Made by a program: the position numbers and the translations under genes. Under the pieces are notes generated by a model. The model ran no database searches. It was not told the DNA's origin and was given only the letters and a program-made list of their open reading frames with translations. A stretch of DNA of 64,000 bases from the IMG/VR virus record IMGVR_UViG_3300042508_000428; one strand, 5' to 3'. Shown here one piece after another: positions 1-64,000 of the stretch. Every line of letters starts with the position of its first letter. Positions within the stretch are counted from its first letter, which is position 1. This DNA comes from a virus.

Positions 1-2
1 CT

Positions 3-410
3 CTTCCGATTATTAACGAAGAAATTAATTCATTGCTAGCAAATATTGTAGAATTTGAGGCAAGTTTTCAGAATGAAGATGGCAAGTTAGAGATCTATAT
101 TAAACATCCTAATTCTTCTCCAAGAGCAATCGAAAACTGTTCGGGAGCAGAGAAGTCTCTAGTTGCTATGGCAATTAGATTAGCATTGATTAAATGCGGT
201 AGTTTGCCCGTAAGCAACTTGTTTATTCTCGATGAACCAGCAACATCTCTTGATGCTGACCACTTAGAGAGTTTTATTAAGGTTCTAGAAATGATTAAAA
301 CACAATTTAAGCTTGTATTATTAATCACTCACCTAGATACATTAAAAGATTCGGTTGATAAAATAATTGAGATCAACAAGGACGAAGAGGGATTTGCGTA
401 TTTCAACTAA
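3..410 (+). CDS. C-terminal part of SMC/Rad50-like recombination ATPase (T4 gp46-like), truncated by the window edge
   Basis: ABC signature-like SGAEKS, Walker B/D-loop LFILDEPATSLD, H-loop LITH; frame is open back to the window start. Confidence 0.9.
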   Translation, partial: LPIINEEINSLLANIVEFEASFQNEDGKLEIYIKHPNSSPRAIENCSGAEKSLVAMAIRLALIKCGSLPVSNLFILDEPATSLDADHLESFIKVLEMIKTQFKLVLLITHLDTLKDSVDKIIEINKDEEGFAYFN

Positions 411-418
411 CTATTTAT
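410..418 (+). promoter_or_regulatory. Putative late promoter motif ACTATTTAT
   Basis: Recurrent motif; 30 nt before ATG 440, followed by AGGAGG. Confidence 0.65.
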
Positions 419-439
419 ATCACCACTAGGAGGTGCATC

Positions 440-508
440 ATGGCAAAAGGTAATGGAAATGGCAAAAAGCCAGAAAAGAAAGAAGTAAAGAAACCAGTTA
501 AGAAATAA
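440..508 (+). CDS. 22-aa Lys-rich peptide MAKGNGNGKKPEKKEVKKPVKK (not in ORF track)
   Basis: AGGAGG SD, own upstream motif and own downstream terminator. Confidence 0.65.
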   Translation: MAKGNGNGKKPEKKEVKKPVKK

Positions 509-525
509 TTTTTCTTCACTTCTAG

Positions 526-560
526 GGCACCAAGAATAAAACCTTGGTGCCTTTTTTATT
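526..560 (+). terminator. Intrinsic terminator
   Basis: GGCACCAAG / CTTGGTGCC stem, 8-nt loop, T6 tract. Confidence 0.8.
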
Positions 561-566
561 TGCGAT

Positions 567-575
567 ACTATTTAT
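567..575 (+). promoter_or_regulatory. Putative late promoter motif ACTATTTAT (terminase/portal operon)
   Basis: 33 nt before ATG 600, followed by AGGAGG. Confidence 0.65.
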
Positions 576-599
576 TGTATAATCTCAGGAGGATTAGTT

Positions 600-764
600 A
601 TGGCAGATCAAAAACCAAAAGGACACGGACCAGCAAAAGTTGCTCCATTTACACAAAGCCCAGGTACAGGAAAAGGAAGTAATTGGCCAAAACCAGGTGC
701 TCCAAATACAAAAGGTTTCAGTGAAAAAGTTGGCAAAGGCCACAGCGCTCCAAAGCCAAAATAA
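600..764 (+). CDS. 54-aa Lys/Gly/Pro-rich basic peptide (not in ORF track)
   Basis: AGGAGG SD; MADQKPKGHGPAKVAPFTQSPGTGKGSNWPKPGAPNTKGFSEKVGKGHSAPKPK; fills the gap better than the two antisense ORFs. Confidence 0.7.
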   Translation: MADQKPKGHGPAKVAPFTQSPGTGKGSNWPKPGAPNTKGFSEKVGKGHSAPKPK

Positions 765-773
765 GAGGTAGTT

Positions 774-1130
774 ATGCCTTTTGATCCAAAACAGATTCCT
801 GCTCTTGAAAAAACAGTTGAGATCAAGTATGGCGAAAAAGCCATACTTGATCCTTCTGTATTTTGGACTGCAGAAAAAGAAAAGATATACCTTGAACAAG
901 TTAAAGAAGTTGAGAAATATTATCGTCAACAGCCATACGAAAATTACAAAGATCAAGGTGGATTTATTGTTAAAGAAAAACTACTTAATAAGAGGAACTT
1001 TAAAAATTGTTCTTACTGCGGAGAGCAAGCATATAAGACAGACGACGAAGTTTATATGACCAAGTTTGATTGCTGTTCTAAATGCTATGTTATACACCTA
1101 GAAGGAAGAGAATACAAATGGCAGAAATAG
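774..1130 (+). CDS. Hypothetical protein with CxxC...CxxC zinc-finger-like motif
   Basis: CSYC and CSKC pairs, GAGG SD. Confidence 0.7.
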   Translation: MPFDPKQIPALEKTVEIKYGEKAILDPSVFWTAEKEKIYLEQVKEVEKYYRQQPYENYKDQGGFIVKEKLLNKRNFKNCSYCGEQAYKTDDEVYMTKFDCCSKCYVIHLEGREYKWQK

Positions 1131-1708
1131 TAAACAACGAGGTCCAAAATGATATTTACGAAATTGTCCGTGGGATTAGTCAAGCAGCCTCATTGATGTA
1201 TGATGGACCAACTTATAACGAAGATTCAGATAATAGAGTTGGTCTTAGAAGAGAAGAAGGAAGTTATGCTTTTGATAAAAGAATAATGGATGGTCTTCAT
1301 GTTAAAATGGGTGGAAGAAAATTAACTATTAATTACCACACAGAAGTTCCCTTAGCGTATATTCACAAAGTAGGCGCTGGCAAATACGAAGATGAAGTAG
1401 AAGAAATGTTAGAAAGAGGATTAACTTTTATTAAAAAAGAATTTAAAAAAATTACTGGCAAAACTCTTTCAGTCAAAGAAGCAAAAAGAACTTTAAAGAA
1501 TGGTAAGACAGTTAAGGATTTCGATGTTTTGATTCAACCAGTTTCTCGCTTTAGAACTTCCGTAACAGCACACAAATGTTATGAACTTACGGGTATCCCA
1601 GAAGCAGAAGAATATAAGAGTGAGATTATCGCTCAATACGATAAGTACCATAGCAAACTCTTTAAGAACAAGAAGAAAGCAGAAGAAGCTCCTAAGCGAG
1701 TTGCATGA
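1118..1708 (+). CDS. Hypothetical protein directly upstream of terminase
   Basis: Start re-assigned to ATG 1118; ATGA overlap with terminase. Confidence 0.7.
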   Translation: MAEIVNNEVQNDIYEIVRGISQAASLMYDGPTYNEDSDNRVGLRREEGSYAFDKRIMDGLHVKMGGRKLTINYHTEVPLAYIHKVGAGKYEDEVEEMLERGLTFIKKEFKKITGKTLSVKEAKRTLKNGKTVKDFDVLIQPVSRFRTSVTAHKCYELTGIPEAEEYKSEIIAQYDKYHSKLFKNKKKAEEAPKRVA

Positions 1709-3285
1709 GTGTCCAATTAACTAAGAAGGAAGTTGTTAAAGAAATAATTAAATGCGGGAAAGACCCCATTTATTTTATCAATAACTTTGTCAAAATTTCC
1801 CATCCAGTTCAAGGACTTATTAGTTTTAAACTTTATCCATTCCAAGAAGATTGTATAAAGCAATTTCAAGATTATAGATTTAATATCGTACTTAAAGCTC
1901 GTCAGATGGGTCTTTCGACTGCAACTGCGGGCTTTATTCTTTGGATGGTATTGTTTCATAGAGAAAAGACTGTCTTATCTGTTGCTACACAATTAAATGT
2001 TGCCGTTGGTATGGTTAAGAAAGTTAAGACCATGTACAAGAATCTTCCAGAGTGGATGAAAATTGCAAAGATTCAGGGAGACAACAAATCCACACTAGAA
2101 CTTAATAATGGTTCTTGGGTCAAGGCGGCGTCCACAACTGGCGACTCTGGTCGTTCTGAAGCACTCTCTTTGCTTGTCGTTGACGAAGCTGGCATCATCC
2201 AGGGTATGGATGAAATGTGGGCTGGTATTTACCCCACGATCGCTACTGGTGGTCGCTGTATTGCAGTATCAACTCCAAAGGGTGTTGGTAACTGGTTTCA
2301 TAAAACATATACTGATGCAGAACAAGGAAAGAATAACTTTAACCCTATTAAATTAAACTGGGACTCACACCCCGACCGAGATCAAAAATGGTTCGATAGC
2401 GAAACAAGAAACATGGGTAAAAAAGAAATTGCCCAAGAATATGAATGCTCTTTTAATTTCTCAGGAAATACGATTGTTGATGGAGAAATTATACAAGAAA
2501 TAAAAATAAACTGTATGAAACCAGATCGTCGTGGTGGATTCGACGGAAACTTGTGGATTTTTAAAGAACCAGAACCAGGTAGAAGATATTTACTTTCTGC
2601 TGACGTTGCCCGTGGCGATGCAGAAGATAATTCAGCATTCCACGTATTTGATGTAGATTCTATGGAACAAGTGGCAGAGTATCAAGGTAAAATAACTCCA
2701 GAACTTTATGCCGACCTTTTGTTTCAAATATCAAAAGACTATGGTCTATGTTTAACAATTGTAGAAAATAACTCCTTTGGATATGGTGTACTGGAAAAAC
2801 TCAAATCAATGAGACATCCATCCATTTACCACCACAAAAAATCAAGTTATGATTTTATTGAGCCAATGACAGCAACATATGATTCCAGCGCTGTTCCTGG
2901 TTTTTCTACTAATGTTAAGATGCGTCCTCTTGCTATTGCAAAAATGGAAGAGTTTTTACGAACCAAGTCTGTAAAAATCAATTCCGAAAGACTAATTACA
3001 GAGTTAGAAACATTTGTTTGGAATAACGGCAAAGCGGAGGCAATTAAAGGTTGTAATGATGATTTAGTAATGTCCCTTGCTATTGCCTGTTGGGTAAGAG
3101 AAGGGGCCTTAATTATTTCCCAAAGAGATGTACAATATCGTCAAGCATTCATAACAGGATTGTCAGTTGGCGGTAGAACATTTGAGTCATCAATACCAGG
3201 AATGCCTCAACATGCTACCGCCGAAAAAAGAAAAAGATGGGCAGAAGCCTACAACAATGCAAGAGAATTTTCTTGGTTAAAGTGA
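1705..3285 (+). CDS. Terminase large subunit (T4 gp17-like)
   Basis: VLKARQMGLST Walker A, LLVVDEAG Walker B, SADVARG and NDDLVMSLA nuclease motifs. Confidence 0.95.
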   Translation: MSVQLTKKEVVKEIIKCGKDPIYFINNFVKISHPVQGLISFKLYPFQEDCIKQFQDYRFNIVLKARQMGLSTATAGFILWMVLFHREKTVLSVATQLNVAVGMVKKVKTMYKNLPEWMKIAKIQGDNKSTLELNNGSWVKAASTTGDSGRSEALSLLVVDEAGIIQGMDEMWAGIYPTIATGGRCIAVSTPKGVGNWFHKTYTDAEQGKNNFNPIKLNWDSHPDRDQKWFDSETRNMGKKEIAQEYECSFNFSGNTIVDGEIIQEIKINCMKPDRRGGFDGNLWIFKEPEPGRRYLLSADVARGDAEDNSAFHVFDVDSMEQVAEYQGKITPELYADLLFQISKDYGLCLTIVENNSFGYGVLEKLKSMRHPSIYHHKKSSYDFIEPMTATYDSSAVPGFSTNVKMRPLAIAKMEEFLRTKSVKINSERLITELETFVWNNGKAEAIKGCNDDLVMSLAIACWVREGALIISQRDVQYRQAFITGLSVGGRTFESSIPGMPQHATAEKRKRWAEAYNNAREFSWLK

Positions 3286-3294
3286 GAATAAAAT

Positions 3295-5346
3295 ATGGCA
3301 GACAAAAAACCAGATTATACAAAAAATATACAAAATCACAACTCTCCTTTGTTCAAGAGACTAACCAAGTTATTTTCTGGTCCTATTGTCAATTTTAGAG
3401 CGCAAAAACCAACAAGAGAAAGAAAATATCAATTAGATAAATATGCTAGTCGTTTTAATTCTCTCCAAGGTTTATCATACAAGAAAAACGTCTACAACCC
3501 ATTTGACTCACTGCGCTCTGGAAACATGGCAATCCAAAGCCGTGCGGAAAGATATGTTGACTTTGAACAAATGGAATTTTATCCAGAGTTAGCATCGGCT
3601 CTTGATGTTTATGCAGATGAAATGACGACCTTTACAGAGGTTTCAAAACTATTAAAGATTGATTGCCATAACGAAGAAATCAAGAACATTATTGACACAT
3701 TGTTCTACAAGACATTAAATATTGAATCAAACCTGTTTAACTGGGCAAGAACAATGTGCAAGTATGGAGATTTCTTTTTATATCTTGATACAGACGAAGT
3801 CTTGGGTGTTAAATCAGCAATTGGTCTTCCTTCTCAAGAGATTGAAAGACTAGAAGGCGAAGATCAAACCAATCCAAACTATATTCAGTTCCAGTGGAAT
3901 GCTGGTGGTTTAACTTTTGAGAACTGGCAGATTGCTCACTTTCGTGTACTGGGTAATGATAAGTATTCTCCCTATGGTACATCTGTATTAGATCCAGCAA
4001 GAAGAATTTGGAGACAATTAATTCTTGTAGAAGATGCAATGATGGCAGCGCGTGTTATTCGTGCTCCAGATAGAAAAGTATTTGAGATCGACGTTTCTGG
4101 TATTCCCCCAGAAGATGTTGAACAATACATGCAGAGAGTCATTACTCAACTCAAAAGACATCAAGTTGTAGATGATACAACAGGGCAAGTAGATCTTCGC
4201 TATAATCCTCTAAGCGTAGAAGAAGATTATTATCTGCCTGTCCGCGCTGGTTCGGCATCCAAGATCACTCCACTTGCCGGTCAAAAAGGTATTGATTCAA
4301 TTGATGATATTAAATACCTAAAAGATAAATTGTTTGCGGCGATTAAGATTCCAAAAGCTTATCTATCTCAATCAGATCAAGGAGGGGAAGATAAATCAAC
4401 ACTTGCTCAGAAAGACATTCGTTTTGCTAGAACAATTCAAAGACTACAAAGAGCAATGCTTTCAGAAATGGAAAAAATTGGTATTGTTCACCTTTATACT
4501 CTTGGATTTAGAGGTGATGATTTAATCTCATTTAAACTTACTCTTAATAATCCTTCTCGTATTGCTCAAATGCAAGAACTAGAGGGATTAAGTCAAAAAC
4601 TTGATGTTGCTTCAAAAGCGCTTGGTGCAAACTTTTTCTCTCGTCAATATGTTTCTAAGAATATATTTGGCATGTCTGACGAAGATTTCGAGAAGATTGA
4701 AAGACAGCGTTTCTACGATAAGAGAGTTGATGCTGCTCTTGAAGCATCTGCTCAAGATACTCCAACAGCAGGAGATATGAGTGGACTTGGCGCACCAGCA
4801 GGCGCAGAAACTCCAACAGCAGGAGCAGAGGCAACGCTTCCAACAGAAGCCCCGGGCGGACTAGGAGCAGGATTAACACCACCAACGCCCGAAGGAGAAA
4901 CACCAGCAGGAGAAACACCAGAGGCAGGAGCAGAAGCCCCACCCGCCCCAGGTGAAGAAGGCGGATCAGCACTATTAGCAGCGCCACCACCAACAGCACC
5001 AGCCAAAAGAGACAGTGTTGTAGCAAGGGACGACAAAGATAAACCAGTTAAAATTGAATATGCCGATGGAGCGTACATAACTCTTGGTTCAAAGGGCAAA
5101 AAATATAAACCAGTTGATGATGACAAAAGAGAAGATCGCGGACCATTTACAAGACATGTTAAATCTTTATGGGGAAGTCAAGCGTATGGTAAGAACTCCA
5201 AGAGAAATACTTTCGGATTTGGATATGTTACATCAGATCGTTTAGCAAAAGGTATTGCAGAGTCAATTGATACTAATTATAATAAGTCAGCCGAGGATCA
5301 ATTAAATAAACTTGACCGGGATTTAGAAACCATAATGGAAGAGTAA
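3295..5346 (+). CDS. Portal protein (T4 gp20-like) with long low-complexity C-terminal extension
   Basis: GTSVLDPARRIWRQLILVEDAM, RAPDRKVFEIDV, EEDYYLPVR motifs; follows terminase. Confidence 0.95.
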   Translation: MADKKPDYTKNIQNHNSPLFKRLTKLFSGPIVNFRAQKPTRERKYQLDKYASRFNSLQGLSYKKNVYNPFDSLRSGNMAIQSRAERYVDFEQMEFYPELASALDVYADEMTTFTEVSKLLKIDCHNEEIKNIIDTLFYKTLNIESNLFNWARTMCKYGDFFLYLDTDEVLGVKSAIGLPSQEIERLEGEDQTNPNYIQFQWNAGGLTFENWQIAHFRVLGNDKYSPYGTSVLDPARRIWRQLILVEDAMMAARVIRAPDRKVFEIDVSGIPPEDVEQYMQRVITQLKRHQVVDDTTGQVDLRYNPLSVEEDYYLPVRAGSASKITPLAGQKGIDSIDDIKYLKDKLFAAIKIPKAYLSQSDQGGEDKSTLAQKDIRFARTIQRLQRAMLSEMEKIGIVHLYTLGFRGDDLISFKLTLNNPSRIAQMQELEGLSQKLDVASKALGANFFSRQYVSKNIFGMSDEDFEKIERQRFYDKRVDAALEASAQDTPTAGDMSGLGAPAGAETPTAGAEATLPTEAPGGLGAGLTPPTPEGETPAGETPEAGAEAPPAPGEEGGSALLAAPPPTAPAKRDSVVARDDKDKPVKIEYADGAYITLGSKGKKYKPVDDDKREDRGPFTRHVKSLWGSQAYGKNSKRNTFGFGYVTSDRLAKGIAESIDTNYNKSAEDQLNKLDRDLETIMEE

Positions 5347-5348
5347 AA

Positions 5349-6167
5349 ATGAAGATAAACCACAATAAAAAAAGAAATACATTATTTTTATACGAAGCTC
5401 TTGTAAGAGAATACACAAAAGCAAAATTAGATAATGATCCAAGAAAATTACAAGAGATTCGTAATTTATTTGTGGAATATTTTTCAGAAGGAAAAGTTCT
5501 CAAAGAAGAACTAAAAATTTATAAAGCCGTTCTTGAAACAAAAAATGTAGATAAAGAATTGGCAGAAAGAATTTTATCAGAAGCGAAAAGAATGTATTCT
5601 GGTCTTGGAATGGATAAAGTGTTCCAACAACAGAGTTCTTTGATCGCTAAAGTTAATCGTTCGTTAACTCCTAAGTTTTTTGCAAATTATGTTCCAAACT
5701 ATAAAGATATTGCTACTCTTCAACAAATCTTTGGAGAAAAAGTTTCCATTCCAGCAAGAATGTTGATGGAGAGACAAGCGATTGAGAAGATGACAGTTGG
5801 TGAACAAACATTAGATCAAATTAATGAGAAAATTGATAAGTATGTTGTTCATAGTTATTTAAATGCTTTTAACAAAAAATACTCTGATCTATTAGAAAAC
5901 CAGAAGTCTTTATTGAAGAAATATATGACTGCAACAGAAGATGATAATACTGATTTTGTTGTTTTCTTAAACGAAGAATTACAAAACATTTCTTCTAAAT
6001 TAAATACTGCTCACAATGTTGCAGAGATTAAAGAAGACAAAGAAATTCTAAAGAAATTAGTCGAAGTCAAAAAGAGATTTAACACTCTCAAAGATGAAGA
6101 AATTGACGAGAAGTATCTACAAAAGATCCTTAAATTCCAAAAACTCGTCAATGAATTAGAGAACTAA
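5349..6167 (+). CDS. Hypothetical helical protein of the head-assembly region
   Basis: Clean ORF, coupled to portal; ACTAATTAT motif variant at 5272. Confidence 0.7.
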   Translation: MKINHNKKRNTLFLYEALVREYTKAKLDNDPRKLQEIRNLFVEYFSEGKVLKEELKIYKAVLETKNVDKELAERILSEAKRMYSGLGMDKVFQQQSSLIAKVNRSLTPKFFANYVPNYKDIATLQQIFGEKVSIPARMLMERQAIEKMTVGEQTLDQINEKIDKYVVHSYLNAFNKKYSDLLENQKSLLKKYMTATEDDNTDFVVFLNEELQNISSKLNTAHNVAEIKEDKEILKKLVEVKKRFNTLKDEEIDEKYLQKILKFQKLVNELEN

Positions 6168-6170
6168 AAT

Positions 6171-6782
6171 ATGGCAATAACTATTAAAATAACAGACAAT
6201 GAAGTTGCAGCTGCTGGTGTTAATCCAGAAGATATTGGAACACCTATAGGTGCAACTGAAGAACCAAAGAAAGAAGAAATTAAAATTATCTTTGGACCAA
6301 GGTTCTTAAAAGTTAAACTTAATATAAGAAAAACTTTGGACAATAATATTGTTATTTACGATCATCCTTTAATTGATATAGTAGTTATTCCATCTAAGAA
6401 TAAAATATTCACAATTCCAAAAGATAATGTAACATCTGATACATATCCTGCTCAAAATAGATATTTTAAGTTCCTAGATACCAAAGGAGTTTTGGTTAAA
6501 GGAACCATTAGAAGTGGAGCGATAATAAATTCACTAGAATCATTTTATCCGCCAAACGATAAGATTGATGTTTTACAAGTTATAATTCTTCTTACCAAGA
6601 GATTTCTTGAAAAAGAAATGGAGTTTATTGATATAGCAAAGAATTATGAAGAAAATGTAGAAGATATGTATGTCAATCCAGACGAAGAAGACACAACAGA
6701 ACTTGGTGAAGTTCCACAAAAACCAAGAAAGGGACATGTAAATATCTATCAAACTGCTTATGGTATTCTGTACAGAGTGTAG
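6171..6782 (+). CDS. Hypothetical protein
   Basis: Clean ORF in operon. Confidence 0.65.
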   Translation: MAITIKITDNEVAAAGVNPEDIGTPIGATEEPKKEEIKIIFGPRFLKVKLNIRKTLDNNIVIYDHPLIDIVVIPSKNKIFTIPKDNVTSDTYPAQNRYFKFLDTKGVLVKGTIRSGAIINSLESFYPPNDKIDVLQVIILLTKRFLEKEMEFIDIAKNYEENVEDMYVNPDEEDTTELGEVPQKPRKGHVNIYQTAYGILYRV

Positions 6783-6789
6783 GTGAAGA

Positions 6790-9414
6790 ATGCCTATTAA
6801 TAATTCAAACTTAAAAAAGGGCATTAGTTTAGTAGGTATTTCTTCTCCTGCTAATTTAAAGATTTATCCAACTGGATCTTATGTTATTCCACCAGGAACA
6901 GATGGTTATGTGTTACAATCTGATTCTACTTCTCTAACTGGATTCTCTTGGGTTTCTGCAAGCGGTGGAGGTGGTGGTGGCTCTCCTACTGGCAATGCAG
7001 GAGGGGATTTAACAGGTTCCTATCCAAATCCAACATTAAAGACAATAACTACCGCCGCAACATCTGGTTCTGCTTCCGTGGTTCCTGTCGTGACAGTGGA
7101 TGCAAAAGGCAGAGTAACAGGCATGTCCTCTGCAAACATTGCCATTTCTCAATCTGCTGTTGCAAATTTAACAACCGATTTGTCCTCTAAACTTGCCTTA
7201 ACTGGCGGAACAATGACAGGAAATTTAAATATTTCTGCCGGAAATCAATTGTTTTTACAGGGAGTAGGAAATCTTCGTCTTGGTGTTGGGTTTTCTGTTG
7301 GAAATTTTTCTAATGCAAATGCAGTTGTAGAATTTAAACCGAGCACTTCTTCTAGGTTTACCTTTTTGGATAATGTAAATGGAGCATTAAAAAATCCAGT
7401 TCTCGCCCTTTGTAATTTGGACGGAGCAGGAAAAGGAATGGCATTGTTTGCTGATTCAAATTCGTCAGCATTCATCTATAGTGATAACGGAAATTTTGAC
7501 ATTACAAGCGATACAAAGGCTCGCATTGAAGCATCAACCTTTGGTTTAGGAACTTTAAGATTTCGGGTTGATAATAGTGGTTCTGCTTATGTTACAAATA
7601 AAATGTATGTCGGTGGCACGGTTGTACCAACAGCATTAATACATCTTAAAGCAGGAACAGCGACAGCAAATACAGCGCCTTTGAAATTTGCATCTGGTTC
7701 TCTTCTGACCTCGCCAGAAGCCGGTGCTGTTGAGTTTAATGGAGATAATCTTTACCTAACTATTACAAGCAGCACTGCCCGTAAAAACATTCTTTTAGCA
7801 GATAATGGTCTAACATTCGGACAAATTCCTTTTACAACAGGAAGCGGCAGATTGGCAGGAAGCTCTGCTTTGACATACACAGCAAGCAATTCAACTTTGA
7901 ACATGTCTTTCAATCAAAGCGCAAGAACTGCTATGATTGTTACAAACAACAGCACAAATCCTGCTGGTGAAGCTGGATTTTCTGGTGTAACAACTGCGGG
8001 AACAGCTTTCTTCGGGATGGGAAGTAGCGCAAGCTCAAAATCCGCCGGTATTTTAATTTATACAAACGAGTCAGTTCCTGTGTCGTTTTGGAATAATAAT
8101 ACCCGCGCCATGACCATAAATACCTCACAGCAACTTGGTATTGGTGTTTCTAATGCTACTGCGAATTTACATATAAAAGCAGGAACGGCAACTGCAAACA
8201 CAGCGCCTTTGAAATTTAACTCTGGAACTCTACTTGGTACAGCAGAAGCGGGTGCTATTGAATTTTTAACTGATAAGTATTATGCTTCAATTACAACTGG
8301 TCCTTCAAGAAAAGAAATTGCTTTAAGCGAAGGTCTAACATCTGGTCGAGTTCCTTTTGCCACAACAAATGGAAGATTAACAGATAATGCCAATCTAACA
8401 TATAACACAACAAACCTAATGTTGATGAGTGGTTCGTTTATGACTTCGCCAACATCAGGTGTTACTGCTTCAATTAGTGTTTTTGGTTCTGGAACTGTTG
8501 GTGGTTCTACATACCTTGATTTTATGCGTGTTACAAATGCTTCTTCTGGGGCAGGAACTCCCGCTAAAACATTTAGAGTGGATAATAGTGGTTCGCTTGA
8601 AATAGTAAATAATGCTTATAATCAAGTATTACTTTCTTTAACCGACAACGGAAATCTTTCTGTAAACGGAACCACAGCAGCAACAGTTGTAAGCAATGAT
8701 GCAACTTCTGGTTCTTTGAGATTCAATAACAATAATAGTCAAATATATGACGACGGAAATTTCCACATTCATTCTAGAGGCACTGGACAATCATTGTGGA
8801 TTAATGCGAATAGTGGTTCAATTATTATAGGAAATCAAAGTCCCGTTTCTGGTGGAGCAGCAGCAACTGCAATCACAATGGGTTCTTCTACAACCGCAAC
8901 TGCATACGTAAGTATGTATGGTAGCAAAACTTACACCATAGGTAGTTATGGTTATGTTTTTGCCGGTGGTGCTGGTGGACCATTAAGCGGCACAACAGCA
9001 CCATATACTTTATATTGCGATAATCGTATTCAATGTTCAGAACTTGATGCAACATCTGATGAAAGATTAAAAGACATACAAGGAGAAATTCCGCTACAAG
9101 AAGCCATTGATTTGGTAAACAATGTAAAGCCTATCAAGTTTACTTGGAAAGACGGCGAAGATAAAGGATTAAAAACAGGTTTCTCTGCACAACAAACTCA
9201 TAAAGCCGGATTCGACCATTTAGTCGGAGCAATTAAAAATGAAAAGGTGAAAGAAGAGATTGACGAAGACGGATTTGTAAGCCCAGATCAAGTTCAACTT
9301 ACAATCGCTTATGACCAAGTAATCCCATATCACACAGCAGTAATAAAACATTTATTAGAGAAGATTGAAAAACTGGAACAAACTGTGGCAGAATTACAAG
9401 CAAAGAATAAATAA
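6790..9414 (+). CDS. Tail fibre/spike-like protein with C-terminal peptidase S74 intramolecular chaperone
   Basis: G/S/T/A-rich beta-type sequence, GGDLTGSYPNPT motif, C-terminal SDERLKDI...GFSAQQ...YDQVIP...IEKLEQTVAEL. Confidence 0.85.
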   Translation: MPINNSNLKKGISLVGISSPANLKIYPTGSYVIPPGTDGYVLQSDSTSLTGFSWVSASGGGGGGSPTGNAGGDLTGSYPNPTLKTITTAATSGSASVVPVVTVDAKGRVTGMSSANIAISQSAVANLTTDLSSKLALTGGTMTGNLNISAGNQLFLQGVGNLRLGVGFSVGNFSNANAVVEFKPSTSSRFTFLDNVNGALKNPVLALCNLDGAGKGMALFADSNSSAFIYSDNGNFDITSDTKARIEASTFGLGTLRFRVDNSGSAYVTNKMYVGGTVVPTALIHLKAGTATANTAPLKFASGSLLTSPEAGAVEFNGDNLYLTITSSTARKNILLADNGLTFGQIPFTTGSGRLAGSSALTYTASNSTLNMSFNQSARTAMIVTNNSTNPAGEAGFSGVTTAGTAFFGMGSSASSKSAGILIYTNESVPVSFWNNNTRAMTINTSQQLGIGVSNATANLHIKAGTATANTAPLKFNSGTLLGTAEAGAIEFLTDKYYASITTGPSRKEIALSEGLTSGRVPFATTNGRLTDNANLTYNTTNLMLMSGSFMTSPTSGVTASISVFGSGTVGGSTYLDFMRVTNASSGAGTPAKTFRVDNSGSLEIVNNAYNQVLLSLTDNGNLSVNGTTAATVVSNDATSGSLRFNNNNSQIYDDGNFHIHSRGTGQSLWINANSGSIIIGNQSPVSGGAAATAITMGSSTTATAYVSMYGSKTYTIGSYGYVFAGGAGGPLSGTTAPYTLYCDNRIQCSELDATSDERLKDIQGEIPLQEAIDLVNNVKPIKFTWKDGEDKGLKTGFSAQQTHKAGFDHLVGAIKNEKVKEEIDEDGFVSPDQVQLTIAYDQVIPYHTAVIKHLLEKIEKLEQTVAELQAKNK
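7636..8405 (+). repeat. Internal duplication in the fibre gene (two copies of the LKAGTATANTAPLKF...EAGA.EF...GR module)
   Basis: Copies begin at 7636 and 8167; visible at DNA level (acagcgcctttgaaattt). Confidence 0.85.
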
Positions 9415-9426
9415 GGGAGCAATAAA

Positions 9427-9618
9427 ATGGAAATAACTGTTATTATAAAATTACCAGACGGCACTACAAAAACAGTAGAACTTGTAGGAGCAAATATAAA
9501 TACAACTTGGAACAGTACCGTACCATATAATCCATCTTTAACACCAGATGCTCCAATCGTAGGACATCTATCATTGCAAGGTATAATAAAAGATAGTTTA
9601 TTGGTTGGTTCAGTTTAA
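9427..9618 (+). CDS. Small hypothetical protein
   Basis: GGAG SD, follows fibre gene. Confidence 0.55.
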   Translation: MEITVIIKLPDGTTKTVELVGANINTTWNSTVPYNPSLTPDAPIVGHLSLQGIIKDSLLVGSV

Positions 9619-9628
9619 TAGAGGAACA

Positions 9629-9976
9629 ATGCTACAACTAATTTATTTTATTCTCGTTTCTTACGGTTTAACCCAAATACTTTGTTATGGTAGTATATTA
9701 AATCCAATAAGACCAACAAAAGGTAAACTTGGAGAACTATTCAAGTGTCCTATGTGTATGGGATTTTGGGTAGGAATGTTCCTATGTGGCATTTCGCCAT
9801 ATACAGAACTATTTAGTTTTGGACAGACATTTATTAATTTTATCCTGTTGGGGTGCTTAAGTTCAGGAACAAGCTACATACTGAACATGGGAGTAAGCGA
9901 TGACGGCTTTAATTTTAAAATCAAATCAGGGAGTCAACCTCTGGACAAACAAGTGGATGAAAAGACCACCAACTAA
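9629..9976 (+). CDS. Membrane protein with CPMCMGFW motif (DUF1360-like)
   Basis: Hydrophobic segments plus CPxCxxxW motif; GAGG SD before ATG 9629. Confidence 0.6.
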   Translation: MLQLIYFILVSYGLTQILCYGSILNPIRPTKGKLGELFKCPMCMGFWVGMFLCGISPYTELFSFGQTFINFILLGCLSSGTSYILNMGVSDDGFNFKIKSGSQPLDKQVDEKTTN

Positions 9977-9997
9977 TTGTAAGGGCGGGTGCTGACT

Positions 9998-10216
9998 ATG
10001 AAAATATCATATGAAAGATTAAATGAAATTATTGAAGAAGAAGTTTCTAGATTTAAAAATTTAAATGAACAAGTTGGTAATCCAACTCCTGTTGATTCTT
10101 CTACATTAAAACAACTAAATAGTTTGCTTGATGACGCAAGAAAATTTGCCACGATGAACCAAGCAAATGCTCTCGCAGTAATTTCAGCTGTTTCAAAATT
10201 TAAGGCAACACCATAA
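9998..10216 (+). CDS. Small putative internal head protein with IIEE...LNE leader
   Basis: MKISYERLNEIIEEEVSRFKNLNE; ACTAATTGT motif variant at 9972. Confidence 0.6.
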   Translation: MKISYERLNEIIEEEVSRFKNLNEQVGNPTPVDSSTLKQLNSLLDDARKFATMNQANALAVISAVSKFKATP

Positions 10217-10217
10217 T

Positions 10218-10808
10218 ATGAATAAATATGTTTTAACAGAATTTCTTGAACTTGATAACGATTCTTCTCTTCTAACAGAAGACGATAAGAGAATGATTGA
10301 AGCTGGCGATGTTATTCTTGCTGGCCGTTTACAAAAAGCAGATGCTAAGAACGGCAACGGCAGAGTTTATCCAAAGAGAACTCTCCAAAGAGAAGTGGAA
10401 AACTATAAAAAGCTTGTTCAAGAAAAAAGAGCATTAGGCGAATTAGACCACCCAGATTCTTCTGTTATTGAATTAAAGAATGCTTCTCACATTGTAACAC
10501 ACATTGAGATGAAAGGCGATGAAGTTGTTGGCAAACTAAGACTATTAGATACTCCAGCAGGTAGAATCGCTAAAGATCTTATTAAAGGTGGAGTCAAACT
10601 TGGTGTCTCTTCTCGCGGTCTTGGATCAACAAAAGAACAAAGCGGAGTTACGATGGTACAAGACGACTTCCAATTAATATGCTTTGACCTTGTTTCAGAA
10701 CCATCCACAACTGGTGCTTTCTTATTTAAAGAGCACAAAGAACCAAATATCTTTACAAAATCCGATAAGATTTATAGAGCAATAAACGACATTCTTATTG
10801 GAGAGTGA
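10218..10808 (+). CDS. Prohead core protease (T4 gp21-like)
   Basis: NGRVYP, LGELDHPD, GVSSRGLGS, FDLVSEPST motifs. Confidence 0.95.
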   Translation: MNKYVLTEFLELDNDSSLLTEDDKRMIEAGDVILAGRLQKADAKNGNGRVYPKRTLQREVENYKKLVQEKRALGELDHPDSSVIELKNASHIVTHIEMKGDEVVGKLRLLDTPAGRIAKDLIKGGVKLGVSSRGLGSTKEQSGVTMVQDDFQLICFDLVSEPSTTGAFLFKEHKEPNIFTKSDKIYRAINDILIGE

Positions 10809-10810
10809 TA

Positions 10811-11662
10811 ATGCTGAATGAAGCAATATTACAGAAAGAACTTTACAAGGAGTTAGAACAATTTTTAGCAAGTTCTAATTTCCTAGACGAAGATAATGAA
10901 TTTACTGATTCTGTGAGAGTTGCTGGTTATGGAGAGATTGAACAAACAGAAAGTGCTACTGCATTATCAAAAGCATTAAAAACATTCTTCAAAACCAAAA
11001 AAGTTCCTTTATCTGTTGTTGTATCTACGATAAATCCATCAGATGTTAAAATGGAACCATCCTCACAGACTAACGAACATCCAAATAATTATTTAATCGC
11101 TGCCGAAGCAGGATTAGATCAAAAAGGTAAGATGCAGTTGATACTTCATACTGCGGAAACCTCTGAAGATTTTAATCCGAGCTTAATGAATAAAGATAAA
11201 ATTATTCACAGCATAGCAACAGCAATTAGGCACGAACTAATACACGATAGGCAATACACTGGGTTGTCTAAGAAAATGGGTATTACAAGACCAGAGGCAA
11301 AACAAAAATACGAAGACTGGGGACAAATACCAGGAGCAGATACAGATAGAAAACAATACTTAGGAGCAGACATCGAACTAGATGCTTTTGGTCATGAGTT
11401 TGCTGAATTGCTTGCTCGCAATTTTGGCATAGATAAAGCGATGGAATTGGTCGCCACATCAGATTCTACAGAACTACAAAAAGTAGCAAAAGATATAGAT
11501 TTTGGCGATAATCTTAGAGAATATTATATAGACCATCCACAAGAAAGATTTACAGGCAAATTACAAAAGAAAATAAGAAAATATTTAAAGCATTTTAAAG
11601 ATCAACAGATTTATGAAAACTATTTATATAGTGTTTTGAGAAAAAATTTATTAGAAGGTTAA
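10811..11662 (+). CDS. Zincin-like (HExxH) protein, putative internal head protein
   Basis: IRHELIHDRQY and downstream IELDAFGHE; MLNE leader. Confidence 0.55.
   Translation: MLNEAILQKELYKELEQFLASSNFLDEDNEFTDSVRVAGYGEIEQTESATALSKALKTFFKTKKVPLSVVVSTINPSDVKMEPSSQTNEHPNNYLIAAEAGLDQKGKMQLILHTAETSEDFNPSLMNKDKIIHSIATAIRHELIHDRQYTGLSKKMGITRPEAKQKYEDWGQIPGADTDRKQYLGADIELDAFGHEFAELLARNFGIDKAMELVATSDSTELQKVAKDIDFGDNLREYYIDHPQERFTGKLQKKIRKYLKHFKDQQIYENYLYSVLRKNLLEG
11619..11627 (+). promoter_or_regulatory. Putative late promoter motif ACTATTTAT
   Basis: 45 nt before ATG 11664; would also drive bS21. Confidence 0.55.
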
Positions 11663-11663
11663 T

Positions 11664-12038
11664 ATGACAAAAAGTGAAATGAAAAAAATTATGAAACCAC
11701 TTGTAAAAGAATGTCTCCAAGAGATGCTTTTAGAAGAAGGTTTATTATCAAATCTTATTAGTGAAGTAAATAAAGGTAATAAAACTACCTTCTCTGAATC
11801 TTCTAGAAGAGATCCAACTCCTCTAAGACCAAGAGAGCAAGTTAAACCACAAGCAAAACCACAAATAAACGAAGTTAGAAGAAAATTAGCAGACTCCATA
11901 GGAAATGGAGCATATGCGAATGTCTTCGAAGGAATCGAACCAGCACCAAGTCCAAGTAATCTTGGAGGAGATAATGGAGATCCAGGACTGGATTTATCAG
12001 TCCTTAGTAACATCCCTGGATTAAAGGGATTTAAATGA
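11664..12038 (+). CDS. Hypothetical protein with LLEE leader
   Basis: MTKSEMKKIMKPLVKECLQEMLLEE. Confidence 0.65.
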   Translation: MTKSEMKKIMKPLVKECLQEMLLEEGLLSNLISEVNKGNKTTFSESSRRDPTPLRPREQVKPQAKPQINEVRRKLADSIGNGAYANVFEGIEPAPSPSNLGGDNGDPGLDLSVLSNIPGLKGFK

Positions 12039-12044
12039 GGCGTT

Positions 12045-12287
12045 ATGGCAAACAAGAGAGTTAATGTCGAAGTTAAACTAAGACTAGGCGAACATCAAGA
12101 TAAAATGATCAAAAGATTTCTTAATAAAGTTAAGAAAGAAAAGATTGTTGAAGAGTTACAAAATAGAAGATATTATGAAACTCCAACAGCAAAAAGATCA
12201 AGATTGAAGAATCGTAGAAAGAAAGTACTTGCTAAACTTCGTAGAGAAAGAGAAGCAATCGACAGACCAAAAGAAAAGAAAGATTAA
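12045..12287 (+). CDS. rpsU: Phage-encoded ribosomal protein bS21
   Basis: 80 aa, basic; V.V...E..DKMIKRFLNKVKKEKIVEELQNRRYYETPTAKR matches the bS21 pattern (RF..K......R.YYEKP). Confidence 0.85.
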   Translation: MANKRVNVEVKLRLGEHQDKMIKRFLNKVKKEKIVEELQNRRYYETPTAKRSRLKNRRKKVLAKLRREREAIDRPKEKKD

Positions 12288-12296
12288 ACTATTTAT
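12288..12296 (+). promoter_or_regulatory. Putative late promoter motif ACTATTTAT
   Basis: 30 nt before ATG 12318. Confidence 0.65.
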
Positions 12297-12317
12297 TGGA
12301 AACTAGGAGATTAAAAT

Positions 12318-12746
12318 ATGTCAAATATACAGTGGCCTTATGCTGGGCTTGGAAATGCCCCGTCTTATCAAGTAAGTGGTATTCCATTTGCAACAAGCAG
12401 TAATGCAATTCCTGCTCTTGGCACAGCTCCTTTGCAAATTAGCTTTCCTTATGTAACAAAGAATGTAACAATTCACCTTTTAAATAAAAATAAAAAATTA
12501 AGAGTAGGTTTTAGTCAAAACGGAGTTACTGGTTCTGGAACAAATTATTTTGTAATTGACAGCAATTCTCCTTCTGATCCAATAGTGACTTTTGATGTAA
12601 AGTGTTCCTCTGTTTTTTTATTGAGTGATAGTGCAGACATTTTAACAGGTTCTGTTTATGCAGCATTAACTGGAATACAAACATCCGAGTTACAAGCATC
12701 TGGACCAAATGGAGCAAATTGGTCTGGTTCGTTGGGAGTTGGATAG
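12318..12746 (+). CDS. Putative virion structural protein (S/T/G-rich beta fold)
   Basis: AGGAG SD, late motif, composition, position in head block. Confidence 0.55.
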   Translation: MSNIQWPYAGLGNAPSYQVSGIPFATSSNAIPALGTAPLQISFPYVTKNVTIHLLNKNKKLRVGFSQNGVTGSGTNYFVIDSNSPSDPIVTFDVKCSSVFLLSDSADILTGSVYAALTGIQTSELQASGPNGANWSGSLGVG

Positions 12747-12752
12747 TATAAT

Positions 12753-12761
12753 ACTATTTAT
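12753..12761 (+). promoter_or_regulatory. Putative late promoter motif ACTATTTAT (scaffold-capsid operon)
   Basis: 33 nt before ATG 12786. Confidence 0.7.
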
Positions 12762-12785
12762 TATACAATAAGTGGAGAAACATAT

Positions 12786-14594
12786 ATGAGTTCAATGTTA
12801 GAGCAAGCAATTCTAGATGCTAAAGAATTAAAAGAAGCAGCAATTAAAAACGCCCAACAGTCCATTATCGAGAAATACTCTAATGAATTTGAAGGTGAGA
12901 TAGAAAAACTACTAGAACAAGCCGCTGCTCCAGCTGATCCCGCTGCGGCTGCTCCCGCTGCTGATCCAATGGCCGGTCTTGGTGCTGCTCCTGCGGCTGC
13001 TCCTATGCCCGGTATGACCATGCCAGGATCTGCTCCTGTTGATCCAGAAAAAGCAAAGTCAGACTCAGATAATAAATCTTCAATGTTTGATAAACTAAAT
13101 TATGCTTTTAAAGACGGAGAAGTAATTGAAGATAAAATTTTCCCAACAGGACTTGTTGAGGTAGATTTAGATTCTTTGTCAGAATTTAGTTTTGAAGATA
13201 ATAAAAAAACACCAGAACAAATGGCGTTACAAGAACTTAAAAACCTTTCTCTTAGAGAGCAGATTGAAGAAGAAATGAATGATGACGATGATTATGATTT
13301 CGATTCAGATTCTTTTCCATATGAAGACTCAGAAGAAGAAGATGATGAGAATGAAGAAGAATCAGAAGAAGACGAAGAACTAGACGACGAAGAATTCGAA
13401 GATGAAGACGAATTAGAAATGGACGATGAAGATTTTGAAGATAAAGATATGGAATCCGATTCGGATGAATTAGCAGATTTACAAGATTATAATGATGAAG
13501 GTAGTGTTGACCTAGAAGACGAAGAATCCGATATGGACATTGATATTGAAGACGAAGAGTTTACAGACGACGAAGATATGGAAGATGAAGATCTTTATGG
13601 CACAGAAGACGATGTAGGATTCCACGTTGATTACGATACAGACGAAGAGGATGAAGAATCCGAAGAAGACTATAATCCAGACGCTGACGTAGAAGATTTT
13701 GAAGATGAAGAGTCAGAAGAAGATGTAGACGAAGAAGAAGAGGACTCCGAGGAAGACGAAGAGGACGAAGAATATTATTATGACGACGAAGAGGAAGATT
13801 CTGAGGAAGACGAAGAAGATTCCGAAGAGGACGATGAGGAAGAATCAGAGGACGAGGAAGAAGATTTAGATGAAGCAAGAGATTTAACAGATAAAGAAAA
13901 GTCTAAACTTGACGATATTATTTCAAGATTAGAGAGAGCCTCTAAGTCTATCGAAAAAGGTAGTGCAAAGAATATGGTTGATGCTTCTGCTCGTCAACTA
14001 AAAGATCTACTAGATTCTCTTAAGGGTTCGGATAAAGAAGAACTACAAGAAGCTATTAAACTTGATTGGAAGAGATCTGGTCAAAGATCTCCATTCACCG
14101 GTATGTTTAAAGAAGAGGCAGAGCATGATTACATGCTAGAGCAAGTTCAAGCACAAATTGAAGCATTAGAACAAGAAGTCGAAGAACTTCAAGAATCTAA
14201 TAAAAAACTAAAAAGTGGTTTAAAAGAGTCAATTAATCTTGTTGAAAATTTAACTGATAAAGTTAAAAAATATGAACAAAAATTGCACGAATCAAGATTA
14301 TTGAATTATAAGCTACTATATACTAATAAGGCGCTATCAGATAGTTCCCTAAATGGACAGCAAAAAAATAAAATTGCTGAATCTATTGACGGTGCCAAGA
14401 CAGCTGAAGAAGTAAAATTGCTTTATGAAACATTAAAAAGCACAATGCGGGATGGAACCAGTAGAAGTACACCCAAATCATTGAGCGAGGCAGTTGAAAG
14501 ACGTTCTTCTTCACTTTTGCTAAGAGGCTCTCGTGCGGAGCCTAAGAAGCAAGATGATTTTGCTGAACGTATGAAACGGTTAGCAGGTTTATAA
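12786..14594 (+). CDS. Prohead core scaffolding protein (T4 gp22-like) with very long Asp/Glu tract
   Basis: Immediately upstream of MCP; coiled-coil C-terminus (QKNKIAESIDGAKTAEEVKLLYETL, RMKRLAGL); many LxE sites. Confidence 0.8.
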   Translation: MSSMLEQAILDAKELKEAAIKNAQQSIIEKYSNEFEGEIEKLLEQAAAPADPAAAAPAADPMAGLGAAPAAAPMPGMTMPGSAPVDPEKAKSDSDNKSSMFDKLNYAFKDGEVIEDKIFPTGLVEVDLDSLSEFSFEDNKKTPEQMALQELKNLSLREQIEEEMNDDDDYDFDSDSFPYEDSEEEDDENEEESEEDEELDDEEFEDEDELEMDDEDFEDKDMESDSDELADLQDYNDEGSVDLEDEESDMDIDIEDEEFTDDEDMEDEDLYGTEDDVGFHVDYDTDEEDEESEEDYNPDADVEDFEDEESEEDVDEEEEDSEEDEEDEEYYYDDEEEDSEEDEEDSEEDDEEESEDEEEDLDEARDLTDKEKSKLDDIISRLERASKSIEKGSAKNMVDASARQLKDLLDSLKGSDKEELQEAIKLDWKRSGQRSPFTGMFKEEAEHDYMLEQVQAQIEALEQEVEELQESNKKLKSGLKESINLVENLTDKVKKYEQKLHESRLLNYKLLYTNKALSDSSLNGQQKNKIAESIDGAKTAEEVKLLYETLKSTMRDGTSRSTPKSLSEAVERRSSSLLLRGSRAEPKKQDDFAERMKRLAGL

Positions 14595-14625
14595 TTAACT
14601 TAACTTTAACAAAGGAGAAAACACA

Positions 14626-16455
14626 ATGGCAAGTATAGTCGAAAGATTAACAGAAAATATTGTTGAAAGAAATCTCCTTCGTGAAGGCGCTGCCCTCTCA
14701 AAGAAATGGGAAAGAACAGGTCTTCTAGAAGGAATCGATAGTGAGATGACAAAGACAACCATGTCTCGTCTTCTCGAAAATCAAGCAAAGGAACTACTCC
14801 GCGAAGCTTCCACAATGTCCGCAGGTGACGTTGAAGGTTTCGCAGCAGTTGCATTCCCAATTGTTAGACGCGTATTCGGTGGTCTAATTGCAAATGAACT
14901 CGTTGCAGTTCAACCAATGAGCCTCCCAAGCGGTCTAATCTTCTTCCTTGATTTTACCTATAGCAATGACACAGGAAACAAAACATTCGCTGGTGCAGTC
15001 GGTGGCCAATCTATTTACGGCGGTAACGTTGTAGCTAGCCAAATCACTGGTGGTGTTAGCTTAACTGGTGTTGATGCAAGTGGCGTACAAAACCTAGAAA
15101 AGAGCTTCTACTCTTTAAATAACGGTTTCTCAAGCGTAACTGGCTCAAGAGTGCTTAATCATTCTTGGAATTATGGCAACGCTGGTAAGGCTGGTGCATC
15201 TTCTACGGTTGTTGTTTACCAAACTTCCAGCTGGACAGACGTTGGTCTATCAACTGCTACAGGTAGTTCATTAACTGGCTCAACAGATGCAGCGTTCGTC
15301 GCATACGATCCAGATGTTCTTGCAGACACTTCTGCTTTAACATACCAAAAATTAAGACTATTCTTTGATTTGGGAACTTGGAATCAACTAGATAGAAATA
15401 ATCTAGTAGCAATCAACATTACTGGTTCAACAATTTCTGGTTCATTGGTTAGAAGACTAACTAAATTGGGTCCAGTAAGCCAATCTTTAGATGTAGTTGT
15501 TAAAACAGATGCTGGTGCTCCAATTTCAGAAGTTGGTGTTGCCCCATCTATTGCATCAACAACTTTTGCAATTAGGGATACATTAACAACTGGTAATTCT
15601 ATAGGTTCTGTTCTTACCGATCTATATGGTCTAGAAGGCGCTGGATCTGGTTCAACATTGAATGGTCAGGATATTCCTGGGGCTAACTTTACAATTCCAG
15701 AGATTGACATCAAAGTTGATAGCATCGCTGTAACAGCTCAAACCAAGAAACTCAAGGCCAAGTGGTCACCAGAATTAGGTCAAGACCTAAATGCTTACCA
15801 TAATCTTGACGCCGAAGTTGAGTTAACAAGCATCCTCTCCGAGCACGTTGCTCTTGAAATCGATCAAGAAATCCTCAACGATCTCGTTAAGGGTGCAACA
15901 GCTGGTACTAAGTACTGGAGCCGTAGACCAGGTAAGTTTGTCAACCGTGACACAGGTGCAAGCATCACATCAGTTGGTGCCCCACCAGACTTCACAGGTA
16001 ATGTCAGCATGTGGTATGAAACACTCATTGAAACAATCAATGACGTTTCTGCTCAAATCCACAGAAAGACAAGACGTGGTGGTGCAAACTTCCTCGTAAC
16101 TTCACCAGAAGTTGCTAACCTCCTAGAGTTCACCTCTGGTTTCCGCGCTGATGTCAGCATGGAAGACCTAAAGGGCGGTTCAGTTGGCGCAGTCAAGGCT
16201 GGTAGCCTCAGCAAGAAGTTTGATCTTTATGTTGATCCATATTTCCCACGCAACCTAATCCTAGTTGGTCGTAGAGGCAAGGCATTCCTCGAAAGCGGTT
16301 ATGTCTACGCTCCATACGTCCCACTAATGATTACACCAACAATCTTCGGTACAGAAGACTTTGTACCAAGAAAGGGTCTAATGACTCGCTACGCCAAGAA
16401 GATGGTTCGTCCAGACATGTATGGCCTAGTAGTTTGCCAAGACCTAATTGGTTAA
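14626..16455 (+). CDS. Major capsid protein (T4 gp23-like) with central insertion
   Basis: VQPMSLPSGLIFFLD, KLKAKWSPELGQDL.AYH, ESGYVYAPYVPL, DFVPRKGLMTRYA motifs. Confidence 0.97.
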   Translation: MASIVERLTENIVERNLLREGAALSKKWERTGLLEGIDSEMTKTTMSRLLENQAKELLREASTMSAGDVEGFAAVAFPIVRRVFGGLIANELVAVQPMSLPSGLIFFLDFTYSNDTGNKTFAGAVGGQSIYGGNVVASQITGGVSLTGVDASGVQNLEKSFYSLNNGFSSVTGSRVLNHSWNYGNAGKAGASSTVVVYQTSSWTDVGLSTATGSSLTGSTDAAFVAYDPDVLADTSALTYQKLRLFFDLGTWNQLDRNNLVAINITGSTISGSLVRRLTKLGPVSQSLDVVVKTDAGAPISEVGVAPSIASTTFAIRDTLTTGNSIGSVLTDLYGLEGAGSGSTLNGQDIPGANFTIPEIDIKVDSIAVTAQTKKLKAKWSPELGQDLNAYHNLDAEVELTSILSEHVALEIDQEILNDLVKGATAGTKYWSRRPGKFVNRDTGASITSVGAPPDFTGNVSMWYETLIETINDVSAQIHRKTRRGGANFLVTSPEVANLLEFTSGFRADVSMEDLKGGSVGAVKAGSLSKKFDLYVDPYFPRNLILVGRRGKAFLESGYVYAPYVPLMITPTIFGTEDFVPRKGLMTRYAKKMVRPDMYGLVVCQDLIG

Positions 16456-16478
16456 TCAACTAAGGGTTAATTAAGCAG

Positions 16479-16516
16479 AACCCCTGTCAGGGAAACTTGA
16501 CAGGGGTTTTGTGTTT
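16479..16516 (+). terminator. Intrinsic terminator after MCP
   Basis: AACCCCTGTCA / TGACAGGGGTT stem followed by T-rich tract. Confidence 0.85.
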
Positions 16517-16532
16517 CTGATAAACTATTTAT
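16497..16532 (+). promoter_or_regulatory. Overlapping possible sigma70 promoter (TTGACA-18-TAAACT) and late motif ACTATTTAT before the envelope cassette
   Basis: TTGACA 16497-16502, TAAACT 16521-16526, ACTATTTAT 16524-16532, AGGAG then ATG 16547. Confidence 0.55.
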
Positions 16533-16546
16533 CAAAAGGAGAAACT

Positions 16547-18418
16547 ATGAAAAAACTTTTATTATCTTTATTATTGTTGACTGCATGTGGCGACGATTTA
16601 GGTTGGGAACACAAAGAAACAAAACACGATTGTGCTGATGCAGTTGTTGGAGACAGCGGTGTTTGTAATTTATGTCAAGACGTAACGGAGACAAAAGATG
16701 AGCAATCTGGAACAGAAGAAGTTGTTAGCGATGTTGCTGACAGTACCCAAAGTGACGTTCTCGCTGACAGTGGGAGCGATGACGCTGACGTTTCTGTCCC
16801 TGATGGCGTTACAGGAACGGACACAGAAGATACGCAAGATGCACAAGATGTACCAGAAGATGTAACTCAGGACGTTGCTCCACCACCAGAATGTGTTACG
16901 GCGACCGATTGTGTCGTTATAGCTTTGCCTTGTGTGGCACCAGATTGCCAAGAAGGTAAGTGTGTTAAAGTTCCATTTGATACACCATGTTCCGATAATA
17001 ATGAATGTACGGCAGGCGATCAATGCCAACTTGGTGTATGTGTTGCTGGTATTCAAATTAATTGTGACGATCTAGAATCTTGCACATTAGATTCTTGCGA
17101 GGCAGATAAAGGTTGCGTACATTTGCCAGTTGATGCAACTTGTGTCGATGGAGATGGTTGCACCGCAGAAGATATTTGCAAAGATGGTAAATGTGTAGGC
17201 GGTAAACCATTTAATTGCGATGATGGAAATGTTTGCACAGATGATACTTGCGAGACATTTGGTAAGGATGAAATTCATGTTTGTAATCATTTGCCAAATC
17301 AAGCGACTTGTACAGACAACGATGTTTGCACATTAGATGATGCCTGTGAGGGTGTTGTTTGCAAATCAAAAGCAGTTGCTATTTGTGATGATAATAATGT
17401 TTGTACAGACAATACTTGCGATCCAGCAAATGGTTGTGTTTATTTAGCAAATGTAGCAACTTGTACCGACAATGACGCTTGTACTGTGAATGATTTATGC
17501 TCCGAAACTGTTTGTAAATCTGGATTAGTATTAAGTTGTGCAGATAATAATGAATGTACAACTGATCTATGCAAGTCAGAATCAGGTTGTTATTTTGAGA
17601 ATAACACAAATGTTTGTAGCGATAATAATGTTTGTAGCATTGACGATAAGTGTGAGGCAGGATCATGTATTGCTGGCGCTCAAAAGGTTTGTGATGACGC
17701 TAATCTTTGCACCGTTGATTCATGTGATGCTGTAAATGGATGTGCTTCCGTAAATGCTGTTGATGGTACAAAATGTGCTGAAGGCGTCTGTAAAGACGGC
17801 TCTTGTGCTTGTGTAAGCGGGTTTGGCTGTGCTTTGCCTGCCTTCGTATATACTGGCGATGTGACTGCTGGTATGTTAGGAGGAATGGGTGGTGGTGTCG
17901 GTCCAAAGATGGGTTGCCCTGCTACTGATGTTTTAATCGGTTTAGGTTTTGATTTCAGTAATGGTCAAAAAACAGCCACTAGAACAACTGCCGTTTGTGG
18001 TAAAGTTACAATTGAACAAAATGGAACTGTCATAACAACTCAAACAACTACACAAAAATCAGGTGGTTCTGGATGTTTTGGTTGGGATCCTTCAACTCCA
18101 ACTCCGCTTGTAGTTTGCAAGAGTGGTTGGGCTGTTGTTGGTATTAAAGGCAAAAAACCCGGAGGCACTCTATTCAATTCTGTAAAAGTTGTTTGTGGTA
18201 AACTCGATGTTGCTGGCAAACCAACTGGCGAGACAGAAGTTTTAAATGTAGAAGGAACACTAGGCTCAGGTGTTGATCAAGAAGTATTATGCCCAGAAAA
18301 AACAATTGCTCGTTATTTTGAGACAAGAGCTGGTTGTGGGCAAGATGCTTTGACTATGTATTGTGCTACTGCAACACCAGATTGTACTGGTCAAGAATTA
18401 ATTTGTAAGGATTTATAA
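16547..18418 (+). CDS. Cys-rich repeat lipoprotein with C-terminal jacalin-like (beta-prism lectin-like) domain
   Basis: Start re-assigned to 16547; signal MKKLLLSLLLLTAC (lipobox), acidic linker, ten C-x-D-x-x-x-C-T repeats, three-fold C-P...G...C pattern at the C-terminus. Confidence 0.7.
   Translation: MKKLLLSLLLLTACGDDLGWEHKETKHDCADAVVGDSGVCNLCQDVTETKDEQSGTEEVVSDVADSTQSDVLADSGSDDADVSVPDGVTGTDTEDTQDAQDVPEDVTQDVAPPPECVTATDCVVIALPCVAPDCQEGKCVKVPFDTPCSDNNECTAGDQCQLGVCVAGIQINCDDLESCTLDSCEADKGCVHLPVDATCVDGDGCTAEDICKDGKCVGGKPFNCDDGNVCTDDTCETFGKDEIHVCNHLPNQATCTDNDVCTLDDACEGVVCKSKAVAICDDNNVCTDNTCDPANGCVYLANVATCTDNDACTVNDLCSETVCKSGLVLSCADNNECTTDLCKSESGCYFENNTNVCSDNNVCSIDDKCEAGSCIAGAQKVCDDANLCTVDSCDAVNGCASVNAVDGTKCAEGVCKDGSCACVSGFGCALPAFVYTGDVTAGMLGGMGGGVGPKMGCPATDVLIGLGFDFSNGQKTATRTTAVCGKVTIEQNGTVITTQTTTQKSGGSGCFGWDPSTPTPLVVCKSGWAVVGIKGKKPGGTLFNSVKVVCGKLDVAGKPTGETEVLNVEGTLGSGVDQEVLCPEKTIARYFETRAGCGQDALTMYCATATPDCTGQELICKDL
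16988..17743 (+). repeat. Ten tandem ~25-aa Cys-rich repeats
   Basis: SDNNECT, DDLESCT, VDGDGCT, DDGNVCT, TDNDVCT, DDNNVCT, TDNDACT, ADNNECT, SDNNVCS, DDANLCT. Confidence 0.9.
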
Positions 18419-18420
18419 CA

Positions 18421-19371
18421 ATGAAAAAACTGCTCTTAACTCTCTTTTTATTACTATTATCAAATACTGCCAATGCTTGGGAAGCAACAGTTGGGCTTGG
18501 TGGCTATGGTAGGATTTTTGACGAAAAGGATCAGTTAGGAGCAGTTTCAAAACATGAAAGTTTAATTCCAGAATTTTCAGGTGGGTTGGCATTGAATGGA
18601 TCATTTCTGTTTGATGCCAGCCCTTCTTTTAGAATTGGTCCAGATTTAATGCTTGGATACGGCTGGTTGTCTGCCCAAGTAAATGAAAGGTTTGGAACAA
18701 GTTTGCAAAATCAAACTATTATTACCTCTCTAAATGTTCAGTATCAAATTTATGATTTTAGAGTTTCTGTAAAGCCCGGCTTTGTTGTCAATACTCTAAC
18801 CGCTGGATACACAGATAAAATTGACTCTGACACAGGTTTCTCTTCGTCCTTAAGATTTTCAACGGATCTATTTTCATCAGCAAGATTTTTTTTTGAGCCA
18901 CAGGTTTTATTCTCTCCCTCTGTAGAATCAAAGAATTCTTTTGTTCCATCGTATAGTTTAACTTTGGGCTTTGAAAAAATCTTTTCGCCAAAGAAGGTTC
19001 CTGCTCCCGTTGTGGAGAAACCAGTAGAAGTAAAGCCAGCAGTGAAAACACCAGAACCAGTTGTTGAACCTATTAAACTTCCAGAACCAGCAACCCCAGT
19101 TAAGCAACCAGATCCACCAGTTAAAGTTGAGGAAACTAAAGTAGAACCTCAATTAAATGTTGAGTCAAAAGGATACTTGGAAAACATATTAAAGGTTCAT
19201 AAAGTATTAAAATCATCCATTAAAATAATTTATAGTGAAGATAAGATTCTTAAAGAAAAGGCAGAAAAATTAGCAACTTGGTTTGCAGAGCGTGGAGTAA
19301 GTAAAGAAGATATTGTTCTAACAAACACGCTTGAAACAAAAGGCATAAGAATAGAAATTCTCAAAAAGTAG
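18421..19371 (+). CDS. Outer-membrane beta-barrel protein with Pro-rich linker and degenerate OmpA-like C-terminal domain
   Basis: Sec signal ending ANA, amphipathic strands, PV-rich linker, KAEKLATWFAERGVSKEDI...IRIEI resembling the OmpA-C RA..V..YL...GV...RI...RRVEI pattern. Confidence 0.6.
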   Translation: MKKLLLTLFLLLLSNTANAWEATVGLGGYGRIFDEKDQLGAVSKHESLIPEFSGGLALNGSFLFDASPSFRIGPDLMLGYGWLSAQVNERFGTSLQNQTIITSLNVQYQIYDFRVSVKPGFVVNTLTAGYTDKIDSDTGFSSSLRFSTDLFSSARFFFEPQVLFSPSVESKNSFVPSYSLTLGFEKIFSPKKVPAPVVEKPVEVKPAVKTPEPVVEPIKLPEPATPVKQPDPPVKVEETKVEPQLNVESKGYLENILKVHKVLKSSIKIIYSEDKILKEKAEKLATWFAERGVSKEDIVLTNTLETKGIRIEILKK

Positions 19372-19377
19372 GATAAT

Positions 19378-21441
19378 ATGTTAAAGAAAATAATACCGCT
19401 TTTATTTTTAGTCTCCTGTTCGCAAGAGACAGCAGCGCCCACTATTCAAGGGGGCATTGGCTTTGACATACAGCAAGACACCACCATCATTGTTAAAGAT
19501 ATAGAACAACCAGATGTTATTGAATCAGACACAGAACCAGTGGAAGATACACAGGTAGAAGACGCGGAAAATGACCTAGAAAATACGGAAATAATAGAAG
19601 TAGAAGAAGATGCGGTCGAAGATGTTGAGCCTCCTGTAGAGGACACAGAAGAGCCTGAATGTATTGATGAAGACGGCGATGGGTTTGGTGAAAACTGCAA
19701 CTTTGGTATTGATTGCGATGACTTCAATCCAAACTTTGGAGATGTATGCCCAGATTGCTCAAAGGCTGGAACTATAGGCTGTACTTGTTCTGGCAAGCCT
19801 TTATCGTGTTATGAATACGATCCAGCGACAGTAGGAAAAGGCTTGTGTAAAAAAGGTCAGCAATTATGTACAGACGGCTTCTGGAAAGCATGTAGCGGGA
19901 GCATTGGACCAGCACCAGAACTCTGCGACTTCAAAGACAACGACTGCGATGGCGAAACAGACGAGGGCGTAAAATCAACTTGTGGTAATTGTGATCTAAC
20001 TTGTAATCAACAAACTATTGGTTCTGGTGGTAAAGGATGGAATCTAAATAGTGAAAATGCTACAGGGCTTGGTTTGGATCCACAAGGTAATGTAACTCTT
20101 GATTTATCAGCGATCTCGCTCAACTTGAAGTTTATTTGGATCGCAAACTCACCAAATAACACTGTATCCAAAGTTGATTGTAAGACCATTACAGAAGTTG
20201 GTAGATTCCAAGTTTGCTCAGACCCTTCAAGAACTTCTGTTGACCTTGAGGGAAATGTTTGGGTTGCTTGCCGTGGCGATGGTGCCGTAACAAAAATTAT
20301 CGCAGATAAAACAAAATGTGCTGATAAAAACGGCAATGGTATTATTGAAACATCGACAAGCTCACAGCCAATAGGCAATGATGAGTGTATCAAGTTTATT
20401 GTAAACCCCGGCAAAGGATCTTATGCTAGAGGTGCCGCTGTAGATAAAGAAAATCATGTATGGATAGGTTATTGGAACCAAAAAACAATGGTTCGTCTTA
20501 ATGCCAACACTGGCGCAACGATGACGGAAATTCCATTGGGTGTATCGCCCTATGGTTTAGTAATTGACCAAAAGGGAATGATCTGGGCGCAAGGTGAGTT
20601 CAACACGCTGGTCATGATAGACCCTTTGACACAAGTCGTTACAAAGAATAATACCTTACCACAACTAAAGTTCCCTGCTAGTGCTTACGGGCTTAATGTA
20701 GATAAGTATGGTCGTTTGTGGGTTGCTTCGGGCAACAAAGCATCTGTTTATGATCCCAAGACATTACAATGGAAGGTCGTTAACATGAACTGGGGTGGTG
20801 GTCGTGGTGTTGCTACATCAAATGATGGTTATACTTATGTCGCCGTAGATGGTTCAGGCGGGGCAGTAAAAATAAATGGCAATGTTGATCCACCACAAGT
20901 AGAAGGTTTTATCAAGGGAGCAGGAAGCCCTGTCGGTGCTGCTATTGACTATGATGGTTTTGTTTGGGTCGTAAATCAAGGTGGTTCAAGCGCAACAAAG
21001 ATGGATCCAAATACAATGTCTGCGGTAGGAACTGTTTCAGTTGGTTCATCTCCATACACATACTCAGACATGACTGGTTATACTCTAAACTACTTTACTG
21101 CGCCAAAAGGTCAATACAGCACAGTATTCTTTGGAAGTGTATCATCAAACCCAATAACAACTTCCACAATGAAACAAGTGTGGCAGTCAATTTCAGCAGA
21201 AGCGGATCTTCCAGAAGGGACAGCATTGAGGTTTAGATTAAGAGCGGGCAATACAAAAGTAGAACTAGAAAATGCTAAATGGTCTGAGCCTATTGATTTT
21301 CCGCCAGAAGTATTTCCTTATGATCTTACCAAGGCAAATATTATCGGCAACATGCTACAAGTTGAAATACAGTTGACAACAAAAGATAAAAAGGTTGCTC
21401 CAACTCTAAAATCTATAACGGCGAAGTCCAAACTGATTTAA
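19378..21441 (+). CDS. Lipoprotein with D-x-D-G-D-G/DNDCDG metal-binding-type motifs and Vgb/NHL-like beta-propeller
   Basis: Lipobox LVSC, acidic linker, CIDEDGDG...DCDD and ELCDFKDNDCDGETDE, repeats PSRTSVDLEGNVW, ARGAAVD, PYGLVID, PYTYSDMTG. Confidence 0.7.
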   Translation: MLKKIIPLLFLVSCSQETAAPTIQGGIGFDIQQDTTIIVKDIEQPDVIESDTEPVEDTQVEDAENDLENTEIIEVEEDAVEDVEPPVEDTEEPECIDEDGDGFGENCNFGIDCDDFNPNFGDVCPDCSKAGTIGCTCSGKPLSCYEYDPATVGKGLCKKGQQLCTDGFWKACSGSIGPAPELCDFKDNDCDGETDEGVKSTCGNCDLTCNQQTIGSGGKGWNLNSENATGLGLDPQGNVTLDLSAISLNLKFIWIANSPNNTVSKVDCKTITEVGRFQVCSDPSRTSVDLEGNVWVACRGDGAVTKIIADKTKCADKNGNGIIETSTSSQPIGNDECIKFIVNPGKGSYARGAAVDKENHVWIGYWNQKTMVRLNANTGATMTEIPLGVSPYGLVIDQKGMIWAQGEFNTLVMIDPLTQVVTKNNTLPQLKFPASAYGLNVDKYGRLWVASGNKASVYDPKTLQWKVVNMNWGGGRGVATSNDGYTYVAVDGSGGAVKINGNVDPPQVEGFIKGAGSPVGAAIDYDGFVWVVNQGGSSATKMDPNTMSAVGTVSVGSSPYTYSDMTGYTLNYFTAPKGQYSTVFFGSVSSNPITTSTMKQVWQSISAEADLPEGTALRFRLRAGNTKVELENAKWSEPIDFPPEVFPYDLTKANIIGNMLQVEIQLTTKDKKVAPTLKSITAKSKLI

Positions 21442-21444
21442 CAA

Positions 21445-21453
21445 ACTATTTAT
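21445..21453 (+). promoter_or_regulatory. Putative late promoter motif ACTATTTAT
   Basis: Only 4 nt between motif end and ATG 21458, no SD. Confidence 0.55.
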
Positions 21454-21457
21454 AGTA

Positions 21458-21973
21458 ATGTTAGTTATTTTTAAGCTGAGTTTCTGGATCAGCTTATTGT
21501 TCTCTTGTAGACCAGTAGATCCAGTAATAAGCAACAAAATAATTGATTCAGTTGAGTTTCAGGAATCGAGAGGTGTAGCTTCTGTAAGAGATAATGGTTA
21601 TTGTGTTGGGTTAATGCAGATAGATAGAAGATATTCTCCAATACAAAAACCTTATTTAAAAATTCCTTATCTCAATCGAATCATTGGCGTGCGAATGCTT
21701 CGATATTGGCATAAGCAGGCGAGAGGTGATATGAATCATGCTCTTGCGGCCTATAATTGTGGATATGCTGGATTAAATACCACTTGCGGTTCTGGATATG
21801 CCAGCGCCGTTTTAAATAGAAATCTTGTTCGTAAGAGAAAGAATCCCGAAAGTTGTTTTATTATGGGAAATATTATTAATTATTATTTCGACAATAAACA
21901 CTATTTAGTTAAGTGGAGAAATAAATTATGGCATTACCAACAATCACCCCGGCATCAACGACAACAACGGTAA
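21458..21973 (+). CDS. Lytic transglycosylase (SLT family), probably a lipoprotein
   Basis: QES catalytic Glu, GLMQI, ALAAYNCG motifs; N-terminal hydrophobic stretch ending LFSC. Confidence 0.85.
   Translation: MLVIFKLSFWISLLFSCRPVDPVISNKIIDSVEFQESRGVASVRDNGYCVGLMQIDRRYSPIQKPYLKIPYLNRIIGVRMLRYWHKQARGDMNHALAAYNCGYAGLNTTCGSGYASAVLNRNLVRKRKNPESCFIMGNIINYYFDNKHYLVKWRNKLWHYQQSPRHQRQQR
21900..21908 (+). promoter_or_regulatory. Putative late promoter motif ACTATTTAG (neck operon)
   Basis: 28 nt before ATG 21928, GGAG SD. Confidence 0.6.
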
Positions 21974-23178
21974 GATTATCATCTTCCGCAACAGCAACAG
22001 AAGCTTCAACCGCTTCAAACTATCCGTTCAGCATATACACAACAGATCAATACTTCTTGACTGGAGCGGCGGAGCAAGTTGCCTTTGTTTATAAAATGTT
22101 AGGCGGCGATGTATTAGATATTGAATTAAGAAATCAAAATGTATTTTCTGCTTACCAAGCCGCTTGTATGGAATATTCCTACCTTGTAAACATTCATCAA
22201 GCAAAGAACTCTCTACCAAATATGCTTGGTGCAACAACAGGAACTTTTGATCATAAGGGTTCTCTTTTGTCTGGTCCAACCGGCTCAAACGTTGCATTAA
22301 AGTTTCCAAGATTCCAAGCACAACTACCAAGAAATGTTGCCAAAGGTTTTGGAGCCTCTGTTGGGGTTGGCGGTGATGTTCCTGTTTATTCAGCATCAAT
22401 TAATTTAACCTCAAGTGTTCAAGATTATGATTTACAAGCAGCAGCAGACGAAGCATTAACTGCTGCTGGAAAATCAAATTTAGTTGGCAAAAGAGCAGTT
22501 GTAACAAAAGTTTATTATGTAACTCCAAGAGCTATGTGGAGATTCTTTGCTTATTACGGTGGTATTAATGTCATTGGTAATATGACAACCTATGGTATGT
22601 ATACCGATGATTCTACGTTTGAAGTCGTTCCCACTTGGCAGAATAAGCTTCAAGCTATGATGTATGAGGATTCAATCTATACAAGAACTTCTCATCACTC
22701 TTATGAGATTGTGGACAACAAATTAAGACTATATCCAGTGCCAGCAGTTACAGACGTAACAAAGATGTATTTTAGATTTTACATCGTTCCCGACGCTTGG
22801 GAAGCAGGAACTTCAAATGATGGTATTGGTGGCATCAATAACCTAAACACTCTACCTTTCGAGAATATACCCTATACTAACATCAATAGCATAGGAAAGC
22901 AATGGATCAGAAGATATGCATTAGCTTTGTCAAAAGAAATGCTTGGTCAAATTCGTGGTAAGTTTGGAGGAAATGTTCCATCTCCAGGAGTTACAATCAC
23001 TCTTAATGCAACCGCTTTATTAGGTGAAGCCGAGAAAGAAAAGACTGCATTAAGAGATGAATTGGTTAAAGTTCTTGATGAATTAACATATACCAAGATT
23101 ACAGAAACACAAGCCAGCATAGCCAAGAATGCTGCGGAAACAATGAAATACGCACCACTACCAATCTTTGTAGGATAA
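21928..23178 (+). CDS. Neck/head-completion protein (T4 gp13-like)
   Basis: LGGDVLDIEL N-terminal motif, WIRRYALALSKEMLGQIRGKF and LNATALL..AEKEK C-terminal motifs; position. Confidence 0.75.
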   Translation: MALPTITPASTTTTVRLSSSATATEASTASNYPFSIYTTDQYFLTGAAEQVAFVYKMLGGDVLDIELRNQNVFSAYQAACMEYSYLVNIHQAKNSLPNMLGATTGTFDHKGSLLSGPTGSNVALKFPRFQAQLPRNVAKGFGASVGVGGDVPVYSASINLTSSVQDYDLQAAADEALTAAGKSNLVGKRAVVTKVYYVTPRAMWRFFAYYGGINVIGNMTTYGMYTDDSTFEVVPTWQNKLQAMMYEDSIYTRTSHHSYEIVDNKLRLYPVPAVTDVTKMYFRFYIVPDAWEAGTSNDGIGGINNLNTLPFENIPYTNINSIGKQWIRRYALALSKEMLGQIRGKFGGNVPSPGVTITLNATALLGEAEKEKTALRDELVKVLDELTYTKITETQASIAKNAAETMKYAPLPIFVG

Positions 23179-23182
23179 TTAA

Positions 23183-23680
23183 ATGGCAAAAAAGAATCAG
23201 TTTACACAACCAGCAGCTCCTCCGCCTCCGATGTTTATTAACCAACCGGAGAGAGACTTTAATAAACAAATAGTTACAGAGGTCGCTGAAAGAGTTAGTG
23301 GTCAACCTATTCTTTATTATCCAATTGATATTGATTCAACAGATTTTCATCCTCTTTATGGTGAAGCAATAACAAAGACATTTCTTCCACCAGTTAGAGT
23401 ATACGCCTTTGTTGAATTTTCTGGCAAGTACATAGAAACAAAAGTAGATAAGTTTGGTTTAGAAAAAGATACAACGATGACAGTTCATTTCCACAAGAGA
23501 AGATTAACAGAAGATCAGGATCTTTATGTTAGAGAAGGTGATTTTATTCTACACAATGGAGTTCTCTACGAGATTGTAAAATTATCCGAACCACCTTCTC
23601 CTTATGGTCAAACAGAGAACAGAGTAGAAATAACAGCAACATGTATTAAGAGCAGAAAGGGTCTATTCAACGCACAATAA
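23183..23680 (+). CDS. Neck/head-closure protein (T4 gp14-like)
   Basis: ILYYPID, LYGEA..K.F, KFGLE, REGDFI motifs; position after gp13-like gene. Confidence 0.7.
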   Translation: MAKKNQFTQPAAPPPPMFINQPERDFNKQIVTEVAERVSGQPILYYPIDIDSTDFHPLYGEAITKTFLPPVRVYAFVEFSGKYIETKVDKFGLEKDTTMTVHFHKRRLTEDQDLYVREGDFILHNGVLYEIVKLSEPPSPYGQTENRVEITATCIKSRKGLFNAQ

Positions 23681-23690
23681 AGGTATATAA

Positions 23691-24536
23691 ATGGACACAT
23701 CATATAAACAACAAGACAATCCAACACCAGTTTCTACTTTTGAAACAATTGATATGGCAATGTTTACTTGGTTAAATGAAACTCTTGATGTTCATGCCAC
23801 AACGAACGAAGGTATTAAGAAAGTTCCTGTTGTTTGGTTTACAAGAGAAAGAGCATTTCAAATTAAAGAAGAAAGAGATAATAGAGATAATAATGGATTT
23901 TTAGATTTTCCACAAATTCAATTAGCAAGAACTACAATGGCATTAACAACAAAAGCAGAAAGTCCATTACCAGGGATATTTAGAAAAGGCATAGATTATA
24001 AAAATAATCAGTTTGGATTCTGGAGAAAAGTACAACAAGATAAAACAAAAAACTTCGCTAATGCTAAATCACAAAGAGTCTATGGTCAACCAAATTTTAA
24101 GTTTAATAATAATGAAATTGTATATGAATGGGTATTTACTCCATATCCATCATATTATGACATAACTTACGAAGTGTCAATGAAGTCAATTTATATACAG
24201 CAAATTAATGAAATGATGGCTCCGCTACAAAGAATTATTGTTCCATATAATGCTGGTGTATTTATGTTGAGGTATGGAGGTTTTAAGTATGAAGCCTTTG
24301 TTGATAAAGCAATGAATTTTACAACAAACTCTCCAGACATAGGAGAGGCAGAAAAAATTTATGAATCCAAATTTACAGTTAAAGTTTTAGGGTTTACAAC
24401 GACGAGTGATACTAATCAGACAACTCCAAATACTGTTTACAGAGAGACTCCGGCAAAAGTCAGGATCAATCGTGAGAGAACTATTTTGGGAGATATAAAT
24501 ACAAATGGTGATCCAGATACTCCATATAGAGAATGA
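23691..24536 (+). CDS. Tail terminator/completion protein (T4 gp15-like)
   Basis: KVPVVW...ER, PYPSYYDITYEV motifs; between neck and sheath. Confidence 0.6.
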   Translation: MDTSYKQQDNPTPVSTFETIDMAMFTWLNETLDVHATTNEGIKKVPVVWFTRERAFQIKEERDNRDNNGFLDFPQIQLARTTMALTTKAESPLPGIFRKGIDYKNNQFGFWRKVQQDKTKNFANAKSQRVYGQPNFKFNNNEIVYEWVFTPYPSYYDITYEVSMKSIYIQQINEMMAPLQRIIVPYNAGVFMLRYGGFKYEAFVDKAMNFTTNSPDIGEAEKIYESKFTVKVLGFTTTSDTNQTTPNTVYRETPAKVRINRERTILGDINTNGDPDTPYRE

Positions 24537-24552
24537 TTTTGAGATTCTTAAA

Positions 24553-24561
24553 ACTATTTAT
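24553..24561 (+). promoter_or_regulatory. Putative late promoter motif ACTATTTAT (tail operon)
   Basis: 36 nt before ATG 24589, AGGAG SD. Confidence 0.7.
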
Positions 24562-24588
24562 TAGGAGTTACTCATAGGAGAAAAGTAA

Positions 24589-27528
24589 ATGGCAGTAAAA
24601 GCTTTCAAGTTTGCATCCCCAGGCATCTTTTTAAATGAAATAGATCAATCACAAGTTGCAGAATCTCCTGCATCAGTTGGACCAATCATCATTGGTAGAG
24701 CAGAAAGAGGGCCAGCAATGCGTCCTGTTACAGTTGCTTCTTACGATGAGTTTGTACAAACGTTTGGTGAACCGGTTGCTGGTGGAGATTCTTCTGGAGA
24801 TGTTTGGAGAAGTGGTATTCCTTCTGGTCCAACATATGGTGGTTATGCTGCTCAAGCTTGGTTGGCAAACAACCCAACAGTTACATTCGTAAGATTATTA
24901 GGAACACAAGCTGATAATCCAGAATCTACAAGTTTAAATAATCAAGGGAAAGCAGGATGGACAGTTGGAAGCCCAACGCCTTCTGCCCCTAAAGGTGCTT
25001 ATGGATTATTTGTTTTTCCTTCATCATCTGAATCTTCTGTTATAATGGCTGGTTGTTTAGCTGCTGTTTGGTATTGCTCTGGTACTGTTCCAGTGCTCTC
25101 TGGTACTTTGTATGGTACGTCATCTCCAAAACAAAATAATGGTATTATGATTAATAGTACTAGTGGTCTTTTTTCTGTATATATGAGTGGAACTTCTGGT
25201 CAAGGAGTTGATACAAATACTGTTAAGTATTTCGATTTTAGCCCAACAAGTGATAAATTTGTTAGAAAAGTGTTTAACACAAATCCACAAAATGCAAATA
25301 CAGATTCTACCTCTGGTCCTTCAAATACAAGTACTTCTTTTTATGGATATTGGTTAGGAGAAACTTTTGAAAATGAATTACCATTTATGGTTATATCGGG
25401 GTCTTCTTCTTATCCGCTAAACGGGGTTAATGGCGTATTAACAAATTCTGTTGGTATAATTTTACCAATTAAATTTGAAAATAGATTAGACAAACAAGCA
25501 AATGAAAGCAATGCAGCTAGAACAGGCTGGATCATTGGTCAGGGATCTTCTGGAGTTGTAGCTGACTTTTCAGCCAAAAATCAGAAGAAATTATTTAGAT
25601 TTATTTCTCTTGATTATGGTGATTGGACAAGAAACAATTTAAAAGTAACAATCAATAATATTATTGCTCCACAAAATGATGCGCAAAAATATGGAACATT
25701 TGATGTTGAAGTTCGAAGAGTGTATGACACTGATGCAAATAAAATTATTGTAGAAAGTTTTGTCGGTTGTACACTAGATCCTGATTCTCCTAGTTATATC
25801 GCAAGAAAAATTGGAGATACATATTACAGTTGGGATGAATCTAATAGAATATTATCTGAAGTTGGGGAGAATCCAAACAATTCTCAATTTATCAGAGTCG
25901 AAATGGCTCCTGACTATGTATCAAATGCAGGAGATATTCCGTTCGGCGTATTAGGTCCGCTAAAATATGACATTGCTACTTTCGCTTCTCAGGCGAACGT
26001 TACAAATGGTGTTGGATTTGTTTACGGAACTTCAAGTTGTTTCGCACAAACTTCATCAGTCAATTTAACTGCCAGTGGTGGTCCATCAGATCAAGCATTT
26101 AGATTTAATTTTCCATCATTAAGAACAAGAGTGTCTTCATCAGAAGATTCTTTAACAACTTACAAATTAGCTGATTGGGGAGCTGCCACCACAAGAGCTG
26201 CTTCTTCTATTCTTTATAATGAAGGCGTTAATGATATTTTAAGATTACCATTGACTGGGTCTGGATTTTATACTGGTATGGAAGGTGGTGGCTTATCTTA
26301 TGCTTGGGCATTTAGCTTAGACGATGTTCGCGTAACCGGTTCACAGCTTACAGGAAGCACTTGGCAAAATAAATATTTTATTTGGACTGCTGGGTCAAAA
26401 ACAAATTCTGGTATAAATGGTTCTTATACTGCTGTTAGTGGTACATTTGCACAACTTTTAAACACCGAAGGTGTAAATTCTTTCACAACCACTTTCCAAG
26501 GTGGTACTGATGGATTTAACGTTATGGAAGGTGAGCCACTAAGAAATTCTGCAATGACAGTCGGATCTTCAACAGATCAAAACAGCTATATCTACAATAC
26601 ATACAGAAGAGCAATTGATACGGTAAGAGATCCAGAATTTGTTCAAGGCAATCTCTTTACCATTCCAGGATTAGCTTATGAGCCATTAACTCTATATGCT
26701 GCACAAATGGCAGAAAGTAGAGCAGATGTAATGGCAATTATTGATGCGTCTGGAGTAGGAGCCAATTTAGCTTCTTATGTAACCAAACAAGAAAAAAGTG
26801 ACAACGCACAAGGAACAGCAACTCCAAGAGTTGCTCCTGTTAGTGATGTTGTTACAAGAATGAAAGCTAGAAATTTAAATACAAGTTATGCTGCAACATA
26901 TTATCCTTGGGTTCAAATTTCTGATTCTGTAACGGGTAAGATTGTTCCAATTCCATCATCAGTTGTTGCTCTCGGCGCAATGTCCTACAATGATAGTGTT
27001 CAAGCCCCTTGGTTTGCTCCAGCAGGATTTAATCGTGGTGGTTTATCAACCGGCAATGCAGGCGTAAACGTTGTTAACATTGTTAAGAAATTAACATCTG
27101 CAGAAAGAGATCAACTCTATCCAGTCAACGTTAATCCAATCGCATCATTCCCAAATGAAGGAATTGTAATCTTTGGACAGAAGACACTACAGGCAACTCC
27201 ATCTGCTCTGGACAGAATTAATGTTCGTAGATTAATGCTCTACATCAAGAGAGGAATTAACATAATCTCAACAAGAGTTCTATTTGAACCAAATGTTCAA
27301 GATACTTGGAACAACTTTAAAGATCAAGCAGAACCATTCCTTGCAGATGTAAAAGCAAGATTCGGTTTGACGGATTATAGATTAATTCTAGATGAGACAA
27401 CAACAACTCCAGATTTAATCGATCAAAATATCTTGTATGCAAAGATTTTCTTGAAACCAACAAAAGCAATCGAATTCATTGCAGTTGACTTCTTTATTAC
27501 AAAATCAGGAGCTTCATTCAATATTTAA
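24589..27528 (+). CDS. Tail sheath protein (T4 gp18-like)
   Basis: SPGIFLNEIDQS N-terminus; YYPWV, WFAPAGFNRG, GQKTLQ, LDRINVRRL, FEPN, PTKAIEFI. Confidence 0.97.
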   Translation: MAVKAFKFASPGIFLNEIDQSQVAESPASVGPIIIGRAERGPAMRPVTVASYDEFVQTFGEPVAGGDSSGDVWRSGIPSGPTYGGYAAQAWLANNPTVTFVRLLGTQADNPESTSLNNQGKAGWTVGSPTPSAPKGAYGLFVFPSSSESSVIMAGCLAAVWYCSGTVPVLSGTLYGTSSPKQNNGIMINSTSGLFSVYMSGTSGQGVDTNTVKYFDFSPTSDKFVRKVFNTNPQNANTDSTSGPSNTSTSFYGYWLGETFENELPFMVISGSSSYPLNGVNGVLTNSVGIILPIKFENRLDKQANESNAARTGWIIGQGSSGVVADFSAKNQKKLFRFISLDYGDWTRNNLKVTINNIIAPQNDAQKYGTFDVEVRRVYDTDANKIIVESFVGCTLDPDSPSYIARKIGDTYYSWDESNRILSEVGENPNNSQFIRVEMAPDYVSNAGDIPFGVLGPLKYDIATFASQANVTNGVGFVYGTSSCFAQTSSVNLTASGGPSDQAFRFNFPSLRTRVSSSEDSLTTYKLADWGAATTRAASSILYNEGVNDILRLPLTGSGFYTGMEGGGLSYAWAFSLDDVRVTGSQLTGSTWQNKYFIWTAGSKTNSGINGSYTAVSGTFAQLLNTEGVNSFTTTFQGGTDGFNVMEGEPLRNSAMTVGSSTDQNSYIYNTYRRAIDTVRDPEFVQGNLFTIPGLAYEPLTLYAAQMAESRADVMAIIDASGVGANLASYVTKQEKSDNAQGTATPRVAPVSDVVTRMKARNLNTSYAATYYPWVQISDSVTGKIVPIPSSVVALGAMSYNDSVQAPWFAPAGFNRGGLSTGNAGVNVVNIVKKLTSAERDQLYPVNVNPIASFPNEGIVIFGQKTLQATPSALDRINVRRLMLYIKRGINIISTRVLFEPNVQDTWNNFKDQAEPFLADVKARFGLTDYRLILDETTTTPDLIDQNILYAKIFLKPTKAIEFIAVDFFITKSGASFNI

Positions 27529-27542
27529 TAGGAGAGTAATAT

Positions 27543-28118
27543 ATGGCACAGCCACCAGTTAAACCAATTTGGGCAGCAGATGCATCAGGTCTTGATCCAA
27601 AAAGATCATATAGATTTATTTTATATCTAAATGAAATTCCATCTTATTTTGTAAAATCAACAGGAGTTCCATCTTTAACAATTAATGATGGTGGAACACA
27701 TAAGTTCCTTGGACATGAATTTAAGTTTCCTGGTGGTGTGAAATGGGAAGGTGATATTACAATTAAGTTGGTTGATACAATTGACTATAACATGGCTCAA
27801 AAGTTCATCGATCACATTAGAAAAGCTGGTTATGTTTATCCATCTAATTTCAGTGAATCATCAACGAGTCCAGAATTCTATAAGAAAACAATTTCAAAAG
27901 CAAAGTTTCCCTTCAAGCAAATTAAAATACAAAGATTAAATTCCGAGGGTTCAACTTTTGAAACATGGGTTCTTAATAATCCTTGGATTTCTAAAGTTGA
28001 TTTTGGAACTGCAAGTTATGATGACGAAAAACTACTCGAAGTTTCTGTAACCTTTAAGTATGACTGGGCAGAACTAAGAGAAGGCGATTCAGGAAACCCA
28101 CCAGCATTCCCAAAATAA
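27543..28118 (+). CDS. Tail tube protein (gp19-like)
   Basis: DPKRSYRFIL, KFPGGVKW..ITIKL, WVLNNPWISKVDFG..SY...VTFKYDWA; follows sheath. Confidence 0.85.
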   Translation: MAQPPVKPIWAADASGLDPKRSYRFILYLNEIPSYFVKSTGVPSLTINDGGTHKFLGHEFKFPGGVKWEGDITIKLVDTIDYNMAQKFIDHIRKAGYVYPSNFSESSTSPEFYKKTISKAKFPFKQIKIQRLNSEGSTFETWVLNNPWISKVDFGTASYDDEKLLEVSVTFKYDWAELREGDSGNPPAFPK

Positions 28119-28130
28119 TAGGAGGTAAGA

Positions 28131-28823
28131 ATGCCCCTATTTTCTAATAAAAGTTCATTAACAAATGGTAAACAGGCTCAACAAGTATATCGTTTTTTGT
28201 TGAGAATAAAAGGCATTGATGCTGCTTTAATACAAGATGTTACTGCTCCATCCTTTTCAATTGGAACAGAAACTGTTAGTATGTTAGAGTATAAATTCAA
28301 GTATCCAACTAAACTAGATTGGAATGGTGAAGTTACATTTAACATAATACAAATTATTGATGATGATTTAATAACTTCCACTCTTGGATATTTTATGCAG
28401 AAGATATATAATTCAAGTTACTATGCAAGTCCGATGGGCATAGGAACTGGGGATAGAGATCTAGTTCTTCCAAATGCATTATTTACTATAAGAGAAAATA
28501 TTTCCAACTTTGCTAATAATGGTCCAAATAATGGTTATTCTAGAAGACCATCGGAAGGAACTGTATTAGATTTATCAAAACAAAAACTTTCTTATTCTTT
28601 GGGAACTGTTGAAATAAGATCATTGGATACAGAAGGAAAAACTTATGAAAGTTGGAAATTAAATAATGCATTCATAACAAGTGTTACACCAGATAATTTT
28701 AGTTACGGCAGTGAAACAATATCTAAAATTTCTGTGAAAGTAAGTTATGATTGGGCATCCTATGGCTTTAGAGGTGTTTATGCCGAAGAAGATGCTGTTT
28801 CAAGAATACTAGGGGTATTCTAA
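28131..28823 (+). CDS. Second tube-fold protein (gp19 paralogue or tube initiator)
   Basis: YRFLL, KYPTKLDW, WKLNNAFITSV, VKVSYDWA parallel the previous gene. Confidence 0.75.
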   Translation: MPLFSNKSSLTNGKQAQQVYRFLLRIKGIDAALIQDVTAPSFSIGTETVSMLEYKFKYPTKLDWNGEVTFNIIQIIDDDLITSTLGYFMQKIYNSSYYASPMGIGTGDRDLVLPNALFTIRENISNFANNGPNNGYSRRPSEGTVLDLSKQKLSYSLGTVEIRSLDTEGKTYESWKLNNAFITSVTPDNFSYGSETISKISVKVSYDWASYGFRGVYAEEDAVSRILGVF

Positions 28824-28835
28824 TAAGAGGTAAAA

Positions 28836-29666
28836 ATGAGTAATGTGAATAAATTTGGATTACCAAATAACTTTGGTAATCAGCAACCTTTTTCAAGACC
28901 AGCCGGGTTCTACCAAGTTCCAACTGATTTTGTAGAACTACCATCTCAGGGAAAATTTTATTCAAAAGATTCTCCTTTGTACGGTTTAGAAAAATTAGAA
29001 ATTAAATATATGACAGCGAGAGAAGAAGATTTATTGGTTTCTCCATCGTTAAAAAAAGAAGGGGTTGCTATTGATAGAGTAATAGAATCATTATTAGTAG
29101 ATAAAAATATTAGAACAAATGATTTATTAGTTGGAGATAAAACAGCAATATTAATTAATGCAAGAAAGAATGCTTATGGAGCAGAATACAAATTTCCGTT
29201 TGTTTGTACAAAATGTGGTCACTTAAACGAACAAGAAGAATCCTTAGAGAATGTTAAATCTAAAGAAATAAAAGAAGATGAATTTAGCAAAATTACAGAA
29301 AATGGAACAATTTTAATAACTCTTCCAAAGTCTAAAGCTACAGTTGAATTAAAAATTTTAACGAGCGAAGACGAGCAAATGATTACCAAGGCGATAGAAA
29401 AAAGATCAAAAAATAATCTACCACCAGAATCCCTGTTAACAAGATATCGCCAGATGTTTGTATCTGTAAATGGAGATACGGACATAGAATTTATTGTTAG
29501 TTTTATTGCAAATATGCCAATTGCAGACTCTGCTTTCCTAAAGAAAAGATATGTAATGTTAACTCCAGATGTTGAATTTAAATATTCAAAACATTGTTCA
29601 GAATGTTCTACTCTGAATGAAGGAGAAGTGCCTATTTTGGCGAACTTTTTTTGGCCGGACTTATGA
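28836..29666 (+). CDS. Baseplate hub assembly protein / tail assembly chaperone (T4 gp26-like)
   Basis: VELPSQG..Y, MTAREEDLL, LLVGDKTAILI.AR..AYG, CTKC and CSEC, ends NFFWP. Confidence 0.75.
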   Translation: MSNVNKFGLPNNFGNQQPFSRPAGFYQVPTDFVELPSQGKFYSKDSPLYGLEKLEIKYMTAREEDLLVSPSLKKEGVAIDRVIESLLVDKNIRTNDLLVGDKTAILINARKNAYGAEYKFPFVCTKCGHLNEQEESLENVKSKEIKEDEFSKITENGTILITLPKSKATVELKILTSEDEQMITKAIEKRSKNNLPPESLLTRYRQMFVSVNGDTDIEFIVSFIANMPIADSAFLKKRYVMLTPDVEFKYSKHCSECSTLNEGEVPILANFFWPDL

Positions 29667-29670
29667 TTTT

Positions 29671-29838
29671 ATGTATCTTCCTACTGAATATATAAATGCT
29701 CTCTATGAAAAAATTTATTATATGAAAACATATATGAATTGGTCTTTTGAAGAAGTATATATTTTACCAATTGTTCTTAGAAATTGGTTTTTTCAAAAAT
29801 GGATAGAAGAAAAATCAAAAAATTTAGAAAGAGAATAA
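29671..29838 (+). CDS. Small gp51-like hub chaperone segment (possibly reached by frameshift)
   Basis: WSFEEVYILPIVLRNWF motif, directly before tape measure; no SD before ATG 29671. Confidence 0.6.
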   Translation: MYLPTEYINALYEKIYYMKTYMNWSFEEVYILPIVLRNWFFQKWIEEKSKNLERE

Positions 29839-29859
29839 TTAATAATAGAGGGATAAATA

Positions 29860-31566
29860 ATGGCAACTCCACCAGCAACTCCACCAGCAACCGGTAGTGA
29901 ATTAGCAGATACAATTGTTGATTTTGTTAAAAGCGTTCTTAGTAAAGCTACTGTAACTGCAACAGAAGGATATGGTGATGCTATACAAAAAGCAGGTGCG
30001 GGCGCTCAAACACTTATACCATTAACAGATGCTCTTGAAAAATTTAGTGAAGCAAGCAACGCCGGAGCGATAAGTCTTGCTACAACAACTTTAAAATTAA
30101 AATTATTTGCAGATGCTGTTGAGACTAATTTACCAAAGTTTGGAAAAGAAGCTGCTTTAGAAATTAGAAATTTAAGCGCAGGAATCAATACTTTAGCGGC
30201 TGTTACAGAAAAAGAAACAAAAATTATTGCATCATTAGGTGAACTGGTAACTGGTAAATTTGGAACTGCGTTTAAAAATCTTGCTCCCCTCATGACTGCC
30301 GCTGCTCAATCTGCTCAAGAGTTTGAAGTCAGAATGAACAAACTTGGTCAAGAAGAACAAGTAATTACAAACCTTAGAAAACAAGCAGATGAATTAAAAA
30401 TGATGGGGATTTCTTATACGTCGCTTAAAGATGCAGCAGCGGAAGCTGTGGCTCAAATTAATTCATCTATAAAAGTAAATCAGGAATCTACAACTTCTTT
30501 TGATAATAATAGAAAGTCTATCCAAGAATTGTTGGCATTTAATAAAAAATTTGGAATTGAGATGGGAGAATCAGCAAAGGTTGTTAATTTAGTTAATGAC
30601 GCTTTTGGAGAAGGAGTTGTCGGAGCAAATAAATTTTCTGATTCTATTATTAGATTTGCCCAGAAAACAGGGCAAGATGCAAGCAAGGTTTTTCAAGCGT
30701 TTAATGGTCAATTAGATTATTTTGCAACAATGTCCTCAGAGAGAGCATTGCAAGCCTTTTCTAGTTTAGAAGCATATGCAAAAAGAACTGGTGTTGAATA
30801 TTCAAAAGTAATAAGCAACATGCAAGAGTTTGATGACATTGCATCTGGTTATGAAAAGATAGGAAAAATAAATAGACTTCTTATGCAATTTGGCGCTTCA
30901 ATAGATCCACAAGCGTTTCTTGAAGCAAGTCCAGAAGAAAAACAAAAATTACTATCAGAAGCAATGGCAAAAGCGGGAGAAACTTATGGAACATTTACGT
31001 CAGAAACAGCAAAAAGACAAATAGCATCTCAATTTGCTGGTCTTCTAGGAACGTCAGTTCAAGACGCGGCTGCAACTTTATCAGGTAATCAGGAATATAT
31101 TAGAGCAAAAACAGCTGCTTTGGAGACAAAACCAACATTAGAATCTTATACGTCAGAAGATAGACAAAAATTAGCAGTAAGTCTATCCACAACAAAAGAC
31201 CTACAAGAGGTAAGAGATGCTTTATTCGAGACAACTGAAGCAGTTAAGTATTTGGCAGACGGAATGAGAAGAGAACAACAGATGAATATTAACCAAGTTT
31301 CTCAAGTATATAAAATGATAGGTGGTTTAGATGGACTTTTAGACAAAATTGCAAGGAGAAATGTTGAAGGAGTTGCAAAAATATCAGGTGAATCCATAAA
31401 GGCATTTGGTAGTGCAGTGGGAGATGTGTTAAATACTCCTATTAGAGATATGACTGATGCAACAAAAATGTCCGCCAAAGCAAGCGAAGTTGTTGCAAAT
31501 ATGCTACCTAAGCTTGGTAAAATTCTCGCGGGTGAAAGCGTTCAAAGCGCAACAACAGGTCAATAA
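29860..31566 (+). CDS. Tape measure protein (candidate)
   Basis: Ala-rich helical protein after tube and chaperone genes. Confidence 0.65.
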   Translation: MATPPATPPATGSELADTIVDFVKSVLSKATVTATEGYGDAIQKAGAGAQTLIPLTDALEKFSEASNAGAISLATTTLKLKLFADAVETNLPKFGKEAALEIRNLSAGINTLAAVTEKETKIIASLGELVTGKFGTAFKNLAPLMTAAAQSAQEFEVRMNKLGQEEQVITNLRKQADELKMMGISYTSLKDAAAEAVAQINSSIKVNQESTTSFDNNRKSIQELLAFNKKFGIEMGESAKVVNLVNDAFGEGVVGANKFSDSIIRFAQKTGQDASKVFQAFNGQLDYFATMSSERALQAFSSLEAYAKRTGVEYSKVISNMQEFDDIASGYEKIGKINRLLMQFGASIDPQAFLEASPEEKQKLLSEAMAKAGETYGTFTSETAKRQIASQFAGLLGTSVQDAAATLSGNQEYIRAKTAALETKPTLESYTSEDRQKLAVSLSTTKDLQEVRDALFETTEAVKYLADGMRREQQMNINQVSQVYKMIGGLDGLLDKIARRNVEGVAKISGESIKAFGSAVGDVLNTPIRDMTDATKMSAKASEVVANMLPKLGKILAGESVQSATTGQ

Positions 31567-31578
31567 GGATAAAAATAT

Positions 31579-32253
31579 ATGGCATTAGAATTTGATATAG
31601 AAAAAATAATAGGTCAAGATACATCCAGCAAATTTGCTCCAAATTATGAAAATAATATTCGGAATAAAATGCTCGGATATAACATTGTTTTTAAATTTCC
31701 AAACAATAATAATCCTGAAGAAAATTCTGTATCATTCCCTGCTTATACCAGCAAAGTAGACGATAGTTACAATACCAATTTTAATTCGGAAAAAGTTTAC
31801 GGTAGAATGGATCCAATACCAGTATACCAAGGAACATCAAGAACAATATCATTTGATCTTTCAATCCCATCAAATGGCCTTGCTCACTCCCAGGAAATTG
31901 CAAAAAAATTAAATATATTAGTTAAAAATACATATCCAATATATCAGAAATATAGTGATACAACAAATATAATAGCATCTCCTCCATTAGTTGCAGTTTT
32001 TTTCTCTAATCTGATATACGATTCAAAGGATAAAACTTATTTGTTGGGTTATTTTGAAAGAGGTTTGTCAATATCACACGATTTAACAAAAGGTGTTTTT
32101 GCTAGAGGAAATGGATTTGAAGTATATCCGAAACTTTATTCTCTTAATTTTTCGTTGACAGTTTTACACAGTTTTTTACCAGGCTATGTTAAATCAGCAA
32201 ACGGAAACGAACCCGTAACAAATCCCATTAATATATTACAGGCGGTTAGATAA
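31579..32253 (+). CDS. Baseplate tube-cap/initiator-like protein
   Basis: VYGRMDPIPVYQGTSRTISF motif; follows tape measure. Confidence 0.55.
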   Translation: MALEFDIEKIIGQDTSSKFAPNYENNIRNKMLGYNIVFKFPNNNNPEENSVSFPAYTSKVDDSYNTNFNSEKVYGRMDPIPVYQGTSRTISFDLSIPSNGLAHSQEIAKKLNILVKNTYPIYQKYSDTTNIIASPPLVAVFFSNLIYDSKDKTYLLGYFERGLSISHDLTKGVFARGNGFEVYPKLYSLNFSLTVLHSFLPGYVKSANGNEPVTNPINILQAVR

Positions 32254-32597
32254 TGGCAATATCTAGATATAGAAAAACAGATAAAACAAAAAATATCGAT
32301 GAAGACTATAAGAAAGTTTTTTCTAGTAGATTTGGTCCAACTGGTCTTGTTCAATATACGACAACCACAATAAAACAACCAACTGATGAAGAATTATTAA
32401 ACGTTACTTATGCAACAGAAACATGGGCGTTAGGTAAAAGATTATACAAGCTTTCATTTAAATATTATGGTGACTCACAATATTGGTGGTTAATAGCATT
32501 GTTTAATAAATTAGGAACAGAAGCAGATTTAAAAGTTGGTGATACTGTCAATATACCTTTACCACTTGATATCGTATTAAATTTATATGGATTTTAA
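32253..32597 (+). CDS. LysM-like baseplate wedge protein (gp53-like)
   Basis: RLYKLSFKYYGDSQYWWLIALFN...LKVGDTVNIP. Confidence 0.7.
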   Translation: MAISRYRKTDKTKNIDEDYKKVFSSRFGPTGLVQYTTTTIKQPTDEELLNVTYATETWALGKRLYKLSFKYYGDSQYWWLIALFNKLGTEADLKVGDTVNIPLPLDIVLNLYGF

Positions 32598-32599
32598 AT

Positions 32600-35176
32600 A
32601 TGAGCAATTCCCTTAACATATATTTTCCAGTAGGTAATTTAAATCATCAAGGTTGGTTAACGGACTTTATTACTCCTTTTATTCCAAGAACTCCGAAGAG
32701 ATCTATAGAAGCAAATTTGTTTTATGATAAAAAGTTTTCAGAGAAAACCTATAAATTGCTAGAACAAAAATTTAACAATATAGCAGAGTTTAATAATTTT
32801 TTATCTAGAAGAAATTACGTAGATGAAGAAAAAATAATATCTATAAATGCAAATCATCTTGATAAAATAGATTTAGATCAAACTTTATCAGACTCTACAT
32901 TAACTCAAGCAGAACATGAAAAATATTTAAGATTTATGTCCTCTGCTAAACCATATGAATTAGCGTTTATACAAAGTTACATGAGATTGTCTTACGGATT
33001 TAAGAGAAATGCAAAAGAAGAAAATTATACATTTATAGATTTTCCTTTTACTCAAATATTTGATAAAGATTTTATTTTAGGAGAAAATAAATCTGGCTTT
33101 CCAAGAACAGAAGGAAGTGGTATCAAATCTATAAACGTATCAAACGAATTTAATGTAGTTACTCATGTAAACTCAAAAGTTACTATTAATTTCTTTTTTG
33201 GTAATATGAAAATATTAACCAGAGAAATGAAAGAAAATGGTTCTGTTGCAGAAAACGAAGAAGTGAATAAGCAAACTTTTCCTTTTGGTTTTAATTTTAT
33301 GAAACTTTTTACAAGTTTTGATATTTCCAGAGAAATTGTTAAACTTGAATACGGTAAAAAAGTTTCAGACGGATTTAATGATTATGTAAAAGATAAAGAT
33401 TTAAAAGATATTATAGAAAAGAAAGAAAAAAAAGTTCTTTATTTAAACAAAATTAATCATAATTTTAACTTTAACAGCGATGGAAGAATAGGTCTTTCTG
33501 TAACTTATCTTGATATAGGTAGAGCAAGATTGCTTAAACCAAATACAGTTTATATACCTTGTGATTCTTCAAAAGTAACGAGTACTGAAAATTATAAAAC
33601 ACTTTTAGAGAATTATCATAATCAAAAAAGACTAGCAAATGAAAAAAATTTAGAAATACTAGCAAAAGAATATGAACTGAAAGATAGTGGTAAAAATCAA
33701 CAATTAAAAGAACTTAGAGAAAGGAATAAAGAAACTCTTTCTGAAATTAATGTAAAACTAGAAAATTTAAGAATAGAACTTAGAAACAATTTTACAACAA
33801 TATTTTTAGATAAAATAAAAGAACAAGGACAATTATTTTCTATTAAATTTAAGTCCAAGAAAGATAAGAATCTAACAACCGTTACTTGTAATTTGAGTTT
33901 AGTTAAACCAACTGACGGGAGTCTGTTAGAACTACGAGAATATGAAAGCGTATATAATTTAGATGATTTTAAAGATTTTCCAAAAAAACAAGAATTATTT
34001 AATAAAATAACCAATACTCCTGGAAATTCTAATACAGGTGATGGAAATAAAATATTTGGACAATTTCAATTTTTTCCTCTTAGATCTTTGATAGCAGCTG
34101 CTTATTCTTTTTTATGTGAAGAAGAAAAAAGAGATGTCCCTTATATACTTTTAGGAAATTCATATACAACCATAAATAATAAAACTGCTTCAATAAACAT
34201 TGGAGATCTTTTAGTAGAAGCGGAGACTTTTAAAAAATGGTATTATGAAAATTGTTTAAGTAAAGACAAAAGAGAGTATTCATTTGGAGCATTCGTTAGT
34301 GATATAGTAAATGATCTAATTCCAAGAATTTTACATAGAAACAAATTAATAAATACCAATTCAGCATCTACAGTTCTTTTTAAGAATTTCTTCTTAACAA
34401 ACGACATACAACAAAGTTTAAAAGATGATTTATATTTTAAAGATTCAGATGAAACATTAAGAACATTTTGTTCTAAAATAACACCACAAGTATCAGAAAA
34501 CAATCCTAATGCTTTAATTTATATCACTCAAATAAACAGTTTTAGTTCTAACTTGCAGGCTCCAACAATAAACAATAATTCATCACAATTTTTTTATGAT
34601 GAAATAAAAGATAATAAAAAAGGTATTTTACATATAAAATTTGGAGCAGATGGTGGATTAATAAAAAATGCAGATTTTTCTGCTACAGATAATTCAAAAA
34701 TAGCTAGCGCGTATTATTATGAATCATTAGCAAATAGTGTTTCAAAAGTATTAATATATTATTATCGAATGAGCATAAATATGATTGGTAATAACACTTT
34801 TTCATATAACTCTTATGTCTGCGTACCACTTAAAGCTCTTGGTCTCGAAACCACAGAAACAGATCCGGGAATCGCAGGTTACTATAGAGTTCTCTCTACA
34901 ACTGATCAAATTAGTCAAGATTTAACATATGATACAACTGCAGAGTGTGTTTGGACATATTCACCAGAAATAAATAAAGTTAAAAATCAAGTTACTCCAA
35001 ATCCAAGTGATAATGGTAAAATCACAGGTCAACTAGATGTAAATGTGAATAGTCCGATAGAATATATTAACAAGTTAATGAGTGATACAACAGATTCCGC
35101 GACAAGCAATGGAGTTCCAACTAATGGTCAGTTAGCGAAAAAAGATGATAAAACTTCTAAAAAATCAGGAGAATAA
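32600..35176 (+). CDS. Large putative baseplate hub protein
   Basis: Position after LysM-like gene; C-terminal MIGNNTF...GIAGYYRV...YDTTAEC resembles hub-protein ends; weak. Confidence 0.4.
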   Translation: MSNSLNIYFPVGNLNHQGWLTDFITPFIPRTPKRSIEANLFYDKKFSEKTYKLLEQKFNNIAEFNNFLSRRNYVDEEKIISINANHLDKIDLDQTLSDSTLTQAEHEKYLRFMSSAKPYELAFIQSYMRLSYGFKRNAKEENYTFIDFPFTQIFDKDFILGENKSGFPRTEGSGIKSINVSNEFNVVTHVNSKVTINFFFGNMKILTREMKENGSVAENEEVNKQTFPFGFNFMKLFTSFDISREIVKLEYGKKVSDGFNDYVKDKDLKDIIEKKEKKVLYLNKINHNFNFNSDGRIGLSVTYLDIGRARLLKPNTVYIPCDSSKVTSTENYKTLLENYHNQKRLANEKNLEILAKEYELKDSGKNQQLKELRERNKETLSEINVKLENLRIELRNNFTTIFLDKIKEQGQLFSIKFKSKKDKNLTTVTCNLSLVKPTDGSLLELREYESVYNLDDFKDFPKKQELFNKITNTPGNSNTGDGNKIFGQFQFFPLRSLIAAAYSFLCEEEKRDVPYILLGNSYTTINNKTASINIGDLLVEAETFKKWYYENCLSKDKREYSFGAFVSDIVNDLIPRILHRNKLINTNSASTVLFKNFFLTNDIQQSLKDDLYFKDSDETLRTFCSKITPQVSENNPNALIYITQINSFSSNLQAPTINNNSSQFFYDEIKDNKKGILHIKFGADGGLIKNADFSATDNSKIASAYYYESLANSVSKVLIYYYRMSINMIGNNTFSYNSYVCVPLKALGLETTETDPGIAGYYRVLSTTDQISQDLTYDTTAECVWTYSPEINKVKNQVTPNPSDNGKITGQLDVNVNSPIEYINKLMSDTTDSATSNGVPTNGQLAKKDDKTSKKSGE

Positions 35177-35179
35177 AAG

Positions 35180-36508
35180 TTGGGTCAGTTAAAAGATAAA
35201 TTTAATGCAAGAAAAGATTATGATGTTTATGGTCCATCTTGGTTAGGATTTTCAAAAGATGGAGGTGAGCGTCCTAAATTTTCTTATTCAGATCCAGATT
35301 TGCCATCCTTATACGCAGAATACTTTATAGACTCTTGGAACGTAATTCCTCTTTATGGCAAAGTAGATACTCTTGGCATACCCATTATGCCAAAAATGGG
35401 TTTGGTTACTTTTTGTTCTTATACGAAAGACCCAAATAGAGTTTTTTTAGTTCAACCAGCAATAAATTTTTATAATTCTTTTAGAGAACAATATGAGGAT
35501 TATTATGCTCTCGGAGCAATAAATAAAAATTCAAAATTCTTTAAAAAGACAATACCACCAGTAAAAGGACATATTGATGGAGATGTTGAATATTATAATA
35601 AAGTAAAACAGTTATATAATCAATTTTTTAATTACGAGGTTGTAAGTCAAAATTCAAAATTATCAAAACTGTGGTCAACAAACGCATCTAACAAAATTAA
35701 AAATTTTGACGATTTTATTAATGAATTAGAAAACTATATTTCTTTTAATAATTTATATTTTACAAGAGCAGGATATGTTGAATCAACTGATTATTCTTTG
35801 CTACATTCTGGTTTAGCAGTTGAAATATATAATGGAGATTCTTCAAATGATCCATTAAGAGAAGAATTTGTTAATGATGTAAACTTCCCATCTTTTATTG
35901 AACTATGTGCAAGAAATAATCTTAAGTTAGACAGAGAAAAACCCTGGAGAGTTTACGTTGACGTTAGAACCACTCCAAATAGAAATAATTTTAATAATAA
36001 ATTTAATATATCTAACTTTCAAAGTAGCATAACACAGTATTTGCCACACTATAAAAATATTCAAGACTTCTTTGACTTCTATTATGCAAGAGCAATACCA
36101 TACGATGAAGTTTCTTTTGTTTATTTTCAAGAATTTATAAACCTAATCAATTCTTTTTATAAATCTTTTATAGAAAGTTTCCCAACTTTTAAATTTTATT
36201 CTATAAATGAGTGTGGAAAAGCAACAGTAAAAGAGATTCAAAGAGGTTTAATGCCTACTTTAAGTGTAGATAAATACCTAGAACTATACTTAAGAATGAG
36301 AAATATAGAGTTGAAATATTCTGTTAATAAAGAAAAACTACAGGAACTTACAAAGCAATCTATTGAATTATACAAAAGTTTAGAAAAAGAACAGGGTTTA
36401 CAAAATTCAGTTATTTTTGCTGTTAAATATTATACAGACAACATTGGAACCCTTGCTTATCGCAACCCTTCGCTCTACGAACTTGACGAGAAAGAAAAGA
36501 TGCCCTAA
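35180..36508 (+). CDS. Hypothetical protein (last gene of the tail block)
   Basis: TTG start with AGGAG SD; clean ORF. Confidence 0.6.
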   Translation: MGQLKDKFNARKDYDVYGPSWLGFSKDGGERPKFSYSDPDLPSLYAEYFIDSWNVIPLYGKVDTLGIPIMPKMGLVTFCSYTKDPNRVFLVQPAINFYNSFREQYEDYYALGAINKNSKFFKKTIPPVKGHIDGDVEYYNKVKQLYNQFFNYEVVSQNSKLSKLWSTNASNKIKNFDDFINELENYISFNNLYFTRAGYVESTDYSLLHSGLAVEIYNGDSSNDPLREEFVNDVNFPSFIELCARNNLKLDREKPWRVYVDVRTTPNRNNFNNKFNISNFQSSITQYLPHYKNIQDFFDFYYARAIPYDEVSFVYFQEFINLINSFYKSFIESFPTFKFYSINECGKATVKEIQRGLMPTLSVDKYLELYLRMRNIELKYSVNKEKLQELTKQSIELYKSLEKEQGLQNSVIFAVKYYTDNIGTLAYRNPSLYELDEKEKMP

Positions 36509-36511
36509 GAT
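36483..36511 (+). promoter_or_regulatory. sigma70-type promoter TTGACG-17-TAAGAT
   Basis: -10 ends 6 nt before ATG 36518, suggesting a leaderless transcript. Confidence 0.7.
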
Positions 36512-36517
36512 GGTGCC

Positions 36518-37696
36518 ATGCTTTTTGAACTAGTTGACTCAAAACAGAATTGTAATAGTTGCTTCGTTGATGGAAATATCAGCGACTATGCTTCTTTAGA
36601 AAATCCAACGCATACTTGGGATTATTCACCAACATTTGAGAACAGACAAATGGAACTTGCCTGCCTTTATGCTGGCACAAAGAATATTGAAGATGCTTGC
36701 TCTCACGAACTTAGAGAAAGATACTTGTCTCTTAGATCTCGTTTGAAAGCATTTATGAAGTCTTTTATTACAGCACAAGTAAATTTAAAAGAAAATTGCT
36801 TCTTTGATCTTGTTCCAATTACTTTTGTTCATGAACTTTTTTCTGTCCGCTCTTTGATTATGAAAGAGATATTTGAAACAAAGAAAAGACCAGATAATTA
36901 TGACTTTCTCTACAATCTTAACAAGATGATTTATGAAATCTCTGAAAAGGAGATAAAGATTGAGATGAAAAATTTGCCTGTCATTGGAGAGATCCGCAAT
37001 GCAAGCAAAATGAAGAAGAAAGTTAAATACAACATGTTTGGAACAATTACCGGTCGTCTTTCGACAGAACAGGATAGTTTTCCAATTCTAACAATGAACA
37101 AGAATCTTCGTTGCATTGTTGAGCCGAACAATGATTTCTTGCTGGAACTTGATTTTAATGCTTTTGAACCAAGAATTCTTCTTGCCCTCAACGGAAAAAA
37201 ACAACCAAATACGGATCTACACGAATGGAACAAGGACAATATCTTAATTGGAACCAGCAGAGACGGAGCAAAGAAGAAGTTCCTAGCATGGATGTATGAT
37301 GAGAGAGGTACTACTACACTACCCCCTCTACAAGAGAAGAAGATCAAATTTTTCTATGATAAAAATCTTGTAAAGAGTAAATACTATGATGGTTGCTTGG
37401 TTAAAAACCATTACGGCAGAGAAATAAAAGCAGACAAAGAACACGCCTTAAATTACATCATACAGAGCACCGCTTCTGACTGCTTCTTGCGGAGAATGGT
37501 TGAGGTAAATAATCTCTTAAAAGGTAAGAAATCCTTTGTTAAATTCTTGATTCACGACTCAGTTGTGATTGATATGTCTGTAGAAGAAAAGAATCTTGTA
37601 AAAGATATATGTAATGTGTTCTCGAACACAGACTTTGGTAAATTTATGATTACAAAAAAGATTGGTAAAAATTATGGAGATATGAAAAAACTATGA
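36518..37696 (+). CDS. polA: Minimal family A DNA polymerase (polymerase domain only)
   Basis: TITGRLS, motif A LELDFNAFEPR, motif B RDGAKKKFLAWMY, NYIIQSTASD, motif C LIHDS. Confidence 0.85.
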   Translation: MLFELVDSKQNCNSCFVDGNISDYASLENPTHTWDYSPTFENRQMELACLYAGTKNIEDACSHELRERYLSLRSRLKAFMKSFITAQVNLKENCFFDLVPITFVHELFSVRSLIMKEIFETKKRPDNYDFLYNLNKMIYEISEKEIKIEMKNLPVIGEIRNASKMKKKVKYNMFGTITGRLSTEQDSFPILTMNKNLRCIVEPNNDFLLELDFNAFEPRILLALNGKKQPNTDLHEWNKDNILIGTSRDGAKKKFLAWMYDERGTTTLPPLQEKKIKFFYDKNLVKSKYYDGCLVKNHYGREIKADKEHALNYIIQSTASDCFLRRMVEVNNLLKGKKSFVKFLIHDSVVIDMSVEEKNLVKDICNVFSNTDFGKFMITKKIGKNYGDMKKL

Positions 37697-38517
37697 ATGT
37701 TCTTGGACTTGGTAAAGGCGGTTGTTCTATCGCTGATTTGTTCTCTCAGTATCCAGAGTACAAGGTTTTCAAAGCAGATGCTGGAATAAAAGGTAAAAAT
37801 TGTCTTACAATTCCACAATGTTCTTCGATCGAACAATATGAAGAGAAACTACCAGAGTTTAAACAACTCTCAAAGTTAAAAGGAGAGACTCTATTTGTTA
37901 TTTGTGGTGGCGGAAATGTATCAGGAGCAACCCTAAAACTACTAGAGCAGGTAAAACATACAGAAATAACAATTCTTTATATTCGTCCAGATCCGAACCT
38001 TATCTCGGCAGAAATAGCAATGAAAGATAAAGTTACTTTTGGCATTCTACAGGAATTTACCAGGAGTAGCTTATTTAAGAAAATGATTCTGATCTCAAAT
38101 TCTCAGGTTGAAAATCTACTTGGTGGATTATCGGTAATGGAATATTATGATAGTCTAAACAAGGTAATTGTTTCGACTCTCCACATGACAAATTACCTCT
38201 TGACAGCAAATAATGTCTTTGGTAAGATGTCAGCGGAAAGAGACTTGGACAGAATTTCTACTATTGGCATCGTAAACAACGAAGACGGAACAGAGAGTTA
38301 TTTATATAACCTTGATTCACCAAGGCAAAAAATATTTCTCTATGCTATTAAAGAGAGTGACTTGACAACAAACAAAGAGTTGATTAAGATGATTCAACAG
38401 CAGACGAAAAGTTCGTACTCTGGTACAGAATTGGATATTTCATACAAAATCACAACGACAAACTATGAATCCAATTTTGTTTACATTATTTCAAATACCA
38501 ACATTATACAACAATAA
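37693..38517 (+). CDS. Tubulin/FtsZ-like GTPase-domain protein
   Basis: N-terminal VLGLGKGGCSIA (T1-like), FVICGGGNVSGAT (GGGTGSG-like T4 loop), ILYIRPD, ILISNSQV. Confidence 0.7.
   Translation: MNVLGLGKGGCSIADLFSQYPEYKVFKADAGIKGKNCLTIPQCSSIEQYEEKLPEFKQLSKLKGETLFVICGGGNVSGATLKLLEQVKHTEITILYIRPDPNLISAEIAMKDKVTFGILQEFTRSSLFKKMILISNSQVENLLGGLSVMEYYDSLNKVIVSTLHMTNYLLTANNVFGKMSAERDLDRISTIGIVNNEDGTESYLYNLDSPRQKIFLYAIKESDLTTNKELIKMIQQQTKSSYSGTELDISYKITTTNYESNFVYIISNTNIIQQ
38200..38228 (+). promoter_or_regulatory. Intragenic sigma70 promoter TTGACA-17-TAAGAT
   Basis: Inside tubulin-like gene, upstream of SSB. Confidence 0.55.
38362..38390 (+). promoter_or_regulatory. Second intragenic sigma70 promoter TTGACA-17-TAAGAT
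   Basis: Inside tubulin-like gene, upstream of SSB. Confidence 0.55.
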
Positions 38518-38528
38518 AGGAAAAAACA

Positions 38529-39278
38529 ATGGCTATTGACATTAAAAAAATGCGTGAAAAACTAAATAACCTCAATAACAAAAGTGGCGCAAAAGGTAAG
38601 ACCACACAATACTGGAAACCAGTTGATGGTGCGGATTCAACCATCCGTATTCTTCCAACTGATGACGGTGATCCTCTAAAGGAGTTCTATTTCCATTATC
38701 TTCGCACCGAGAAGAAGTTTCAGAGTGTTCTATGTCCAAAGAAGAACTTTGGTGAGAACTGTCCAATGTGTGATCTCGTTTCCAAACTCTACAAAGAGGG
38801 CGACGAGGAAAGTCGTAAGCTCGCCAAGGATATGACTGCCAAGCAGAGATTTTTCTCTCCAATCATCGTTCGCGGTGAAGTTGAGAAGGGTGCCCAAATC
38901 TGGGGATACTCCAAGACCATCTACGAAGAACTACTCAAGTTGATGCTCAACCCTGAGTATGGCGATATTACTGACACTGACGAAGGTTTGGACTTGGTTG
39001 TGTCTGTGTCTAAAAAGTCAGGTAAACTCTATCCCGAGACCAGTTTGACACCAAAACGTAAATCTTCTCCTCTTGCTGACAAGAAAGAGACAATTACCGA
39101 ACTAGTTAATCATGGAACTGATTTCGACTCGTTGTTCGAGCGAAAAACAGCAAGTCAAGTTGCCGAGATCCTTGATGAATTCCTTAATGGACCGAGCGAT
39201 GAAGGAGGTGATCCCACCAATGCTACGGACGATGGCGGTCAAGATTTAGATTCCGCCCTTAAAGATCTTAATGTTTAG
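38529..39278 (+). CDS. Single-stranded DNA-binding protein (T4 gp32-like)
   Basis: YWKP, TIRILP, HY...CP.....CPMCD zinc site, IWGYSK, EYGDITD, acidic C-terminal tail. Confidence 0.9.
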   Translation: MAIDIKKMREKLNNLNNKSGAKGKTTQYWKPVDGADSTIRILPTDDGDPLKEFYFHYLRTEKKFQSVLCPKKNFGENCPMCDLVSKLYKEGDEESRKLAKDMTAKQRFFSPIIVRGEVEKGAQIWGYSKTIYEELLKLMLNPEYGDITDTDEGLDLVVSVSKKSGKLYPETSLTPKRKSSPLADKKETITELVNHGTDFDSLFERKTASQVAEILDEFLNGPSDEGGDPTNATDDGGQDLDSALKDLNV

Positions 39279-39281
39279 CAC

Positions 39282-39310
39282 TTGACTAATTGGGGTTGGT
39301 AGGGTAAAAT
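39282..39310 (+). promoter_or_regulatory. sigma70 promoter TTGACT-17-TAAAAT overlapping a terminator
   Basis: -10 lies in the loop of the 39293-39326 hairpin; precedes recA. Confidence 0.7.
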
Positions 39311-39326
39311 CTACCAACCCTTTTTA
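39293..39326 (+). terminator. Intrinsic terminator after SSB
   Basis: GGGTTGGTAG / CTACCAACCC perfect 10-bp stem, T6 tract. Confidence 0.85.
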
Positions 39327-39338
39327 TTTGGAGACAAA

Positions 39339-40493
39339 ATGGCAAACGTAAAAAAGAAAGATAAAGAAACAAAAGGCAGAGTGTCTATTCAACAAATGAG
39401 AGATATTCTCAACAAAAAGGCTGGCGCGGTGGTCGCATACAGTCTAGAAGAGTCTAATCCAACTGATGTAGATGAATGGATTCCGACAGGTTCTCGATGG
39501 TTAGATTCTATTATCTGTAAAGGTAAGATCTCTGGTATTCCAATGGGCAAGATTGTTGAACTTGCTGGTTTGGAAGCAGCAGGTAAATCTTATATGGCAG
39601 CACAAATCGCAGCACATGCACAACAAAAGGGTATTGACGTAGTCTATTTCGATTCAGAGTCTGCAATCGCTTCAGACTTCATGGAGAAGGTTGGTTGTGA
39701 TCTATCCACTCTACTTTATGTTCAGGCAAGATCAGTTGAGTTTGTGTTAGAAACAATTGAAGAACTTCTCGCAAACAACCAAAATAAGATGTTGTTTATT
39801 TGGGACTCGATTGCATTTACACCAACAGAGACAGACGTAGAGGGAGACTTCGATCCACAATCATCAATGGCAGTCAAACCGAGAATTTTATCAAAAGCAT
39901 TCTCGAAACTGATTCAACCTTTGGCAAATAGCGGCAGCACCCTGCTCTGCCTCAACCAGTTGAAAACAAACATCACCAGAAGCCCGCAAGAGGCCCTTCT
40001 AAACCCGTATTTTACTCCAGGCGGTAAAGCCTTGGCTTATGCTTATTCTCTTCGCATTTGGCTCACAGCGAGAAAAGGAAAGGCAAGTTTCATTCTTAAT
40101 GATGCTGGGTTCAGAATTGGTAATGAGGTCAAAGCAAAGATTGAGAAGTCCAGATTTGGTACACAAGGTCGAGAATGTACATTCAAAATTCTTTGGGGTG
40201 GTGACGACATTGCGATTCAAGATGAAGAATCTTGGTTTGAGGCAATTAAAAACTCTGACAAACTAAAACAATCTGGTGCTTGGTATACTTTGGTATTTGA
40301 AGACGGAAAAGAAGTTAAGTTCCAATCAAAAGATTGGATTGACAAGTTAAAAGACAAAGAGTTTAGAGAACAAGTATTAAGATTGATGGATAAAGAAGTA
40401 ATCCAGAAGTTCGATTCAAGAGAAGGAAATGCTAAGAACTTCTACAATATCGACGGAGAGGATGAAGAAGAAGTAGAACTTGATGAAGAATAA
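39339..40493 (+). CDS. recA: RecA/UvsX recombinase
   Basis: IPTGS, GKIVELAGLEAAGKS Walker A, YFDSE, IWDS, LNQL, TPGGKAL. Confidence 0.95.
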   Translation: MANVKKKDKETKGRVSIQQMRDILNKKAGAVVAYSLEESNPTDVDEWIPTGSRWLDSIICKGKISGIPMGKIVELAGLEAAGKSYMAAQIAAHAQQKGIDVVYFDSESAIASDFMEKVGCDLSTLLYVQARSVEFVLETIEELLANNQNKMLFIWDSIAFTPTETDVEGDFDPQSSMAVKPRILSKAFSKLIQPLANSGSTLLCLNQLKTNITRSPQEALLNPYFTPGGKALAYAYSLRIWLTARKGKASFILNDAGFRIGNEVKAKIEKSRFGTQGRECTFKILWGGDDIAIQDEESWFEAIKNSDKLKQSGAWYTLVFEDGKEVKFQSKDWIDKLKDKEFREQVLRLMDKEVIQKFDSREGNAKNFYNIDGEDEEEVELDEE

Positions 40494-40499
40494 TCTTGC

Positions 40500-40529
40500 T
40501 TGACAAGAAGCCCAAGGTTGGACTATAAT
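40500..40529 (+). promoter_or_regulatory. sigma70 promoter TTGACA-18-TATAAT overlapping a terminator
   Basis: Consensus hexamers; -10 lies in the loop of the 40511-40549 hairpin. Confidence 0.75.
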
Positions 40530-40549
40530 GGTTCCACCTTGGGTTTTTT
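40511..40549 (+). terminator. Intrinsic terminator after recA
   Basis: CCCAAGGT(T)GGA / TCCACCTTGGG stem, T6 tract. Confidence 0.8.
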
Positions 40550-40562
40550 ATTAGGAGTTGAC

Positions 40563-40838
40563 ATGTCCGATATACACCGAAAACAACTTGAAAATCTTGG
40601 AAGCATAAAAGTTACAAAGATTAAAGAAAAGAAAGATGGATCAGCAAAGATCACTTTCAGTGTTAGTGAAGACTTCATAAGGTCTTACAATGAACTTTAT
40701 CATCTGGCAGAATGGGATCAGAAACACTTTGAGCAAACAATGATCTCTGCTGTTGGAGAAGCAATGGTAAAAGAAAGCAGAAAGAACGAACAAGACCCTG
40801 ATTTTCTGTGGTCTCTTCCAAAGGATAATAATGAGTAA
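40563..40838 (+). CDS. Hypothetical protein
   Basis: Start re-assigned to ATG 40563 after AGGAG. Confidence 0.65.
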   Translation: MSDIHRKQLENLGSIKVTKIKEKKDGSAKITFSVSEDFIRSYNELYHLAEWDQKHFEQTMISAVGEAMVKESRKNEQDPDFLWSLPKDNNE

Positions 40839-41802
40839 TATATTAATAATTGATGGATTAAATCTATTTTTCCGAGCATATATGATGGATCCCTCACTTG
40901 GTCCAAATGGTCAACCAACGGGAGGAATTAAAGGTACATTTAAAATGATGCAGAAACTTATTCGGGAAAACAATCCTGACAAGATTTATTTCTGCTGGGA
41001 TGGCCCTAAGTCAGCAATTCGTAGGCGAGCAGTAAACAGCAACTATAAGGAAGGGCGAAAACCTATTCGTCTAAATAGAAATTTTGGTGATCTCACCGAA
41101 GAAGATGAGAAGCAAAATCGTTATTGGCAATACGGTAGAGTAGTAGAATATTTGAACCAAATGCCGATCGCTCAGATCTATCTTGATTTTGTAGAAGCAG
41201 ACGATGCTATTTCGGTTCTCTGCCGTGAATTGTCGGCAGATAAAAAGACAATCGTGTCTAACGACAAAGACTTCTTGCAACTCTTAGATCCAAATACCTT
41301 TCTATATCGTCCATGTAAAGAAGAAATTTACGATGTAGAAAAAGTAGTAGGCGAATATGATATTCATCCAACAAATTTTGCTTTAGCAAGAGCAGTTGTT
41401 GGAGATGCCTCGGATAATTTACCGGGAGCAAAAGGTGTTGGTCTAAAAACAATGGCAAAGAAGTTTCCACAACTTAAAGAAGAAAAGTCTGTGATGTTGA
41501 CGGAAATCTTCGACATGTGTAAGAATGACCCAAAGCCAATGAAGATTCACGAATCAATTCTGGAATCAGAGAAACTTATTAAAGACAACTATGATATGAT
41601 GCAACTTTATGCTCCCTCTCTTTCTATTGATGTGAGAGAGAAAATTCGTGGCATCATTGATGAGTATCCTGTTGGGTTTAATAAAACCAATCTTCGCATG
41701 ATGATGATGCAAGATGGAACTGGTAATTTCTCTTGGACAGAATTGTTTTCAAATCTAAATATGATTTCAATAACATCGAAGGTAAAGAATGAGCAACAAT
41801 AA
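40831..41802 (+). CDS. 5'-3' exonuclease / flap endonuclease (T4 RNase H or Pol I 5' domain family)
   Basis: LIIDGLNLFFRAY, EADDAI, IVSNDKDFLQL, GDASDNLPGAKGVGLKT. Confidence 0.92.
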   Translation: MSNILIIDGLNLFFRAYMMDPSLGPNGQPTGGIKGTFKMMQKLIRENNPDKIYFCWDGPKSAIRRRAVNSNYKEGRKPIRLNRNFGDLTEEDEKQNRYWQYGRVVEYLNQMPIAQIYLDFVEADDAISVLCRELSADKKTIVSNDKDFLQLLDPNTFLYRPCKEEIYDVEKVVGEYDIHPTNFALARAVVGDASDNLPGAKGVGLKTMAKKFPQLKEEKSVMLTEIFDMCKNDPKPMKIHESILESEKLIKDNYDMMQLYAPSLSIDVREKIRGIIDEYPVGFNKTNLRMMMMQDGTGNFSWTELFSNLNMISITSKVKNEQQ

Positions 41803-43153
41803 TCAATTAGACTTCTCAAAGTTTGGTAAATCTTTCCAAGAGAAACTCGCACAATTGATGTTTTCAGATCGGCAATTTGCTGATCAACTCAGAGAGGTTC
41901 TTGACCTGAACTTCTTTGAGTTAAAGTATTTGCAGTTGTTCTGTAAGAAGTTATTTGATTACAGAGACAAGTATGATATGTATCCGTCAGCCAACATTAT
42001 GTCCACAATCTTGCGGACAGAACTGGAAGACGACAATGATGCTCTAAATAAGCAAGTAAGAGATTACTTTGCTCGTATCACGGCATCACCAGAAATTGAT
42101 GATGAAGATTATATCAAGGACACTTCACTTGATTTCTGCCGTCGTCAAAAAATTAAGGAAGCCCTTGTTAAGTCTGCTGGACTTATGAATAAGTCGAACA
42201 CTCTTGATGAGATTGGTGTCATTGTAACCTCCGCTCTTAAACTTGGTACGGACAACAACTATGGGTATGATTACAAACTTGATTTTGAAAAAAGATTCAT
42301 GCTCAAAGAGCGCAATCCAGTTTCTACTGGATGGGAAAGAGTGGACAAGATTACTCAAGGTGGGCTTGGAAGAGGAGAGTTGGGTGTTGTTATTGCTCCA
42401 ACTGGCGCTGGTAAGTCTATGGCCTTGGTTCATCTTGGAGCTATGGCAGTTAAAGCTGGCTTACAAGTCGTTCATTACACTCTTGAACTCTCCGATACAG
42501 TTGTGGCAAGTCGATATGATTCTTGCTTAACTGGAGTACCACTTAAAGATCTAATGGATCAAAAAGAATATATTCTTGAAGAAGTTAAGAATGTCAAAGG
42601 TAAACTAATCATTAAAGAATATCCAACAAAGTCAGCAAGCACTTCTGTAATTAAGAATCATCTAAAGCGTGTTGTATCGGCAGGACAAAAGGTTGATATG
42701 ATTATTGTTGACTATGGCGATCTTCTCAATCCGACTGTGCGCTACAAAGAAAAAAGAACAGAACTGGAAACTATCTACGAAGAATTACGAGCAATCGCAA
42801 TGGAATTTATCTGCCCAGTGTGGACTGCTTCACAAACAAATCGTTCTGGTTTAAATGCAGAAGTTGTTACAATGGAATCAATCTCGGAGGCATTTAACAA
42901 GTGTTTCGTAGCCGACTTTATCTTCTCTGTATCAAGAACAGTAGATGATAAGAAAACTAACTCTGGTCGTATCTTTATTGCAAAGAACCGTAATGGCCCA
43001 GACGGAATTGTAATGCCACTTTATATGGATACTGCGATTGTTAAGATGGAAGTGCTCGAAGATCAAAAGGAGGAAGATGTAATCCAAACAAAAATCAAAA
43101 AACCAAGAAACAAGAAACAGGAAATTTTTGAGAAGTTCAGGACTCCAAAATGA
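41789..43153 (+). CDS. Replicative DnaB-family helicase (T4 gp41-like)
   Basis: GELGVVIAPTGAGKS, HYTLEL, IIKEYPT, IIVDYGDL, WTASQTNR, IAKNRNG. Confidence 0.93.
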   Translation: MSNNNQLDFSKFGKSFQEKLAQLMFSDRQFADQLREVLDLNFFELKYLQLFCKKLFDYRDKYDMYPSANIMSTILRTELEDDNDALNKQVRDYFARITASPEIDDEDYIKDTSLDFCRRQKIKEALVKSAGLMNKSNTLDEIGVIVTSALKLGTDNNYGYDYKLDFEKRFMLKERNPVSTGWERVDKITQGGLGRGELGVVIAPTGAGKSMALVHLGAMAVKAGLQVVHYTLELSDTVVASRYDSCLTGVPLKDLMDQKEYILEEVKNVKGKLIIKEYPTKSASTSVIKNHLKRVVSAGQKVDMIIVDYGDLLNPTVRYKEKRTELETIYEELRAIAMEFICPVWTASQTNRSGLNAEVVTMESISEAFNKCFVADFIFSVSRTVDDKKTNSGRIFIAKNRNGPDGIVMPLYMDTAIVKMEVLEDQKEEDVIQTKIKKPRNKKQEIFEKFRTPK

Positions 43154-43159
43154 TTTGAT

Positions 43160-43168
43160 ACTATTTAC
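43160..43168 (+). promoter_or_regulatory. Putative late promoter motif ACTATTTAC
   Basis: 30 nt before ATG 43190. Confidence 0.65.
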
Positions 43169-43189
43169 TAGTACATTGAGGAGAAATCT

Positions 43190-43918
43190 ATGGAAGCTAA
43201 GTTTTTAAGAAAAATTATTTTAGAAGAACTAAAAAAAGTTTTAAAAGAAGTTGATTACCCAGATATTCCAGGATCAGAACCGGGACAAACAAAGAGTCCT
43301 TATCAAAAAGGTGCGACATCTAGAACGTCGAGACCAGCGATTAGTCGAAACGCAGTAGAAATTATGAAAATTCAAAGAGCTTTAAGAAAAATAATGGGAG
43401 AAGAATATAGAAGTTCTTGGCCCCAGGTTAATGGTAAACTAGATAAGCGTACAAGCAGACTTATAAAAATACTTTATCCAAGATTAAACCTTGATAAAAT
43501 TACAAATTTCAGAGCTTTATCTGCGGTTTTCGAACAGAGAGTTCAAAGAGGTGGTACATCAATAGCTGGAGAAACTTTTGATCAAATTCTTGATAAAGCA
43601 GTTGCTGCAGCGGAGCAACGAAGAGCAAGTGCTTCTGCTGGAATGGGTAAAGATACAGAAATTACCGCCGATTCACCAATGCCCACTAATGATTCAGGTC
43701 TACCAAAATCTCCTGATGATGTTTATGTACCGTTCACCGATAAAGAAACAATGGATAAAATGATTGGACCAAAAAAAGGATTTACCAGAGACCCTGATGC
43801 ATTAAAAGATACTGGTCCTAAAAAAGGAGAAGAAGAAGATATTAAAGTTAACTTACAAGATCCAATGAAACAAGAAGCATTAGTTAGAGCAATCAGCAAA
43901 CTTCTCAAAAAACTCTAA
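43190..43918 (+). CDS. Putative internal head protein with IILEE...LKE leader
   Basis: MEAKFLRKIILEELKKVLKE; late motif; inserted between helicase and RNR. Confidence 0.55.
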   Translation: MEAKFLRKIILEELKKVLKEVDYPDIPGSEPGQTKSPYQKGATSRTSRPAISRNAVEIMKIQRALRKIMGEEYRSSWPQVNGKLDKRTSRLIKILYPRLNLDKITNFRALSAVFEQRVQRGGTSIAGETFDQILDKAVAAAEQRRASASAGMGKDTEITADSPMPTNDSGLPKSPDDVYVPFTDKETMDKMIGPKKGFTRDPDALKDTGPKKGEEEDIKVNLQDPMKQEALVRAISKLLKKL

Positions 43919-43919
43919 C

Positions 43920-43948
43920 TTGACAATCAATTACAATTAAATTATACT
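43920..43948 (+). promoter_or_regulatory. sigma70 promoter TTGACA-17-TATACT
   Basis: Precedes RNR. Confidence 0.75.
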
Positions 43949-43975
43949 AACTGACACTACACAACAGAGGTCTTA

Positions 43976-45832
43976 ATGGATGTTTCACAAAAAATTTTAA
44001 GCGATATCACTCATCACATGAAGTATGCTCGCTTTATGAAAGATGAGTTTAGAAGAGAGCAATACGAAGATACAGTTAAAAGAAATATGGAGATGCATAT
44101 TAAGAAGCATCCACAACTAGAGCAAGAAATTAGACAAGCATACGAATTTGTATTTGATCGCAAAGTTCTTCCCTCAATGAGATCAATGCAATTTGGCGGA
44201 AGACCAATTGAAGTTAATCCAACAAGAATTTTCAATTGTGCTTTCGTTGCGATTGATGATGTAAGAGCATTTAATGAAGTCATGTTCCTTCTTCTTGGTG
44301 GAACTGGTGTTGGATATTCAGTTCAAAAACACCATGTTGAGAAACTACCAGAACTTCATAAACCAAATCCAAAGAGAACTCGTCGTTTTTTGATTGGCGA
44401 TAGCATTGAAGGTTGGGCAGATTCAATCAAGGCTTTAATGAGATCATATTTCGAAGGAGGATCAAAGGTCGTATTTGACTTCAGTGATATTCGTCCAAAA
44501 GGAGCAAGACTAGTTACTGCTGGCGGTAAAGCACCTGGTCCTCAACCACTTAGAGAATGCCTACTTAAAGTAGAAGGTATTTTGGAGAGTAAACAAGATG
44601 GAGATAAACTTGAACCAATTGAAGTACACGATATTGTCTGCCACATCGCAGATGCAGTATTGGCAGGAGGAATCCGTCGTTCTGCTCTTATCTGTTTATT
44701 TAGCGCAGATGATGACGAAATGATTTCATCCAAGTCTGGTCACTGGTGGGAAACTGCTCCACAAAGAGGTAGAGCAAATAACTCAGCAGTTATTCTAAGA
44801 CACAGAGTAACCAAAGATTACTTTATGGATCTATGGGCAAGAATTAAAGCATCTGGAGCGGGTGAACCAGGAATATTCTTTACAAACGATAAAGAATGGG
44901 GAACTAATCCATGCGCCGAGATCGCTCTTCGTAGTAATCAGTTCTGTAATCTATGCGAGGTAAATGTTAGCGATCTTGAATCCCAAGAAGATTACGAGGC
45001 AAGAGTCAAAGCTGCCGCATTTATTGGAACACTTCAGGCAACTTATACTGATTTTCACTATCTGCGCGATGTTTGGCGTCGTACAACAGAAAAAGAAGCT
45101 CTACTTGGCATTGGCATGACTGGTATTGCATCTAATAAAGTTCAAAAGCTTGACATGAAAAAGGCTGCAAAGGTTGCCGTAGAAGAAAACAAGCGTGTTG
45201 CTGGCATACTAGGTATTAATCCCGCTGCTCGCGTAACTACAGTAAAGCCTAGTGGTACTACTTCTTTGATCTTGGGTACTAGTAGTGGTGTCCATGCTTG
45301 GCACAACGACTATTACATTCGTCGTATCCGTGTCGGTAAGAATGAAGCTATCTACTCCTACCTACTACAAAATCATCCAGAGTTGGTAGAAGATGAATAC
45401 TTCCGCCCACATGATACAGCAGTAATTTCTGTTCCACAAAAGGCTCCAGAAGGTGCTACTATGCGAACGGAAACCGCCCTAGAAATGCTTGAAAGAGTTA
45501 AGGACATTCATAGTCGCTGGGTAAAACCAGGACACATTAAAGGTCAAAATACTCACAATGTTTCTGCAACAGTTTCAGTTCGTCAAGAAGAGTGGCAAGA
45601 AGTTGGAGATTGGATGTGGGAGAATAGAGATTCTTATACAGGTCTAAGCGTCCTTCCTTACGATGGTGGTACTTATAAGCAAGCTCCGTTTGAGGATTGT
45701 GATAAAGAAACTTTTGATAGATTGTTTGAATCACTCAAAAACGTTGATCTATCGCAGATTTTTGAGACAGATGACGAAACAAACTTACAAGCAGAATTAG
45801 CTTGTGCTGGTGGCGCTTGCGAAATTAAATAA
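43976..45832 (+). CDS. nrdJ: Class II (B12-dependent) ribonucleotide reductase
   Basis: VLPSMRSMQFGG, FNCAF, TNPCAEI, NLCEVN, TTVKPSGT, C-terminal CAGGACEI; no small subunit nearby. Confidence 0.9.
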   Translation: MDVSQKILSDITHHMKYARFMKDEFRREQYEDTVKRNMEMHIKKHPQLEQEIRQAYEFVFDRKVLPSMRSMQFGGRPIEVNPTRIFNCAFVAIDDVRAFNEVMFLLLGGTGVGYSVQKHHVEKLPELHKPNPKRTRRFLIGDSIEGWADSIKALMRSYFEGGSKVVFDFSDIRPKGARLVTAGGKAPGPQPLRECLLKVEGILESKQDGDKLEPIEVHDIVCHIADAVLAGGIRRSALICLFSADDDEMISSKSGHWWETAPQRGRANNSAVILRHRVTKDYFMDLWARIKASGAGEPGIFFTNDKEWGTNPCAEIALRSNQFCNLCEVNVSDLESQEDYEARVKAAAFIGTLQATYTDFHYLRDVWRRTTEKEALLGIGMTGIASNKVQKLDMKKAAKVAVEENKRVAGILGINPAARVTTVKPSGTTSLILGTSSGVHAWHNDYYIRRIRVGKNEAIYSYLLQNHPELVEDEYFRPHDTAVISVPQKAPEGATMRTETALEMLERVKDIHSRWVKPGHIKGQNTHNVSATVSVRQEEWQEVGDWMWENRDSYTGLSVLPYDGGTYKQAPFEDCDKETFDRLFESLKNVDLSQIFETDDETNLQAELACAGGACEIK

Positions 45833-45840
45833 CTATTTAC
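45832..45840 (+). promoter_or_regulatory. Putative late promoter motif ACTATTTAC
   Basis: 31 nt before ATG 45863. Confidence 0.6.
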
Positions 45841-45862
45841 TACAAGTAAGTGGAGAAATGCG

Positions 45863-46063
45863 ATGGAAATGAGAGACCTTTTTATGCTTGGTTCCTTTAT
45901 TCTAACAATATTGGGAACTTCCTGGAAACTTCATACGGAAATATCTACAATCAAAATAACACTAGAAAGGTTGGCAACAAGATTTGAAGATGTTGCTAAG
46001 TTAGAAAAAAGAATTGACCGCCTTGAAAAGAAAGTATTTCATTTAGACAACGAAGACAATTAA
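45863..46063 (+). CDS. Small single-TM coiled-coil protein (holin-like candidate)
   Basis: N-terminal hydrophobic helix, heptad C-terminus, late motif, GGAG SD. Confidence 0.4.
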   Translation: MEMRDLFMLGSFILTILGTSWKLHTEISTIKITLERLATRFEDVAKLEKRIDRLEKKVFHLDNEDN

Positions 46064-46067
46064 CCAC

Positions 46068-46096
46068 TTGACAGCAATACCTCCCCGAGCTACAAT
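46068..46096 (+). promoter_or_regulatory. sigma70 promoter TTGACA-17-TACAAT
   Basis: Precedes the 46133-47150 operon. Confidence 0.75.
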
Positions 46097-46132
46097 GACT
46101 CTACATTGTGGCTCTTTTCATTTGGAGGAAGT

Positions 46133-46375
46133 ATGAGTGAGAAAACAAAAGAAGAAAGAATTGTTGATTATGTTATGTCTGTCGCCGCGTTAGACGATGC
46201 TATGAAACCTTATAAAGAGCAGAAGGCAGAATTACGCAAGTCTTATCTAGAAAACAAGTGGTTGACCAAAGATGAAATCAAGACTGCTCTTAAAGCATAT
46301 CGTCTTCGCAAAGACAAAACTGATATTGATGAATTAAATCAAATGTTTGACATGATGCCAGACGAGGAGGATTAA
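46133..46375 (+). CDS. Small helical dsDNA-binding protein (T4 DsbA/GapR-like)
   Basis: 80 aa; YKEQKAELRKSY...IKTALKAYRL pattern; GGAGG SD. Confidence 0.5.
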   Translation: MSEKTKEERIVDYVMSVAALDDAMKPYKEQKAELRKSYLENKWLTKDEIKTALKAYRLRKDKTDIDELNQMFDMMPDEED

Positions 46376-46638
46376 TGGAGTTCACGCCAGCAGAAGGATA
46401 CATTTATATTAAAGAATCACAAGAGGAAGAAGAGGTAAACGGCAACTTTGCTTGGGGAAGACCAAGCGGAGATTTGACTGCTGTAAAAGTTCTCGCAAGC
46501 GATCCAAAGACAAGGACATATATAAATGGTGATACTGTAATCGTTATTACAACAATGATTCAAGAGTTTGAATACAAGAAGAACAAATTTAAAATCTGTC
46601 CATCAACGGCAGTAATCGGCAAAATCCACGAGGAATAA
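46375..46638 (+). CDS. Divergent GroES-like co-chaperonin
   Basis: 87 aa; FTPAEGYIYIK...VKVLA...GDTVIV...EFEY..K.KI...AVIGKI follows the GroES strand order. Confidence 0.5.
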   Translation: MEFTPAEGYIYIKESQEEEEVNGNFAWGRPSGDLTAVKVLASDPKTRTYINGDTVIVITTMIQEFEYKKNKFKICPSTAVIGKIHEE

Positions 46639-47150
46639 TGAATATCTTTGCAATTGAAGGTGATGAAAAAACCGGACACATTGATTGGTATATGTCCGGT
46701 AGAACACAGGATAATCTGCGAACAGTTAAAATGCTTCTTGAAAGCACACAACTACTTTCTTCTGCCATGCACCTAAATGGTATGGAAGGATGCTACAAAC
46801 TTAATCATGCCAAGCATCCTTCCACACTATGGACAGCAGAGAGTTCGGACAACTGGGTGAATCTCTACATTCATGCTATGGCGCTCAATCAAGAATACGA
46901 GGAGCGATTTGGTAAAGAACATAAATGCAAACCTCGTCTGCTGGAGATGCAGAGTAAGGTAGACCTAAAGAAGTTCCCAACTTCTTCGCCAACTCCTCTT
47001 AAACTTGCTATGCCGGAAGAATTTAAATCACTCAATCCAGTTAAATCTTATCGAGATTTTTATTCTACCAAAGATAAAATGAGGTATCCAAAAGATAAAA
47101 TTCCAGATTGGTTTACGGCAAGACGAAAAATTCCCTTTGTAATTGTATGA
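46638..47150 (+). CDS. Pyrimidine-dimer DNA glycosylase-like (DenV superfamily) protein
   Basis: MNIF...VKMLLESTQLL...HAKHPSTLW...NLYIH.MAL..EY..RFGKEH. Confidence 0.6.
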   Translation: MNIFAIEGDEKTGHIDWYMSGRTQDNLRTVKMLLESTQLLSSAMHLNGMEGCYKLNHAKHPSTLWTAESSDNWVNLYIHAMALNQEYEERFGKEHKCKPRLLEMQSKVDLKKFPTSSPTPLKLAMPEEFKSLNPVKSYRDFYSTKDKMRYPKDKIPDWFTARRKIPFVIV

Positions 47151-47208
47151 TTAATCTACTTTTTGATAAAATACAAACTATATATTTTAGTCAGAAAGGA
47201 GACAAAAA

Positions 47209-47484
47209 ATGACAGACAATCAACTCAAAAAAATAATTTTAAATGAAATAAAAAATTTGTTAAATGAGCAAAGCGAATCGGATGTAAATGCTAATCTACA
47301 AACCCTTGTACAAGGTGCTAAATATCTAAGAGATAGACTTAAATCAGATCCGAGAGCAAGTGGTGTATTGTCTGCAATCGACAGTCTTATTAGGAAAGCA
47401 TATCCACAATATGAACAAATGTTAAATAAACAATCTGCAGGACAAGCTGGGTATAATCCAGAAACTGGTAAAAAAATTCCTTAA
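47209..47484 (+). CDS. Putative internal head protein with IILNE...LNE leader
   Basis: MTDNQLKKIILNEIKNLLNE; motif variant ACTATATAT at 47177; AGGAG SD. Confidence 0.55.
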   Translation: MTDNQLKKIILNEIKNLLNEQSESDVNANLQTLVQGAKYLRDRLKSDPRASGVLSAIDSLIRKAYPQYEQMLNKQSAGQAGYNPETGKKIP

Positions 47485-47504
47485 TATATACTTTTGATAA
47501 TACT

Positions 47505-47546
47505 AAAACCCTATACACAAAATGTGTATAGGGTTTTTGTTTTTTT
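47505..47546 (+). terminator. Intrinsic terminator
   Basis: AAAACCCTATACACA / TGTGTATAGGGTTTT stem followed by long T tract. Confidence 0.85.
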
Positions 47547-47551
47547 ATAAA

Positions 47552-47560
47552 ACTATTTAG
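47552..47560 (+). promoter_or_regulatory. Putative late promoter motif ACTATTTAG
   Basis: 40 nt before ATG 47592; variant CCTATTTAA at 47893 precedes 47946. Confidence 0.65.
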
Positions 47561-47591
47561 TTTGGTGGCTTTTTGCTTTGGAGGATCCTAA

Positions 47592-47942
47592 ATGAAACTA
47601 CCTATTGTTATTGAAGATTCTTGGGTCCCTGGTTTTCTATCCAAATTTGCCAATGCAAATTTTATTGCTAACTCTTTCGCAATCTTTATTTTCTTTCGTG
47701 GAAAGATAATTGAAAAAACTTGGCGACATGAAATGATTCATTACAGACAACAAAAAGAGTTATTCTTTGTTGGTCAATGGATTTTGTATGCTTATTATTA
47801 TCTCGTTTGTCTTTACAAGCACAAAGATAGATATAAAGCTTATAGAGAGAACCCATTTGAAAAAGAGGCTTATGCCAATGACACTGATCCAACCTATTTA
47901 ATTAAGAGAAAAAAGTACGCTTGGAAAAATTACAGAGGATAA
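47592..47942 (+). CDS. Small HExxH zincin-like protein
   Basis: RHEMIHYRQQ...AYRENPFEKEAY. Confidence 0.6.
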   Translation: MKLPIVIEDSWVPGFLSKFANANFIANSFAIFIFFRGKIIEKTWRHEMIHYRQQKELFFVGQWILYAYYYLVCLYKHKDRYKAYRENPFEKEAYANDTDPTYLIKRKKYAWKNYRG

Positions 47943-47945
47943 ATA

Positions 47946-50717
47946 ATGGATAACCAACAAGTCCCAAAAGCGGACAGCAAATTCCAGAAAATAGCAAGAA
48001 AAAATCATAGAAAATGGAAGATTCGCTTACTATCAAAAGGCGGTCAAAAAGCCGATAGTGGTGGTGGACCATATAGTAAAAAACCAGATTATAATAGAGC
48101 AAAGTCTGCCCCTCCTGGATTTGGTGGTTCATTAGAAGAAGCAGAACAACTTGATGAAGTTATCAGAAAGAAAGATGGAAAGTATTGTTTGTTTTCTAAA
48201 AAAACAAACAGAAATTTAGGTTGTTATCCAACAAGGGCAGGAGCAATGAAAAGAGAGAAACAGGTTCAATATTTTAAACATCTCAAAGAAAATCAACATA
48301 ATGAAATTATTAACGAAGAATTATATCAAACTCTTTTAGAAGAAGGATTCTTAGATATGGTTGTTGATGCCATAGGATCAGGATCTACTTGGGTAAAAGA
48401 CAAATTGTTTTCTCTTCTTGGAGTTAGCGATGAAAAAGAAAAGAAAGGAATTTTAGGTTTTCTTACTTCTAAACTAGATACGAAGGAAGAAGTTGAGACT
48501 GCAGAAAAAAATGAAAAGCAAATAGAACAAGAATTAAAAGATTATATACAAAAAGAAAAAAATAAAAACAAAGGCAAAAAAGCATTAATATATGGTCATA
48601 GTCAAGCCGGAGGAGTTGGTCTTGGTCTTAAGTCTGCACTCAAATCCGTTGGTTATGATGTAAATCTTGTTATTAAAAATAGTGCAAATGACAGTCGATT
48701 ATTGAGAGAGATAGGTGACGCTGGAGATCCAAAACAATATGATAAAGTATATTTGTTTGTGGGTGGAAATTCTCCATATATTCCAAAAGTAGATTTGATT
48801 TCTTCTATGATTAATTTGTTTGGTCCAGAAAAAACGTCAATTGTGCTTCCTCCTACGAATATAGACAAATATAAAGTTGCCGACATAGGATCTAGAAACA
48901 AAGCAAACAAAGAAGGAATCCTCCAGAGATTCGGAGGAGTAGTAAAAGTTTATATTCCGTATGGTCACTCAAATGATTTTTCGGACGGAATACACATGAA
49001 TCATAATGCTCTTGGAACAAAAAGATTCATACAGGATATTTTTGCTGAAAAACCAAGCATACCGCCAGAAAAGCAAGGTATTAAAACCACAAGCGCAGTT
49101 GTAAAAAATTCTTTAAGCAGAAGGCAAAGAGAGATGGCAGGTTTAATTGAAAAGAGATTTATTGAAGCAGGATTGTCAAAAAATTTAGCACTAGCTGCTA
49201 TTGTAAATTCTTATTATGAGTCTAGTTTAAACCCAAGTGTAACTGGGGATCGCGCCGAGAAAGTTGATGGGCGTTGTGCTAGACAAGTTGAAGAAAAAGA
49301 AGGTCCAAAATCTCCATGTGGAGGAGGATTGTTTGGCATTCATTCTTGCGGAGGTATGGGAGGCTGTAGAGCTACTGGAAATGGTATGTCAATAGAAGAT
49401 ATAAAAGACCCAGAAAAAAGTATTTCAACAATGATAAATTATATAAAAAGAAAAGGATTTGATAAGAAAAACTTAGAAAATTCTGTTGAAGATATAACTT
49501 ATAATTTTTGTTACAGTTTAGAAGTTCCTAAAAATAGATTGATTAAATGCAGAAACAGAGCCAATTCTGTTTCACAAGTTCTTGAAATGTCTAATTTAAC
49601 TGAATCTAAAAAAATTACAATCAAGTTTGGTCAACAATTAACAGAGGGCAAGACAAAAGGTAAAGAAGATCGTTGTACTCGTATAGCAAAGAGCAAATAT
49701 GATGCTTGGCCTTCTGCTTATGCTTCTGGTGCTGTTGTTAAATGTCGTCAAGGCAAGATCTGGAAGAACATAAAAGAAGAGGAAGAATTAGACGAGACAA
49801 AGAAAAAAGCAAAACACGTCGCGAAGAAAGCGTTAGCATTGTGGCTTGCTGGTTCAACTGCGACAACCCCTCCGCCAGATGCAACAAAACCAGTAAAAAA
49901 AGCTTCTACATCTAAAGATGAAATAAAAGAAGAGTGGTCTGATTCTGAGAGAAAGAAGAGAAAAGCAAACTGTTCCAATCCAAAAGGCTTCACAATGAAG
50001 CAGTTCTGCAAGAATCAAAGAACAAAATCGAAAGAAGGTCAAAAGAAAAATGAAGAAATTCAGCTAAATGAAAAATGCTGGGAAGGTTATACTCAAAAAG
50101 GCATGAAAACAATGTTTGGAAAAAAATATCCAAACTGTGTAAAGAAAACAAACGAAGCAAAAGATCCAAAAGTTGGAACAGGTAAAAAACCAGAAGGTTC
50201 TGATCGTCGCTTATACACTGACGAAAATCCAAAAGATACTGTAAGTGTAAAATTTTCTACAGCAGAAGATATAAGAGATACTTTATCAAAAGAGTCTTTT
50301 AAATCAAAACCACATGCTCGTCAATCACAAATTATTAATCTTATTCACCAAAGAGTTCGTGCTGCTTACGAGAACGCTAAAGATCCAGAGGTTAAGTCCA
50401 GATTGAAAATTGCTCTTGATTATGCTGAAAAAAGAAAAGAGGCATCCAAGAAAAAGACAGAAGCAATGAAAGAGCTTGATGAGCGTAAACTTGGCAAACC
50501 TTCCAGCGAAACCAATTTAGGCGATTGGTTTAAAAGAAAAGGTGCCCCCGGAAAAGGCGGTGGCTGGGTAGATTGTAACACTTGTCGTGATGGAAAATGT
50601 AAGCCATGTGGCAGACAAGAAGGTGAAAAAAGAAGCAAATACCCTCGTTGCCGTCCAACACCTTCACAGTGCAAGGGCTATAAGAGAAGAGGCGATAATC
50701 TTCAAAAAGAGGAATGA
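47946..50717 (+). CDS. 923-aa modular protein: SGNH-hydrolase-like domain, phage-tail-lysozyme-like domain and many short basic Cys-containing modules separated by (L/I)xE sites
   Basis: YGHSQ...GGN...DGIH (about 48580-49000); AGLS...ALAAIVNSYYESSLNP...GLFG (about 49120-49580); modules WPSAYASG, CSNPKGFTMKQFC, CWEGY...PNCV, GTGKKP...LYTDENP, WF...WVDC...CGR...YPRCRP. Confidence 0.7.
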   Translation: MDNQQVPKADSKFQKIARKNHRKWKIRLLSKGGQKADSGGGPYSKKPDYNRAKSAPPGFGGSLEEAEQLDEVIRKKDGKYCLFSKKTNRNLGCYPTRAGAMKREKQVQYFKHLKENQHNEIINEELYQTLLEEGFLDMVVDAIGSGSTWVKDKLFSLLGVSDEKEKKGILGFLTSKLDTKEEVETAEKNEKQIEQELKDYIQKEKNKNKGKKALIYGHSQAGGVGLGLKSALKSVGYDVNLVIKNSANDSRLLREIGDAGDPKQYDKVYLFVGGNSPYIPKVDLISSMINLFGPEKTSIVLPPTNIDKYKVADIGSRNKANKEGILQRFGGVVKVYIPYGHSNDFSDGIHMNHNALGTKRFIQDIFAEKPSIPPEKQGIKTTSAVVKNSLSRRQREMAGLIEKRFIEAGLSKNLALAAIVNSYYESSLNPSVTGDRAEKVDGRCARQVEEKEGPKSPCGGGLFGIHSCGGMGGCRATGNGMSIEDIKDPEKSISTMINYIKRKGFDKKNLENSVEDITYNFCYSLEVPKNRLIKCRNRANSVSQVLEMSNLTESKKITIKFGQQLTEGKTKGKEDRCTRIAKSKYDAWPSAYASGAVVKCRQGKIWKNIKEEEELDETKKKAKHVAKKALALWLAGSTATTPPPDATKPVKKASTSKDEIKEEWSDSERKKRKANCSNPKGFTMKQFCKNQRTKSKEGQKKNEEIQLNEKCWEGYTQKGMKTMFGKKYPNCVKKTNEAKDPKVGTGKKPEGSDRRLYTDENPKDTVSVKFSTAEDIRDTLSKESFKSKPHARQSQIINLIHQRVRAAYENAKDPEVKSRLKIALDYAEKRKEASKKKTEAMKELDERKLGKPSSETNLGDWFKRKGAPGKGGGWVDCNTCRDGKCKPCGRQEGEKRSKYPRCRPTPSQCKGYKRRGDNLQKEE

Positions 50718-51250
50718 TGATAAAAATAATACTTGAATCAAAAAAGAAATATGTCCAAGTTCCTCTACCTGTAAAAAAGACAGATCTTGAGCCTGTTATG
50801 TCTTCTGACACAATTGATTACCACTATGGTTCGCTTTACAAAGGTTATGTCGATAAAGCTAACAAAGGTGTAGGTGGTGAGTTTCAAAAAGCAGGAGCTT
50901 TTCTTCACAACATTTGGTTCTCTCAGTTCAAGAAACCATCAAATCAAAAACCAGACGGTTTATTTCTTGAGCTTGTAAATAGAAAATATGGTTCTTATGC
51001 TTCTTTTCAAAAAGAACTCAAAGAAGTCGCAATGAAAATTCAAGGTTCTGGTTGGGTTTACACGGATAAGAACGGCAATATAAAGACCATTGCAAACCAC
51101 GAAATAAAACCAGACATTATCTTATTAATTGATTGGTGGGAACACGCTTGGGCATTAGATTATCAGGCAGATAAAGAAGAGTATTTAGACAACATTTACA
51201 AAGTTATTGATTGGAATGTTATAAATGCTCGTTTAGCGACGGAGAAATAA
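50714..51250 (+). CDS. sod: Fe/Mn superoxide dismutase with extra N-terminal IILE leader
   Basis: LEPVMS.DT.DYHY, LHNIWF, GSGWV, IDWWEHAW (metal ligands H, H, D, H). Confidence 0.9.
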   Translation: MMIKIILESKKKYVQVPLPVKKTDLEPVMSSDTIDYHYGSLYKGYVDKANKGVGGEFQKAGAFLHNIWFSQFKKPSNQKPDGLFLELVNRKYGSYASFQKELKEVAMKIQGSGWVYTDKNGNIKTIANHEIKPDIILLIDWWEHAWALDYQADKEEYLDNIYKVIDWNVINARLATEK

Positions 51251-51888
51251 TGTCTTCTTCAAACATAAATTTACCTCAAACAAAAGTTTGGATTCGTGGC
51301 GATGCGTGGGGAAACTCAAAGGAAGAGTTTGATGAAGCTTGGCTTGTTTCGGTTAGAGCATTGAGAGGTGGACCTTTATGCTTCCAAGTGTTTGTTCCAA
51401 GATACTCTGCTTGCTATGATAAAATACCTATTCAGTGTTTATACTGGAAACTACCAGAACTTGGAGTTAGACATTATAGAATGAGTGAACTACAAATGTG
51501 GGAATCTATTTCTGGTGAAATAGAGTTTTGGAGAAAAGAGCTTTTAAAAGAATGTGAAGTTGCAATCAGAATAGAAAATAAAACATTCACCAAGGGACAT
51601 TACTGGTTTACCATAGATTTTATTCCAGAAAAAAGAGGATCAGGCTATTATGATGTTGGTTGTTCCTCTGTGTTGGAAGAACATAAAGAAGGAAATGTAA
51701 TAAGATTACACAATGGTCAAATAGCTGTTTATCCAAATAATAGAATTAAATGGCTAGAAGCGAGCTTGTCCACAGAAGATTCTTTATATTCAATCCCGCC
51801 TTGGAGCGTCGCAGAAGACATCAAGTGGTTAGAAGAATGGAAACAGATAGATAATAATTTATATGGTGATGAGGATTGGTATTATTAA
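51250..51888 (+). CDS. Conserved-looking hypothetical phage protein
   Basis: Start re-assigned to ATG 51250 (TAATG coupling); Trp-rich, YPNNRI motif. Confidence 0.6.
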   Translation: MSSSNINLPQTKVWIRGDAWGNSKEEFDEAWLVSVRALRGGPLCFQVFVPRYSACYDKIPIQCLYWKLPELGVRHYRMSELQMWESISGEIEFWRKELLKECEVAIRIENKTFTKGHYWFTIDFIPEKRGSGYYDVGCSSVLEEHKEGNVIRLHNGQIAVYPNNRIKWLEASLSTEDSLYSIPPWSVAEDIKWLEEWKQIDNNLYGDEDWYY

Positions 51889-51891
51889 TAA

Positions 51892-51900
51892 ACTATTTAG
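51892..51900 (+). promoter_or_regulatory. Putative late promoter motif ACTATTTAG
   Basis: 30 nt before ATG 51922, AGGAG SD. Confidence 0.65.
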
Positions 51901-51921
51901 TATAATTGTAGGAGAGTAACA

Positions 51922-52815
51922 ATGAGAGTTGAGAAATGGGATATTTTGATGCACCGCCTTCTAACAGAAAAGAAGGAAAAAGAAGAAAAAGCAAGCAAAT
52001 CGAAAGGTTCAAAGCCAGATTTTCTTGATTTAGATAAAGACGGTGATACTTCTGAACCAATGAAGAAGGCATCAAAAGAGTCGGGTGGTAAAAAAGAAAC
52101 AAAATCCAAGAAAGGAAAAGGCAAGATCCCTCCTCAACTAAAAATGCACATCAAGAAAAAGAAAAACAAACTTGATGAAGCAATTGAGAGACTAGAAAAA
52201 ATTCTTTTTGAACAACACGATCTTCAAGAATATGGAGAAGATAAACACCCTGATATTGAAGACGACGATGATGATTTTGATGCTGATGATCTGCCATCCT
52301 ATGGTGAAGAAGACTTTGGTGATTATGGCGAAGAAAGTATGAGAAAATTTGCTCAAAAATCAAAAAATTTTGCAGATAAATACACCGAAGAAGATGACTA
52401 TGAAGAAGAGGAAGAAGAAGATTACGAAGACGAAGATGATTTTGAAGATGATGATGATATGGAGGACGAAGAAGTTGAAGATGATGATGATATGGATTTA
52501 GATGATGAAAATGATATGGAAGAATATCTAACCGAAGCAGAGGTTAAGAAAAAACAACCACGACTTGGTAAAGTAACTCGTAATCCATCCGGCTCAAAAA
52601 AAAAGTTTCACGTCTACGTTAAATGTGGCGGAAGAGTAAAGAAGATCTCATTCGGTGATCCAGGATTATCAATTAAAAGAGATTCTGCTGCCCGTAGAAA
52701 GAACTTTAGAGCAAGACATAAGTGTGATCAACCAGCAGGAAAAGATCGTTGTACAGCGAGATATTGGTCTTGCTATCAATGGAGAGCAGGAAAGAAGGTT
52801 GAAGGCGAGGAGTAA
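51922..52815 (+). CDS. Putative internal head polyprotein: basic module, acidic tract, C-terminal basic Cys-containing domain
   Basis: LLTE leader; PDFLDLDKDGD.SEPMKKA; LDE, LQE, LTE sites; KKFHVYV...FGDPGL.I...RRKNFRARHKC...TARYWSC. Confidence 0.6.
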   Translation: MRVEKWDILMHRLLTEKKEKEEKASKSKGSKPDFLDLDKDGDTSEPMKKASKESGGKKETKSKKGKGKIPPQLKMHIKKKKNKLDEAIERLEKILFEQHDLQEYGEDKHPDIEDDDDDFDADDLPSYGEEDFGDYGEESMRKFAQKSKNFADKYTEEDDYEEEEEEDYEDEDDFEDDDDMEDEEVEDDDDMDLDDENDMEEYLTEAEVKKKQPRLGKVTRNPSGSKKKFHVYVKCGGRVKKISFGDPGLSIKRDSAARRKNFRARHKCDQPAGKDRCTARYWSCYQWRAGKKVEGEE

Positions 52816-53669
52816 TGAAACAACTTCTTGAAAATTGGAATAGATTTATCTTAAAAGAAGCTTCGTACCGCCAAGTTATGGAAAGATTTGGTAGTTCAAA
52901 GTTTCTTAAATCTTCCGAATTTAATCAAGTTGACCCAGAAGAGGCAAAGCAAAAGATATTAGAAACTGTACCAGAGAACTTTGATGTTCAAGAAAAAGCA
53001 AATTATCTGGATTGGAGAATCTCAACCTTTATCAAGACTGGTAAATATGAAGGTCCATCTGCTGAAATCGTCAAAAGATATTATGAGATTAAGTCTGACG
53101 AAGGCAAGAAGAAACTCCTTAACAAAATTAACATCTCAGATATAAACTCTGTTGAAGAATTTGAAGAGATCGTCTATAATGCTGAAGGATCTCTTGGAGA
53201 AAAAGAGAAGAGTAGAAAAGAAGAAAGTACATCTGGTGAAGGTCAAAATCTTGTTTATGAAGATGATAATTGGAAAGTATATCTTCCAGAAACCAAAGGA
53301 GCATCTGTTGCCCTATGTCGTGGACCAAACCCAGACGGAATCAAGGGTAAATCAACCAGAGCAAAATGGTGTACTGGTGTGTTGACAAGAAAGTATTATG
53401 AGGTTTATCATAAACCAGATAATCCTCTGATTATTTTTATTTCTAAATCTGATCCCGCTGAGAAATATCAACTTAGTTATTTTGGAATTTCAAGCGAATC
53501 TCCGTTCTGGAATCCAAATGATCCTGAAAAACCAGAATTTAAAAACAACAGAGACAAAGACATTACAGGAACGGATGTATTTTCGGAACTAAATAATATA
53601 GTAGCAAGTCTTGAAGATAAACTTCCAGAGAGAGTTGTTAATAAAGCAAAAAAATTTGCAGGAATGTAA
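52815..53669 (+). CDS. Putative internal head protein with PcfJ-like domain
   Basis: MKQLLENWNRFILKE leader; WKVYLPET..AS...KWCT...Y..Y...LIIF...KYQL. Confidence 0.5.
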   Translation: MKQLLENWNRFILKEASYRQVMERFGSSKFLKSSEFNQVDPEEAKQKILETVPENFDVQEKANYLDWRISTFIKTGKYEGPSAEIVKRYYEIKSDEGKKKLLNKINISDINSVEEFEEIVYNAEGSLGEKEKSRKEESTSGEGQNLVYEDDNWKVYLPETKGASVALCRGPNPDGIKGKSTRAKWCTGVLTRKYYEVYHKPDNPLIIFISKSDPAEKYQLSYFGISSESPFWNPNDPEKPEFKNNRDKDITGTDVFSELNNIVASLEDKLPERVVNKAKKFAGM

Positions 53670-53671
53670 AA

Positions 53672-54016
53672 ATGAACTTTAAAGATATAAACGACAAATG
53701 GAAATCCTTCTTGACTGAAAATGCTTTCAAAGAAGATAAACTTGTCAAAAAAGATAAGAAAGAAAAAGTTAAAGATAAAAAAGGCAAAAAGAAAGAATTA
53801 ATTGTTTCCGAAGAAGATGATGTAAATGAATGGGAAGAATTTGAAGAAGCCGTAATTAATGAACCATCTGGCGCTGGTGTAAATAAAGCAATAAACTCCG
53901 TAGAAGAAAATGAACCACTAGAAGAAATGTCTGCCATGTCCGGCGGAGCAGTTCAGGGTTTTGCTGGTAATGCTTTTGGAACTCCTGTTAGAAGAAGAAA
54001 AAAGAGAAGACATTGA
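53672..54016 (+). CDS. Putative internal head protein
   Basis: MNFKDINDKWKSFLTE leader; INE and LEE sites. Confidence 0.55.
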   Translation: MNFKDINDKWKSFLTENAFKEDKLVKKDKKEKVKDKKGKKKELIVSEEDDVNEWEEFEEAVINEPSGAGVNKAINSVEENEPLEEMSAMSGGAVQGFAGNAFGTPVRRRKKRRH

Positions 54017-54041
54017 CAACAACAATAACTTGTCGTATCAT
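54013..54041 (+). promoter_or_regulatory. sigma70 promoter TTGACA-17-TATCAT
   Basis: Precedes thyX. Confidence 0.75.
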
Positions 54042-54064
54042 AGACCCAAACTTAGAGAGGTCTT

Positions 54065-54760
54065 ATGAAAGTTAGTTTAGTTTCCTATACAAAACCAGCA
54101 GGTATATTAGAAGATACAGATATAACCACCCCTACTGATCTGGTGGCATATTGTGCTCGCGTATCAAACCCAACAAATCAAATGAACTCCGCAACTTCCG
54201 AGAAGTTGATTAAGTATCTAATCAAGAATAAACACTGGTCTCCGTTGGAAATGGTTGATGCTACAATAGAGATTGAAACAACAAGAGATATTGCTCGTCA
54301 GATTCTTCGCCACCGATCATTCTCTTTCCAAGAGTTCTCACAGAGATACTCCGATGTATCTCATTTGGGAGATAGCAAAGAATTTGATTCCTTCTTTGAT
54401 TATTCAGAGTTAAGACTTCAAGATACAAAGAACAGACAGAATAGTGTTGAGACAGACGATCAAGCATTAAAGAATACTTGGATTATGTATCAGAAAGAAG
54501 TTATGAGAGTATCTCAAGAGGCTTATGTTTGGGCAATTAAACATGGAGTAGCAAAAGAAGTTGCTCGTAAAGTTCTACCAGAAGGTTTAACCAAATCTCG
54601 TATGTATATGAAGGGTTCATTAAGATCCTGGATTCACTACCTAGAGGTTCGTGGGGAAGGTTCAGGAACACAAAAAGAGCATATGTTGGTAGCAAACGAA
54701 ATAGCGAAGATTATTGCAGAAATATTCCCGGTATCAGAGGAATTAAAAAATGAAATATAA
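54065..54760 (+). CDS. thyX: Flavin-dependent thymidylate synthase
   Basis: ARVSN, HWSPLE, RQILRHRSFSFQEFSQRY, RSWIHY...R. Confidence 0.97.
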   Translation: MKVSLVSYTKPAGILEDTDITTPTDLVAYCARVSNPTNQMNSATSEKLIKYLIKNKHWSPLEMVDATIEIETTRDIARQILRHRSFSFQEFSQRYSDVSHLGDSKEFDSFFDYSELRLQDTKNRQNSVETDDQALKNTWIMYQKEVMRVSQEAYVWAIKHGVAKEVARKVLPEGLTKSRMYMKGSLRSWIHYLEVRGEGSGTQKEHMLVANEIAKIIAEIFPVSEELKNEI

Positions 54761-54944
54761 AAAGATCTATGAAGGTAATGTAATTCTAACAACCACAAGT
54801 CTAACAGAACTTTTAAAAAATGTTCCGTCCGATGTTAAAATGGAAGAATTAAAAATCATTCCAGTATTTAATGTATTAGGAAGCGGAGGAACAGAGTTGG
54901 TTGGTTTTCGACTCGTAGCATACAGACAAGATGGAGAGTCTTAA
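54750..54944 (+). CDS. Small hypothetical protein
   Basis: Overlap-coupled ORF, GAGG SD. Confidence 0.55.
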   Translation: MKYKKIYEGNVILTTTSLTELLKNVPSDVKMEELKIIPVFNVLGSGGTELVGFRLVAYRQDGES

Positions 54945-55800
54945 GAATCATATTTATCAGTTTGACGAGGTGGTGGTTGGTTTAACAACCACTTCTCTTT
55001 TGTATTCTTACATCTTTAATCTTCCTATTGTCTATAAACATAAAACCACCCCAAGATTCTTTGAGTTTATCGACAACTCTGTTAATCTTACCAAAACTGG
55101 TTTGCTGAAAGAGAACAAACAACTTAACTTTCCAAAAGGAAAACTTGTTAAGTCCTACTCGAAGAAGAGAGTTATGGATCATTTATATATGATTCAGTCT
55201 CTATGCGGAAACATACCGATCAAAGATGTAGCAGATTTAAGAGTCGATGAAGAAGAAAAGATCTTAAAGATTACCACAAAGAATCAACGACTATTCCGTT
55301 ACAAATTTAATAAACTAAGAGTGTTCGATACAAGAGGGTTGGAGTTCTTACAACCAATCGGGGAATCAATAGAGAAGCATTATGTATTAGACGAGTTCAA
55401 GATTAAAATGAAGAACGATAAGTTTTATCATGTAATCCAAAGAGGCGGGGACTTTCCGAGAAACATTTATATTTCTTCCGATAAGAAACGATTAATGTCT
55501 CACTCTTTATTAACTCCCGGAGAAATGGCTTTACCAGACTTCTCTTCTTTCTTTATTCAGAAATCAACAGAGAGAGAATTAGAGAATCATGGAATCAAAG
55601 CAAAGTTGGAATGGGTTAAGAGACACTACGAGGATAAAGATAAAGACACCTACGAAGAGAAAGATTGGTTGATCATAGACCAGAGGGACGAAGAAGAAGT
55701 ATGGAAGGATCGCAAAATAAATACATATCACACATGGTTGGGATCGTTCCGATCCAGAATGGTCCAACGAATGATGGACTCCCTTGGCCAAAATGTTTAA
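54931..55800 (+). CDS. Hypothetical protein, degenerate Rossmann-like N-terminus
   Basis: FDEVVVGLTTTSLLYSY resembles a decayed dinucleotide-binding motif; weak. Confidence 0.5.
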   Translation: MESLKNHIYQFDEVVVGLTTTSLLYSYIFNLPIVYKHKTTPRFFEFIDNSVNLTKTGLLKENKQLNFPKGKLVKSYSKKRVMDHLYMIQSLCGNIPIKDVADLRVDEEEKILKITTKNQRLFRYKFNKLRVFDTRGLEFLQPIGESIEKHYVLDEFKIKMKNDKFYHVIQRGGDFPRNIYISSDKKRLMSHSLLTPGEMALPDFSSFFIQKSTERELENHGIKAKLEWVKRHYEDKDKDTYEEKDWLIIDQRDEEEVWKDRKINTYHTWLGSFRSRMVQRMMDSLGQNV

Positions 55801-56621
55801 CACCATTATACAACAACTATACTGCCCTTCATCGTAGTGTTCTTGAGTGCGCAATGGCGGGTTGTTCTTCTATCTGGGTAATAACTGAAAAAAGATATAT
55901 ACCACTTATGAAAGCAGTTGTTGGTTGTTATGTTGAAGATCCAATTCTTGCTCAATTACCTGTAGAGTTCAAAGATAATTTCTCAATGAGGATTCCAATA
56001 TGGTATACTTCGTTACCAGTCAGAGATTTAAAGCGAAGAGAATGTTATGGAAGAACAATCTTAGCGGGAGCAGAGTATGCAACAAGAGTGGCAAATGGTT
56101 TAAGTGAAAACCTAAAACCAGGAAAGTTTTATGTTTCTTTCCCCGAGTCTGTCTATTCTCCCTGGGTTCTACAAAAAGATAGAAAGAAGATTAAGAGTTC
56201 AGATAAAAATTTCTTTATCACCCATGAAGGTAAATCAATAAAAGATGGATTGCCTCTTGGATTCACAATGTTTAAAGAAGATTTTGACAGATACAAACTC
56301 GATTTTAAATCGAGAGATCAAGGATCGTGGATGGGAGAGACACTCAAAGATCTTAGACGAAGACCAATAGAAGAGAGGAATTTGGCCTCTAAACTCACCC
56401 TTGACGAAATATTCAGGTCTGCTACACTAGAGGGGTCAGTCCTTAGAGAACTCATAGTTTATTCCAATATCTCAACTTGGGATGGATATGTTAAGTATCT
56501 TACAAAAGGACACTTCTACAAAATGCCAAAGAAAGTCAAGTATTTCAGGTATAATAAAATGAAAAACCTAGAAGAAAGACCAATACAAACAGGGGATTAT
56601 GAACACGATGACCAGAACTAA
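55701..56621 (+). CDS. Nucleotidyltransferase-like (NTP transferase fold) protein
   Basis: GIVPI...PWPKCLTPL...LHRSVLECAMAGCSSIWV follows the sugar-NTP-transferase N-terminal pattern; start uncertain (55701 or 55734). Confidence 0.45.
   Translation: MEGSQNKYISHMVGIVPIQNGPTNDGLPWPKCLTPLYNNYTALHRSVLECAMAGCSSIWVITEKRYIPLMKAVVGCYVEDPILAQLPVEFKDNFSMRIPIWYTSLPVRDLKRRECYGRTILAGAEYATRVANGLSENLKPGKFYVSFPESVYSPWVLQKDRKKIKSSDKNFFITHEGKSIKDGLPLGFTMFKEDFDRYKLDFKSRDQGSWMGETLKDLRRRPIEERNLASKLTLDEIFRSATLEGSVLRELIVYSNISTWDGYVKYLTKGHFYKMPKKVKYFRYNKMKNLEERPIQTGDYEHDDQN
56401..56428 (+). promoter_or_regulatory. Possible intragenic sigma70 promoter TTGACG-16-TACACT
   Basis: Upstream of 56599 and dnaE; short spacer. 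Confidence 0.35.
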
Positions 56622-56901
56622 AGATGAAATGTATGCAATAGCGAAAGAAACTTATAGTCATTTATCGTCAGGAGATCTACAAGAACTAGACCTACCTGAT
56701 GTATTTGATTTGCTCTCCACTCGCCAGAAAGAGTTGTTTATGAACTTCTTCTCTTTGGCGGAGCAGAGTTTCAGAGAAGAACTAGATCCGAAACTAGAGT
56801 CTGAATTTATCAACGAAGTAGAAAGAGAATTAGGATTTACCGGCGGAGAAACGGTAGAAGATATTATTCACCGTATGAATGTAAAGATTTGTAAGTTTTA
56901 A
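56599..56901 (+). CDS. Hypothetical protein
   Basis: Clean ORF between NTase-like gene and dnaE. Confidence 0.55.
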   Translation: MNTMTRTKDEMYAIAKETYSHLSSGDLQELDLPDVFDLLSTRQKELFMNFFSLAEQSFREELDPKLESEFINEVERELGFTGGETVEDIIHRMNVKICKF

Positions 56902-56909
56902 GGAGTTTT

Positions 56910-59900
56910 ATGGGAATCAAGTTTGTAAATTTACACGGCCATAGTTGTTTCAGTGTGTTCGATGGACTTGGTTTCCCGAATGAACACATTGATTTTGCTT
57001 ATGGTAATGGAGCAGATGCTCTTGCGTTGACCGATCACGGCAACATGAATGGTTTGTCTTATCAAGTTCTTCACACGAAGAAGATGAAGGCAGAAGGAAA
57101 GAACTTTAAACCAATCTTTGGTGTCGAGTCATACTTCATTCCATCCATTCCAGAATGGAAAGAGGCATACGATAAATACAAAGAAGAAAAGAAGTCAAAG
57201 AAAAACGACGATGAAGAATCCGGAATTGTCGTAGAAGATGAAGAAGAATCAAAGAAGGATGAAAAGAGTTTCATTAACTTTCGTGCTCACTTGGTTCTTC
57301 TTGCTCAAAACCAGAAAGGTCTATCAAATATTTTTCAGTTGGTTTCCAAGTCTTACAATCCAGGAAACTTTTATCGGTTTCCTCGTCTAGATTATGAAAT
57401 GCTTAAGCAACACAGCGAGGGTGTTATTGCCCTGACTGCTTGCATGGGCGGTCCTTTGTCTAAATGCTTCTGGCAACACAAAGACGAAGGCGAAGAAAAG
57501 GTTCTGGAAGAAATGACCAAAGTTGTCAAGAACTTCAAGGCAATTCTTGGTGATCGTTTCTATTGTGAACTACAGTGGAATGCTTATCATGAGCAACATG
57601 AGATTAACAAATTGGTAATCAAGGTTGCCAAAGAAAACGGTGTTAAACTTGTTTCCACTTGCGACTCTCACTATCCTCGTCCTGATCTGTGGAAAGAGCG
57701 AGAAATCTACAAGATGCTTGGATGGTTGGGTTCAAAGAATATGTCTTTGGATTCTCTTCCATCAAAGCGTGAAGAACTGATGTCTGAACTCTATCCTAAG
57801 AATGGACAGCAGATGTGGGACGCTTATAAAAAGTATTCCACTCAGACATTTAACGAGTATGATGACGATCTTGTTCGCGAGTCGTTCGAGAATACTTGGA
57901 AGATTGCTCACGAACAGATTGAGGAGTTTCTACCGGATACAACGGTTCGTCTACCTTCTTTCGTTGTTCCAGAGGGTAAGACAGACGTTCAGGCTTTGAT
58001 TGAATTATGTTCCTCCTCTATGAGAAAGAAAGGCTTGGACAAAAACCGCGAATACATCGAAAGACTTAAAGAAGAACTCACTGTTATTAAAGACCGTGGT
58101 TTCTGTAAGTATTTCTTGACGATGAAAGCGATCGCTGATAAAGCCGTTGAGAATCAACTTGTTGGTGCTGGTCGTGGTTCGGCGGCGGGTTCTCTTGTAT
58201 CTTATCTTCTGAATATTACTCAGATTGACCCAATCAAGTATGGTCTTCTGTTTAGTCGCTTCCTGCAAAAGAATGCCAAGGATTACCCAGATATTGACTA
58301 TGACACAAGCGATCCAATGACGCTGAAACAAATGTTGATTGAAGAGTGGGGTCAAGATTCGGTTGTTCCAATCTCAAATTGGAATACTCTACAACTTCGT
58401 TCTCTAATTAAAGATGTTGGCAAGCTTTATGGTATTCCATTCACGGAGGTAAATGATACAACTTCTGTCATGGTTAAGGAAGCAACTGCTCCTGCCAAAG
58501 AAAGACATGGTATTACTGCTGGTGTTTACACTCCAACATTTGAAGAGTGTTTGGAGTTCTCAACAACCTTACAGAAATTTCTTGCCAAATATCCAGAGGT
58601 CGGCAAGCATATTAAAGCATTACAAGGTCAAGTAAGATCCGCATCAAGACATGCGGGTGGAGTTATTGTATCGGAGAACATTTCACACTTCATGCCACTA
58701 ATTAATAGTGGTGGAGTAACTCAAACACCTTGGAGCGAGGGACAGAATGTTAGACACTTGGAACCTCTTGGGTTTATTAAGTTTGATATTCTTGGCCTCG
58801 CAACTCTTCGTATTATTGAGAATACGATCCGTAGAGTCCTCATTAAACAAGGTAATGCAAACCCCACCTTCAAAGACATCAAAACCTTCTACGAACAGAA
58901 TCTCCACCCGTCAACAATAAACTTTGACGATCAAAAGGTCTATGAACATGTATTCCATGAAGGACGATGGGCGGCGATCTTTCAGTTCGCTGAGAAGGGC
59001 GCTCAAGAGTTTTGTAAACGTGCAAAGCCTCGTAGTATTATTGATCTTTCTGCTATTACTTCTATTTATCGCCCAGGTCCATTGTCGGCAAAAGTGGACG
59101 AAAATTATGTCACGGCTAAGGAAGATCCGAGTTCAATCAAATATCTACATCCAATCGTTAAGGAAATCACAGAAGAAACCGCAGGGTTCCTAATATTCCA
59201 AGAACAAATTGCTTTGATTGCTCACAAGTTGGGCAAAGATCTAACTTTGGATGAAGGTAACTTACTGCGTAAAGTCCTAACCAAGAAAGGCACAGGTAAA
59301 GGACACGAGGTTAAAGATGAGATTCACACAAAGTTTATTGAAGGCTGTCTCGAAAAAGGTATTCAACAAGAAGATGCTCAAAACCTTTGGCAGACATTTG
59401 AGTTCTTTTCCGGTTACGGTTTTAATAAGTCTCACGCCGTTTGCTATAGCATTCTTTCTTATCAGTGTGCATGGCTTCTTACTTATTATTCAAATGAGTG
59501 GATTGCTTCATACCTAGACGACGAAAAGGATGATGGTAAATCAAAAGCAATCTCAATCGTTAAGTCGCTTGGATATGAAGTTGAACCACCAAATGTAAAT
59601 AACTCTGGCGATCAATGGGAATGCTCAAGCAATGGCAAAACTTTCTATCAACCTTTGAGTTCAATCAAAGGTCTTGGTGAGAAAGCGATTGAACAGGTAA
59701 TTAATAATCGCCCATTTAAAACAATTGATGACTTACTTTTTAACGATAAAATTGCTTACACCAAACTCAACAAAAAAGGTTTGGATGCTCTTGCTAGATG
59801 TGGAGCGCTAGATGATCTAATGGATAATCGCTTCACTGGTCGTAAACATTTCTGGATGTCTTTCTGCGATGAACGACCAAAAACAAAGAAGAAGTTTGAT

Positions 59901-60314
59901 GCTTATATTGAGCAGTTCAAAGGAGAGGGTGACTTCTCAAGAAATGAAGTGATCAACAATTGTGTTGAACTTCTCGGATTCTTTCCAGTGACGATGGTTA
60001 TGAGTCCTCAGTTATACAAAAGATTAGAGGACAGCAATGTTCCATCTATCTCAAAGTATGATTCAGAACTACAAGTATGCTGGTTTGTTCCAATCTCGTT
60101 TGAAACAAAAAGATCTAAGAATGATAAAAACTATTATGTTGTAGATGTTGTTGATGACACCGGAAAGACAACTGAGGTTAAGTGCTGGTCTGTTGATACA
60201 GAGAAAGATGTGATTTATCTCAATCGTCCTTATGTTGCAAAACTTAATTACGATGAAAACTTTGGTGGATTTTCTTGCATAGGAATTTCTAAGAGTTGGA
60301 AGATGGTTGGATAG
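56910..60314 (+). CDS. dnaE: DNA polymerase III alpha subunit (family C)
   Basis: PHP motifs NLHGHS and LTDHG; GRGSAAGSLV; PDIDYD; SRHAGGV; KFDILGL; FNKSHA; C-terminal OB-like region. Confidence 0.97.
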   Translation: MGIKFVNLHGHSCFSVFDGLGFPNEHIDFAYGNGADALALTDHGNMNGLSYQVLHTKKMKAEGKNFKPIFGVESYFIPSIPEWKEAYDKYKEEKKSKKNDDEESGIVVEDEEESKKDEKSFINFRAHLVLLAQNQKGLSNIFQLVSKSYNPGNFYRFPRLDYEMLKQHSEGVIALTACMGGPLSKCFWQHKDEGEEKVLEEMTKVVKNFKAILGDRFYCELQWNAYHEQHEINKLVIKVAKENGVKLVSTCDSHYPRPDLWKEREIYKMLGWLGSKNMSLDSLPSKREELMSELYPKNGQQMWDAYKKYSTQTFNEYDDDLVRESFENTWKIAHEQIEEFLPDTTVRLPSFVVPEGKTDVQALIELCSSSMRKKGLDKNREYIERLKEELTVIKDRGFCKYFLTMKAIADKAVENQLVGAGRGSAAGSLVSYLLNITQIDPIKYGLLFSRFLQKNAKDYPDIDYDTSDPMTLKQMLIEEWGQDSVVPISNWNTLQLRSLIKDVGKLYGIPFTEVNDTTSVMVKEATAPAKERHGITAGVYTPTFEECLEFSTTLQKFLAKYPEVGKHIKALQGQVRSASRHAGGVIVSENISHFMPLINSGGVTQTPWSEGQNVRHLEPLGFIKFDILGLATLRIIENTIRRVLIKQGNANPTFKDIKTFYEQNLHPSTINFDDQKVYEHVFHEGRWAAIFQFAEKGAQEFCKRAKPRSIIDLSAITSIYRPGPLSAKVDENYVTAKEDPSSIKYLHPIVKEITEETAGFLIFQEQIALIAHKLGKDLTLDEGNLLRKVLTKKGTGKGHEVKDEIHTKFIEGCLEKGIQQEDAQNLWQTFEFFSGYGFNKSHAVCYSILSYQCAWLLTYYSNEWIASYLDDEKDDGKSKAISIVKSLGYEVEPPNVNNSGDQWECSSNGKTFYQPLSSIKGLGEKAIEQVINNRPFKTIDDLLFNDKIAYTKLNKKGLDALARCGALDDLMDNRFTGRKHFWMSFCDERPKTKKKFDAYIEQFKGEGDFSRNEVINNCVELLGFFPVTMVMSPQLYKRLEDSNVPSISKYDSELQVCWFVPISFETKRSKNDKNYYVVDVVDDTGKTTEVKCWSVDTEKDVIYLNRPYVAKLNYDENFGGFSCIGISKSWKMVG

Positions 60315-60332
60315 TATTTAAGAAATCTACAT

Positions 60333-60341
60333 ACTATTTAT
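60333..60341 (+). promoter_or_regulatory. Putative late promoter motif ACTATTTAT
   Basis: 38 nt before ATG 60371. Confidence 0.65.
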
Positions 60342-60370
60342 TAGTGAATCTTTTCGAGGAGAACTAATAC

Positions 60371-61186
60371 ATGGCAAGTGGACACAGAAAAAGAAAAGCA
60401 GCCGCATTAAGACTTGATGTTTTAAATCCAGCAGGATTAACAAATGTATCCGAAGCAGATCGTGGAAACACAACTAATCAAAATAATCTCATTAACATAG
60501 CAACTTACTCAAGGGATGGAGTTACCCCTACTTTTACAGCTGGTTCTACTACATTATTAAATAATGTTGTAGCAAATGCAGATGGTGCTTGGACAAAAGC
60601 AGGATTAACTGGCGAATCAACAAATACTGGGGTTTTCCTCGGAACATCGTTGAGTGGAGCGGTTGGTATAACAGCTACAACTAAACATTATTATTTTCCA
60701 GCTGTTGGAGGATTACAAACAAACTTATCTGGCGCAAACGGTGTATCGGCTCCAGTTATTGTTTATTCTAATGATGGTCCGCAAGCAGGTTATGTTCCTT
60801 ATTATTTAGGTGGTAGTACTGCAACTAGTTCAATTAAATTCGGTTCTCAAATCACCGGCGCTGGTTCTGCAACTCACGTTATTGTTTATGTTGGCGGAGA
60901 GTTAGAAGCGTCTGATAGAATTAGAATTATGAAGGCGTCTGATGGTTCGTTGTACGGAACAGTGCCATATATGATAGGTACAAACATTACAACTGGCTCA
61001 ACTAGTCCAACGATTGTATCTGGTTCAGAATTAAGCGGTTATTCATATAGAAAAGCCTTTTTCCTTACAAAAGCCTCAATAAATACCGCACAAGGATTTA
61101 TACTAGAATTCTCGTCCTCTGCCAGAACATCAACTACACCAGTTGCTGGCGTATTTGTGGCAATCTCTTCTGGCACTTATGCGTAA
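60371..61186 (+). CDS. Putative virion structural protein (T/G/S/A-rich)
   Basis: Late motif, AGGAG SD, composition like fibre or decoration proteins. Confidence 0.5.
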   Translation: MASGHRKRKAAALRLDVLNPAGLTNVSEADRGNTTNQNNLINIATYSRDGVTPTFTAGSTTLLNNVVANADGAWTKAGLTGESTNTGVFLGTSLSGAVGITATTKHYYFPAVGGLQTNLSGANGVSAPVIVYSNDGPQAGYVPYYLGGSTATSSIKFGSQITGAGSATHVIVYVGGELEASDRIRIMKASDGSLYGTVPYMIGTNITTGSTSPTIVSGSELSGYSYRKAFFLTKASINTAQGFILEFSSSARTSTTPVAGVFVAISSGTYA

Positions 61187-61190
61187 TTAG

Positions 61191-61219
61191 TTGACAAATT
61201 AGTTCTCTTATGATAACCT
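61191..61219 (+). promoter_or_regulatory. sigma70 promoter TTGACA-17-TAACCT
   Basis: Precedes dUTPase operon. Confidence 0.55.
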
Positions 61220-61248
61220 CCATAGACAACTATGGAGGTTATTCATTT

Positions 61249-61707
61249 ATGGACAAGATTTATGTTAAGAAACTAAAACCAGAAGCAATCTTACCAACAA
61301 GAGCAAACCCTTCTGATGCTGGAGCAGATGTTTATTTTTGCAGTCACGAACCGCTGACGATCGCTCCTGGAGAGTCTGTATTGCTTGGGACTGGTCTACA
61401 AGTCGCAACACCAATTGGTTATGTATGTGAAGTTAAAAACAGGTCTGGTATGGCATACAAGAAAAGTTTGGTTGTTGGTTCGTGCGTAATTGACTCTGGA
61501 TATTCTGGAGAAGTTAAAATCAATCTTCACAATATCGGAAGAGAAGTAAGAACAATTGATCCTTTTGAGAAAATTGCCCAACTTATTTTTTATCAAGTCA
61601 ATCTACCAACATTTGAATGTTTACCAAGCGAAGTAGATCTTTATCTTCATACCCCAACTGTATCCAGTAGAGGTGAATGTGGGTTTGGATCAACAGGAAA
61701 TAAATAA
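61249..61707 (+). CDS. dut: Trimeric dUTPase
   Basis: SDAGAD, NRSGMA, VIDSGYSGE, KIAQL, RGECGFGSTG; start re-assigned to 61249. Confidence 0.95.
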   Translation: MDKIYVKKLKPEAILPTRANPSDAGADVYFCSHEPLTIAPGESVLLGTGLQVATPIGYVCEVKNRSGMAYKKSLVVGSCVIDSGYSGEVKINLHNIGREVRTIDPFEKIAQLIFYQVNLPTFECLPSEVDLYLHTPTVSSRGECGFGSTGNK

Positions 61708-61976
61708 TGAGCAACGCAACAAGGAAAATACAAAGACAAAAAGCAGTTGAAGCAAAGAAAGAGGTGGAAAAAGAACTTACCAGCAAGATTGGTATGTTTG
61801 GAAGACTGCCTGATGAATGTTCTGCCTGCCAAAAACCTTTTGATAAAAAGTCAAAAGAGATGGCGCAGACTTGGGTGGTGGTAGTTCGCAGTGAACAGAA
61901 ACTAGTTAGGTTGTTCTGTCCTGAATGTATAGACAAAGTAAAGGAGTTTTTACCAGATGAAAACGAAGAAACTTGA
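61707..61976 (+). CDS. Small zinc-finger protein
   Basis: CSAC and CPEC pairs. Confidence 0.65.
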   Translation: MSNATRKIQRQKAVEAKKEVEKELTSKIGMFGRLPDECSACQKPFDKKSKEMAQTWVVVVRSEQKLVRLFCPECIDKVKEFLPDENEET

Positions 61977-62286
61977 TCTGCTTAGATTTAAAAGCAAAGT
62001 TGATAAAAACATTCCATTTATTGTAAAGTTCAAGAGCGATGGTTGTCCAATCTGTGTTGATCTTGAACCAGATTTCCAAGCAGTTGCTCAATCATTCCCA
62101 CAGTTAGGCTTCTACGACGTAGATATAAACGAAGAGGAAGACCTAGCAGATCTTTTTATTGAAGACGGAGTTCCGACACTTTATTACATTAAAGGAAAAC
62201 ACTTCAAAGAATTACCATATCCTCAAAATGGATTTGACAAAGATTCTCTAACCTCAGTTATCAAAGATATTTTAAATGGAAAATAA
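61957..62286 (+). CDS. Thioredoxin-like protein
   Basis: VKF...GCPIC active-site-like CxxC, GVPTL. Confidence 0.8.
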   Translation: MKTKKLDLLRFKSKVDKNIPFIVKFKSDGCPICVDLEPDFQAVAQSFPQLGFYDVDINEEEDLADLFIEDGVPTLYYIKGKHFKELPYPQNGFDKDSLTSVIKDILNGK

Positions 62287-62614
62287 AAAACTATCAGAAA
62301 ATTACCAGAAAAGAATTGTTGTTAATCTCTCTGAATATGAATACGGAGAGTTTATGGCAAATCTTAAATATGAAAACGTTAATCATCCCGCTAAATTAGT
62401 TCGCTTCTTCATAGAACTTTATTTAGCGGGAGACAAAGACGTTAGAAGTATTGTAGAAAGTTATAAACAAAAAAATAAAATTGCTGGTAGAGCAAAAAAA
62501 GATTATATTATTAAACAAGAGACGCTTGCCAAGAATACCGAAAAGTTATATAATCTAAGTGAAGATGACATAGATGATATTTATGATCTGCTTGACGAAG
62601 ACTTTCCAGACTGA
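62276..62614 (+). CDS. Hypothetical protein (possible ribbon-helix-helix-like regulator)
   Basis: RIVVNLSEYEY...LVRFFIELY pattern; weak. Confidence 0.45.
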   Translation: MENKKLSENYQKRIVVNLSEYEYGEFMANLKYENVNHPAKLVRFFIELYLAGDKDVRSIVESYKQKNKIAGRAKKDYIIKQETLAKNTEKLYNLSEDDIDDIYDLLDEDFPD

Positions 62615-62620
62615 GGTATA

Positions 62621-62863
62621 ATGAATTGCGACGAAATCTGTGAGAAAACAAATACTCCCTGTGATATATCTGATTGTAGAAACTATATAGATTATAAAGA
62701 TGATCTAAATTGTGTATTGGTTTGTACAAGAAAAAACGGACCTTTAACTCTTGAAGAAGTTTCTAAACGACTCGGAGTATCTTATGTTCGCATAAAGCAG
62801 ATTGAAGAAAAGGCAATGTCAAAGATAAAATCAAATGTGCGAAATTGTGATGAGGTCATTTAG
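62621..62863 (+). CDS. Stand-alone sigma70 region-4 HTH protein with Cys-rich N-terminus
   Basis: LTLEEVSKRLGVSYVRIKQIEEKAMSKI; six N-terminal Cys. Confidence 0.8.
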   Translation: MNCDEICEKTNTPCDISDCRNYIDYKDDLNCVLVCTRKNGPLTLEEVSKRLGVSYVRIKQIEEKAMSKIKSNVRNCDEVI

Positions 62864-62873
62864 TTTTTTCGAT

Positions 62874-62882
62874 ACTATTTAT
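62874..62882 (+). promoter_or_regulatory. Putative late promoter motif ACTATTTAT
   Basis: 34 nt before ATG 62908, AGGAG SD. Confidence 0.65.
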
Positions 62883-62907
62883 TATGATTTCTTAAGGAGA
62901 AACTATA

Positions 62908-63846
62908 ATGGCGAAACGTAAAGATTTACTTTTAACAGAATCAACAACAATGAGAATGATGGGACTTGCTGGTATTGGTTCCCTAGCAAATCCGTTTTTG
63001 AGAGAAGGCGCGAATGTAGATACAGCAGAGGATCCAAATAGTGTTGACTTTGATATGGACGACATGGGTGACATGGATGACATGGGCGATGTTGACATGA
63101 TGGAAGAAGGTGAAGAGCTAGATGAAATGTATGGCGAAGAAGACTCAATGATGGAAGAATCATACGAAGAAGAGATGGAAGAAAATCTCTATGAAGGCGA
63201 AGAAGACCTAGAAGAAGCAAAGAAAAAACCACATGGCGATGGTGATGATAGTGATGATTATGAAGAAGACGAAGATCTAGAAGAAGCAAAGAAAAAAGAA
63301 AAATGCCCACACTGCCATAAAATCCACGAAGGAGATTGTGGGGCGATGAAGGAAAGTATTCGTAGAAGCATGAGTAGATTAAAGAGACTTCTAGAACAAG
63401 CAGAAACCGATGCGCCACCACCACCAGCAGCAGAACCACCACCAGCAATGGAAGGTGGAGATCAAATGGAAGCAAAGATTAAAGAGTTCGTAAAGAAACT
63501 TGGTGAATTAGTACAAGAAACACTAGGCGTGGAAGTTAAGGTTGAGGAAGAAGGTGAAGAAGAAATGGAGCCAGCAGAAGGCGGAGAGGGCGAAGAACCA
63601 GCAGGCGCATCACCTCCACCACCAGCCGCTCTACAAGAGGCAATTGACCGCCTAGTTAATAAAGTTGCTCTCAGAGTTAAGGCTCGTTTAATGGAAGCAA
63701 AGAAAGATCCAAAAGCTGCAGCAAAAGCTAAGAAAATGATGAAAGAAAAGCAAATGGCTGCAAAGAAAAAAGAGAAAGAAGAAGCTGCCAAGAAAAAAGA
63801 AATGATGATGAAGAAAAAGAAAGCAGCAATGGCTAAGAAGAAATAA
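62908..63846 (+). CDS. Putative prohead core/internal protein, acidic body with Lys/Met/Ala-rich tail
   Basis: LLLTE leader, repeated LDE/LYE/LEE/LLE/LQE/LME sites, RMMGLAGI motif resembling the scaffold end RMKRLAGL. Confidence 0.6.
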   Translation: MAKRKDLLLTESTTMRMMGLAGIGSLANPFLREGANVDTAEDPNSVDFDMDDMGDMDDMGDVDMMEEGEELDEMYGEEDSMMEESYEEEMEENLYEGEEDLEEAKKKPHGDGDDSDDYEEDEDLEEAKKKEKCPHCHKIHEGDCGAMKESIRRSMSRLKRLLEQAETDAPPPPAAEPPPAMEGGDQMEAKIKEFVKKLGELVQETLGVEVKVEEEGEEEMEPAEGGEGEEPAGASPPPPAALQEAIDRLVNKVALRVKARLMEAKKDPKAAAKAKKMMKEKQMAAKKKEKEEAAKKKEMMMKKKKAAMAKKK

Positions 63847-63874
63847 GCAGGTAAGCAATCTCCAAGAAATCAAG

Positions 63875-63910
63875 TGAAGCCCAGCCTAAAAACTGGGCTT
63901 CATCTTTATT
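63875..63910 (+). terminator. Intrinsic terminator
   Basis: TGAAGCCCAG / CTGGGCTTCA stem followed by TCTTTATT. Confidence 0.7.
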
Positions 63911-63939
63911 AAGAACCTAATTACTCCAGAGGTAAAACA

Positions 63940-64000
63940 ATGAATCTTGAGAAGTTAATTGAAAAACATTTCGCTCCAAAAAAAGGAAACGAATTGTTAA
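63940..64000 (+). CDS. 5' end of next gene, truncated by the window edge
   Basis: GAGG SD, motif variant CCTAATTAC at 63916, MNLEKLIEKHF... Confidence 0.55.
   Translation, partial: MNLEKLIEKHFAPKKGNELL

Follow-up and report, generated by a model that had tools for sequence, protein, structure and literature searches.

The DNA analysed here (hereafter the window, that is, the whole stretch of 64,000 nucleotides of the IMG/VR record IMGVR_UViG_3300042508_000428) comes from a lineage of marine, T4-like myoviruses that has not been cultured and uses a DnaE-type polymerase. Its head module (Table 1, where genes are named by the position of their first nucleotide) includes a gp21-type prohead serine protease, which scores 89.8 bits against Pfam PF03420 (cut-off 27) and is 82% identical to its orthologue in the relative G002, and a gp23-like major capsid protein. 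When the N-terminus of the latter is compared by eye with the T4 gp23 propeptide, the two run parallel segment by segment, and L-R-E↓A stands at the T4 gp23 maturation site, L-T-E↓A; this parallel suggests that the protease may have retained the specificity of its T4 counterpart. The protein encoded by 9998 aligns with its G002 orthologue only over residues 1-24 (87.5% identity), a 24-residue N-terminus that ends in L-N-E. The 11664 product carries L-Q-E and L-L-E-E within its N-terminal helix and is a candidate prohead core protein; its orthologues adjoin the protease gene in G002, G004 and G007. For the 10811 protein, no family match was obtained in Pfam or PHROG, and in G002 its homologue is encoded elsewhere than in the head module; the four-residue "leader" of 10811 is indistinguishable from chance, which makes it a weak leader candidate.

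Table 1. Positions of the head-module genes, candidate tagged genes and promoter features in the window
Feature	Position	Strand	Evidence or context
9998, 72-aa head-module protein, 5' of the protease (T4 gp67/gp68 position)	9998..10216	+	
gp21-type prohead serine protease (Peptidase_S77), presumed processing enzyme	10218..10808	+	phrog_207, 1.4e-52
10811, 283-aa accessory protein 3' of the protease, starts M-L-N-E	10811..11662	+	
11664, 124-aa conserved head-module protein between protease and scaffold	11664..12038	+	motif 45 nt upstream
gp23-like major capsid protein	14626..16455	+	phrog_138, 1e-69
Late motif, Shine-Dalgarno site and F1 leader (codons 1-20 of 43190)	43160..43249	+	motif at 43160-43167
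43190, F1-tagged putative cargo, 242 aa	43190..43918	+	homologue alignment A2
Late-motif variant ACTATATA and orphan 47209, 91 aa, F1 leader = codons 1-20	47177..47484	+	
Late-motif operon: 47592 (116 aa), 47946 (923 aa), SOD 50714, ferredoxin-like 51211	47552..51888	+	motif at 47552
50714, Fe/Mn superoxide dismutase (SOD)	50714..51250	+	both Pfam domains
Late motif and 51922 (297 aa)	51892..52815	+	leader conserved in G001
52815, F2-tagged putative cargo, 284 aa, leader = codons 1-15	52815..53669	+	
53672, 114 aa, first 16 residues end in L-T-E	53672..54016	+	
Late motif and 62908 (312 aa, acidic, low complexity)	62874..63846	+	N-terminus conserved in G001 and G002

N-terminal leaders

According to the original prediction, at least ten open reading frames (9998, 10811, 11664, 43190, 47209, 50714, 51922, 52815, 53672 and 62908) share a short leader ending in (L/I)xE. 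All ten, with the N-termini described for them, were found in the sequence. The bare tripeptide near the N-terminus is nevertheless non-discriminating and poor evidence of a leader: it occurs within the first 25 residues of 24 of the 69 plus-strand proteins, against 15.7 ± 3.5 in per-protein shuffles, it is present in 25% of internal 25-residue windows, and over whole proteins it is commoner than chance (285 occurrences observed vs 212 expected). The proteome is rich in Lys, Glu, Leu and Ile, and (L/I)-x-E is frequent in it. When the N-termini of the listed ORFs were aligned pairwise, only 43190 against 47209 rose above noise (score 49), all remaining pairs scoring within it. A shared leader is found on three of the ten, that is, 43190 and 47209, which carry the class that we call F1, and 52815, which carries a second class, F2; the N-termini of the other seven are family-specific or very short (MLNE). 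The two subtypes that had been proposed are real once they are defined more tightly and tested on relatives, with only 3 of the 10 ORFs belonging to them.

F1 is a 16-residue amphipathic motif with L-x-E at its end (h-L-[RK]-K-h-h-L-x-E-h-[KQ]-x-h-L-x-E). When its position-specific scoring matrix (PSSM) was run over 597,000 positions in all six frames, it gave 11 matches of at least 29 bits (39.9 for the 43190 leader and 39.4 for that of 47209), the next score being 13.5; all 11 end in L-x-E and lie on the plus strand at an N-terminus, 2-5 residues past a Met, and one of them, G002 112863, was absent from the training set. Leave-one-family-out ranks were 2-4, and the complete genomes G004 and G007 hold 6 and 2 N-terminal matches, respectively. 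The similarity that BLASTP detects between 47209 and 43190 is restricted to residues 6-26, and a search among 1.8 billion representative proteins returned no real homologues of 47209. In the 43190 family (alignment A2), the 20-residue N-terminus, including L18 and E20, and a 13-residue C-terminal helix are invariant around a hypervariable middle, and two homologues (P0016 and P0017) have a recorded peptidoglycan-binding domain, PF01471. The invariant C-terminal helix is not explained by a pure N-terminal tag model.

F2 (in full M-K-x-L-[LF]-E-[NS]-W-x-[RK]-[FY]...[LI]-x-E) is built on the core L-h-E-[NS]-W-x-[RK]-[FY], with [LI]-x-E as its end. Four cargo families (a, b, e and f) recovered one another at ranks 1-6, each being left out of training in turn, and 52815 ranked 1. 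A hidden Markov model trained on six leaders of the window clade and run on the complete genomes G004 and G007 gave 13 matches, every one at the 5' end of an open frame and nine directly at the Met. In the alignment of the 52815 family (A1, 11 homologues, identity down to 32%), E15 is invariant and position 13 is L or I throughout; moreover, an unrelated 392-residue G001 protein matches 52815 at residues 1-15 only, with 10 of the 15 identical. AlphaFold models the 52815 leader as the first part of one long helix (residues 2-26) that continues into the domain, so that it is not obviously a detachable tail; a fold search, run on this model only, gave nothing significant. The F2 core is absent from cultured cyanomyophages and pelagimyophages, which therefore provide no model system.

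As for the other listed genes, the leaders of 9998, 11664, 51922, 53672 and 62908 are conserved within their own families only and are plausible candidates. The F1 PSSM gives 9998, 11664 and 50714 scores of less than 10, and 53672 and 51922 were not recovered in the F2 leave-one-out test. The 51922 protein has a 16-residue N-terminus ending in L-T-E, Lys-rich and acidic linkers and a small basic C-terminal domain that matches phrog_7595; many marine phages have this domain as a protein by itself. Conservation between 53672 and its counterparts in G002 and G003 is confined to the first ~19 residues. The 11-residue N-terminus of 62908 ends in L-T-E↓S-T-T and bears a resemblance, but only that, to the T4 gp24 propeptide.

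Late motif and promoters

The motif ACTA[TA]TTA occurs 19 times on the plus strand vs 3 times on the minus strand, usually 28-40 nt 5' of start codons. Structural genes that follow it are found at 600, 12318, 12786, 16547, 21458, 21928 and 24589, and from its position we infer that it is a putative late promoter. It lies directly 5' of 11664, 43190, 47209 (as the variant ACTATATA), 51922 and 62908, while 52815 and 53672 follow 51922 in the same operon and 50714 is downstream of the motif at 47552. The claim that all ten genes lie downstream of such a motif holds only if operon membership counts. The gene 10811 has no late motif of its own, and that of 9998 is 181 nt upstream, within an ORF.

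The ACTATTTA late motif is strongly associated with the leaders (odds ratio 23, p=1e-7): it stands within 60 nt of 10 of the 15 supported leader genes vs 29 of 361 other ORFs, and the other five are downstream of late-motif genes. None of the replication enzymes carried an F1 or F2 leader in the profile scans. Sites matching 11 or 12 of the 12 positions of a sigma70-like promoter number five, all on the plus strand; four of them (40500, 43920, 46068 and 54013) lie in gaps just before replication-module genes, and the fifth (53382) falls inside the F2-tagged gene 52815. Weaker sites are found 5' of 39339 and 36518.

The superoxide dismutase and the range of cargo

The assignment of 50714 is based on Sod_Fe_C (5.8e-21, 74.9 bits, cut-off 20.9) and Sod_Fe_N (5.1e-08, 33.7 bits, cut-off 27), and all 26 homologues aligned have the metal-site residues H37, H65, D140 and H144 unchanged. 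The protein has an 8-residue N-terminal tag of its own, ending in I-L-E and followed by a Lys-rich linker; in the structural model (mean pLDDT 88.6), residues 1-9 fall below 50 and the remainder is at ~90, placing the tag outside the predicted fold. Across a viral SOD clade that counts at least 588 loci in IMG/VR, many homologues have leaders ending in [LIV]-x-E. One homologue, EST35_0261 of the Pseudomonas jumbo phage PA5oct, is annotated as hypothetical, is ~40% identical to 50714 and has a 13-residue N-terminus ending in I-A-E↓A; its record bears the note "ESI-MS/MS" (detection in virion particles), and PA5oct also encodes a Peptidase_S77. In that phage 93 gene products have been linked to virion particles (PMC7318152). 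The virion list also holds enzymes that its authors call virion-unrelated, so that contamination is possible. Taken together, the tag outside the predicted fold, the clade-wide leaders and the mass-spectrometry mark on the PA5oct homologue favour the idea of the SOD as tagged cargo.

In the same operon, the 923-residue protein 47946 has phrog_727 and phrog_9737 in common with an F2-tagged IMG/VR protein, and 51211 matches phrog_3704. Peptidase_S77 was found in all three SOD contigs with a completeness of 80% or more and in all five F2-bearing IMG/VR contigs with one of 66% or more. Such co-occurrence is to be expected in part, given that large contigs of marine myoviruses are mostly T4-like.

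In profile scans, leave-one-family-out tests and related contigs, F1 and F2 were placed at N-termini only, and the cargo proteins behind them, more than 20 in number, are not homologous to one another. Cargo homologues from other phages have no leader, their alignments starting at residue 23-95. The leaders are exchangeable among unrelated cargo proteins. Leader copies show many synonymous codon differences while their residues are kept, which suggests a dN/dS well below 1 and selection on the leader peptide rather than on the DNA. Relatives carry different cargo at syntenic positions. Among them, the tagged genes number ~7-13 per complete genome (13 in G004), and among the predicted cargo are SOD, a peptidoglycan-binding domain, and 2H-phosphoesterase and HAD domains of the kind seen in RNA repair. 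Pfam and PHROG searches gave no support to the labels "zincin" and "PcfJ-like" given earlier to some of the cargo.

A possible capsid-targeting role

We favour, at a probability of roughly 0.6, the idea that the leaders are T4-style capsid-targeting propeptides. Late-transcribed accessory genes would bear N-terminal propeptides of 8-20 residues acting like the T4 capsid-targeting sequence: the amphipathic leader would dock the cargo onto the scaffolding core during prohead assembly, the protease would cut behind the Glu of the terminal (L/I)-x-E, and the mature cargo would be kept in the head and enter the cell along with the DNA. Packaging, cleavage and delivery of the tagged proteins in this phage are proposed by analogy with T4. 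As an account of a portable address tag, the original prediction finds support in the occurrence of two leader subtypes with an (L/I)-x-E end on unrelated late-motif proteins and in the presence of a gp21-type protease, but for only three of the ten ORFs; the observation is confirmed, and its interpretation supported, in part.

Alternatively, the leaders might be recognition tags for another shared partner, the (L/I)-x-E being incidental; the partner could be a modifying enzyme (RiPP-like or radical-SAM), a chaperonin of the phage, or a factor that localises proteins to the membrane or cell pole. We consider this unlikely. It would be in agreement with the GroEL-like protein of G001 and G002, judged by N-terminal sequence only, and with the extension of the 52815 leader into a longer helix in the AlphaFold model; on the other hand, Radical_SAM (PF04055) had no match in G004, with its 13 tagged genes, nor in G001, G002 and G003, and only G007 has one. 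Moreover, the invariance of the terminal Glu and of the L/I two residues earlier, the tie between tags and late motif, the agreement with the T4 tag in length, position and chemistry, and the report of a tagged SOD homologue from PA5oct virions all speak against it. Slightly less likely still is the idea that the leaders are ordinary amphipathic helices serving the fold or oligomerisation of each protein and alike through composition and chance. This would best fit 9998, 10811, 11664, 51922, 53672 and 62908 as a group, whose leaders were not picked up by the F1 PSSM or in the F2 leave-one-out test, or fall outside both, and it is consistent with the modest enrichment of the bare tripeptide and with the pairwise scores in the noise. 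It does not account for the very large gap between matches and noise for F1 and F2, with every match N-terminal, nor for the SOD tag lying outside the predicted fold; even within the group, 9998 and 53672 are conserved only over the first 19-24 residues, the rest being divergent, which is unusual for a structural helix.

Mobile promoter cassettes occur in T4-like phages, and the shared 5' ends might be recombining DNA cassettes (promoter, ribosome-binding site and first codons) encoding a functionless peptide. Most tagged genes share one late motif and have a strong GGAG site at a constant distance, and the exchange of cargo at syntenic positions would fit as well. This appears very improbable to us: the residues are constant despite the synonymous differences, leaders also occur on operon-internal genes with no promoter of their own, and no shared flank can be aligned between the DNA where the SOD gene begins and that where its replacement gene in G001 begins.

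The capsid-targeting reading can be compared with known systems. In T4, IPII and IPIII begin with MKTYQEFIAE↓A, as read from the record; targeting sequences there have 10-19 residues, positions 4 and 7 being involved in targeting and 8 and 10 in processing, and the internal proteins are diverse except for this conserved sequence (PMC9026906, PMC3012670). As with the gp21-processed T4 proteins IPI, IPII, IPIII and Alt, short N-terminal propeptides appear to stand here on otherwise unrelated proteins, they end in (L/I)-x-E with a small or polar residue usually next, a gp21-family protease lies in the head module and the cargo set varies; with their Met-Lys start, an aromatic residue and the h-x-E end, F2 and the leaders of the SOD clade also resemble MKTYQEFIAE. 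Unlike in T4, the leaders are longer (14-20 aa) and fall into two distinct classes, whose likeness to the T4 tag is one of length and chemistry, the peptides being too short for a homology test. Complete related genomes hold ~7-13 tagged genes against the few of T4, in the window they are scattered among replication operons, each with a late motif, unlike the T4 internal-protein loci, and the predicted cargo includes SOD, 2H-phosphoesterase, HAD and peptidoglycan-binding domains. In the giant phages phiKZ, 201phi2-1 and SPN3US, cleavage by a gp21-related protease takes place behind the Glu of a three-residue motif, and N-terminal propeptides are thought to target ejection or inner-body proteins into the prohead (PMC5694885); their motif is (S/A/G)-x-E or A-x-E and most of their propeptides exceed 100 residues, whereas here the end is (L/I)-x-E and the size that of T4. 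PA5oct, from a family different from that of the window phage, has in common with it the SOD homologue and the S77 protease, the N-terminus of this homologue ending in I-A-E↓A and the tag of the window SOD in I-L-E.

Two families of portable leaders

The leaders described here are portable N-terminal elements, as established by computation. The original prediction had listed ten late genes with (L/I)xE leaders, read as capsid-cargo tags like those of the T4 internal proteins. The ten N-termini are present as described, but the tripeptide by itself weighs little: [LI]xE occurs within the first 25 residues of 24 out of 69 proteins, against 15.7 +/- 3.5 in shuffles and 25% of internal windows. 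In pairwise N-terminal alignments the sole pair standing out was 43190 versus 47209 (genes are named by their start coordinate). The two leader subtypes that the prediction had also distinguished did prove real as families once they were drawn more narrowly and checked on relatives, F1 by PSSM and leave-one-out tests and F2 by leave-one-out tests.

A 22-aa leader gave no match by tblastn against the phage collection, and single-protein scans found no IMG/VR relatives of 52815 and 43190; these were recovered with an alignment of the 52815 family and DNA patterns. Narrow HMMs built on single orthologue sets gave few out-of-family leaders and were replaced by family-weighted PSSMs and HMMs. The relatives compared whole were the uncultured contigs G001 (72 kb, syntenic with the window at 36.5-64 kb), G002 (115 kb, with a protease 82% identical to that of the window) and G003, together with G004 (191 kb) and G007 (195 kb), two complete genomes whose capsid protein and DnaE polymerase are 54-57% and 58% identical to those of the window, respectively.

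The first family, F1, is a 16-residue amphipathic leader ending in L-x-E. In the family of 43190 (43190-43918) a near-invariant N-terminus of 20 residues and a C-terminus of 13 residues enclose a hypervariable middle, and some members carry the peptidoglycan-binding domain PF01471. The similarity between 43190 and the orphan 47209, whose search against representative proteins yielded nothing but spurious repeat-protein matches, is restricted to residues 6-26, and the same 16-residue motif heads further proteins in the relatives that are mutually unrelated by BLASTP. Over 597,000 six-frame positions, the family-weighted PSSM returned 11 matches of at least 29 bits and none else above 13.5; all 11 lie on the coding strand, 2-5 residues past a Met, and one was outside the training set. 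Each family omitted from the training was regained at rank 2-4, and six and two N-terminal matches were found in G004 and G007, respectively. Genes 9998, 11664 and 50714 were ruled out as F1 members by the PSSM. The near-invariant C-terminus of the 43190 family is an amphipathic helix, and the middle is swapped wholesale between relatives; by analogy with the C-terminus of T4 Alt, this helix may add a further element for docking or processing.

The second family, F2, has the core L-h-E-[NS]-W-x-[RK]-[FY] and ends in [LI]-x-E. Members of the 52815 family as distant as 32% identity all keep Glu15 and have L or I at position 13, and a 392-aa protein of G001 has residues 1-15 alone in common with 52815. 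In the leave-one-out test four cargo families recovered one another at ranks 1-6; 53672 and 51922 were ruled out as members. A degenerate DNA pattern of the core gave 67 IMG/VR sites, 24 of which, at 4 or 6 residues past a Met, represent ten cargo clusters, including a 2H phosphoesterase, an RNA-repair-type HAD domain and DUF2441. About 35 matches were rejected as internal sites, unrelated to the tag, of the tail-tube family phrog_45 (IMG/VR L042-L105, e.g. L043:3809-4561), where an internal F-E-N-W-I-x-F-I-V-N-E, ~114 residues in, mimics the core and produces false positives in pattern scans. An HMM from six F2 leaders of the window clade gave 13 matches in G004 and G007, with noise beneath; all of them stand at the 5' end of an open frame, and nine start right at a Met. 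A literature search found no relevant paper on the F2 core motif. In G004 (reverse-complement 96,000-118,800; L133-L134) an array of 13 F1- or F2-leader genes, with a P-loop protein and HAD-like proteins among the cargo, is clustered in one region, not dispersed. In other phages, homologues of the cargo domains begin after the leader position.

Gene modules and promoters

All credible genes of the window lie on the + strand. The head and tail module is T4-type (PHROG, Pfam) and is followed by a replication module with a PolA-like gene, a gp32-like SSB, UvsX and a DnaB-type helicase (PHROG). By capsid protein, the nearest cultured phages are Flavobacterium phage immuto, Microcystis phage Mel-JY01 and RM378, each below 50% identity, and the region 43000-54100 had no megablast match in the phage collection. 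A homologue of ribosomal protein bS21 (12045-12287; Pfam Ribosomal_S21, 6.8e-10) lies past the prohead protease and ahead of the scaffold candidate (12786-14594); Pseudomonas jumbo phage PA5oct likewise has an S21 gene, which precedes its SOD homologue by a few genes. Four successive genes with lipoprotein or Sec signals occupy 16547-21973, past the capsid gene and ahead of the neck genes, with a late motif in front at 16524; at the equivalent position, G002 has an acidic F1-tagged protein of 144 aa and a single lipoprotein.

Principal features of the window and leader genes outside F1 and F2
Feature	Coordinates	Strand	Identification or remark
Large terminase	1705-3285	+	PHROG/Pfam
gp20-like portal	3295-5346	+	PHROG/Pfam
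Gene 9998	9998 (start)		Position of T4 gp67/68; only first 19-24 residues kept between relatives
gp21-type prohead protease	10218-10808	+	Peptidase_S77, 89.8 bits
Gene 11664	11664 (start)		Conserved, adjoins protease
gp23-like capsid protein	14626-16455	+	PHROG/Pfam
Sheath	24589-27528	+	PHROG/Pfam; tube proteins also identified
Gene 51922	51922-52815		Leader and charged linkers added to small domain found stand-alone in many marine phages
Gene 53672	53672 (start)		Only first 19-24 residues kept between relatives
DnaE-like polymerase, 1134 aa	56910-60314	+	58-77% identity to genes of related contigs
Gene 62908	62908 (start)		N-terminus like T4 gp24 propeptide

There are 19 copies of the late motif ACTA[TA]TTA on the + strand versus three on the - strand, about 30 nt ahead of start codons. 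Undoubted structural genes have it in front, as do 43190, 45863, 47209 (as a variant), 47592, 51922, 60371 and 62908. Sigma70 matches reach 11 or 12/12 at five sites, all of them on the + strand; four fall in gaps directly ahead of replication-module genes and the fifth (53382) within gene 52815. The placement of both signals therefore bears out the claim that late and early units are interleaved. A late motif lies within 60 nt of 10 of the 15 supported leader genes versus 29 of 361 other ORFs (odds ratio 23, p=1e-7), and the remaining five are downstream of late-motif genes. A perfect 12/12 sigma70 promoter (40500-40529; TTGACA, 18 nt spacer, TATAAT) falls within a listed ORF, 40500-40838, which is probably not a gene but the stretch that holds the promoter for the gene at 40831.

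The SOD gene and the remaining N-termini

Gene 50714 encodes a genuine Fe/Mn SOD with an 8-residue tag ending in I-L-E; in its AlphaFold model pLDDT is below 50 at residues 1-9 and ~90 for the enzyme. Its homologues are numerous and viral (at least 588 IMG/VR loci), and many of the N-termini that were read consist of a 9-20-residue leader ending in [LIV]-x-E and then the SOD core. Peptidase_S77 (S77), the gp21-type prohead protease family, is encoded in all three SOD contigs at least 80% complete. The PA5oct homologue (EST35_0261) begins with a 13-residue peptide ending in I-A-E|A, and PA5oct encodes S77; the GenBank entry of the homologue carries the note 'ESI-MS/MS', which places it in the set of 93 gene products detected with virion particles, a list that also has enzymes its authors call virion-unrelated (PMC7318152). 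This detection is the sole experimental pointer and should be taken as a hint. A likeness of the SOD tag to the N-terminus of its replacement gene in G001 was too short to weigh.

Immediately after the SOD gene, in the same late-motif operon, lies a ferredoxin-like auxiliary gene (51211-51888; phrog_3704, 7.8e-37). The 116-aa protein of 47592-47942, behind a late motif, matches phrog_15610, annotated 'protease' (7e-22), and its N-terminal part is hydrophobic by eye. The 923-aa late-operon protein of 47946-50717 has a weak phage-tail-lysozyme match and has phrog_727 and phrog_9737 in common with an F2-tagged 435-aa IMG/VR protein (L073); although it has neither an F1 nor an F2 leader, this protein may be carried in the virion as cargo.

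Genes 9998, 11664, 51922, 53672 and 62908 are compatible with family-specific propeptides, as opposed to demonstrated shared tags, and the leader M-L-N-E of 10811 is too short for judgement. Residues 203-293 of the 51922 protein form a small basic Cys-containing domain (phrog_7595), which stands alone in pelagiphages, roseophages and Nitrosopumilaceae spindle-shaped viruses. No Pfam match to PcfJ or zincin was found in the window, and a fold search with the 52815 model gave no significant match.

Probable capsid targeting and its alternatives

The mechanism with most support is capsid targeting followed by gp21-type removal of the leader, and we assign it a probability of roughly 0.6. S77 is encoded by all five F2-bearing contigs at least 66% complete; the capsid-protein propeptide of the window parallels by eye that of T4 gp23, and the occurrence of L-R-E|A at the position of the T4 cut site L-T-E|A suggests that the T4 cleavage rule is probably kept. 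Three points are contrary to this mechanism: in the predicted model of 52815 the leader extends into a longer helix, the conserved C-terminus of the 43190 family is left unexplained, and F1 and F2 were found in no cultured phage checked (the check covered the F2 core in cultured cyanomyophages and pelagimyophages).

Different explanations might be proposed. That the leaders are chance helices is excluded for F1 and F2, and other leaders may be of this kind. They might also be tags for a modifying enzyme, but the complete genome G004, with its 13 tagged genes, is devoid of a radical-SAM gene. A spread as DNA cassettes is disfavoured by the many synonymous-site differences among leader copies, which therefore point to selection on the peptide.

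Should the tags function as they do in T4, the proteins delivered with phage DNA would be predictable from sequence in an abundant uncultured marine lineage, whose complete related genomes hold roughly 7-13 tagged genes each. Such proteins would be the first weapons of infection, serving counter-defence, RNA repair, oxidative-stress protection and wall binding; SOD would be a virion-delivered enzyme and not a cytoplasmic auxiliary metabolic gene, in a tagged clade of at least 588 viral loci, and new short tags would be available for loading foreign proteins into T4-like capsids. A broader reading, which as a whole we consider tentative and rather doubtful, makes F1 and F2 lineage-wide address codes from which the full set of proteins injected by uncultured marine T4-like phages could be read, including SOD, P-loop kinases and phosphoesterases of the RNA-repair type (2H and HAD); the leader classes might differ in core site or copy number, and F2 might mimic the K-W-x-x-L-L-E of the capsid-protein propeptide. 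These enzymes would be ones so far not known as virion cargo.

In T4 itself, IPII and IPIII start with MKTYQEFIAE|A, and T4-type targeting propeptides of 10-19 residues are found on internal proteins that differ widely in the rest of their sequence (PMC9026906, PMC3012670). The capsid-targeting principle is already known from T4, and the leaders reported here would be a new variant on it rather than a new principle.

Follow-up and report, generated by a model that had tools for sequence, protein, structure and literature searches.

The window, that is, the whole stretch of 64,000 nucleotides of viral DNA analysed here, comes from an uncultured T4-like freshwater phage in which envelope genes adjoin the structural genes. 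We tentatively favour, with less than even confidence, the reading that three of them, g1, g2 and g3, are expressed late and place a glycan-binding display in the outer membrane, by which cells would adhere or receptors be occupied. They lie between the gene of the major capsid protein (MCP), with its terminator, and a fourth exported gene, g4 (Table 1). Since the phage carries outer-membrane genes of myxobacterial type, the surface of the infected cell is probably re-dressed before lysis, and the same genes point to the likely host of the phage.

Table 1. Features of the capsid-to-neck region of the window.
Feature	Position	Strand	Basis
Major capsid protein (gp23 type), left backbone flank	14626..16455	+	Pfam PF07068 E 2.3e-69; PHROG 138
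Terminator-like hairpin 3' of MCP gene	16475..16512	+	17-pair stem, then T run
AAACTATTTAT left copy, late-gene promoter-like motif, left insertion junction	16522..16532	+	ACTATTTAT family statistics
g1, 623-aa lipoprotein	16547..18418	+	Pfam PF00526 E 4e-19; lipobox rule
g1 head, jacalin-like beta-prism lectin-fold domain, residues 430-623	17834..18415	+	AlphaFold2, Foldseek
g2, 316-aa Sec-exported OmpA-architecture protein	18421..19371	+	AlphaFold2, Foldseek, hhalign
g3, 687-aa lipoprotein	19378..21441	+	Pfam SGL E 1.7e-9, Reg_prop
AAACTATTTAT right copy, right insertion junction	21443..21453	+	Sequence comparison with L132, L135, L138, L083
g4, 171-aa exported family-1 lytic transglycosylase	21458..21973	+	Pfam SLT (PF01464) 32.4 bits vs 21.3 cut-off
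Neck/head-completion-type protein, right backbone flank	21928..23178	+	PHROG 211 head-tail adaptor E 5.5e-9

The first-pass annotation had described positions 16547-21973 of the + strand as one inserted, host-derived cassette of four exported genes, with its own promoter elements. The export signals, the terminator, the motif and the gene contents stand, whereas the promoter and the single cassette do not. Among 64 crude ORF calls in the window, a rule-based scan, which defined a lipobox as [LVI][ASTVI][GAS]C preceded by a basic n-region and then a hydrophobic h-region, found five signal-like N-termini, four of them in these consecutive genes. Pfam, AlphaFold2 and Foldseek recovered the contents as a Cys-repeat lipoprotein, an OmpA-like barrel, a propeller lipoprotein and a transglycosylase. 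The block begins after the MCP terminator, and the supposed TTGACA-18-TAAACT promoter sits inside the 3' arm of that hairpin; it is probably no promoter, because in the relative L135 the identical hairpin is followed directly by the motif and g4. The ACTATTTAT element before the block is real: it recurs 11 times against 2.5 expected, always on the + strand, a number that none of 100 shuffles reached. Its copies in the structural module stand 5' of the scaffold, sheath, g1 and g4 genes, and it is by this position only that we label ACTATTTAT and AAACTATTTAT as a putative late-gene promoter-like motif.

By direct comparison of the window with L132, L135, L138 and L083, relatives without the insert have a single AAACTATTTAT copy, in front of g4; here, an 11-bp AAACTATTTAT direct repeat bounds both sides of an insert of about 4.9 kb that comprises g1-g3 only. 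The empty site is seen in L132-L136, where g4 lies between MCP and neck genes, and the order in the closest relatives is MCP, terminator, motif, g4 and neck, with nothing in between. The MCP is 70-80% identical to those of L132, L135 and L138, and the neck protein 88-89% identical in L132-L139 and 46-56% in more than 70 further relatives. The MCP-to-neck slot varies among related phages: in 38 of 70 relatives it measures 93-140 bp, and in the others it reaches up to 2.2 kb. Relatives have small, possibly structural ORFs there.

The arrangement resembles the PeSL cassettes of T4-type phages, in which composite promoter/terminator motifs bound indels (PMC2839356, PMC4122927). Common to both are a slot that varies while the core genes around it are conserved, an insert bordered by copies of a short regulatory motif with a terminator stem-loop at one side, and the presence of the same cargo at different loci of related phages. 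Here, however, the repeat matches the putative late-gene motif instead of an early promoter, and the hairpin stands at the left junction only. The insert probably arrived by recombination at the motif, after the fashion of such promoter/terminator-bounded cassettes.

The fourth gene does not belong to the insert. In relatives without g1-g3, g4 is kept together with its own motif and its overlap with the neck gene (46 nt in the window), which contradicts the idea of one inserted four-gene cassette. Its identity among all relatives is 60-70%, so the window copy is no outlier. The signal ends in SLLFSC, followed by R; Cys17 and the catalytic E-S, GLMQ and AYNCG motifs are invariant in eight relatives, and position -1 of the candidate lipobox is S, T or V among relatives. 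Thus, g4 is a resident gene of the phage backbone.

The product of g1 carries features suggestive of glycan binding. Its signal ends in MKKLLLSLLLLTAC, followed by G, with the rule-based lipobox L-T-A-C14; after Cys14 come an invariant CGDDLG (kept in eight homologues), an acidic linker, Cys-rich Dicty_CTDC repeats with 49 of the 64 Cys of the protein, and a C-terminal head. The AlphaFold2 model of the head (pLDDT 94.9, pTM 0.90) has more than 40 top PDB matches in Foldseek, all of them jacalin-related lectins (E ~1e-5, target-normalised TM 0.55-0.72). With banana lectin, Heltuba, artocarpin and ZG16 it shares the three-fold beta-prism I fold, an N-terminal loop rich in Gly and, preceding the last strand, an invariant GxxxD loop (G167 in 45 of 50 rows, D171 in 50 of 50 aligned homologues), which we take to be the sugar-binding signature of these lectins. 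It differs from them in its size of about 194 aa, in its 10 Cys, probably forming disulfides, and in being fused to a lipid-anchored, bacterial Cys-repeat stalk. The head matched no Pfam family at E <= 0.1, the Jacalin model included, and the NCBIfam scan of g1 gave no family at the same cut-off. We consider the modelled head a candidate sugar binder, a lectin fold being no proof of binding.

The g2 protein has a cleavage-type signal (SNTANA, followed by WEA), an 8-strand barrel (residues 20-188), a linker (193-248) and a small alpha/beta C-domain (247-316); the AlphaFold2 pLDDT is 78.6 overall and above 90 in the barrel. Full-length E. coli OmpA is the top Foldseek match (E 1.6e-8), followed by OmpA-TM, Ail, OmpX and OmpW. 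The likeness to E. coli OmpA extends to the N-terminal 8-strand barrel, the Pro-rich hinge and the C-terminal alpha/beta domain over 302 columns, yet at 14% identity. The linker is rich in Pro, Val, Glu and Lys, variable in length and predicted to be disordered. Unlike that of OmpA, the C-domain has only about 70 aa, lacks the GHTD...N loop, carries Lys for the conserved Arg and has no match to PF00691; against PF00691 domains of Myxococcota, hhalign gave 92% probability (E 6e-7) with the same loop deletion and Arg-to-Lys exchange. It appears to be a degenerate OmpA-like domain. In every locus that includes the flank, g2 follows g1 immediately (10 of 10 loci: the window, L130, L131 and L143-L149), and the two are an obligate pair, a unit separable from g3.

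The third protein is a lipoprotein whose signal ends in LLFLVSC, followed by S (rule-based lipobox L-V-S-C14). Cys14 is followed by an acidic linker, a Cys-rich MopE-like region (CDFKDNDCDGETDEG; 22.4 bits against Pfam MopE, below the cut-off), an NHL/SGL-type beta-propeller and a C-terminal domain, with Pizza designed propellers and the PknD propeller domain as PDB sequence matches. Homologues are full-length (query coverage up to 100%, identity 40-98%). The family is present, in multiple copies, in 107 of 401 sampled Myxococcota genomes (E <= 1e-20), its best Myxococcota identity is 76-77% with the best matches within one order, and its Atlas clusters are labelled 'commonest Myxococcota'; one homologue (L084) stands in a cellular context of 64% GC. 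A single origin of the AT-rich, phage-type g3 copies is rejected (p-AU 4e-55), and confirmed phage rows fall in three different parts of the tree; by this phylogeny, related phages appear to have captured g3 from Myxococcota several separate times. The gene occurs with or without the g1+g2 pair: it does not follow g2 in L145-L149, it is found without g2 in an 88%-complete phage record (G405), and in L083 it abuts the neck gene. Hence g1-g2 and g3 travel separately, not as the single unit first supposed.

The proposed host origin stands in part. It agrees with the family of g3 and with the head of g1, relatives of which occur in 29 of the 401 Myxococcota genomes; it does not extend to g2, for which no relatives were found in the 401 + 37 Myxococcota genomes searched, nor to g4, a gene of the phage backbone. 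A myxobacterial host seems likely on these grounds. Counting against it, the phage has a GC content of about 36%, whereas the six cellular loci that were measured have 61-70%, and positions 1-40000 of the window had no CRISPR-like matches in five candidate genomes.

According to the display reading, the locus has three layers. The resident g4 would be expressed late and supply an exported lytic transglycosylase, its translation overlapping that of the neck gene. Next comes the insert, which sits precisely at the putative late-gene motif, with the capsid terminator on one side and g4 on the other. Within it, a third layer consists of two separable functional units, the obligate g1+g2 pair and the free-standing g3, and these three genes would be transcribed late in infection together with the virion genes. 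Host Sec, lipoprotein and barrel-assembly pathways would put the products in the outer membrane. There, g1 would hold its jacalin-fold lectin head at the tip of a disulfide-rich stalk by an N-terminal lipid anchor, the g2 barrel, with its periplasmic OmpA-like remnant, would be the membrane partner of g1, and g3, copied from a large Myxococcota family, would act as a ligand-binding propeller lipoprotein. The dying cell, and the membrane fragments that remain once it has lysed, would gain a new glycan- or ligand-binding surface; most likely, infected cells would stick to neighbours or particles, or surface receptors would be occupied, and the phage might benefit through progeny that are released beside fresh hosts or not wasted. 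The g1 and g3 lipoproteins may instead face the periplasm.

Phage outer-membrane morons are known in lambda Lom (an Ail/OmpX-type barrel) and Bor (a lipoprotein), T5 Llp and Cor. Like these, g1-g3 are accessory phage genes among or beside late or lysis genes, whose products would use host export and end in the outer membrane; moreover, the best fold matches of g2 include small barrels of the Ail/OmpX/OmpA class. No match of g1-g3 to the Pfam Lom/Ail and Bor families was found. The differences are several: the phage is a virulent T4-type phage instead of a prophage, a putative late-gene motif precedes the inserted genes, their products are large and built of several domains (a Cys stalk bearing a lectin head, a C-domain resembling that of OmpA, an NHL propeller), two of the genes form an obligate pair, and the ancestry leads to Myxococcota.

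Receptor masking or superinfection exclusion in the style of T5 Llp or Cor is possible, but we consider it unlikely. In that case the product of g3, of g1 or of both would occupy the outer-membrane receptor that the phage itself uses, so that later phages are unable to inject and progeny are spared from loss on debris. Outer-membrane lipoproteins of a virulent phage would fit such a role, a repeatedly captured copy of a host surface-protein family, as g3 is, would suit a decoy or a blocker of a host partner, and late timing would suit the guarding of progeny from debris. Known exclusion lipoproteins are, however, small and bind a protein receptor one-to-one, whereas the proteins here have 623 and 687 aa, one of them with a lectin head, and stoichiometric masking of a polysaccharide would be inefficient. 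Furthermore, such genes are usually made early, and neither PADLOC nor PHROG gave a match to an exclusion family.

The g1+g2 pair also brings to mind TraA/TraB, the outer-membrane exchange system of Myxococcus xanthus, in which an adhesin with a lectin-like head, a Cys-rich stalk and a lipid anchor acts with a barrel partner (PMC3325183, PMC12045341) whose OmpA domain is required for exchange (PMC12045341). By analogy, g1+g2 would make infected cells adhere to neighbours and exchange or fuse outer membranes with them, a viral take-over of myxobacterial social contact. The layout agrees with the published one: a two-gene unit, adhesin then barrel, adjacent wherever the flank is present, of which one protein combines a lipid anchor with a Cys-rich repeat stalk and a lectin-type head, and the other a signal peptide with an outer-membrane barrel, a flexible linker and an OmpA-like domain. 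Besides, among the Myxococcota proteins related to the g1 head, some have both DUF4215 Cys repeats and a tail read as MYXO-CTERM-like. Nevertheless, g1 and g2 showed no detectable sequence homology to TraA or TraB. The TraA head is N-terminal and PA14-like, whereas that of g1 is C-terminal and jacalin-like, with no PA14 Pfam match in g1; the repeats match Dicty_CTDC, and no NCBIfam model, TIGR04201 included if it is among them, matched at E <= 0.1; and TraA is anchored by a C-terminal MYXO-CTERM, whereas g1 ends in ...QELICKDL, with no hydrophobic or Arg tail and no such sorting tag, and has its lipobox at the N-terminus, so its polarity is inverted. In g2, the linker is Pro-rich without the TSP3 repeats of TraB, and the OmpA-like domain is truncated at the loop of peptidoglycan-binding residues. 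TraA recognition is homotypic, while g1 would be only on infected cells. A TraA/TraB-like role is possible for a pair that lacks the family-defining features, and we think it quite improbable.

We give similarly little credence to an accessory role in lysis, in which the exported proteins, with the adjacent peptidoglycan hydrolase, would breach the outer membrane or time its breach as an alternative to spanins. In two independent phage contexts the module is found upstream of a muralytic gene, at a distance of 0-2 genes (SLT here, a PG_binding_1 endolysin-type gene in L131 and L148), and such proximity would suit a part in lysis too; motifs of the late type accompany the genes, and the region read showed no spanin-like pair. 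However, g4 occurs in relatives that lack the module, and no hydrolase stands between g3 and the neck gene in L083; the adjacency to g4 is explained by insertion at the motif. The lipoproteins and the barrel would all be in the outer membrane, unlike two-component spanins, in which a small outer-membrane lipoprotein acts with a periplasmic partner anchored in the inner membrane, or unimolecular ones, which have a C-terminal TM domain: neither g1 nor g3 has a C-terminal TM segment, and the insert encodes no inner-membrane protein. Lectin and propeller proteins of 600 aa resemble no known lysis factor.

That g1-g3 are selectively neutral, host DNA carried along without contributing to infection, we regard as very unlikely. 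They are missing from many close and distant relatives, and the slot collects miscellaneous ORFs, as this explanation would predict. Against it, the reading frames are intact with little space between them, a strong Shine-Dalgarno sequence stands 5' of g1, and composition shows no anomaly at synonymous sites (GC3 of 0.21-0.32 in the block genes, 0.254 +/- 0.067 in the rest of the window). As codon composition matches the phage, the acquisition of g1-g3 is, by this measure, an old one, with composition ameliorated; together with the 68-80% identity of g1 across divergent phage lineages, this argues for long retention under selection. The several origins of AT-rich g3 copies, and copies 97-98% identical in several metagenome sources, weigh in the same direction.

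A virion-associated role, as capsid decoration, fibres or host-recognition parts, is barely credible: the genes lie between capsid and neck behind a structural-gene motif, phage fibres and decoration proteins often contain lectin-type and repeat domains, and ORFs of possible structural type share the slot in relatives, but g1, g2 and g3 carry cleavable export signals while virions assemble in the cytoplasm, the 64 Cys of g1 require an oxidising compartment, g2 is a predicted transmembrane beta-barrel, PHROGs gives no structural match for g1-g3, in line with the first-pass view of exported envelope proteins rather than ordinary virion proteins, and the closest relatives make virions without them.

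The window (GC ~36%) is part of a distant T4-type myovirus, with two further conserved genes between the neck gene and the tail sheath. Its nearest cultured phages are Flavobacterium phage immuto and Microcystis phage Mel-JY01 (capsid identity ~47-49% over ~60% of the protein), and the capsid is shared by hundreds of uncultured IMG/VR contigs. Closer relatives, found by scans with g4, have neck proteins 88-89% identical and capsids 70-80% identical. The gp23-type capsid protein has 609 aa, and both cultured T4-like phages and Pfam match it in two pieces with ~60% coverage, which implies a putative insertion domain of ~200-250 aa at about residues 105-350; the uncultured clade matches the capsid full-length. 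The 602-aa protein at the scaffold position has conserved ends separated by ~250 hyper-acidic, Asp/Glu-rich residues, and its conservation in relatives is limited to the C-terminal ~150-180 aa.

Genes of the capsid-to-sheath region and the four exported-protein genes within it
Feature	Position	Strand	Remark
Acidic scaffold-like gene	12786-14594	+	position before capsid gene
gp23-type major capsid protein	14626-16455	+	Pfam PF07068, E 2e-69
g1, Cys-stalk/lectin-head lipoprotein	16547-18418	+	N-terminus MKKLLLSLLLLTAC|GDD
g2, OmpA-like barrel	18421-19371	+	N-terminus MKKLLLTLFLLLLSNTANA|WEA
g3, NHL-propeller lipoprotein	19378-21441	+	N-terminus MLKKIIPLLFLVSC|SQE
g4, SLT transglycosylase	21458-21973	+	N-terminus MLVIFKLSFWISLLFSC|RP
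Head-tail adaptor-like neck gene	21928-23178	+	right of g4
Tail sheath	24589-27528	+	structural module

The first-pass annotation had proposed that g1-g4 form one host-derived cassette of exported envelope proteins, starting after the capsid terminator with its own possible promoter elements. The export signals were borne out by a simple rule scan, in which signal-like N-termini appeared in 5 of the 64 crude ORFs of the window (all on the + strand), four of them being g1-g4. The sole other ORF with a strongly hydrophobic N-terminus, at 9629-9976, encodes a candidate small membrane protein of 115 aa whose DUF1360 match is weak (24.3 bits; cut-off 21). A 17-pair terminator-like hairpin is indeed present after the capsid gene, at 16475-16512. 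As for the promoter, the proposed TTGACA-18-TAAACT element lies within the 3' arm of this hairpin and was discounted because a relative (L135) has the same hairpin followed directly by g4. What stands is a recurrent nonamer, ACTA(T/A)TTAT, with 11 copies against 2.5 expected (at least 11 in 0 of 100 shuffles), all on the + strand; in the structural module it lies upstream of the scaffold gene, the sheath gene, g1 (16524) and g4 (21445). We read it, from position only, as a late-gene promoter-type motif of this phage. Within 21445-21460 of the window, and likewise in relatives L132-L140, the copy before g4 ends 4-7 nt upstream of the ATG with no evident Shine-Dalgarno sequence, and translation of g4 may start on a leaderless mRNA or depend on read-through transcripts.

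The idea of a single four-gene cassette does not survive comparison with relatives. Five of them (L132-L136) have the order capsid, hairpin, AAACTA(T/C)TTAT, g4 and neck, with g1-g3 absent, and in two others (L138, L139) the slot between capsid and neck holds a single 117-aa ORF. In every relative g4 keeps a short hydrophobic N-terminus in which Cys17 is invariant, together with the E-S, GLMQ and AYNCG motifs typical of family-1 lytic transglycosylases, and it overlaps the neck gene in those that carry one. Its identity is 60-70% across this whole set of phages and the copy in the window does not stand out, a pattern by which arrival of g4 together with the insert was rejected. Since g4 is also kept where g1-g3 are missing, it is, on this sequence comparison, a vertically inherited backbone gene. 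Moreover, the 11-mer AAACTATTTAT occurs twice in the window, at 16522-16532 before g1 and 21443-21453 before g4, whereas relatives have it once; the inserted segment is therefore g1-g3, ~4.9 kb with a direct motif repeat at both ends. Cassettes bounded by promoters and terminators have been described for T4-type phages (PMC2839356, PMC4122927), and the junction is similar here, although its motif is of the late-gene type. We regard it as a natural, clean-cut case of movement at a regulatory motif of late genes.

The slot is variable in related phages. In 38 of 70 more distant relatives, whose capsids are 53-61% identical, the capsid and neck genes are 93-140 bp apart. In the others the distance is 0.3-2.2 kb, and these longer stretches contain unrelated small ORFs; g1-g4 were found in the slot of none of the 70. 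To judge from these sequences, the slot is a hot spot. In one distant relative (L080, 3269-4213) it holds a 314-aa lipoprotein with the lipobox LVLSC and a weak, below-cut-off VWA-domain match (E 3e-4), by its sequence a second, unrelated exported protein of putative adhesion type at this site.

From gene order, the insert itself is made of two separable units, the g1+g2 pair and g3. In every locus that includes the upstream flank (the window, L130, L131 and L143-L149), g1 lies directly upstream of g2. In the window, L130/L131 and L143 the pair is followed by g3, which in L145-L149 is replaced by a 221-aa membrane/coiled-coil protein. Conversely, a 159-kb phage record (G405, 88% complete) has g3 without g2, beside the terminase region, and in L083 g3 is joined to the neck gene by the same motif, with g4 absent, on a contig that stops shortly before g3. 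In L130/L131 all three genes are in the neighbourhood of terminase and portal, with primase/SbcCD genes on one side and a PG_binding_1 endolysin-type gene on the other. In another phage lineage (L148, 3122-5196; also L145, L147 and L149) three genes succeed the pair. The first encodes the 221-aa protein, which has a single central TM segment and a coiled-coil tail rich in Lys, the second encodes a 161-aa protein starting MKEILTEWRKYLAE, and the third is of the PG_binding_1 endolysin type. This region could be a lysis neighbourhood.

The g1 protein (623 aa, 64 Cys) carries CGDDLG, invariant in 8 homologues, at its lipidated Cys, and continues with an acidic linker, Dicty_CTDC repeats (PF00526, E 4e-19) and a 194-aa C-terminal domain. 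The fold predicted for this head (pLDDT 94.9) has only jacalin-related lectins among its top 40+ PDB structure matches. A GxxxD loop before the last strand is conserved across 50 homologues (G in 45, D in all 50), and we take it to be the sugar-binding signature of that lectin family. A profile-free search of the whole database placed the head domain in 120 clusters, mostly proteins of ~240 aa, with a lipobox in 66/80; some also carry DUF4215 Cys repeats, and the tail of one of these (P0166) was read as MYXO-CTERM-like.

For g2, AlphaFold2 predicts eight long strands at residues 20-188 (pLDDT >90), then a Pro-rich linker that is disordered, and finally a small alpha/beta domain. The best Foldseek match is full-length E. 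coli OmpA, then OmpA-TM, Ail, OmpX and OmpW, in agreement with the OmpA-like barrel first proposed. A PDB sequence search found no relative of g2. The profile of the C-terminal domain matches PF00691 domains of three Myxococcota genomes (92% probability, E 6e-7); it lacks the GHTD...N loop, however, and has Lys for the conserved Arg, so that peptidoglycan binding is doubtful. Only 45 homologues were collected (207-337 aa, most 307-337), all but one of AT-rich-type amino-acid composition. The g2 profile recovered only two already-known contigs, and viral scans with g2 alone and with the homologue cluster P0165 gave no match. P0165 (34% identical to g2) and the g1 homologue cluster P0170, which has the same CGDDLGWE start, are both clearly GC-richer in amino-acid composition than the phage copies; they lie on contigs up to 33-36 kb and could either belong to a phage of higher GC or be where the pair came from in cells.

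The g3 protein is composed of a lipobox, an acidic linker, a Cys-rich MopE-like stretch, an NHL/SGL-type propeller and a C-terminal domain. Its homologues match full-length (query coverage up to 100%) at 40-98% identity; the closest (P0002, P0010, P0013, P0016, P0108) are on 95-175-kb contigs, the named ones are Myxococcales or 'Deltaproteobacteria' MAG proteins, and the atlas clusters are labelled 'commonest Myxococcota'. The myxobacterial affinity claimed for the block holds for g3, whose propeller half occurs in 107/401 sampled Myxococcota genomes (E <= 1e-20; often several copies per genome, best 76-77% identical), and for the g1 head (29/401), and fails for g2, whose profile matched none of the 401 nor of the 37 genomes of the candidate host order. 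The best g3-matching genomes are all in this one order, where the g1 head family was not found. One homologue (L084, 73% identical) is in a cellular setting, as judged from 64% GC and a neighbouring two-component system. Cellular neighbours of g3 (aldehyde dehydrogenase, DUF4349, two-component systems, M28 peptidase) give no functional clue; none is g2-like, and large Dicty_CTDC proteins lie within a few kb in 3/6 loci. At the DNA level, the sequence for the MopE-like motif CDFKDNDCDGETDEG (19907-20000) matches Myxococcota genomes at dozens of sites each; identity is 73-94% over 29-90 nt, although phage and cells differ by 25-30 points in GC.

In the g3 tree, AT-rich-type sequences form several clades nested among GC-rich ones, with confirmed phage contigs in three separate places (window/L083; L131; G405, which is P0082). 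A single origin of the AT-rich copies was rejected, the tree constrained to it being 1633 log-likelihood units worse (p-AU 4e-55) with all AT-rich sequences included; the four confirmed phage ones alone would give a trivial rejection that ignores near-identical AT-rich kin. As the family is broad and multi-copy in cells, the simplest reading of the tree would be cell-to-phage capture on several occasions, the direction being inferred. Composition does not set the genes apart from the rest of the phage: GC3 is 0.21, 0.24, 0.32 and 0.28 for g1 to g4, and 0.254 +/- 0.067 in the background. A recent arrival from a GC-rich donor is thus ruled out, and residence in AT-rich phage genomes has been long. 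These several origins suggest that phages have repeatedly picked up one host surface-protein family, and together with the three phage positions they single out g3 as a protein that matters where phage and host interact, perhaps as a receptor partner. P0005 (729 aa, 77% identical, GC-rich-type composition) sits inside the otherwise AT-rich clade of the window; it may reflect phage-to-cell back-transfer or a linker-composition effect.

Regarding function, we tentatively favour that g1-g3 are made late as a glycan- or ligand-binding surface display, because their predicted anatomy argues for exit from the cytoplasm, late synthesis, outer-membrane location and ligand binding (lectin head, NHL propeller). 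Late in infection, the infected cell and its debris would acquire a new binding surface, altering what they stick to. Receptor masking or exclusion by Llp-like proteins seems to us unlikely; PADLOC has no family for any of g1-g4.

A bolder alternative starts from g1+g2, which is, by sequence and model, a predicted phage-specific two-protein outer-membrane device. To our knowledge, TraA/TraB is the only known bacterial outer-membrane fusogen. It consists of a lectin head, Cys stalk and lipid anchor, then a barrel, linker and OmpA-type domain (PMC3325183, PMC12045341), an architecture that g1+g2 resembles in the same gene order, so the pair is a good system in which to look for cell adhesion or membrane exchange driven by a virus. 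However, the likeness is architectural only: of the defining sequence features, the PA14-like head, the TIGR04201 repeats (no NCBIfam match to g1 at E <= 0.1) and the MYXO-CTERM tag of TraA and the TSP3 linker of TraB were not found in g1/g2, and the polarity of g1 is inverted relative to TraA. We consider it improbable that a virulent phage of uncultured freshwater Myxococcota encodes a TraA/TraB-like contact machine for kin binding and outer-membrane exchange or fusion, whose lectin-tipped, lipid-anchored stalk and OmpA-type barrel would be convergent or derived from shuffled host parts. If true, the virus would be steering social contact among bacteria, either to gain access to new hosts or to pass on receptors or lipoproteins, and the repeated capture of g3 would belong to the same surface take-over.

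We give an equally small chance to a lysis accessory, a role suggested by two independent contexts in which a muralytic gene comes shortly after the module. Neutral passengers are very improbable, and virion parts still more so, given the predicted exit from the cytoplasm, which we take as excluding a virion role.

Gene ancestry points to an uncultured Myxococcota as the putative host of this phage. BLAST of window positions 1-40000 against five candidate Myxococcota genomes gave no spacer-like matches of CRISPR type, only g3 and MopE-motif homology. Myxococcota are a phylum for which we know of very few phages, and one of its orders becomes a concrete, testable candidate host for a large uncultured T4-like phage clade. 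A genome titled 'uncultured Enterobacteriaceae bacterium' (G002, locus L085) has 65% GC and Myxococcota-type proteins and is classified with the Myxococcota MAGs in one order; its bin probably bears the wrong label.

Follow-up and report, generated by a model that had tools for sequence, protein, structure and literature searches.

A candidate head-cargo polyprotein with prohead-protease joints in an uncultured marine T4-like phage

Processed head cargo in described phages

In T4, the prohead protease gp21 cleaves at L/I-X-E, and the internal proteins IPI, IPII and IPIII, like Alt, carry a capsid-targeting sequence (CTS) (PMC9026906, PMC3012670). In the giant phages phiKZ, 201phi2-1 and SPN3US, a gp21-like protease acts on inner-body and ejection proteins at several sites of the S/A-X-E type (PMC9026906, PMC7411985, PMC10052503). 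For polyvalent proteins, which are multi-domain chains, packaging and delivery together with the DNA have been predicted (Iyer, Burroughs, Anand, de Souza, Aravind 2017; PMC5512222). Finally, SSM1_115 of cyanophage S-SM1, a member of T4-GC119, is listed with 13 peptides among the proteins detected in purified virions (PMC3037559 Table S8). When the literature was searched for cargo polyproteins or CTS leaders of marine T4-like phages, the papers that turned up were all on T4, giant phages or polyvalent proteins.

The 923-residue protein analyzed here comes from an uncultured marine T4-like phage and is probably a head-cargo polyprotein processed by a gp21-type protease, a variant of the T4 internal-protein system. 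It resembles the T4 internal proteins in the S77 family of the protease, the tripeptide rule, the short leaders (found in its relatives), the predicted basic and diverse products and the fast-evolving repertoire, and with Alt, T4 also provides a case of a large enzyme that is packaged into the head. T4 cargo, however, consists of single proteins with one N-terminal cut, whereas here one chain has up to about 12 joints between an enzyme pair and many unrelated mini-modules, the modules recur reshuffled in thousands of relatives, and the 10-aa CTS gives way to a 65-aa N-terminal module. In the giant phages there are likewise several cuts after Glu per head protein at redundant sites, and DNA and cargo are ejected together. 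Their cuts, however, mostly strip propeptides from large proteins instead of separating arrays of interchangeable mini-proteins, and the P3 preference and phage lineage are different. Polyvalent proteins also string many domains, often including lysozymes, into one chain with wide domain mosaicism, and the 923-aa ORF does hold several effector-type domains in a phage whose portal and terminase genes lie in the window, the 64,000-nucleotide stretch of DNA analyzed. But polyvalent proteins have known enzymatic effector domains and an intrinsic metallopeptidase proposed for processing; here the modules are tiny and basic, the joints carry a prohead-protease motif, and neither Pfam nor PHROGs reveals a peptidase domain inside the ORF. 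The “structural proteins” of T4-GC119 (SSM1_115 and S-P4 AYR01841) are modular, variable in length and built with homologues of modules A, D and F, SSM1_115 matching them at E-values of 1e-10, 8e-9 and 0.002. Unlike the present protein, they lack the enzyme unit, and their joints are mostly x-N-E or Q-M-E (QME, TNE and QNE in the cyanophage relatives).

Modules, folds and genomic setting

The gene begins 4 nt past the stop of the preceding one, downstream of an AGAGGA Shine-Dalgarno sequence. The initial annotation had taken it for a late gene, in keeping with the late-type promoter motif ACTATTTA that precedes the operon, directly after a terminator (Table 1). This motif occurs 18 times against 4.25 expected, other copies preceding the tail sheath gene, the adaptor gene and the capsid-gene operon by 23-45 nt. 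The T4 late promoter TATAAATA was also considered, and it is not enriched (6 copies, 5 expected). Around the 923-aa gene are nucleotide-metabolism and auxiliary genes (RNR, SOD, ThyX), placing it outside the head module. Megablast of the 10-kb neighborhood against cultured phages gave no match.

Table 1. Features of the window that bear on the candidate polyprotein; residue numbers (aa) refer to the 923-aa protein.
Feature	Position	Strand	Remarks
Prohead serine protease, T4 gp21-type (Peptidase_S77)	10218..10808	+	His in GELDHP, Ser in GVSSRG
Major capsid protein, N-terminal 35 residues	14626..14730	+	five [LI]xE: IVE, LTE, IVE, LRE, and LLE before G
Intrinsic terminator hairpin	47505..47537	+	15 bp stem and T run; closes upstream unit
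Late-type promoter motif ACTATTTA	47552..47559	+	40 nt upstream of the operon's first gene
HExxH (HEMIH) zincin-like protein, 116 aa	47592..47942	+	operon's first gene; phrog_15610 “protease”
Candidate polyprotein ORF	47946..50717	+	923 aa, 103 kDa, pI 9.6
N-terminal basic module, aa 1-65	47946..48140	+	ends SLEE
Mini-module N2, aa 72-115	48159..48290	+	2 Cys, net +10; between LDE and LKE
Two short acidic spacer peptides, aa 116-133	48291..48344	+	INE and LLE(E) sites
Enzyme unit, aa 134-553	48345..49604	+	46 kDa
SGNH-hydrolase-like alpha/beta domain, ~aa 209-369	48570..49052	+	GHS, GGN, DGIH blocks
Helical lysozyme-like domain, ~aa 389-551	49110..49598	+	weak Pfam match, relative's annotation, AF2 model
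Conserved 14-aa peptide SKKITIKFGQQLTE	49605..49646	+	bounded by two LTE sites
Module A, aa 568-617	49647..49796	+	WPSAYASG motif, 2 Cys; ends LDE
Segment B, aa 618-662	49797..49931	+	Lys/Pro-rich, linker-like; ends IKE
Module C, aa 663-709	49932..50072	+	CxNPKGF...C, 2 Cys; ends LNE
Module D, aa 710-737	50073..50156	+	CWxGY...NC, 2 Cys; ends TNE
Module E, aa 738-846	50157..50483	+	GTGKKP..RRLYTDENP, helical; ends LDE
Module F, aa 847-923	50484..50714	+	WFKRKG..GWVDC..CGR..CRPT, 6 Cys, net +12

The ORF comprises two enzyme domains and at least seven small modules. In Pfam and PHROGs searches of the whole protein no mini-module reaches any family threshold, and the two PHROGs matched (727 and 9737) are both of unknown function. 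An SGNH-like domain and a lysozyme-like domain had been read in this ORF, and modeling lends some support to both folds, which would take up residues ~209-551. The AF2 model of the enzyme unit, built from 6 sequences, has a mean pLDDT of 70, with values of 70-88 in the SGNH-like region and 80-92 in the lysozyme-like one. For the former, Foldseek ranks SGNH hydrolases at the top, together with two peptidoglycan O-acetyltransferases, OatA and PatB (E-values from 2e-4 to 1e-3, TM 0.5-0.6 by target), while no SGNH family of Pfam passes its threshold on the 923-aa protein. Phage_lysozyme2 (PF18013) matches residues 401-541 at 17.6 bits (E 0.005) against a gathering cut-off of 28.2. Since P0156, a relative with 57% identity, carries PF18013 in its precomputed annotation, the lysozyme-like domain is likely a distant member of this family. 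Between the flanks of the enzyme unit, relatives hold other cell-wall-enzyme cassettes or none, and the SKKITIKFGQQLTE peptide is retained downstream of differing cassettes. The T7 head has an internal core protein, gp16, with a lytic transglycosylase domain, which leaves the capsid at infection; this podovirus protein is not known to be homologous or to be cut by a protease into modules.

The remaining parts are less easily named. The module of residues 1-65 is N-terminal in 15 relatives and C-terminal in 3, and it could possibly be a core-binding or propeptide piece as opposed to a short CTS. Module E is the most widespread, with matches in far more than a thousand clusters at 50% identity. 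Its model (pLDDT 83) gives nothing in the PDB at E<=0.001 with Foldseek, the highest VIA-align Z, 7.4, falls on generic helical hairpins and is uninformative, and a look-up in the ESM Atlas returns unnamed viral clusters only, DUF5771 (scored 0.81) being a weak lead. From their charge and conserved Cys pairs, DNA-binding, metal-binding or effector roles might tentatively be proposed for the mini-domains.

Such fragments might also be waste. The protein would then be an S77-cut substrate of the core or scaffold type, its pieces mostly expelled or serving assembly or charge balance only. T4 offers a model, as many L/I-X-E cuts in the core proteins gp22, gp67 and gp68 yield small peptides (PMC9026906); the fragments predicted for the present protein have the small size and strong basicity expected of DNA counter-ions, and module E is without a recognizable functional fold. 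The mini-modules are nonetheless highly conserved, discrete units with invariant Cys pairs, an intein interrupts the WPSAYASG core motif of module A in two relatives, and mini-modules also occur as stand-alone genes in phages without S77. Together, these features argue for an autonomous function of the mini-modules. A cell-wall enzyme pair also makes little sense as disposable scaffold, and we consider this explanation unlikely.

Joints, relatives and the head protease

According to the initial annotation, nearly all module boundaries follow (L/I)-x-E, and this is the case for eight of the nine: LDE precedes residue 72, LLEE 134, LTE 554, LTE 568, LDE 618, IKE 663, LNE 710 and LDE 847, the ninth being TNE before 738, where P3 is neither L nor I. 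The protein has 15 [LI]xE tripeptides, 13 of them outside the two folded enzyme domains. In the AF2 model, the two within the enzyme unit sit in confidently modeled helices, those bordering it fall in the low-pLDDT ends, and no accessible LxE separates the SGNH-like and lysozyme-like domains. Compared with shuffles, the whole protein shows an excess (15 against 8.5 +/- 2.6 expected, p ~0.014) that is modest, and its z of 2.45 is ordinary for this genome, since a similar or higher z is found in 8 of the 57 ORFs of the window, DNA polymerase included. Taken by itself, this count is thus unconvincing, and raw enrichment was dropped as evidence.

The general over-representation of [LI]xE in the helical proteins of the genome fits another explanation, in which the protein stays uncleaved and the motif is a structural feature of linker helices or N-caps, for example in a virion- or lysis-associated hydrolase with basic binding domains. 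The protein also has no short CTS-like leader, its first [LI]xE ending at residue 65. Its relatives are more telling. Searched separately, as had been advised, the modules give 3,399 matches at E<=1e-3, in which they stand alone, are joined to enzymes or follow one another in many different orders, without loss of the joints. Module boundaries were drawn from homologues, and non-redundant flanks were taken from 150 relatives. In these, four modules are directly preceded by [LI]xE (last residue at -1), in 45/49 flanks for module D (CWxGY), 23/34 for module C, 9/9 for N2 and 45/114 for the fourth, counts that overstate the number of independent events because the relatives are phylogenetically non-independent. 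In two further modules it lies at a fixed offset (-5 to -9 and -8). Asp (almost) never replaces Glu, [LI]xD being absent or nearly so at the joints; [VMF]xE is rare, and [LI]xK is not position-exact. This Glu specificity, and the presence of [LI]xE at -1 of unrelated modules irrespective of the preceding segment, both speak against a merely structural motif.

Leaders give the same picture. In 96 of the 142 unique N-termini of relatives, [LI]xE ends at residue 5-22, as against 19% of internal windows. Examples are MKIKIKRKLVE, MENWRQFIAE and MISLNNILNE, each ending at the putative cut; these leaders resemble the 10-residue CTS that gp21 removes in T4 (PMC9026906).

The gp21 homologue reported at 10218 is confirmed by matches to Peptidase_S77 (PF03420, E 2e-25) and to the T4 gp21 structure 5JBL (E 1.8e-15), and it retains the motifs of the catalytic His and Ser. 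As an internal control, the N-terminus of the major capsid protein with its run of [LI]xE suggests that the protease of this phage uses the T4 rule. The association was followed in 30 IMG/VR records holding module E, most of them fragmentary. All seven LxE-flanked records at least 42% complete encode Peptidase_S77, two of them being ~100% complete, and none of the nine without an x-x-E flank does, three of these being 95-100% complete. No leader precedes module E in three S77-less genomes that are complete or nearly so. Two S77-positive records carry VNE or MNE. Among cultured phages, Flavobacterium phage immuto (vB_FspM_immuto) encodes S77 and has LSE, LKE and LQE joints in its gene immuto35A_186, and pelagiphage HTVC033P lacks S77 and has a stand-alone, leaderless module. 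A structural cap would move with its module into S77-less genomes, so the absence of the motif there opposes the uncleaved reading, to which we attribute a low probability. The proposal that ties the joints to a gp21-type protease draws support from position-exact, Glu-specific joints that survive shuffling, from the CTS-like leaders, from LxE flanks that track S77 and are absent without it, from the late-type motif ahead of the operon, and from the detection of a cyanophage relative in virions. Because the joints match the cutting rule of the phage's head protease, the protein is probably loaded into the capsid and then cut.

Processing could also be due to another protease, notably the HExxH zincin encoded just upstream, perhaps acting in the cytoplasm. 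Its HEMIH gene shares the operon and lies only 4 nt from the 923-aa ORF, and peptidase-mediated processing was proposed for polyvalent proteins (Iyer et al.; PMC5512222). Of the 85 module-E loci examined, however, just one has a zincin homologue nearby, the flank motif tracks S77, and this motif is the documented gp21 rule (PMC9026906). The zincin was therefore set aside as the processing enzyme, a role that we regard as very improbable.

Proposed loading, cutting and delivery

The course of events that we favor, with some reserve, is that of a precursor loaded into the prohead, cut there by S77 and delivered with the genome. We infer the loading, the cleavage, the retention in the head and the ejection from the joints and their partners. 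The precursor would be made late and enter the prohead core, where the S77 protease would cut it after the Glu of the [LI]-x-E joints. This would free a 46-kDa two-domain cell-wall enzyme (SGNH esterase-like and lysozyme-like), a few short spacer peptides, and eight or nine basic proteins that are small (3-13 kDa) and in most cases contain a single Cys pair. The earlier estimate of about ten products is reasonable, as 13 fragments are predicted, 9 of which are 27 aa or longer. Until infection the products would remain inside the DNA-filled head, and they would then exit with the DNA.

A broader proposal, attractive though in our opinion somewhat short of an even chance, is that aquatic T4-like phages use [LI]xE leaders and joints as a plug-and-play route for capsid cargo. 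Acquiring a leader that ends in [LI]xE, or splicing in at an [LI]xE joint, would turn a protein or enzyme into cargo to be unpacked by the head protease, the same modules living as ordinary genes, with no leader, where S77 is missing. Among this cargo would be basic Cys-pair mini-proteins, cell-wall enzymes, nucleotidyltransferases and perhaps the neighboring SOD; injected with the DNA, it could serve as a first-minute kit for host takeover or anti-defense. If this is true, a large share of the “hypothetical” small proteins of abundant ocean myoviruses would be virion cargo instead of being made after entry, and the T4 internal-protein paradigm, now one of single tagged proteins, would also take in shuffled polyproteins. 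Capsid cargo could then be predicted from metagenomes by a sequence rule that combines S77 with a leader or a joint, the long mosaic ORFs reported by gene callers would be accounted for, and nature would supply templates for putting several proteins into T4-type capsids. There are cultured relatives in cyanophage S-SM1 and Flavobacterium phage immuto.

Modules and joints of the 923-residue protein

Translation agrees with the 923-aa ORF proposed in the initial annotation (103 kDa, pI 9.6), and a near-identical public protein of 916 aa is labelled just "hypothetical protein". Its [LI]xE tripeptides number 15, where shuffles of matched composition give 8.5 ± 2.6 (p ~0.014). The excess is modest: 8 of the 57 window ORFs, a DNA polymerase included, have similar z values, and the count by itself is nothing special in this genome. 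What is unusual is where the motifs sit: 13 of the 15 fall outside the ~340 residues folding as enzyme domains, and eight of nine module boundaries come immediately after [LI]xE. The claim that nearly every boundary follows this tripeptide stands, except at one, which follows TNE.

Modules were defined from homologues, using an exhaustive HMMER search with the 923-aa query and then the alignment end-points. There are 3,399 relatives at E<=1e-3 (297 at E<=1e-30); the best 150 of the 3,399 range from 115 to 1,180 aa, and each covers only parts of the query. End-points cluster at query residues ~565, 617, 657-661, 699-709, 735-739 and 842-848. Both shuffled and stand-alone modules are seen among the relatives, which hold them in varied orders, repeated, singly, or joined to other enzymes, as in P0018, where a module is fused to a nucleotidyltransferase-like domain.

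For the joints, the position where the nearest [LI]xE ends was recorded in non-redundant flanks upstream of each module (see table). These same flanks have little or no [LI]xD, and no peak is found for [LI]xK, [VMF]xE or the reversed motif. The residues ahead of the tripeptide change with the preceding module. The tripeptide is thus kept through shuffling, Glu-specific, with a free middle residue. As read from these alignments, the putative joint pattern is the documented T4 gp21 rule of cutting after the Glu of L/I-X-E (PMC9026906). The expected flanking of homologous modules is position-exact for D, C, E and N2, but module E also exists as a leaderless stand-alone gene.

The predicted products of the chain are all basic (pI 9.0-10.2), with one conserved Cys pair each in N2, A, C and D and six Cys in module F. 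The module E model is confident (pLDDT 83) and consists of an extended Lys/Gly-rich arm plus helices, with no informative neighbour in the PDB. Possible roles of the mini-modules are DNA charge neutralisation, for which T4 internal proteins are a precedent (PMC3012670), or action as injected effectors; a disposable, scaffold-like role of the chain after cleavage is a less likely alternative. Two relatives (P0016 and P0017) carry an intein-like insertion of ~280 residues with C...HN-type ends, lying precisely between WPSAYA and SG of module A, which suggests that WPSAYASG is the functional core of this module. P0018 (L004:4895-7501) has the leader MNLVNELIKGLLPE, two module E copies and a GGGFKPPTKGHFE nucleotidyltransferase-like domain, with one more domain at the C-terminus; P0107, P0115, P0129 and P0139 are of the same type, so metabolic enzymes too would ride in such chains.

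Positions of features in the window (nucleotides) and in the 923-aa protein (aa); slashes mark putative cuts
Feature	Position	Strand	Observation
Module N2	aa 72-115		2 Cys; [LI]xE at -1 in 9/9 flanks
Module A	aa 568-617		WPSAYASG; [LI]xE at -3 to -9, after Lys-rich lead-in, in 16/22
Module C	aa 663-709		CxNPKGF..C; [LI]xE at -1 in 23/34
Module D	aa 710-737		CWxGY..NC; [LI]xE ending exactly at -1 in 45/49
Module E	aa 738-846		GTGKKP..RRLYTDENP; [LI]xE at -1 in 45/114, at -2 in 10 more
Module F	aa 847-923		WFKRKG..GWVDC..CGR..CRPT; [LI]xE exactly at -8 (LxE/RKLGKPSS) in 14/29
Head-region ORF	5349-6167	+	12 [LI]xE in 272 aa (z 3.5); no PHROG match
S77 protease	10218-10808
Head-region ORF	12786-14594	+	17 [LI]xE in 602 aa; no PHROG match
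Major capsid protein, first 35 residues	14626-14730	+	five [LI]xE
Leader-bearing gene	43190-43918		…RKIILE/
Leader-bearing gene	47209-47484		…KKIILNE/IKNLLNE/
Strong terminator	47505-47537		just ahead of ACTATTTA copy
ACTATTTA copy of polyprotein operon	47552		40 nt upstream of operon
Zincin-like protein, 116 aa	47592-47942	+	HEMIH (HExxH); phrog_15610 "protease"
923-aa ORF	47946-50717	+
Site matching intein-like insertion	~49728		within WPSAYASG, between WPSAYA and SG
Leader-bearing gene	50714-51250
Leader-bearing gene	51922-52815
Leader-bearing gene	52815-53669		MKQLLE/NWNRFILKE/
Leader-bearing gene	53672-54016
Leader-bearing gene	62908-63846		…DLLLTE/
ACTATTTA sites (18)	410-62881		e.g. 12753, 21900, 24553, 43160, 47552, 51892, 62874

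The prohead protease and its association with the joints

The gp21 homologue named in the initial annotation is well founded, with a Peptidase_S77 match at E 2e-25, an alignment to T4 gp21 (5JBL) at E 1.8e-15, and catalytic His and Ser in GELDHP and GVSSRG. Mature T4 gp23* aligns to the window capsid protein only from residue ~47 on, consistent with the motif-rich N-terminus being a propeptide removed by the [LI]xE rule. This protein, at 609 aa, is longer than expected of a gp23 homologue, and T4 gp23 aligns to its residues ~64-133 and 359-590 only, pointing to a large insertion. The two head-region ORFs are candidate scaffold or core proteins.

Eighty IMG/VR loci with module E were fetched. 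In one class [LI]xE precedes the module, behind a 10-15-residue leader or within a long chain; the second class has a leaderless, stand-alone gene of ~94-103 aa (MAKDPK..., MADPK...). The 30 records of at least 16.7 kb (27 over 40 kb) were searched for PF03420. S77 is present in 10 of 19 LxE-flanked records of any completeness, all nine negatives being at most 41% complete, and in 7/7 of those at least 42% complete, two of them near-complete at 269 and 295 kb. It is found in 0/9 records without an x-x-E flank, including genomes of 96 kb, 91 kb (terminal repeats) and 59 kb that are 95-100% complete, and in 2/2 with a non-L/I flank (VNE or MNE). Cultured phages agree: Flavobacterium phage immuto has S77 and a 157-aa A-F protein with LSE, LKE and LQE joints; Pelagiphage HTVC033P lacks S77 and its module E is leaderless; cyanophage S-P4 has S77 and joints Q-M-E, T-N-E and Q-N-E. 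Since the records are few and related, the association is supportive, not proof. Were [LI]xE a purely structural linker motif, neither its Glu specificity nor the disappearance of the flank from genomes lacking S77 would be explained. The upstream HExxH protein, with its "protease" match, is a formal alternative as the processing enzyme, but a homologue lies near relatives in just 1/85 loci.

Module E as a leaderless stand-alone gene of 94-113 aa is seen in L073, L062, L065 and HTVC033P gp40 (L003:2989-3279). The phages concerned measure 53-96 kb and lack S77, so the function of module E is independent of the T4-type capsid route.

A late-type operon

The source is an uncultured T4-like myophage, for which no close cultured phage was found at the DNA level. 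All long ORFs of the window lie on the + strand, with genes for terminase, portal, gp21-type protease, major capsid protein, tail sheath and tail tube followed downstream by ribonucleotide reductase, Fe/Mn SOD and ThyX. The late-type polyprotein operon runs zincin, 923-aa ORF, SOD and next gene. The zincin has no Pfam match, and its stop is 4 nt ahead of the 923-aa ORF; in one IMG/VR locus (L038), a homologue with 42% identity is encoded ~1.3 kb away from a gene for module E.

The window shows no enrichment of the T4 late box TATAAATA. ACTATTTA occurs 18 times versus 4.25 expected, a four-fold excess (0/100 shuffles reached 18), with 16 copies on the coding strand and the majority 13-45 nt upstream of start codons. 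It precedes the tail sheath gene, the head-tail adaptor and the operon ending in the capsid gene, and is probably the late promoter box of this phage in place of TATAAATA. Several non-structural genes also have it upstream. Because a copy of this motif, which structural operons also have upstream, follows the terminator ahead of the zincin, late expression of the 923-aa ORF is likely.

Cargo, leaders and virion evidence

The enzyme unit (aa 134-553) behaves as a swappable cassette. Upstream lie the N-terminal module, N2 and short LxE spacers, and downstream a 14-residue peptide (…KKI[TI]IKFG..L.E/); between these flanks stands the SGNH and lysozyme pair, a domain resembling a transglycosylase, a different domain, or no insert at all. 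An AF2 model of residues 135-560 (6 sequences, mean pLDDT 70) has a disordered linker, free of [LI]xE, that connects an alpha/beta domain (~aa 209-369) to a helical one (~aa 389-551). These are candidate SGNH-like and lysozyme-like domains: the Foldseek matches of the former are SGNH hydrolases, with the peptidoglycan O-acetyltransferases OatA and PatB among them (E 2e-4 to 1e-3), and the latter has a weak Pfam match to Phage_lysozyme2, a family present in one relative. An esterase stripping O-acetyl groups beside a muramidase would be a sensible cell-wall-opening pair.

Virion evidence for a relative comes from cyanophage S-SM1, whose gene SSM1_115, annotated T4-LIKE GC 119, has modules A (E 1e-10), D (8e-9) and F (0.002) in common with the query. 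T4-GC 119 is entered as "Structural protein" by Sullivan et al., with 13 peptides from purified S-SM1 virions, and its gene length varies from ~0.3 to 3 kb across cyanophages (PMC3037559 Table S8), a spread that fits a shuffled chain.

The closest systems are of three kinds: T4 internal proteins and Alt, which combine a capsid-targeting sequence with gp21 cleavage; inner-body and ejection proteins cut at several sites in phiKZ and SPN3US (PMC9026906, PMC7411985, PMC10052503); and polyvalent proteins as described by Iyer et al. (PMC5512222). None is a chain of interchangeable mini-proteins at gp21-type joints, and no description of such chains in marine T4-like phages was found in the literature. 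We rate the predicted arrangement as a variant on known head-cargo systems.

An [LI]xE ends at residue 5-22 in 96 of 142 unique Met-starting N-termini of relatives, and at the matching position in 19% of their internal windows. Recurrent leaders are MNLQE/, MKLILE/NW..F..E/, MKKIIKLTE/, MN.LTKFLLE/, MKIKI....L.E/ and MENWRQFIAE/, the last ending like the T4 IPIII targeting sequence. In T4 internal proteins a 10-residue N-terminal sequence targets the prohead core and is removed by gp21 (PMC9026906, PMC3012670). A short leader of this type is absent from the 923-aa protein, which is the main gap in fitting the T4 model to it; its own N-terminus is a 65-residue basic module ending in SLEE, common to it and 15 relatives. 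Several neighbouring genes start with a short leader ending in [LI]xE and may form a larger cargo set. The SOD gene leader is MMIKIILE/, that of the gene at 52815 is of a type common to many relatives, and some leader-bearing genes are also preceded by ACTATTTA.
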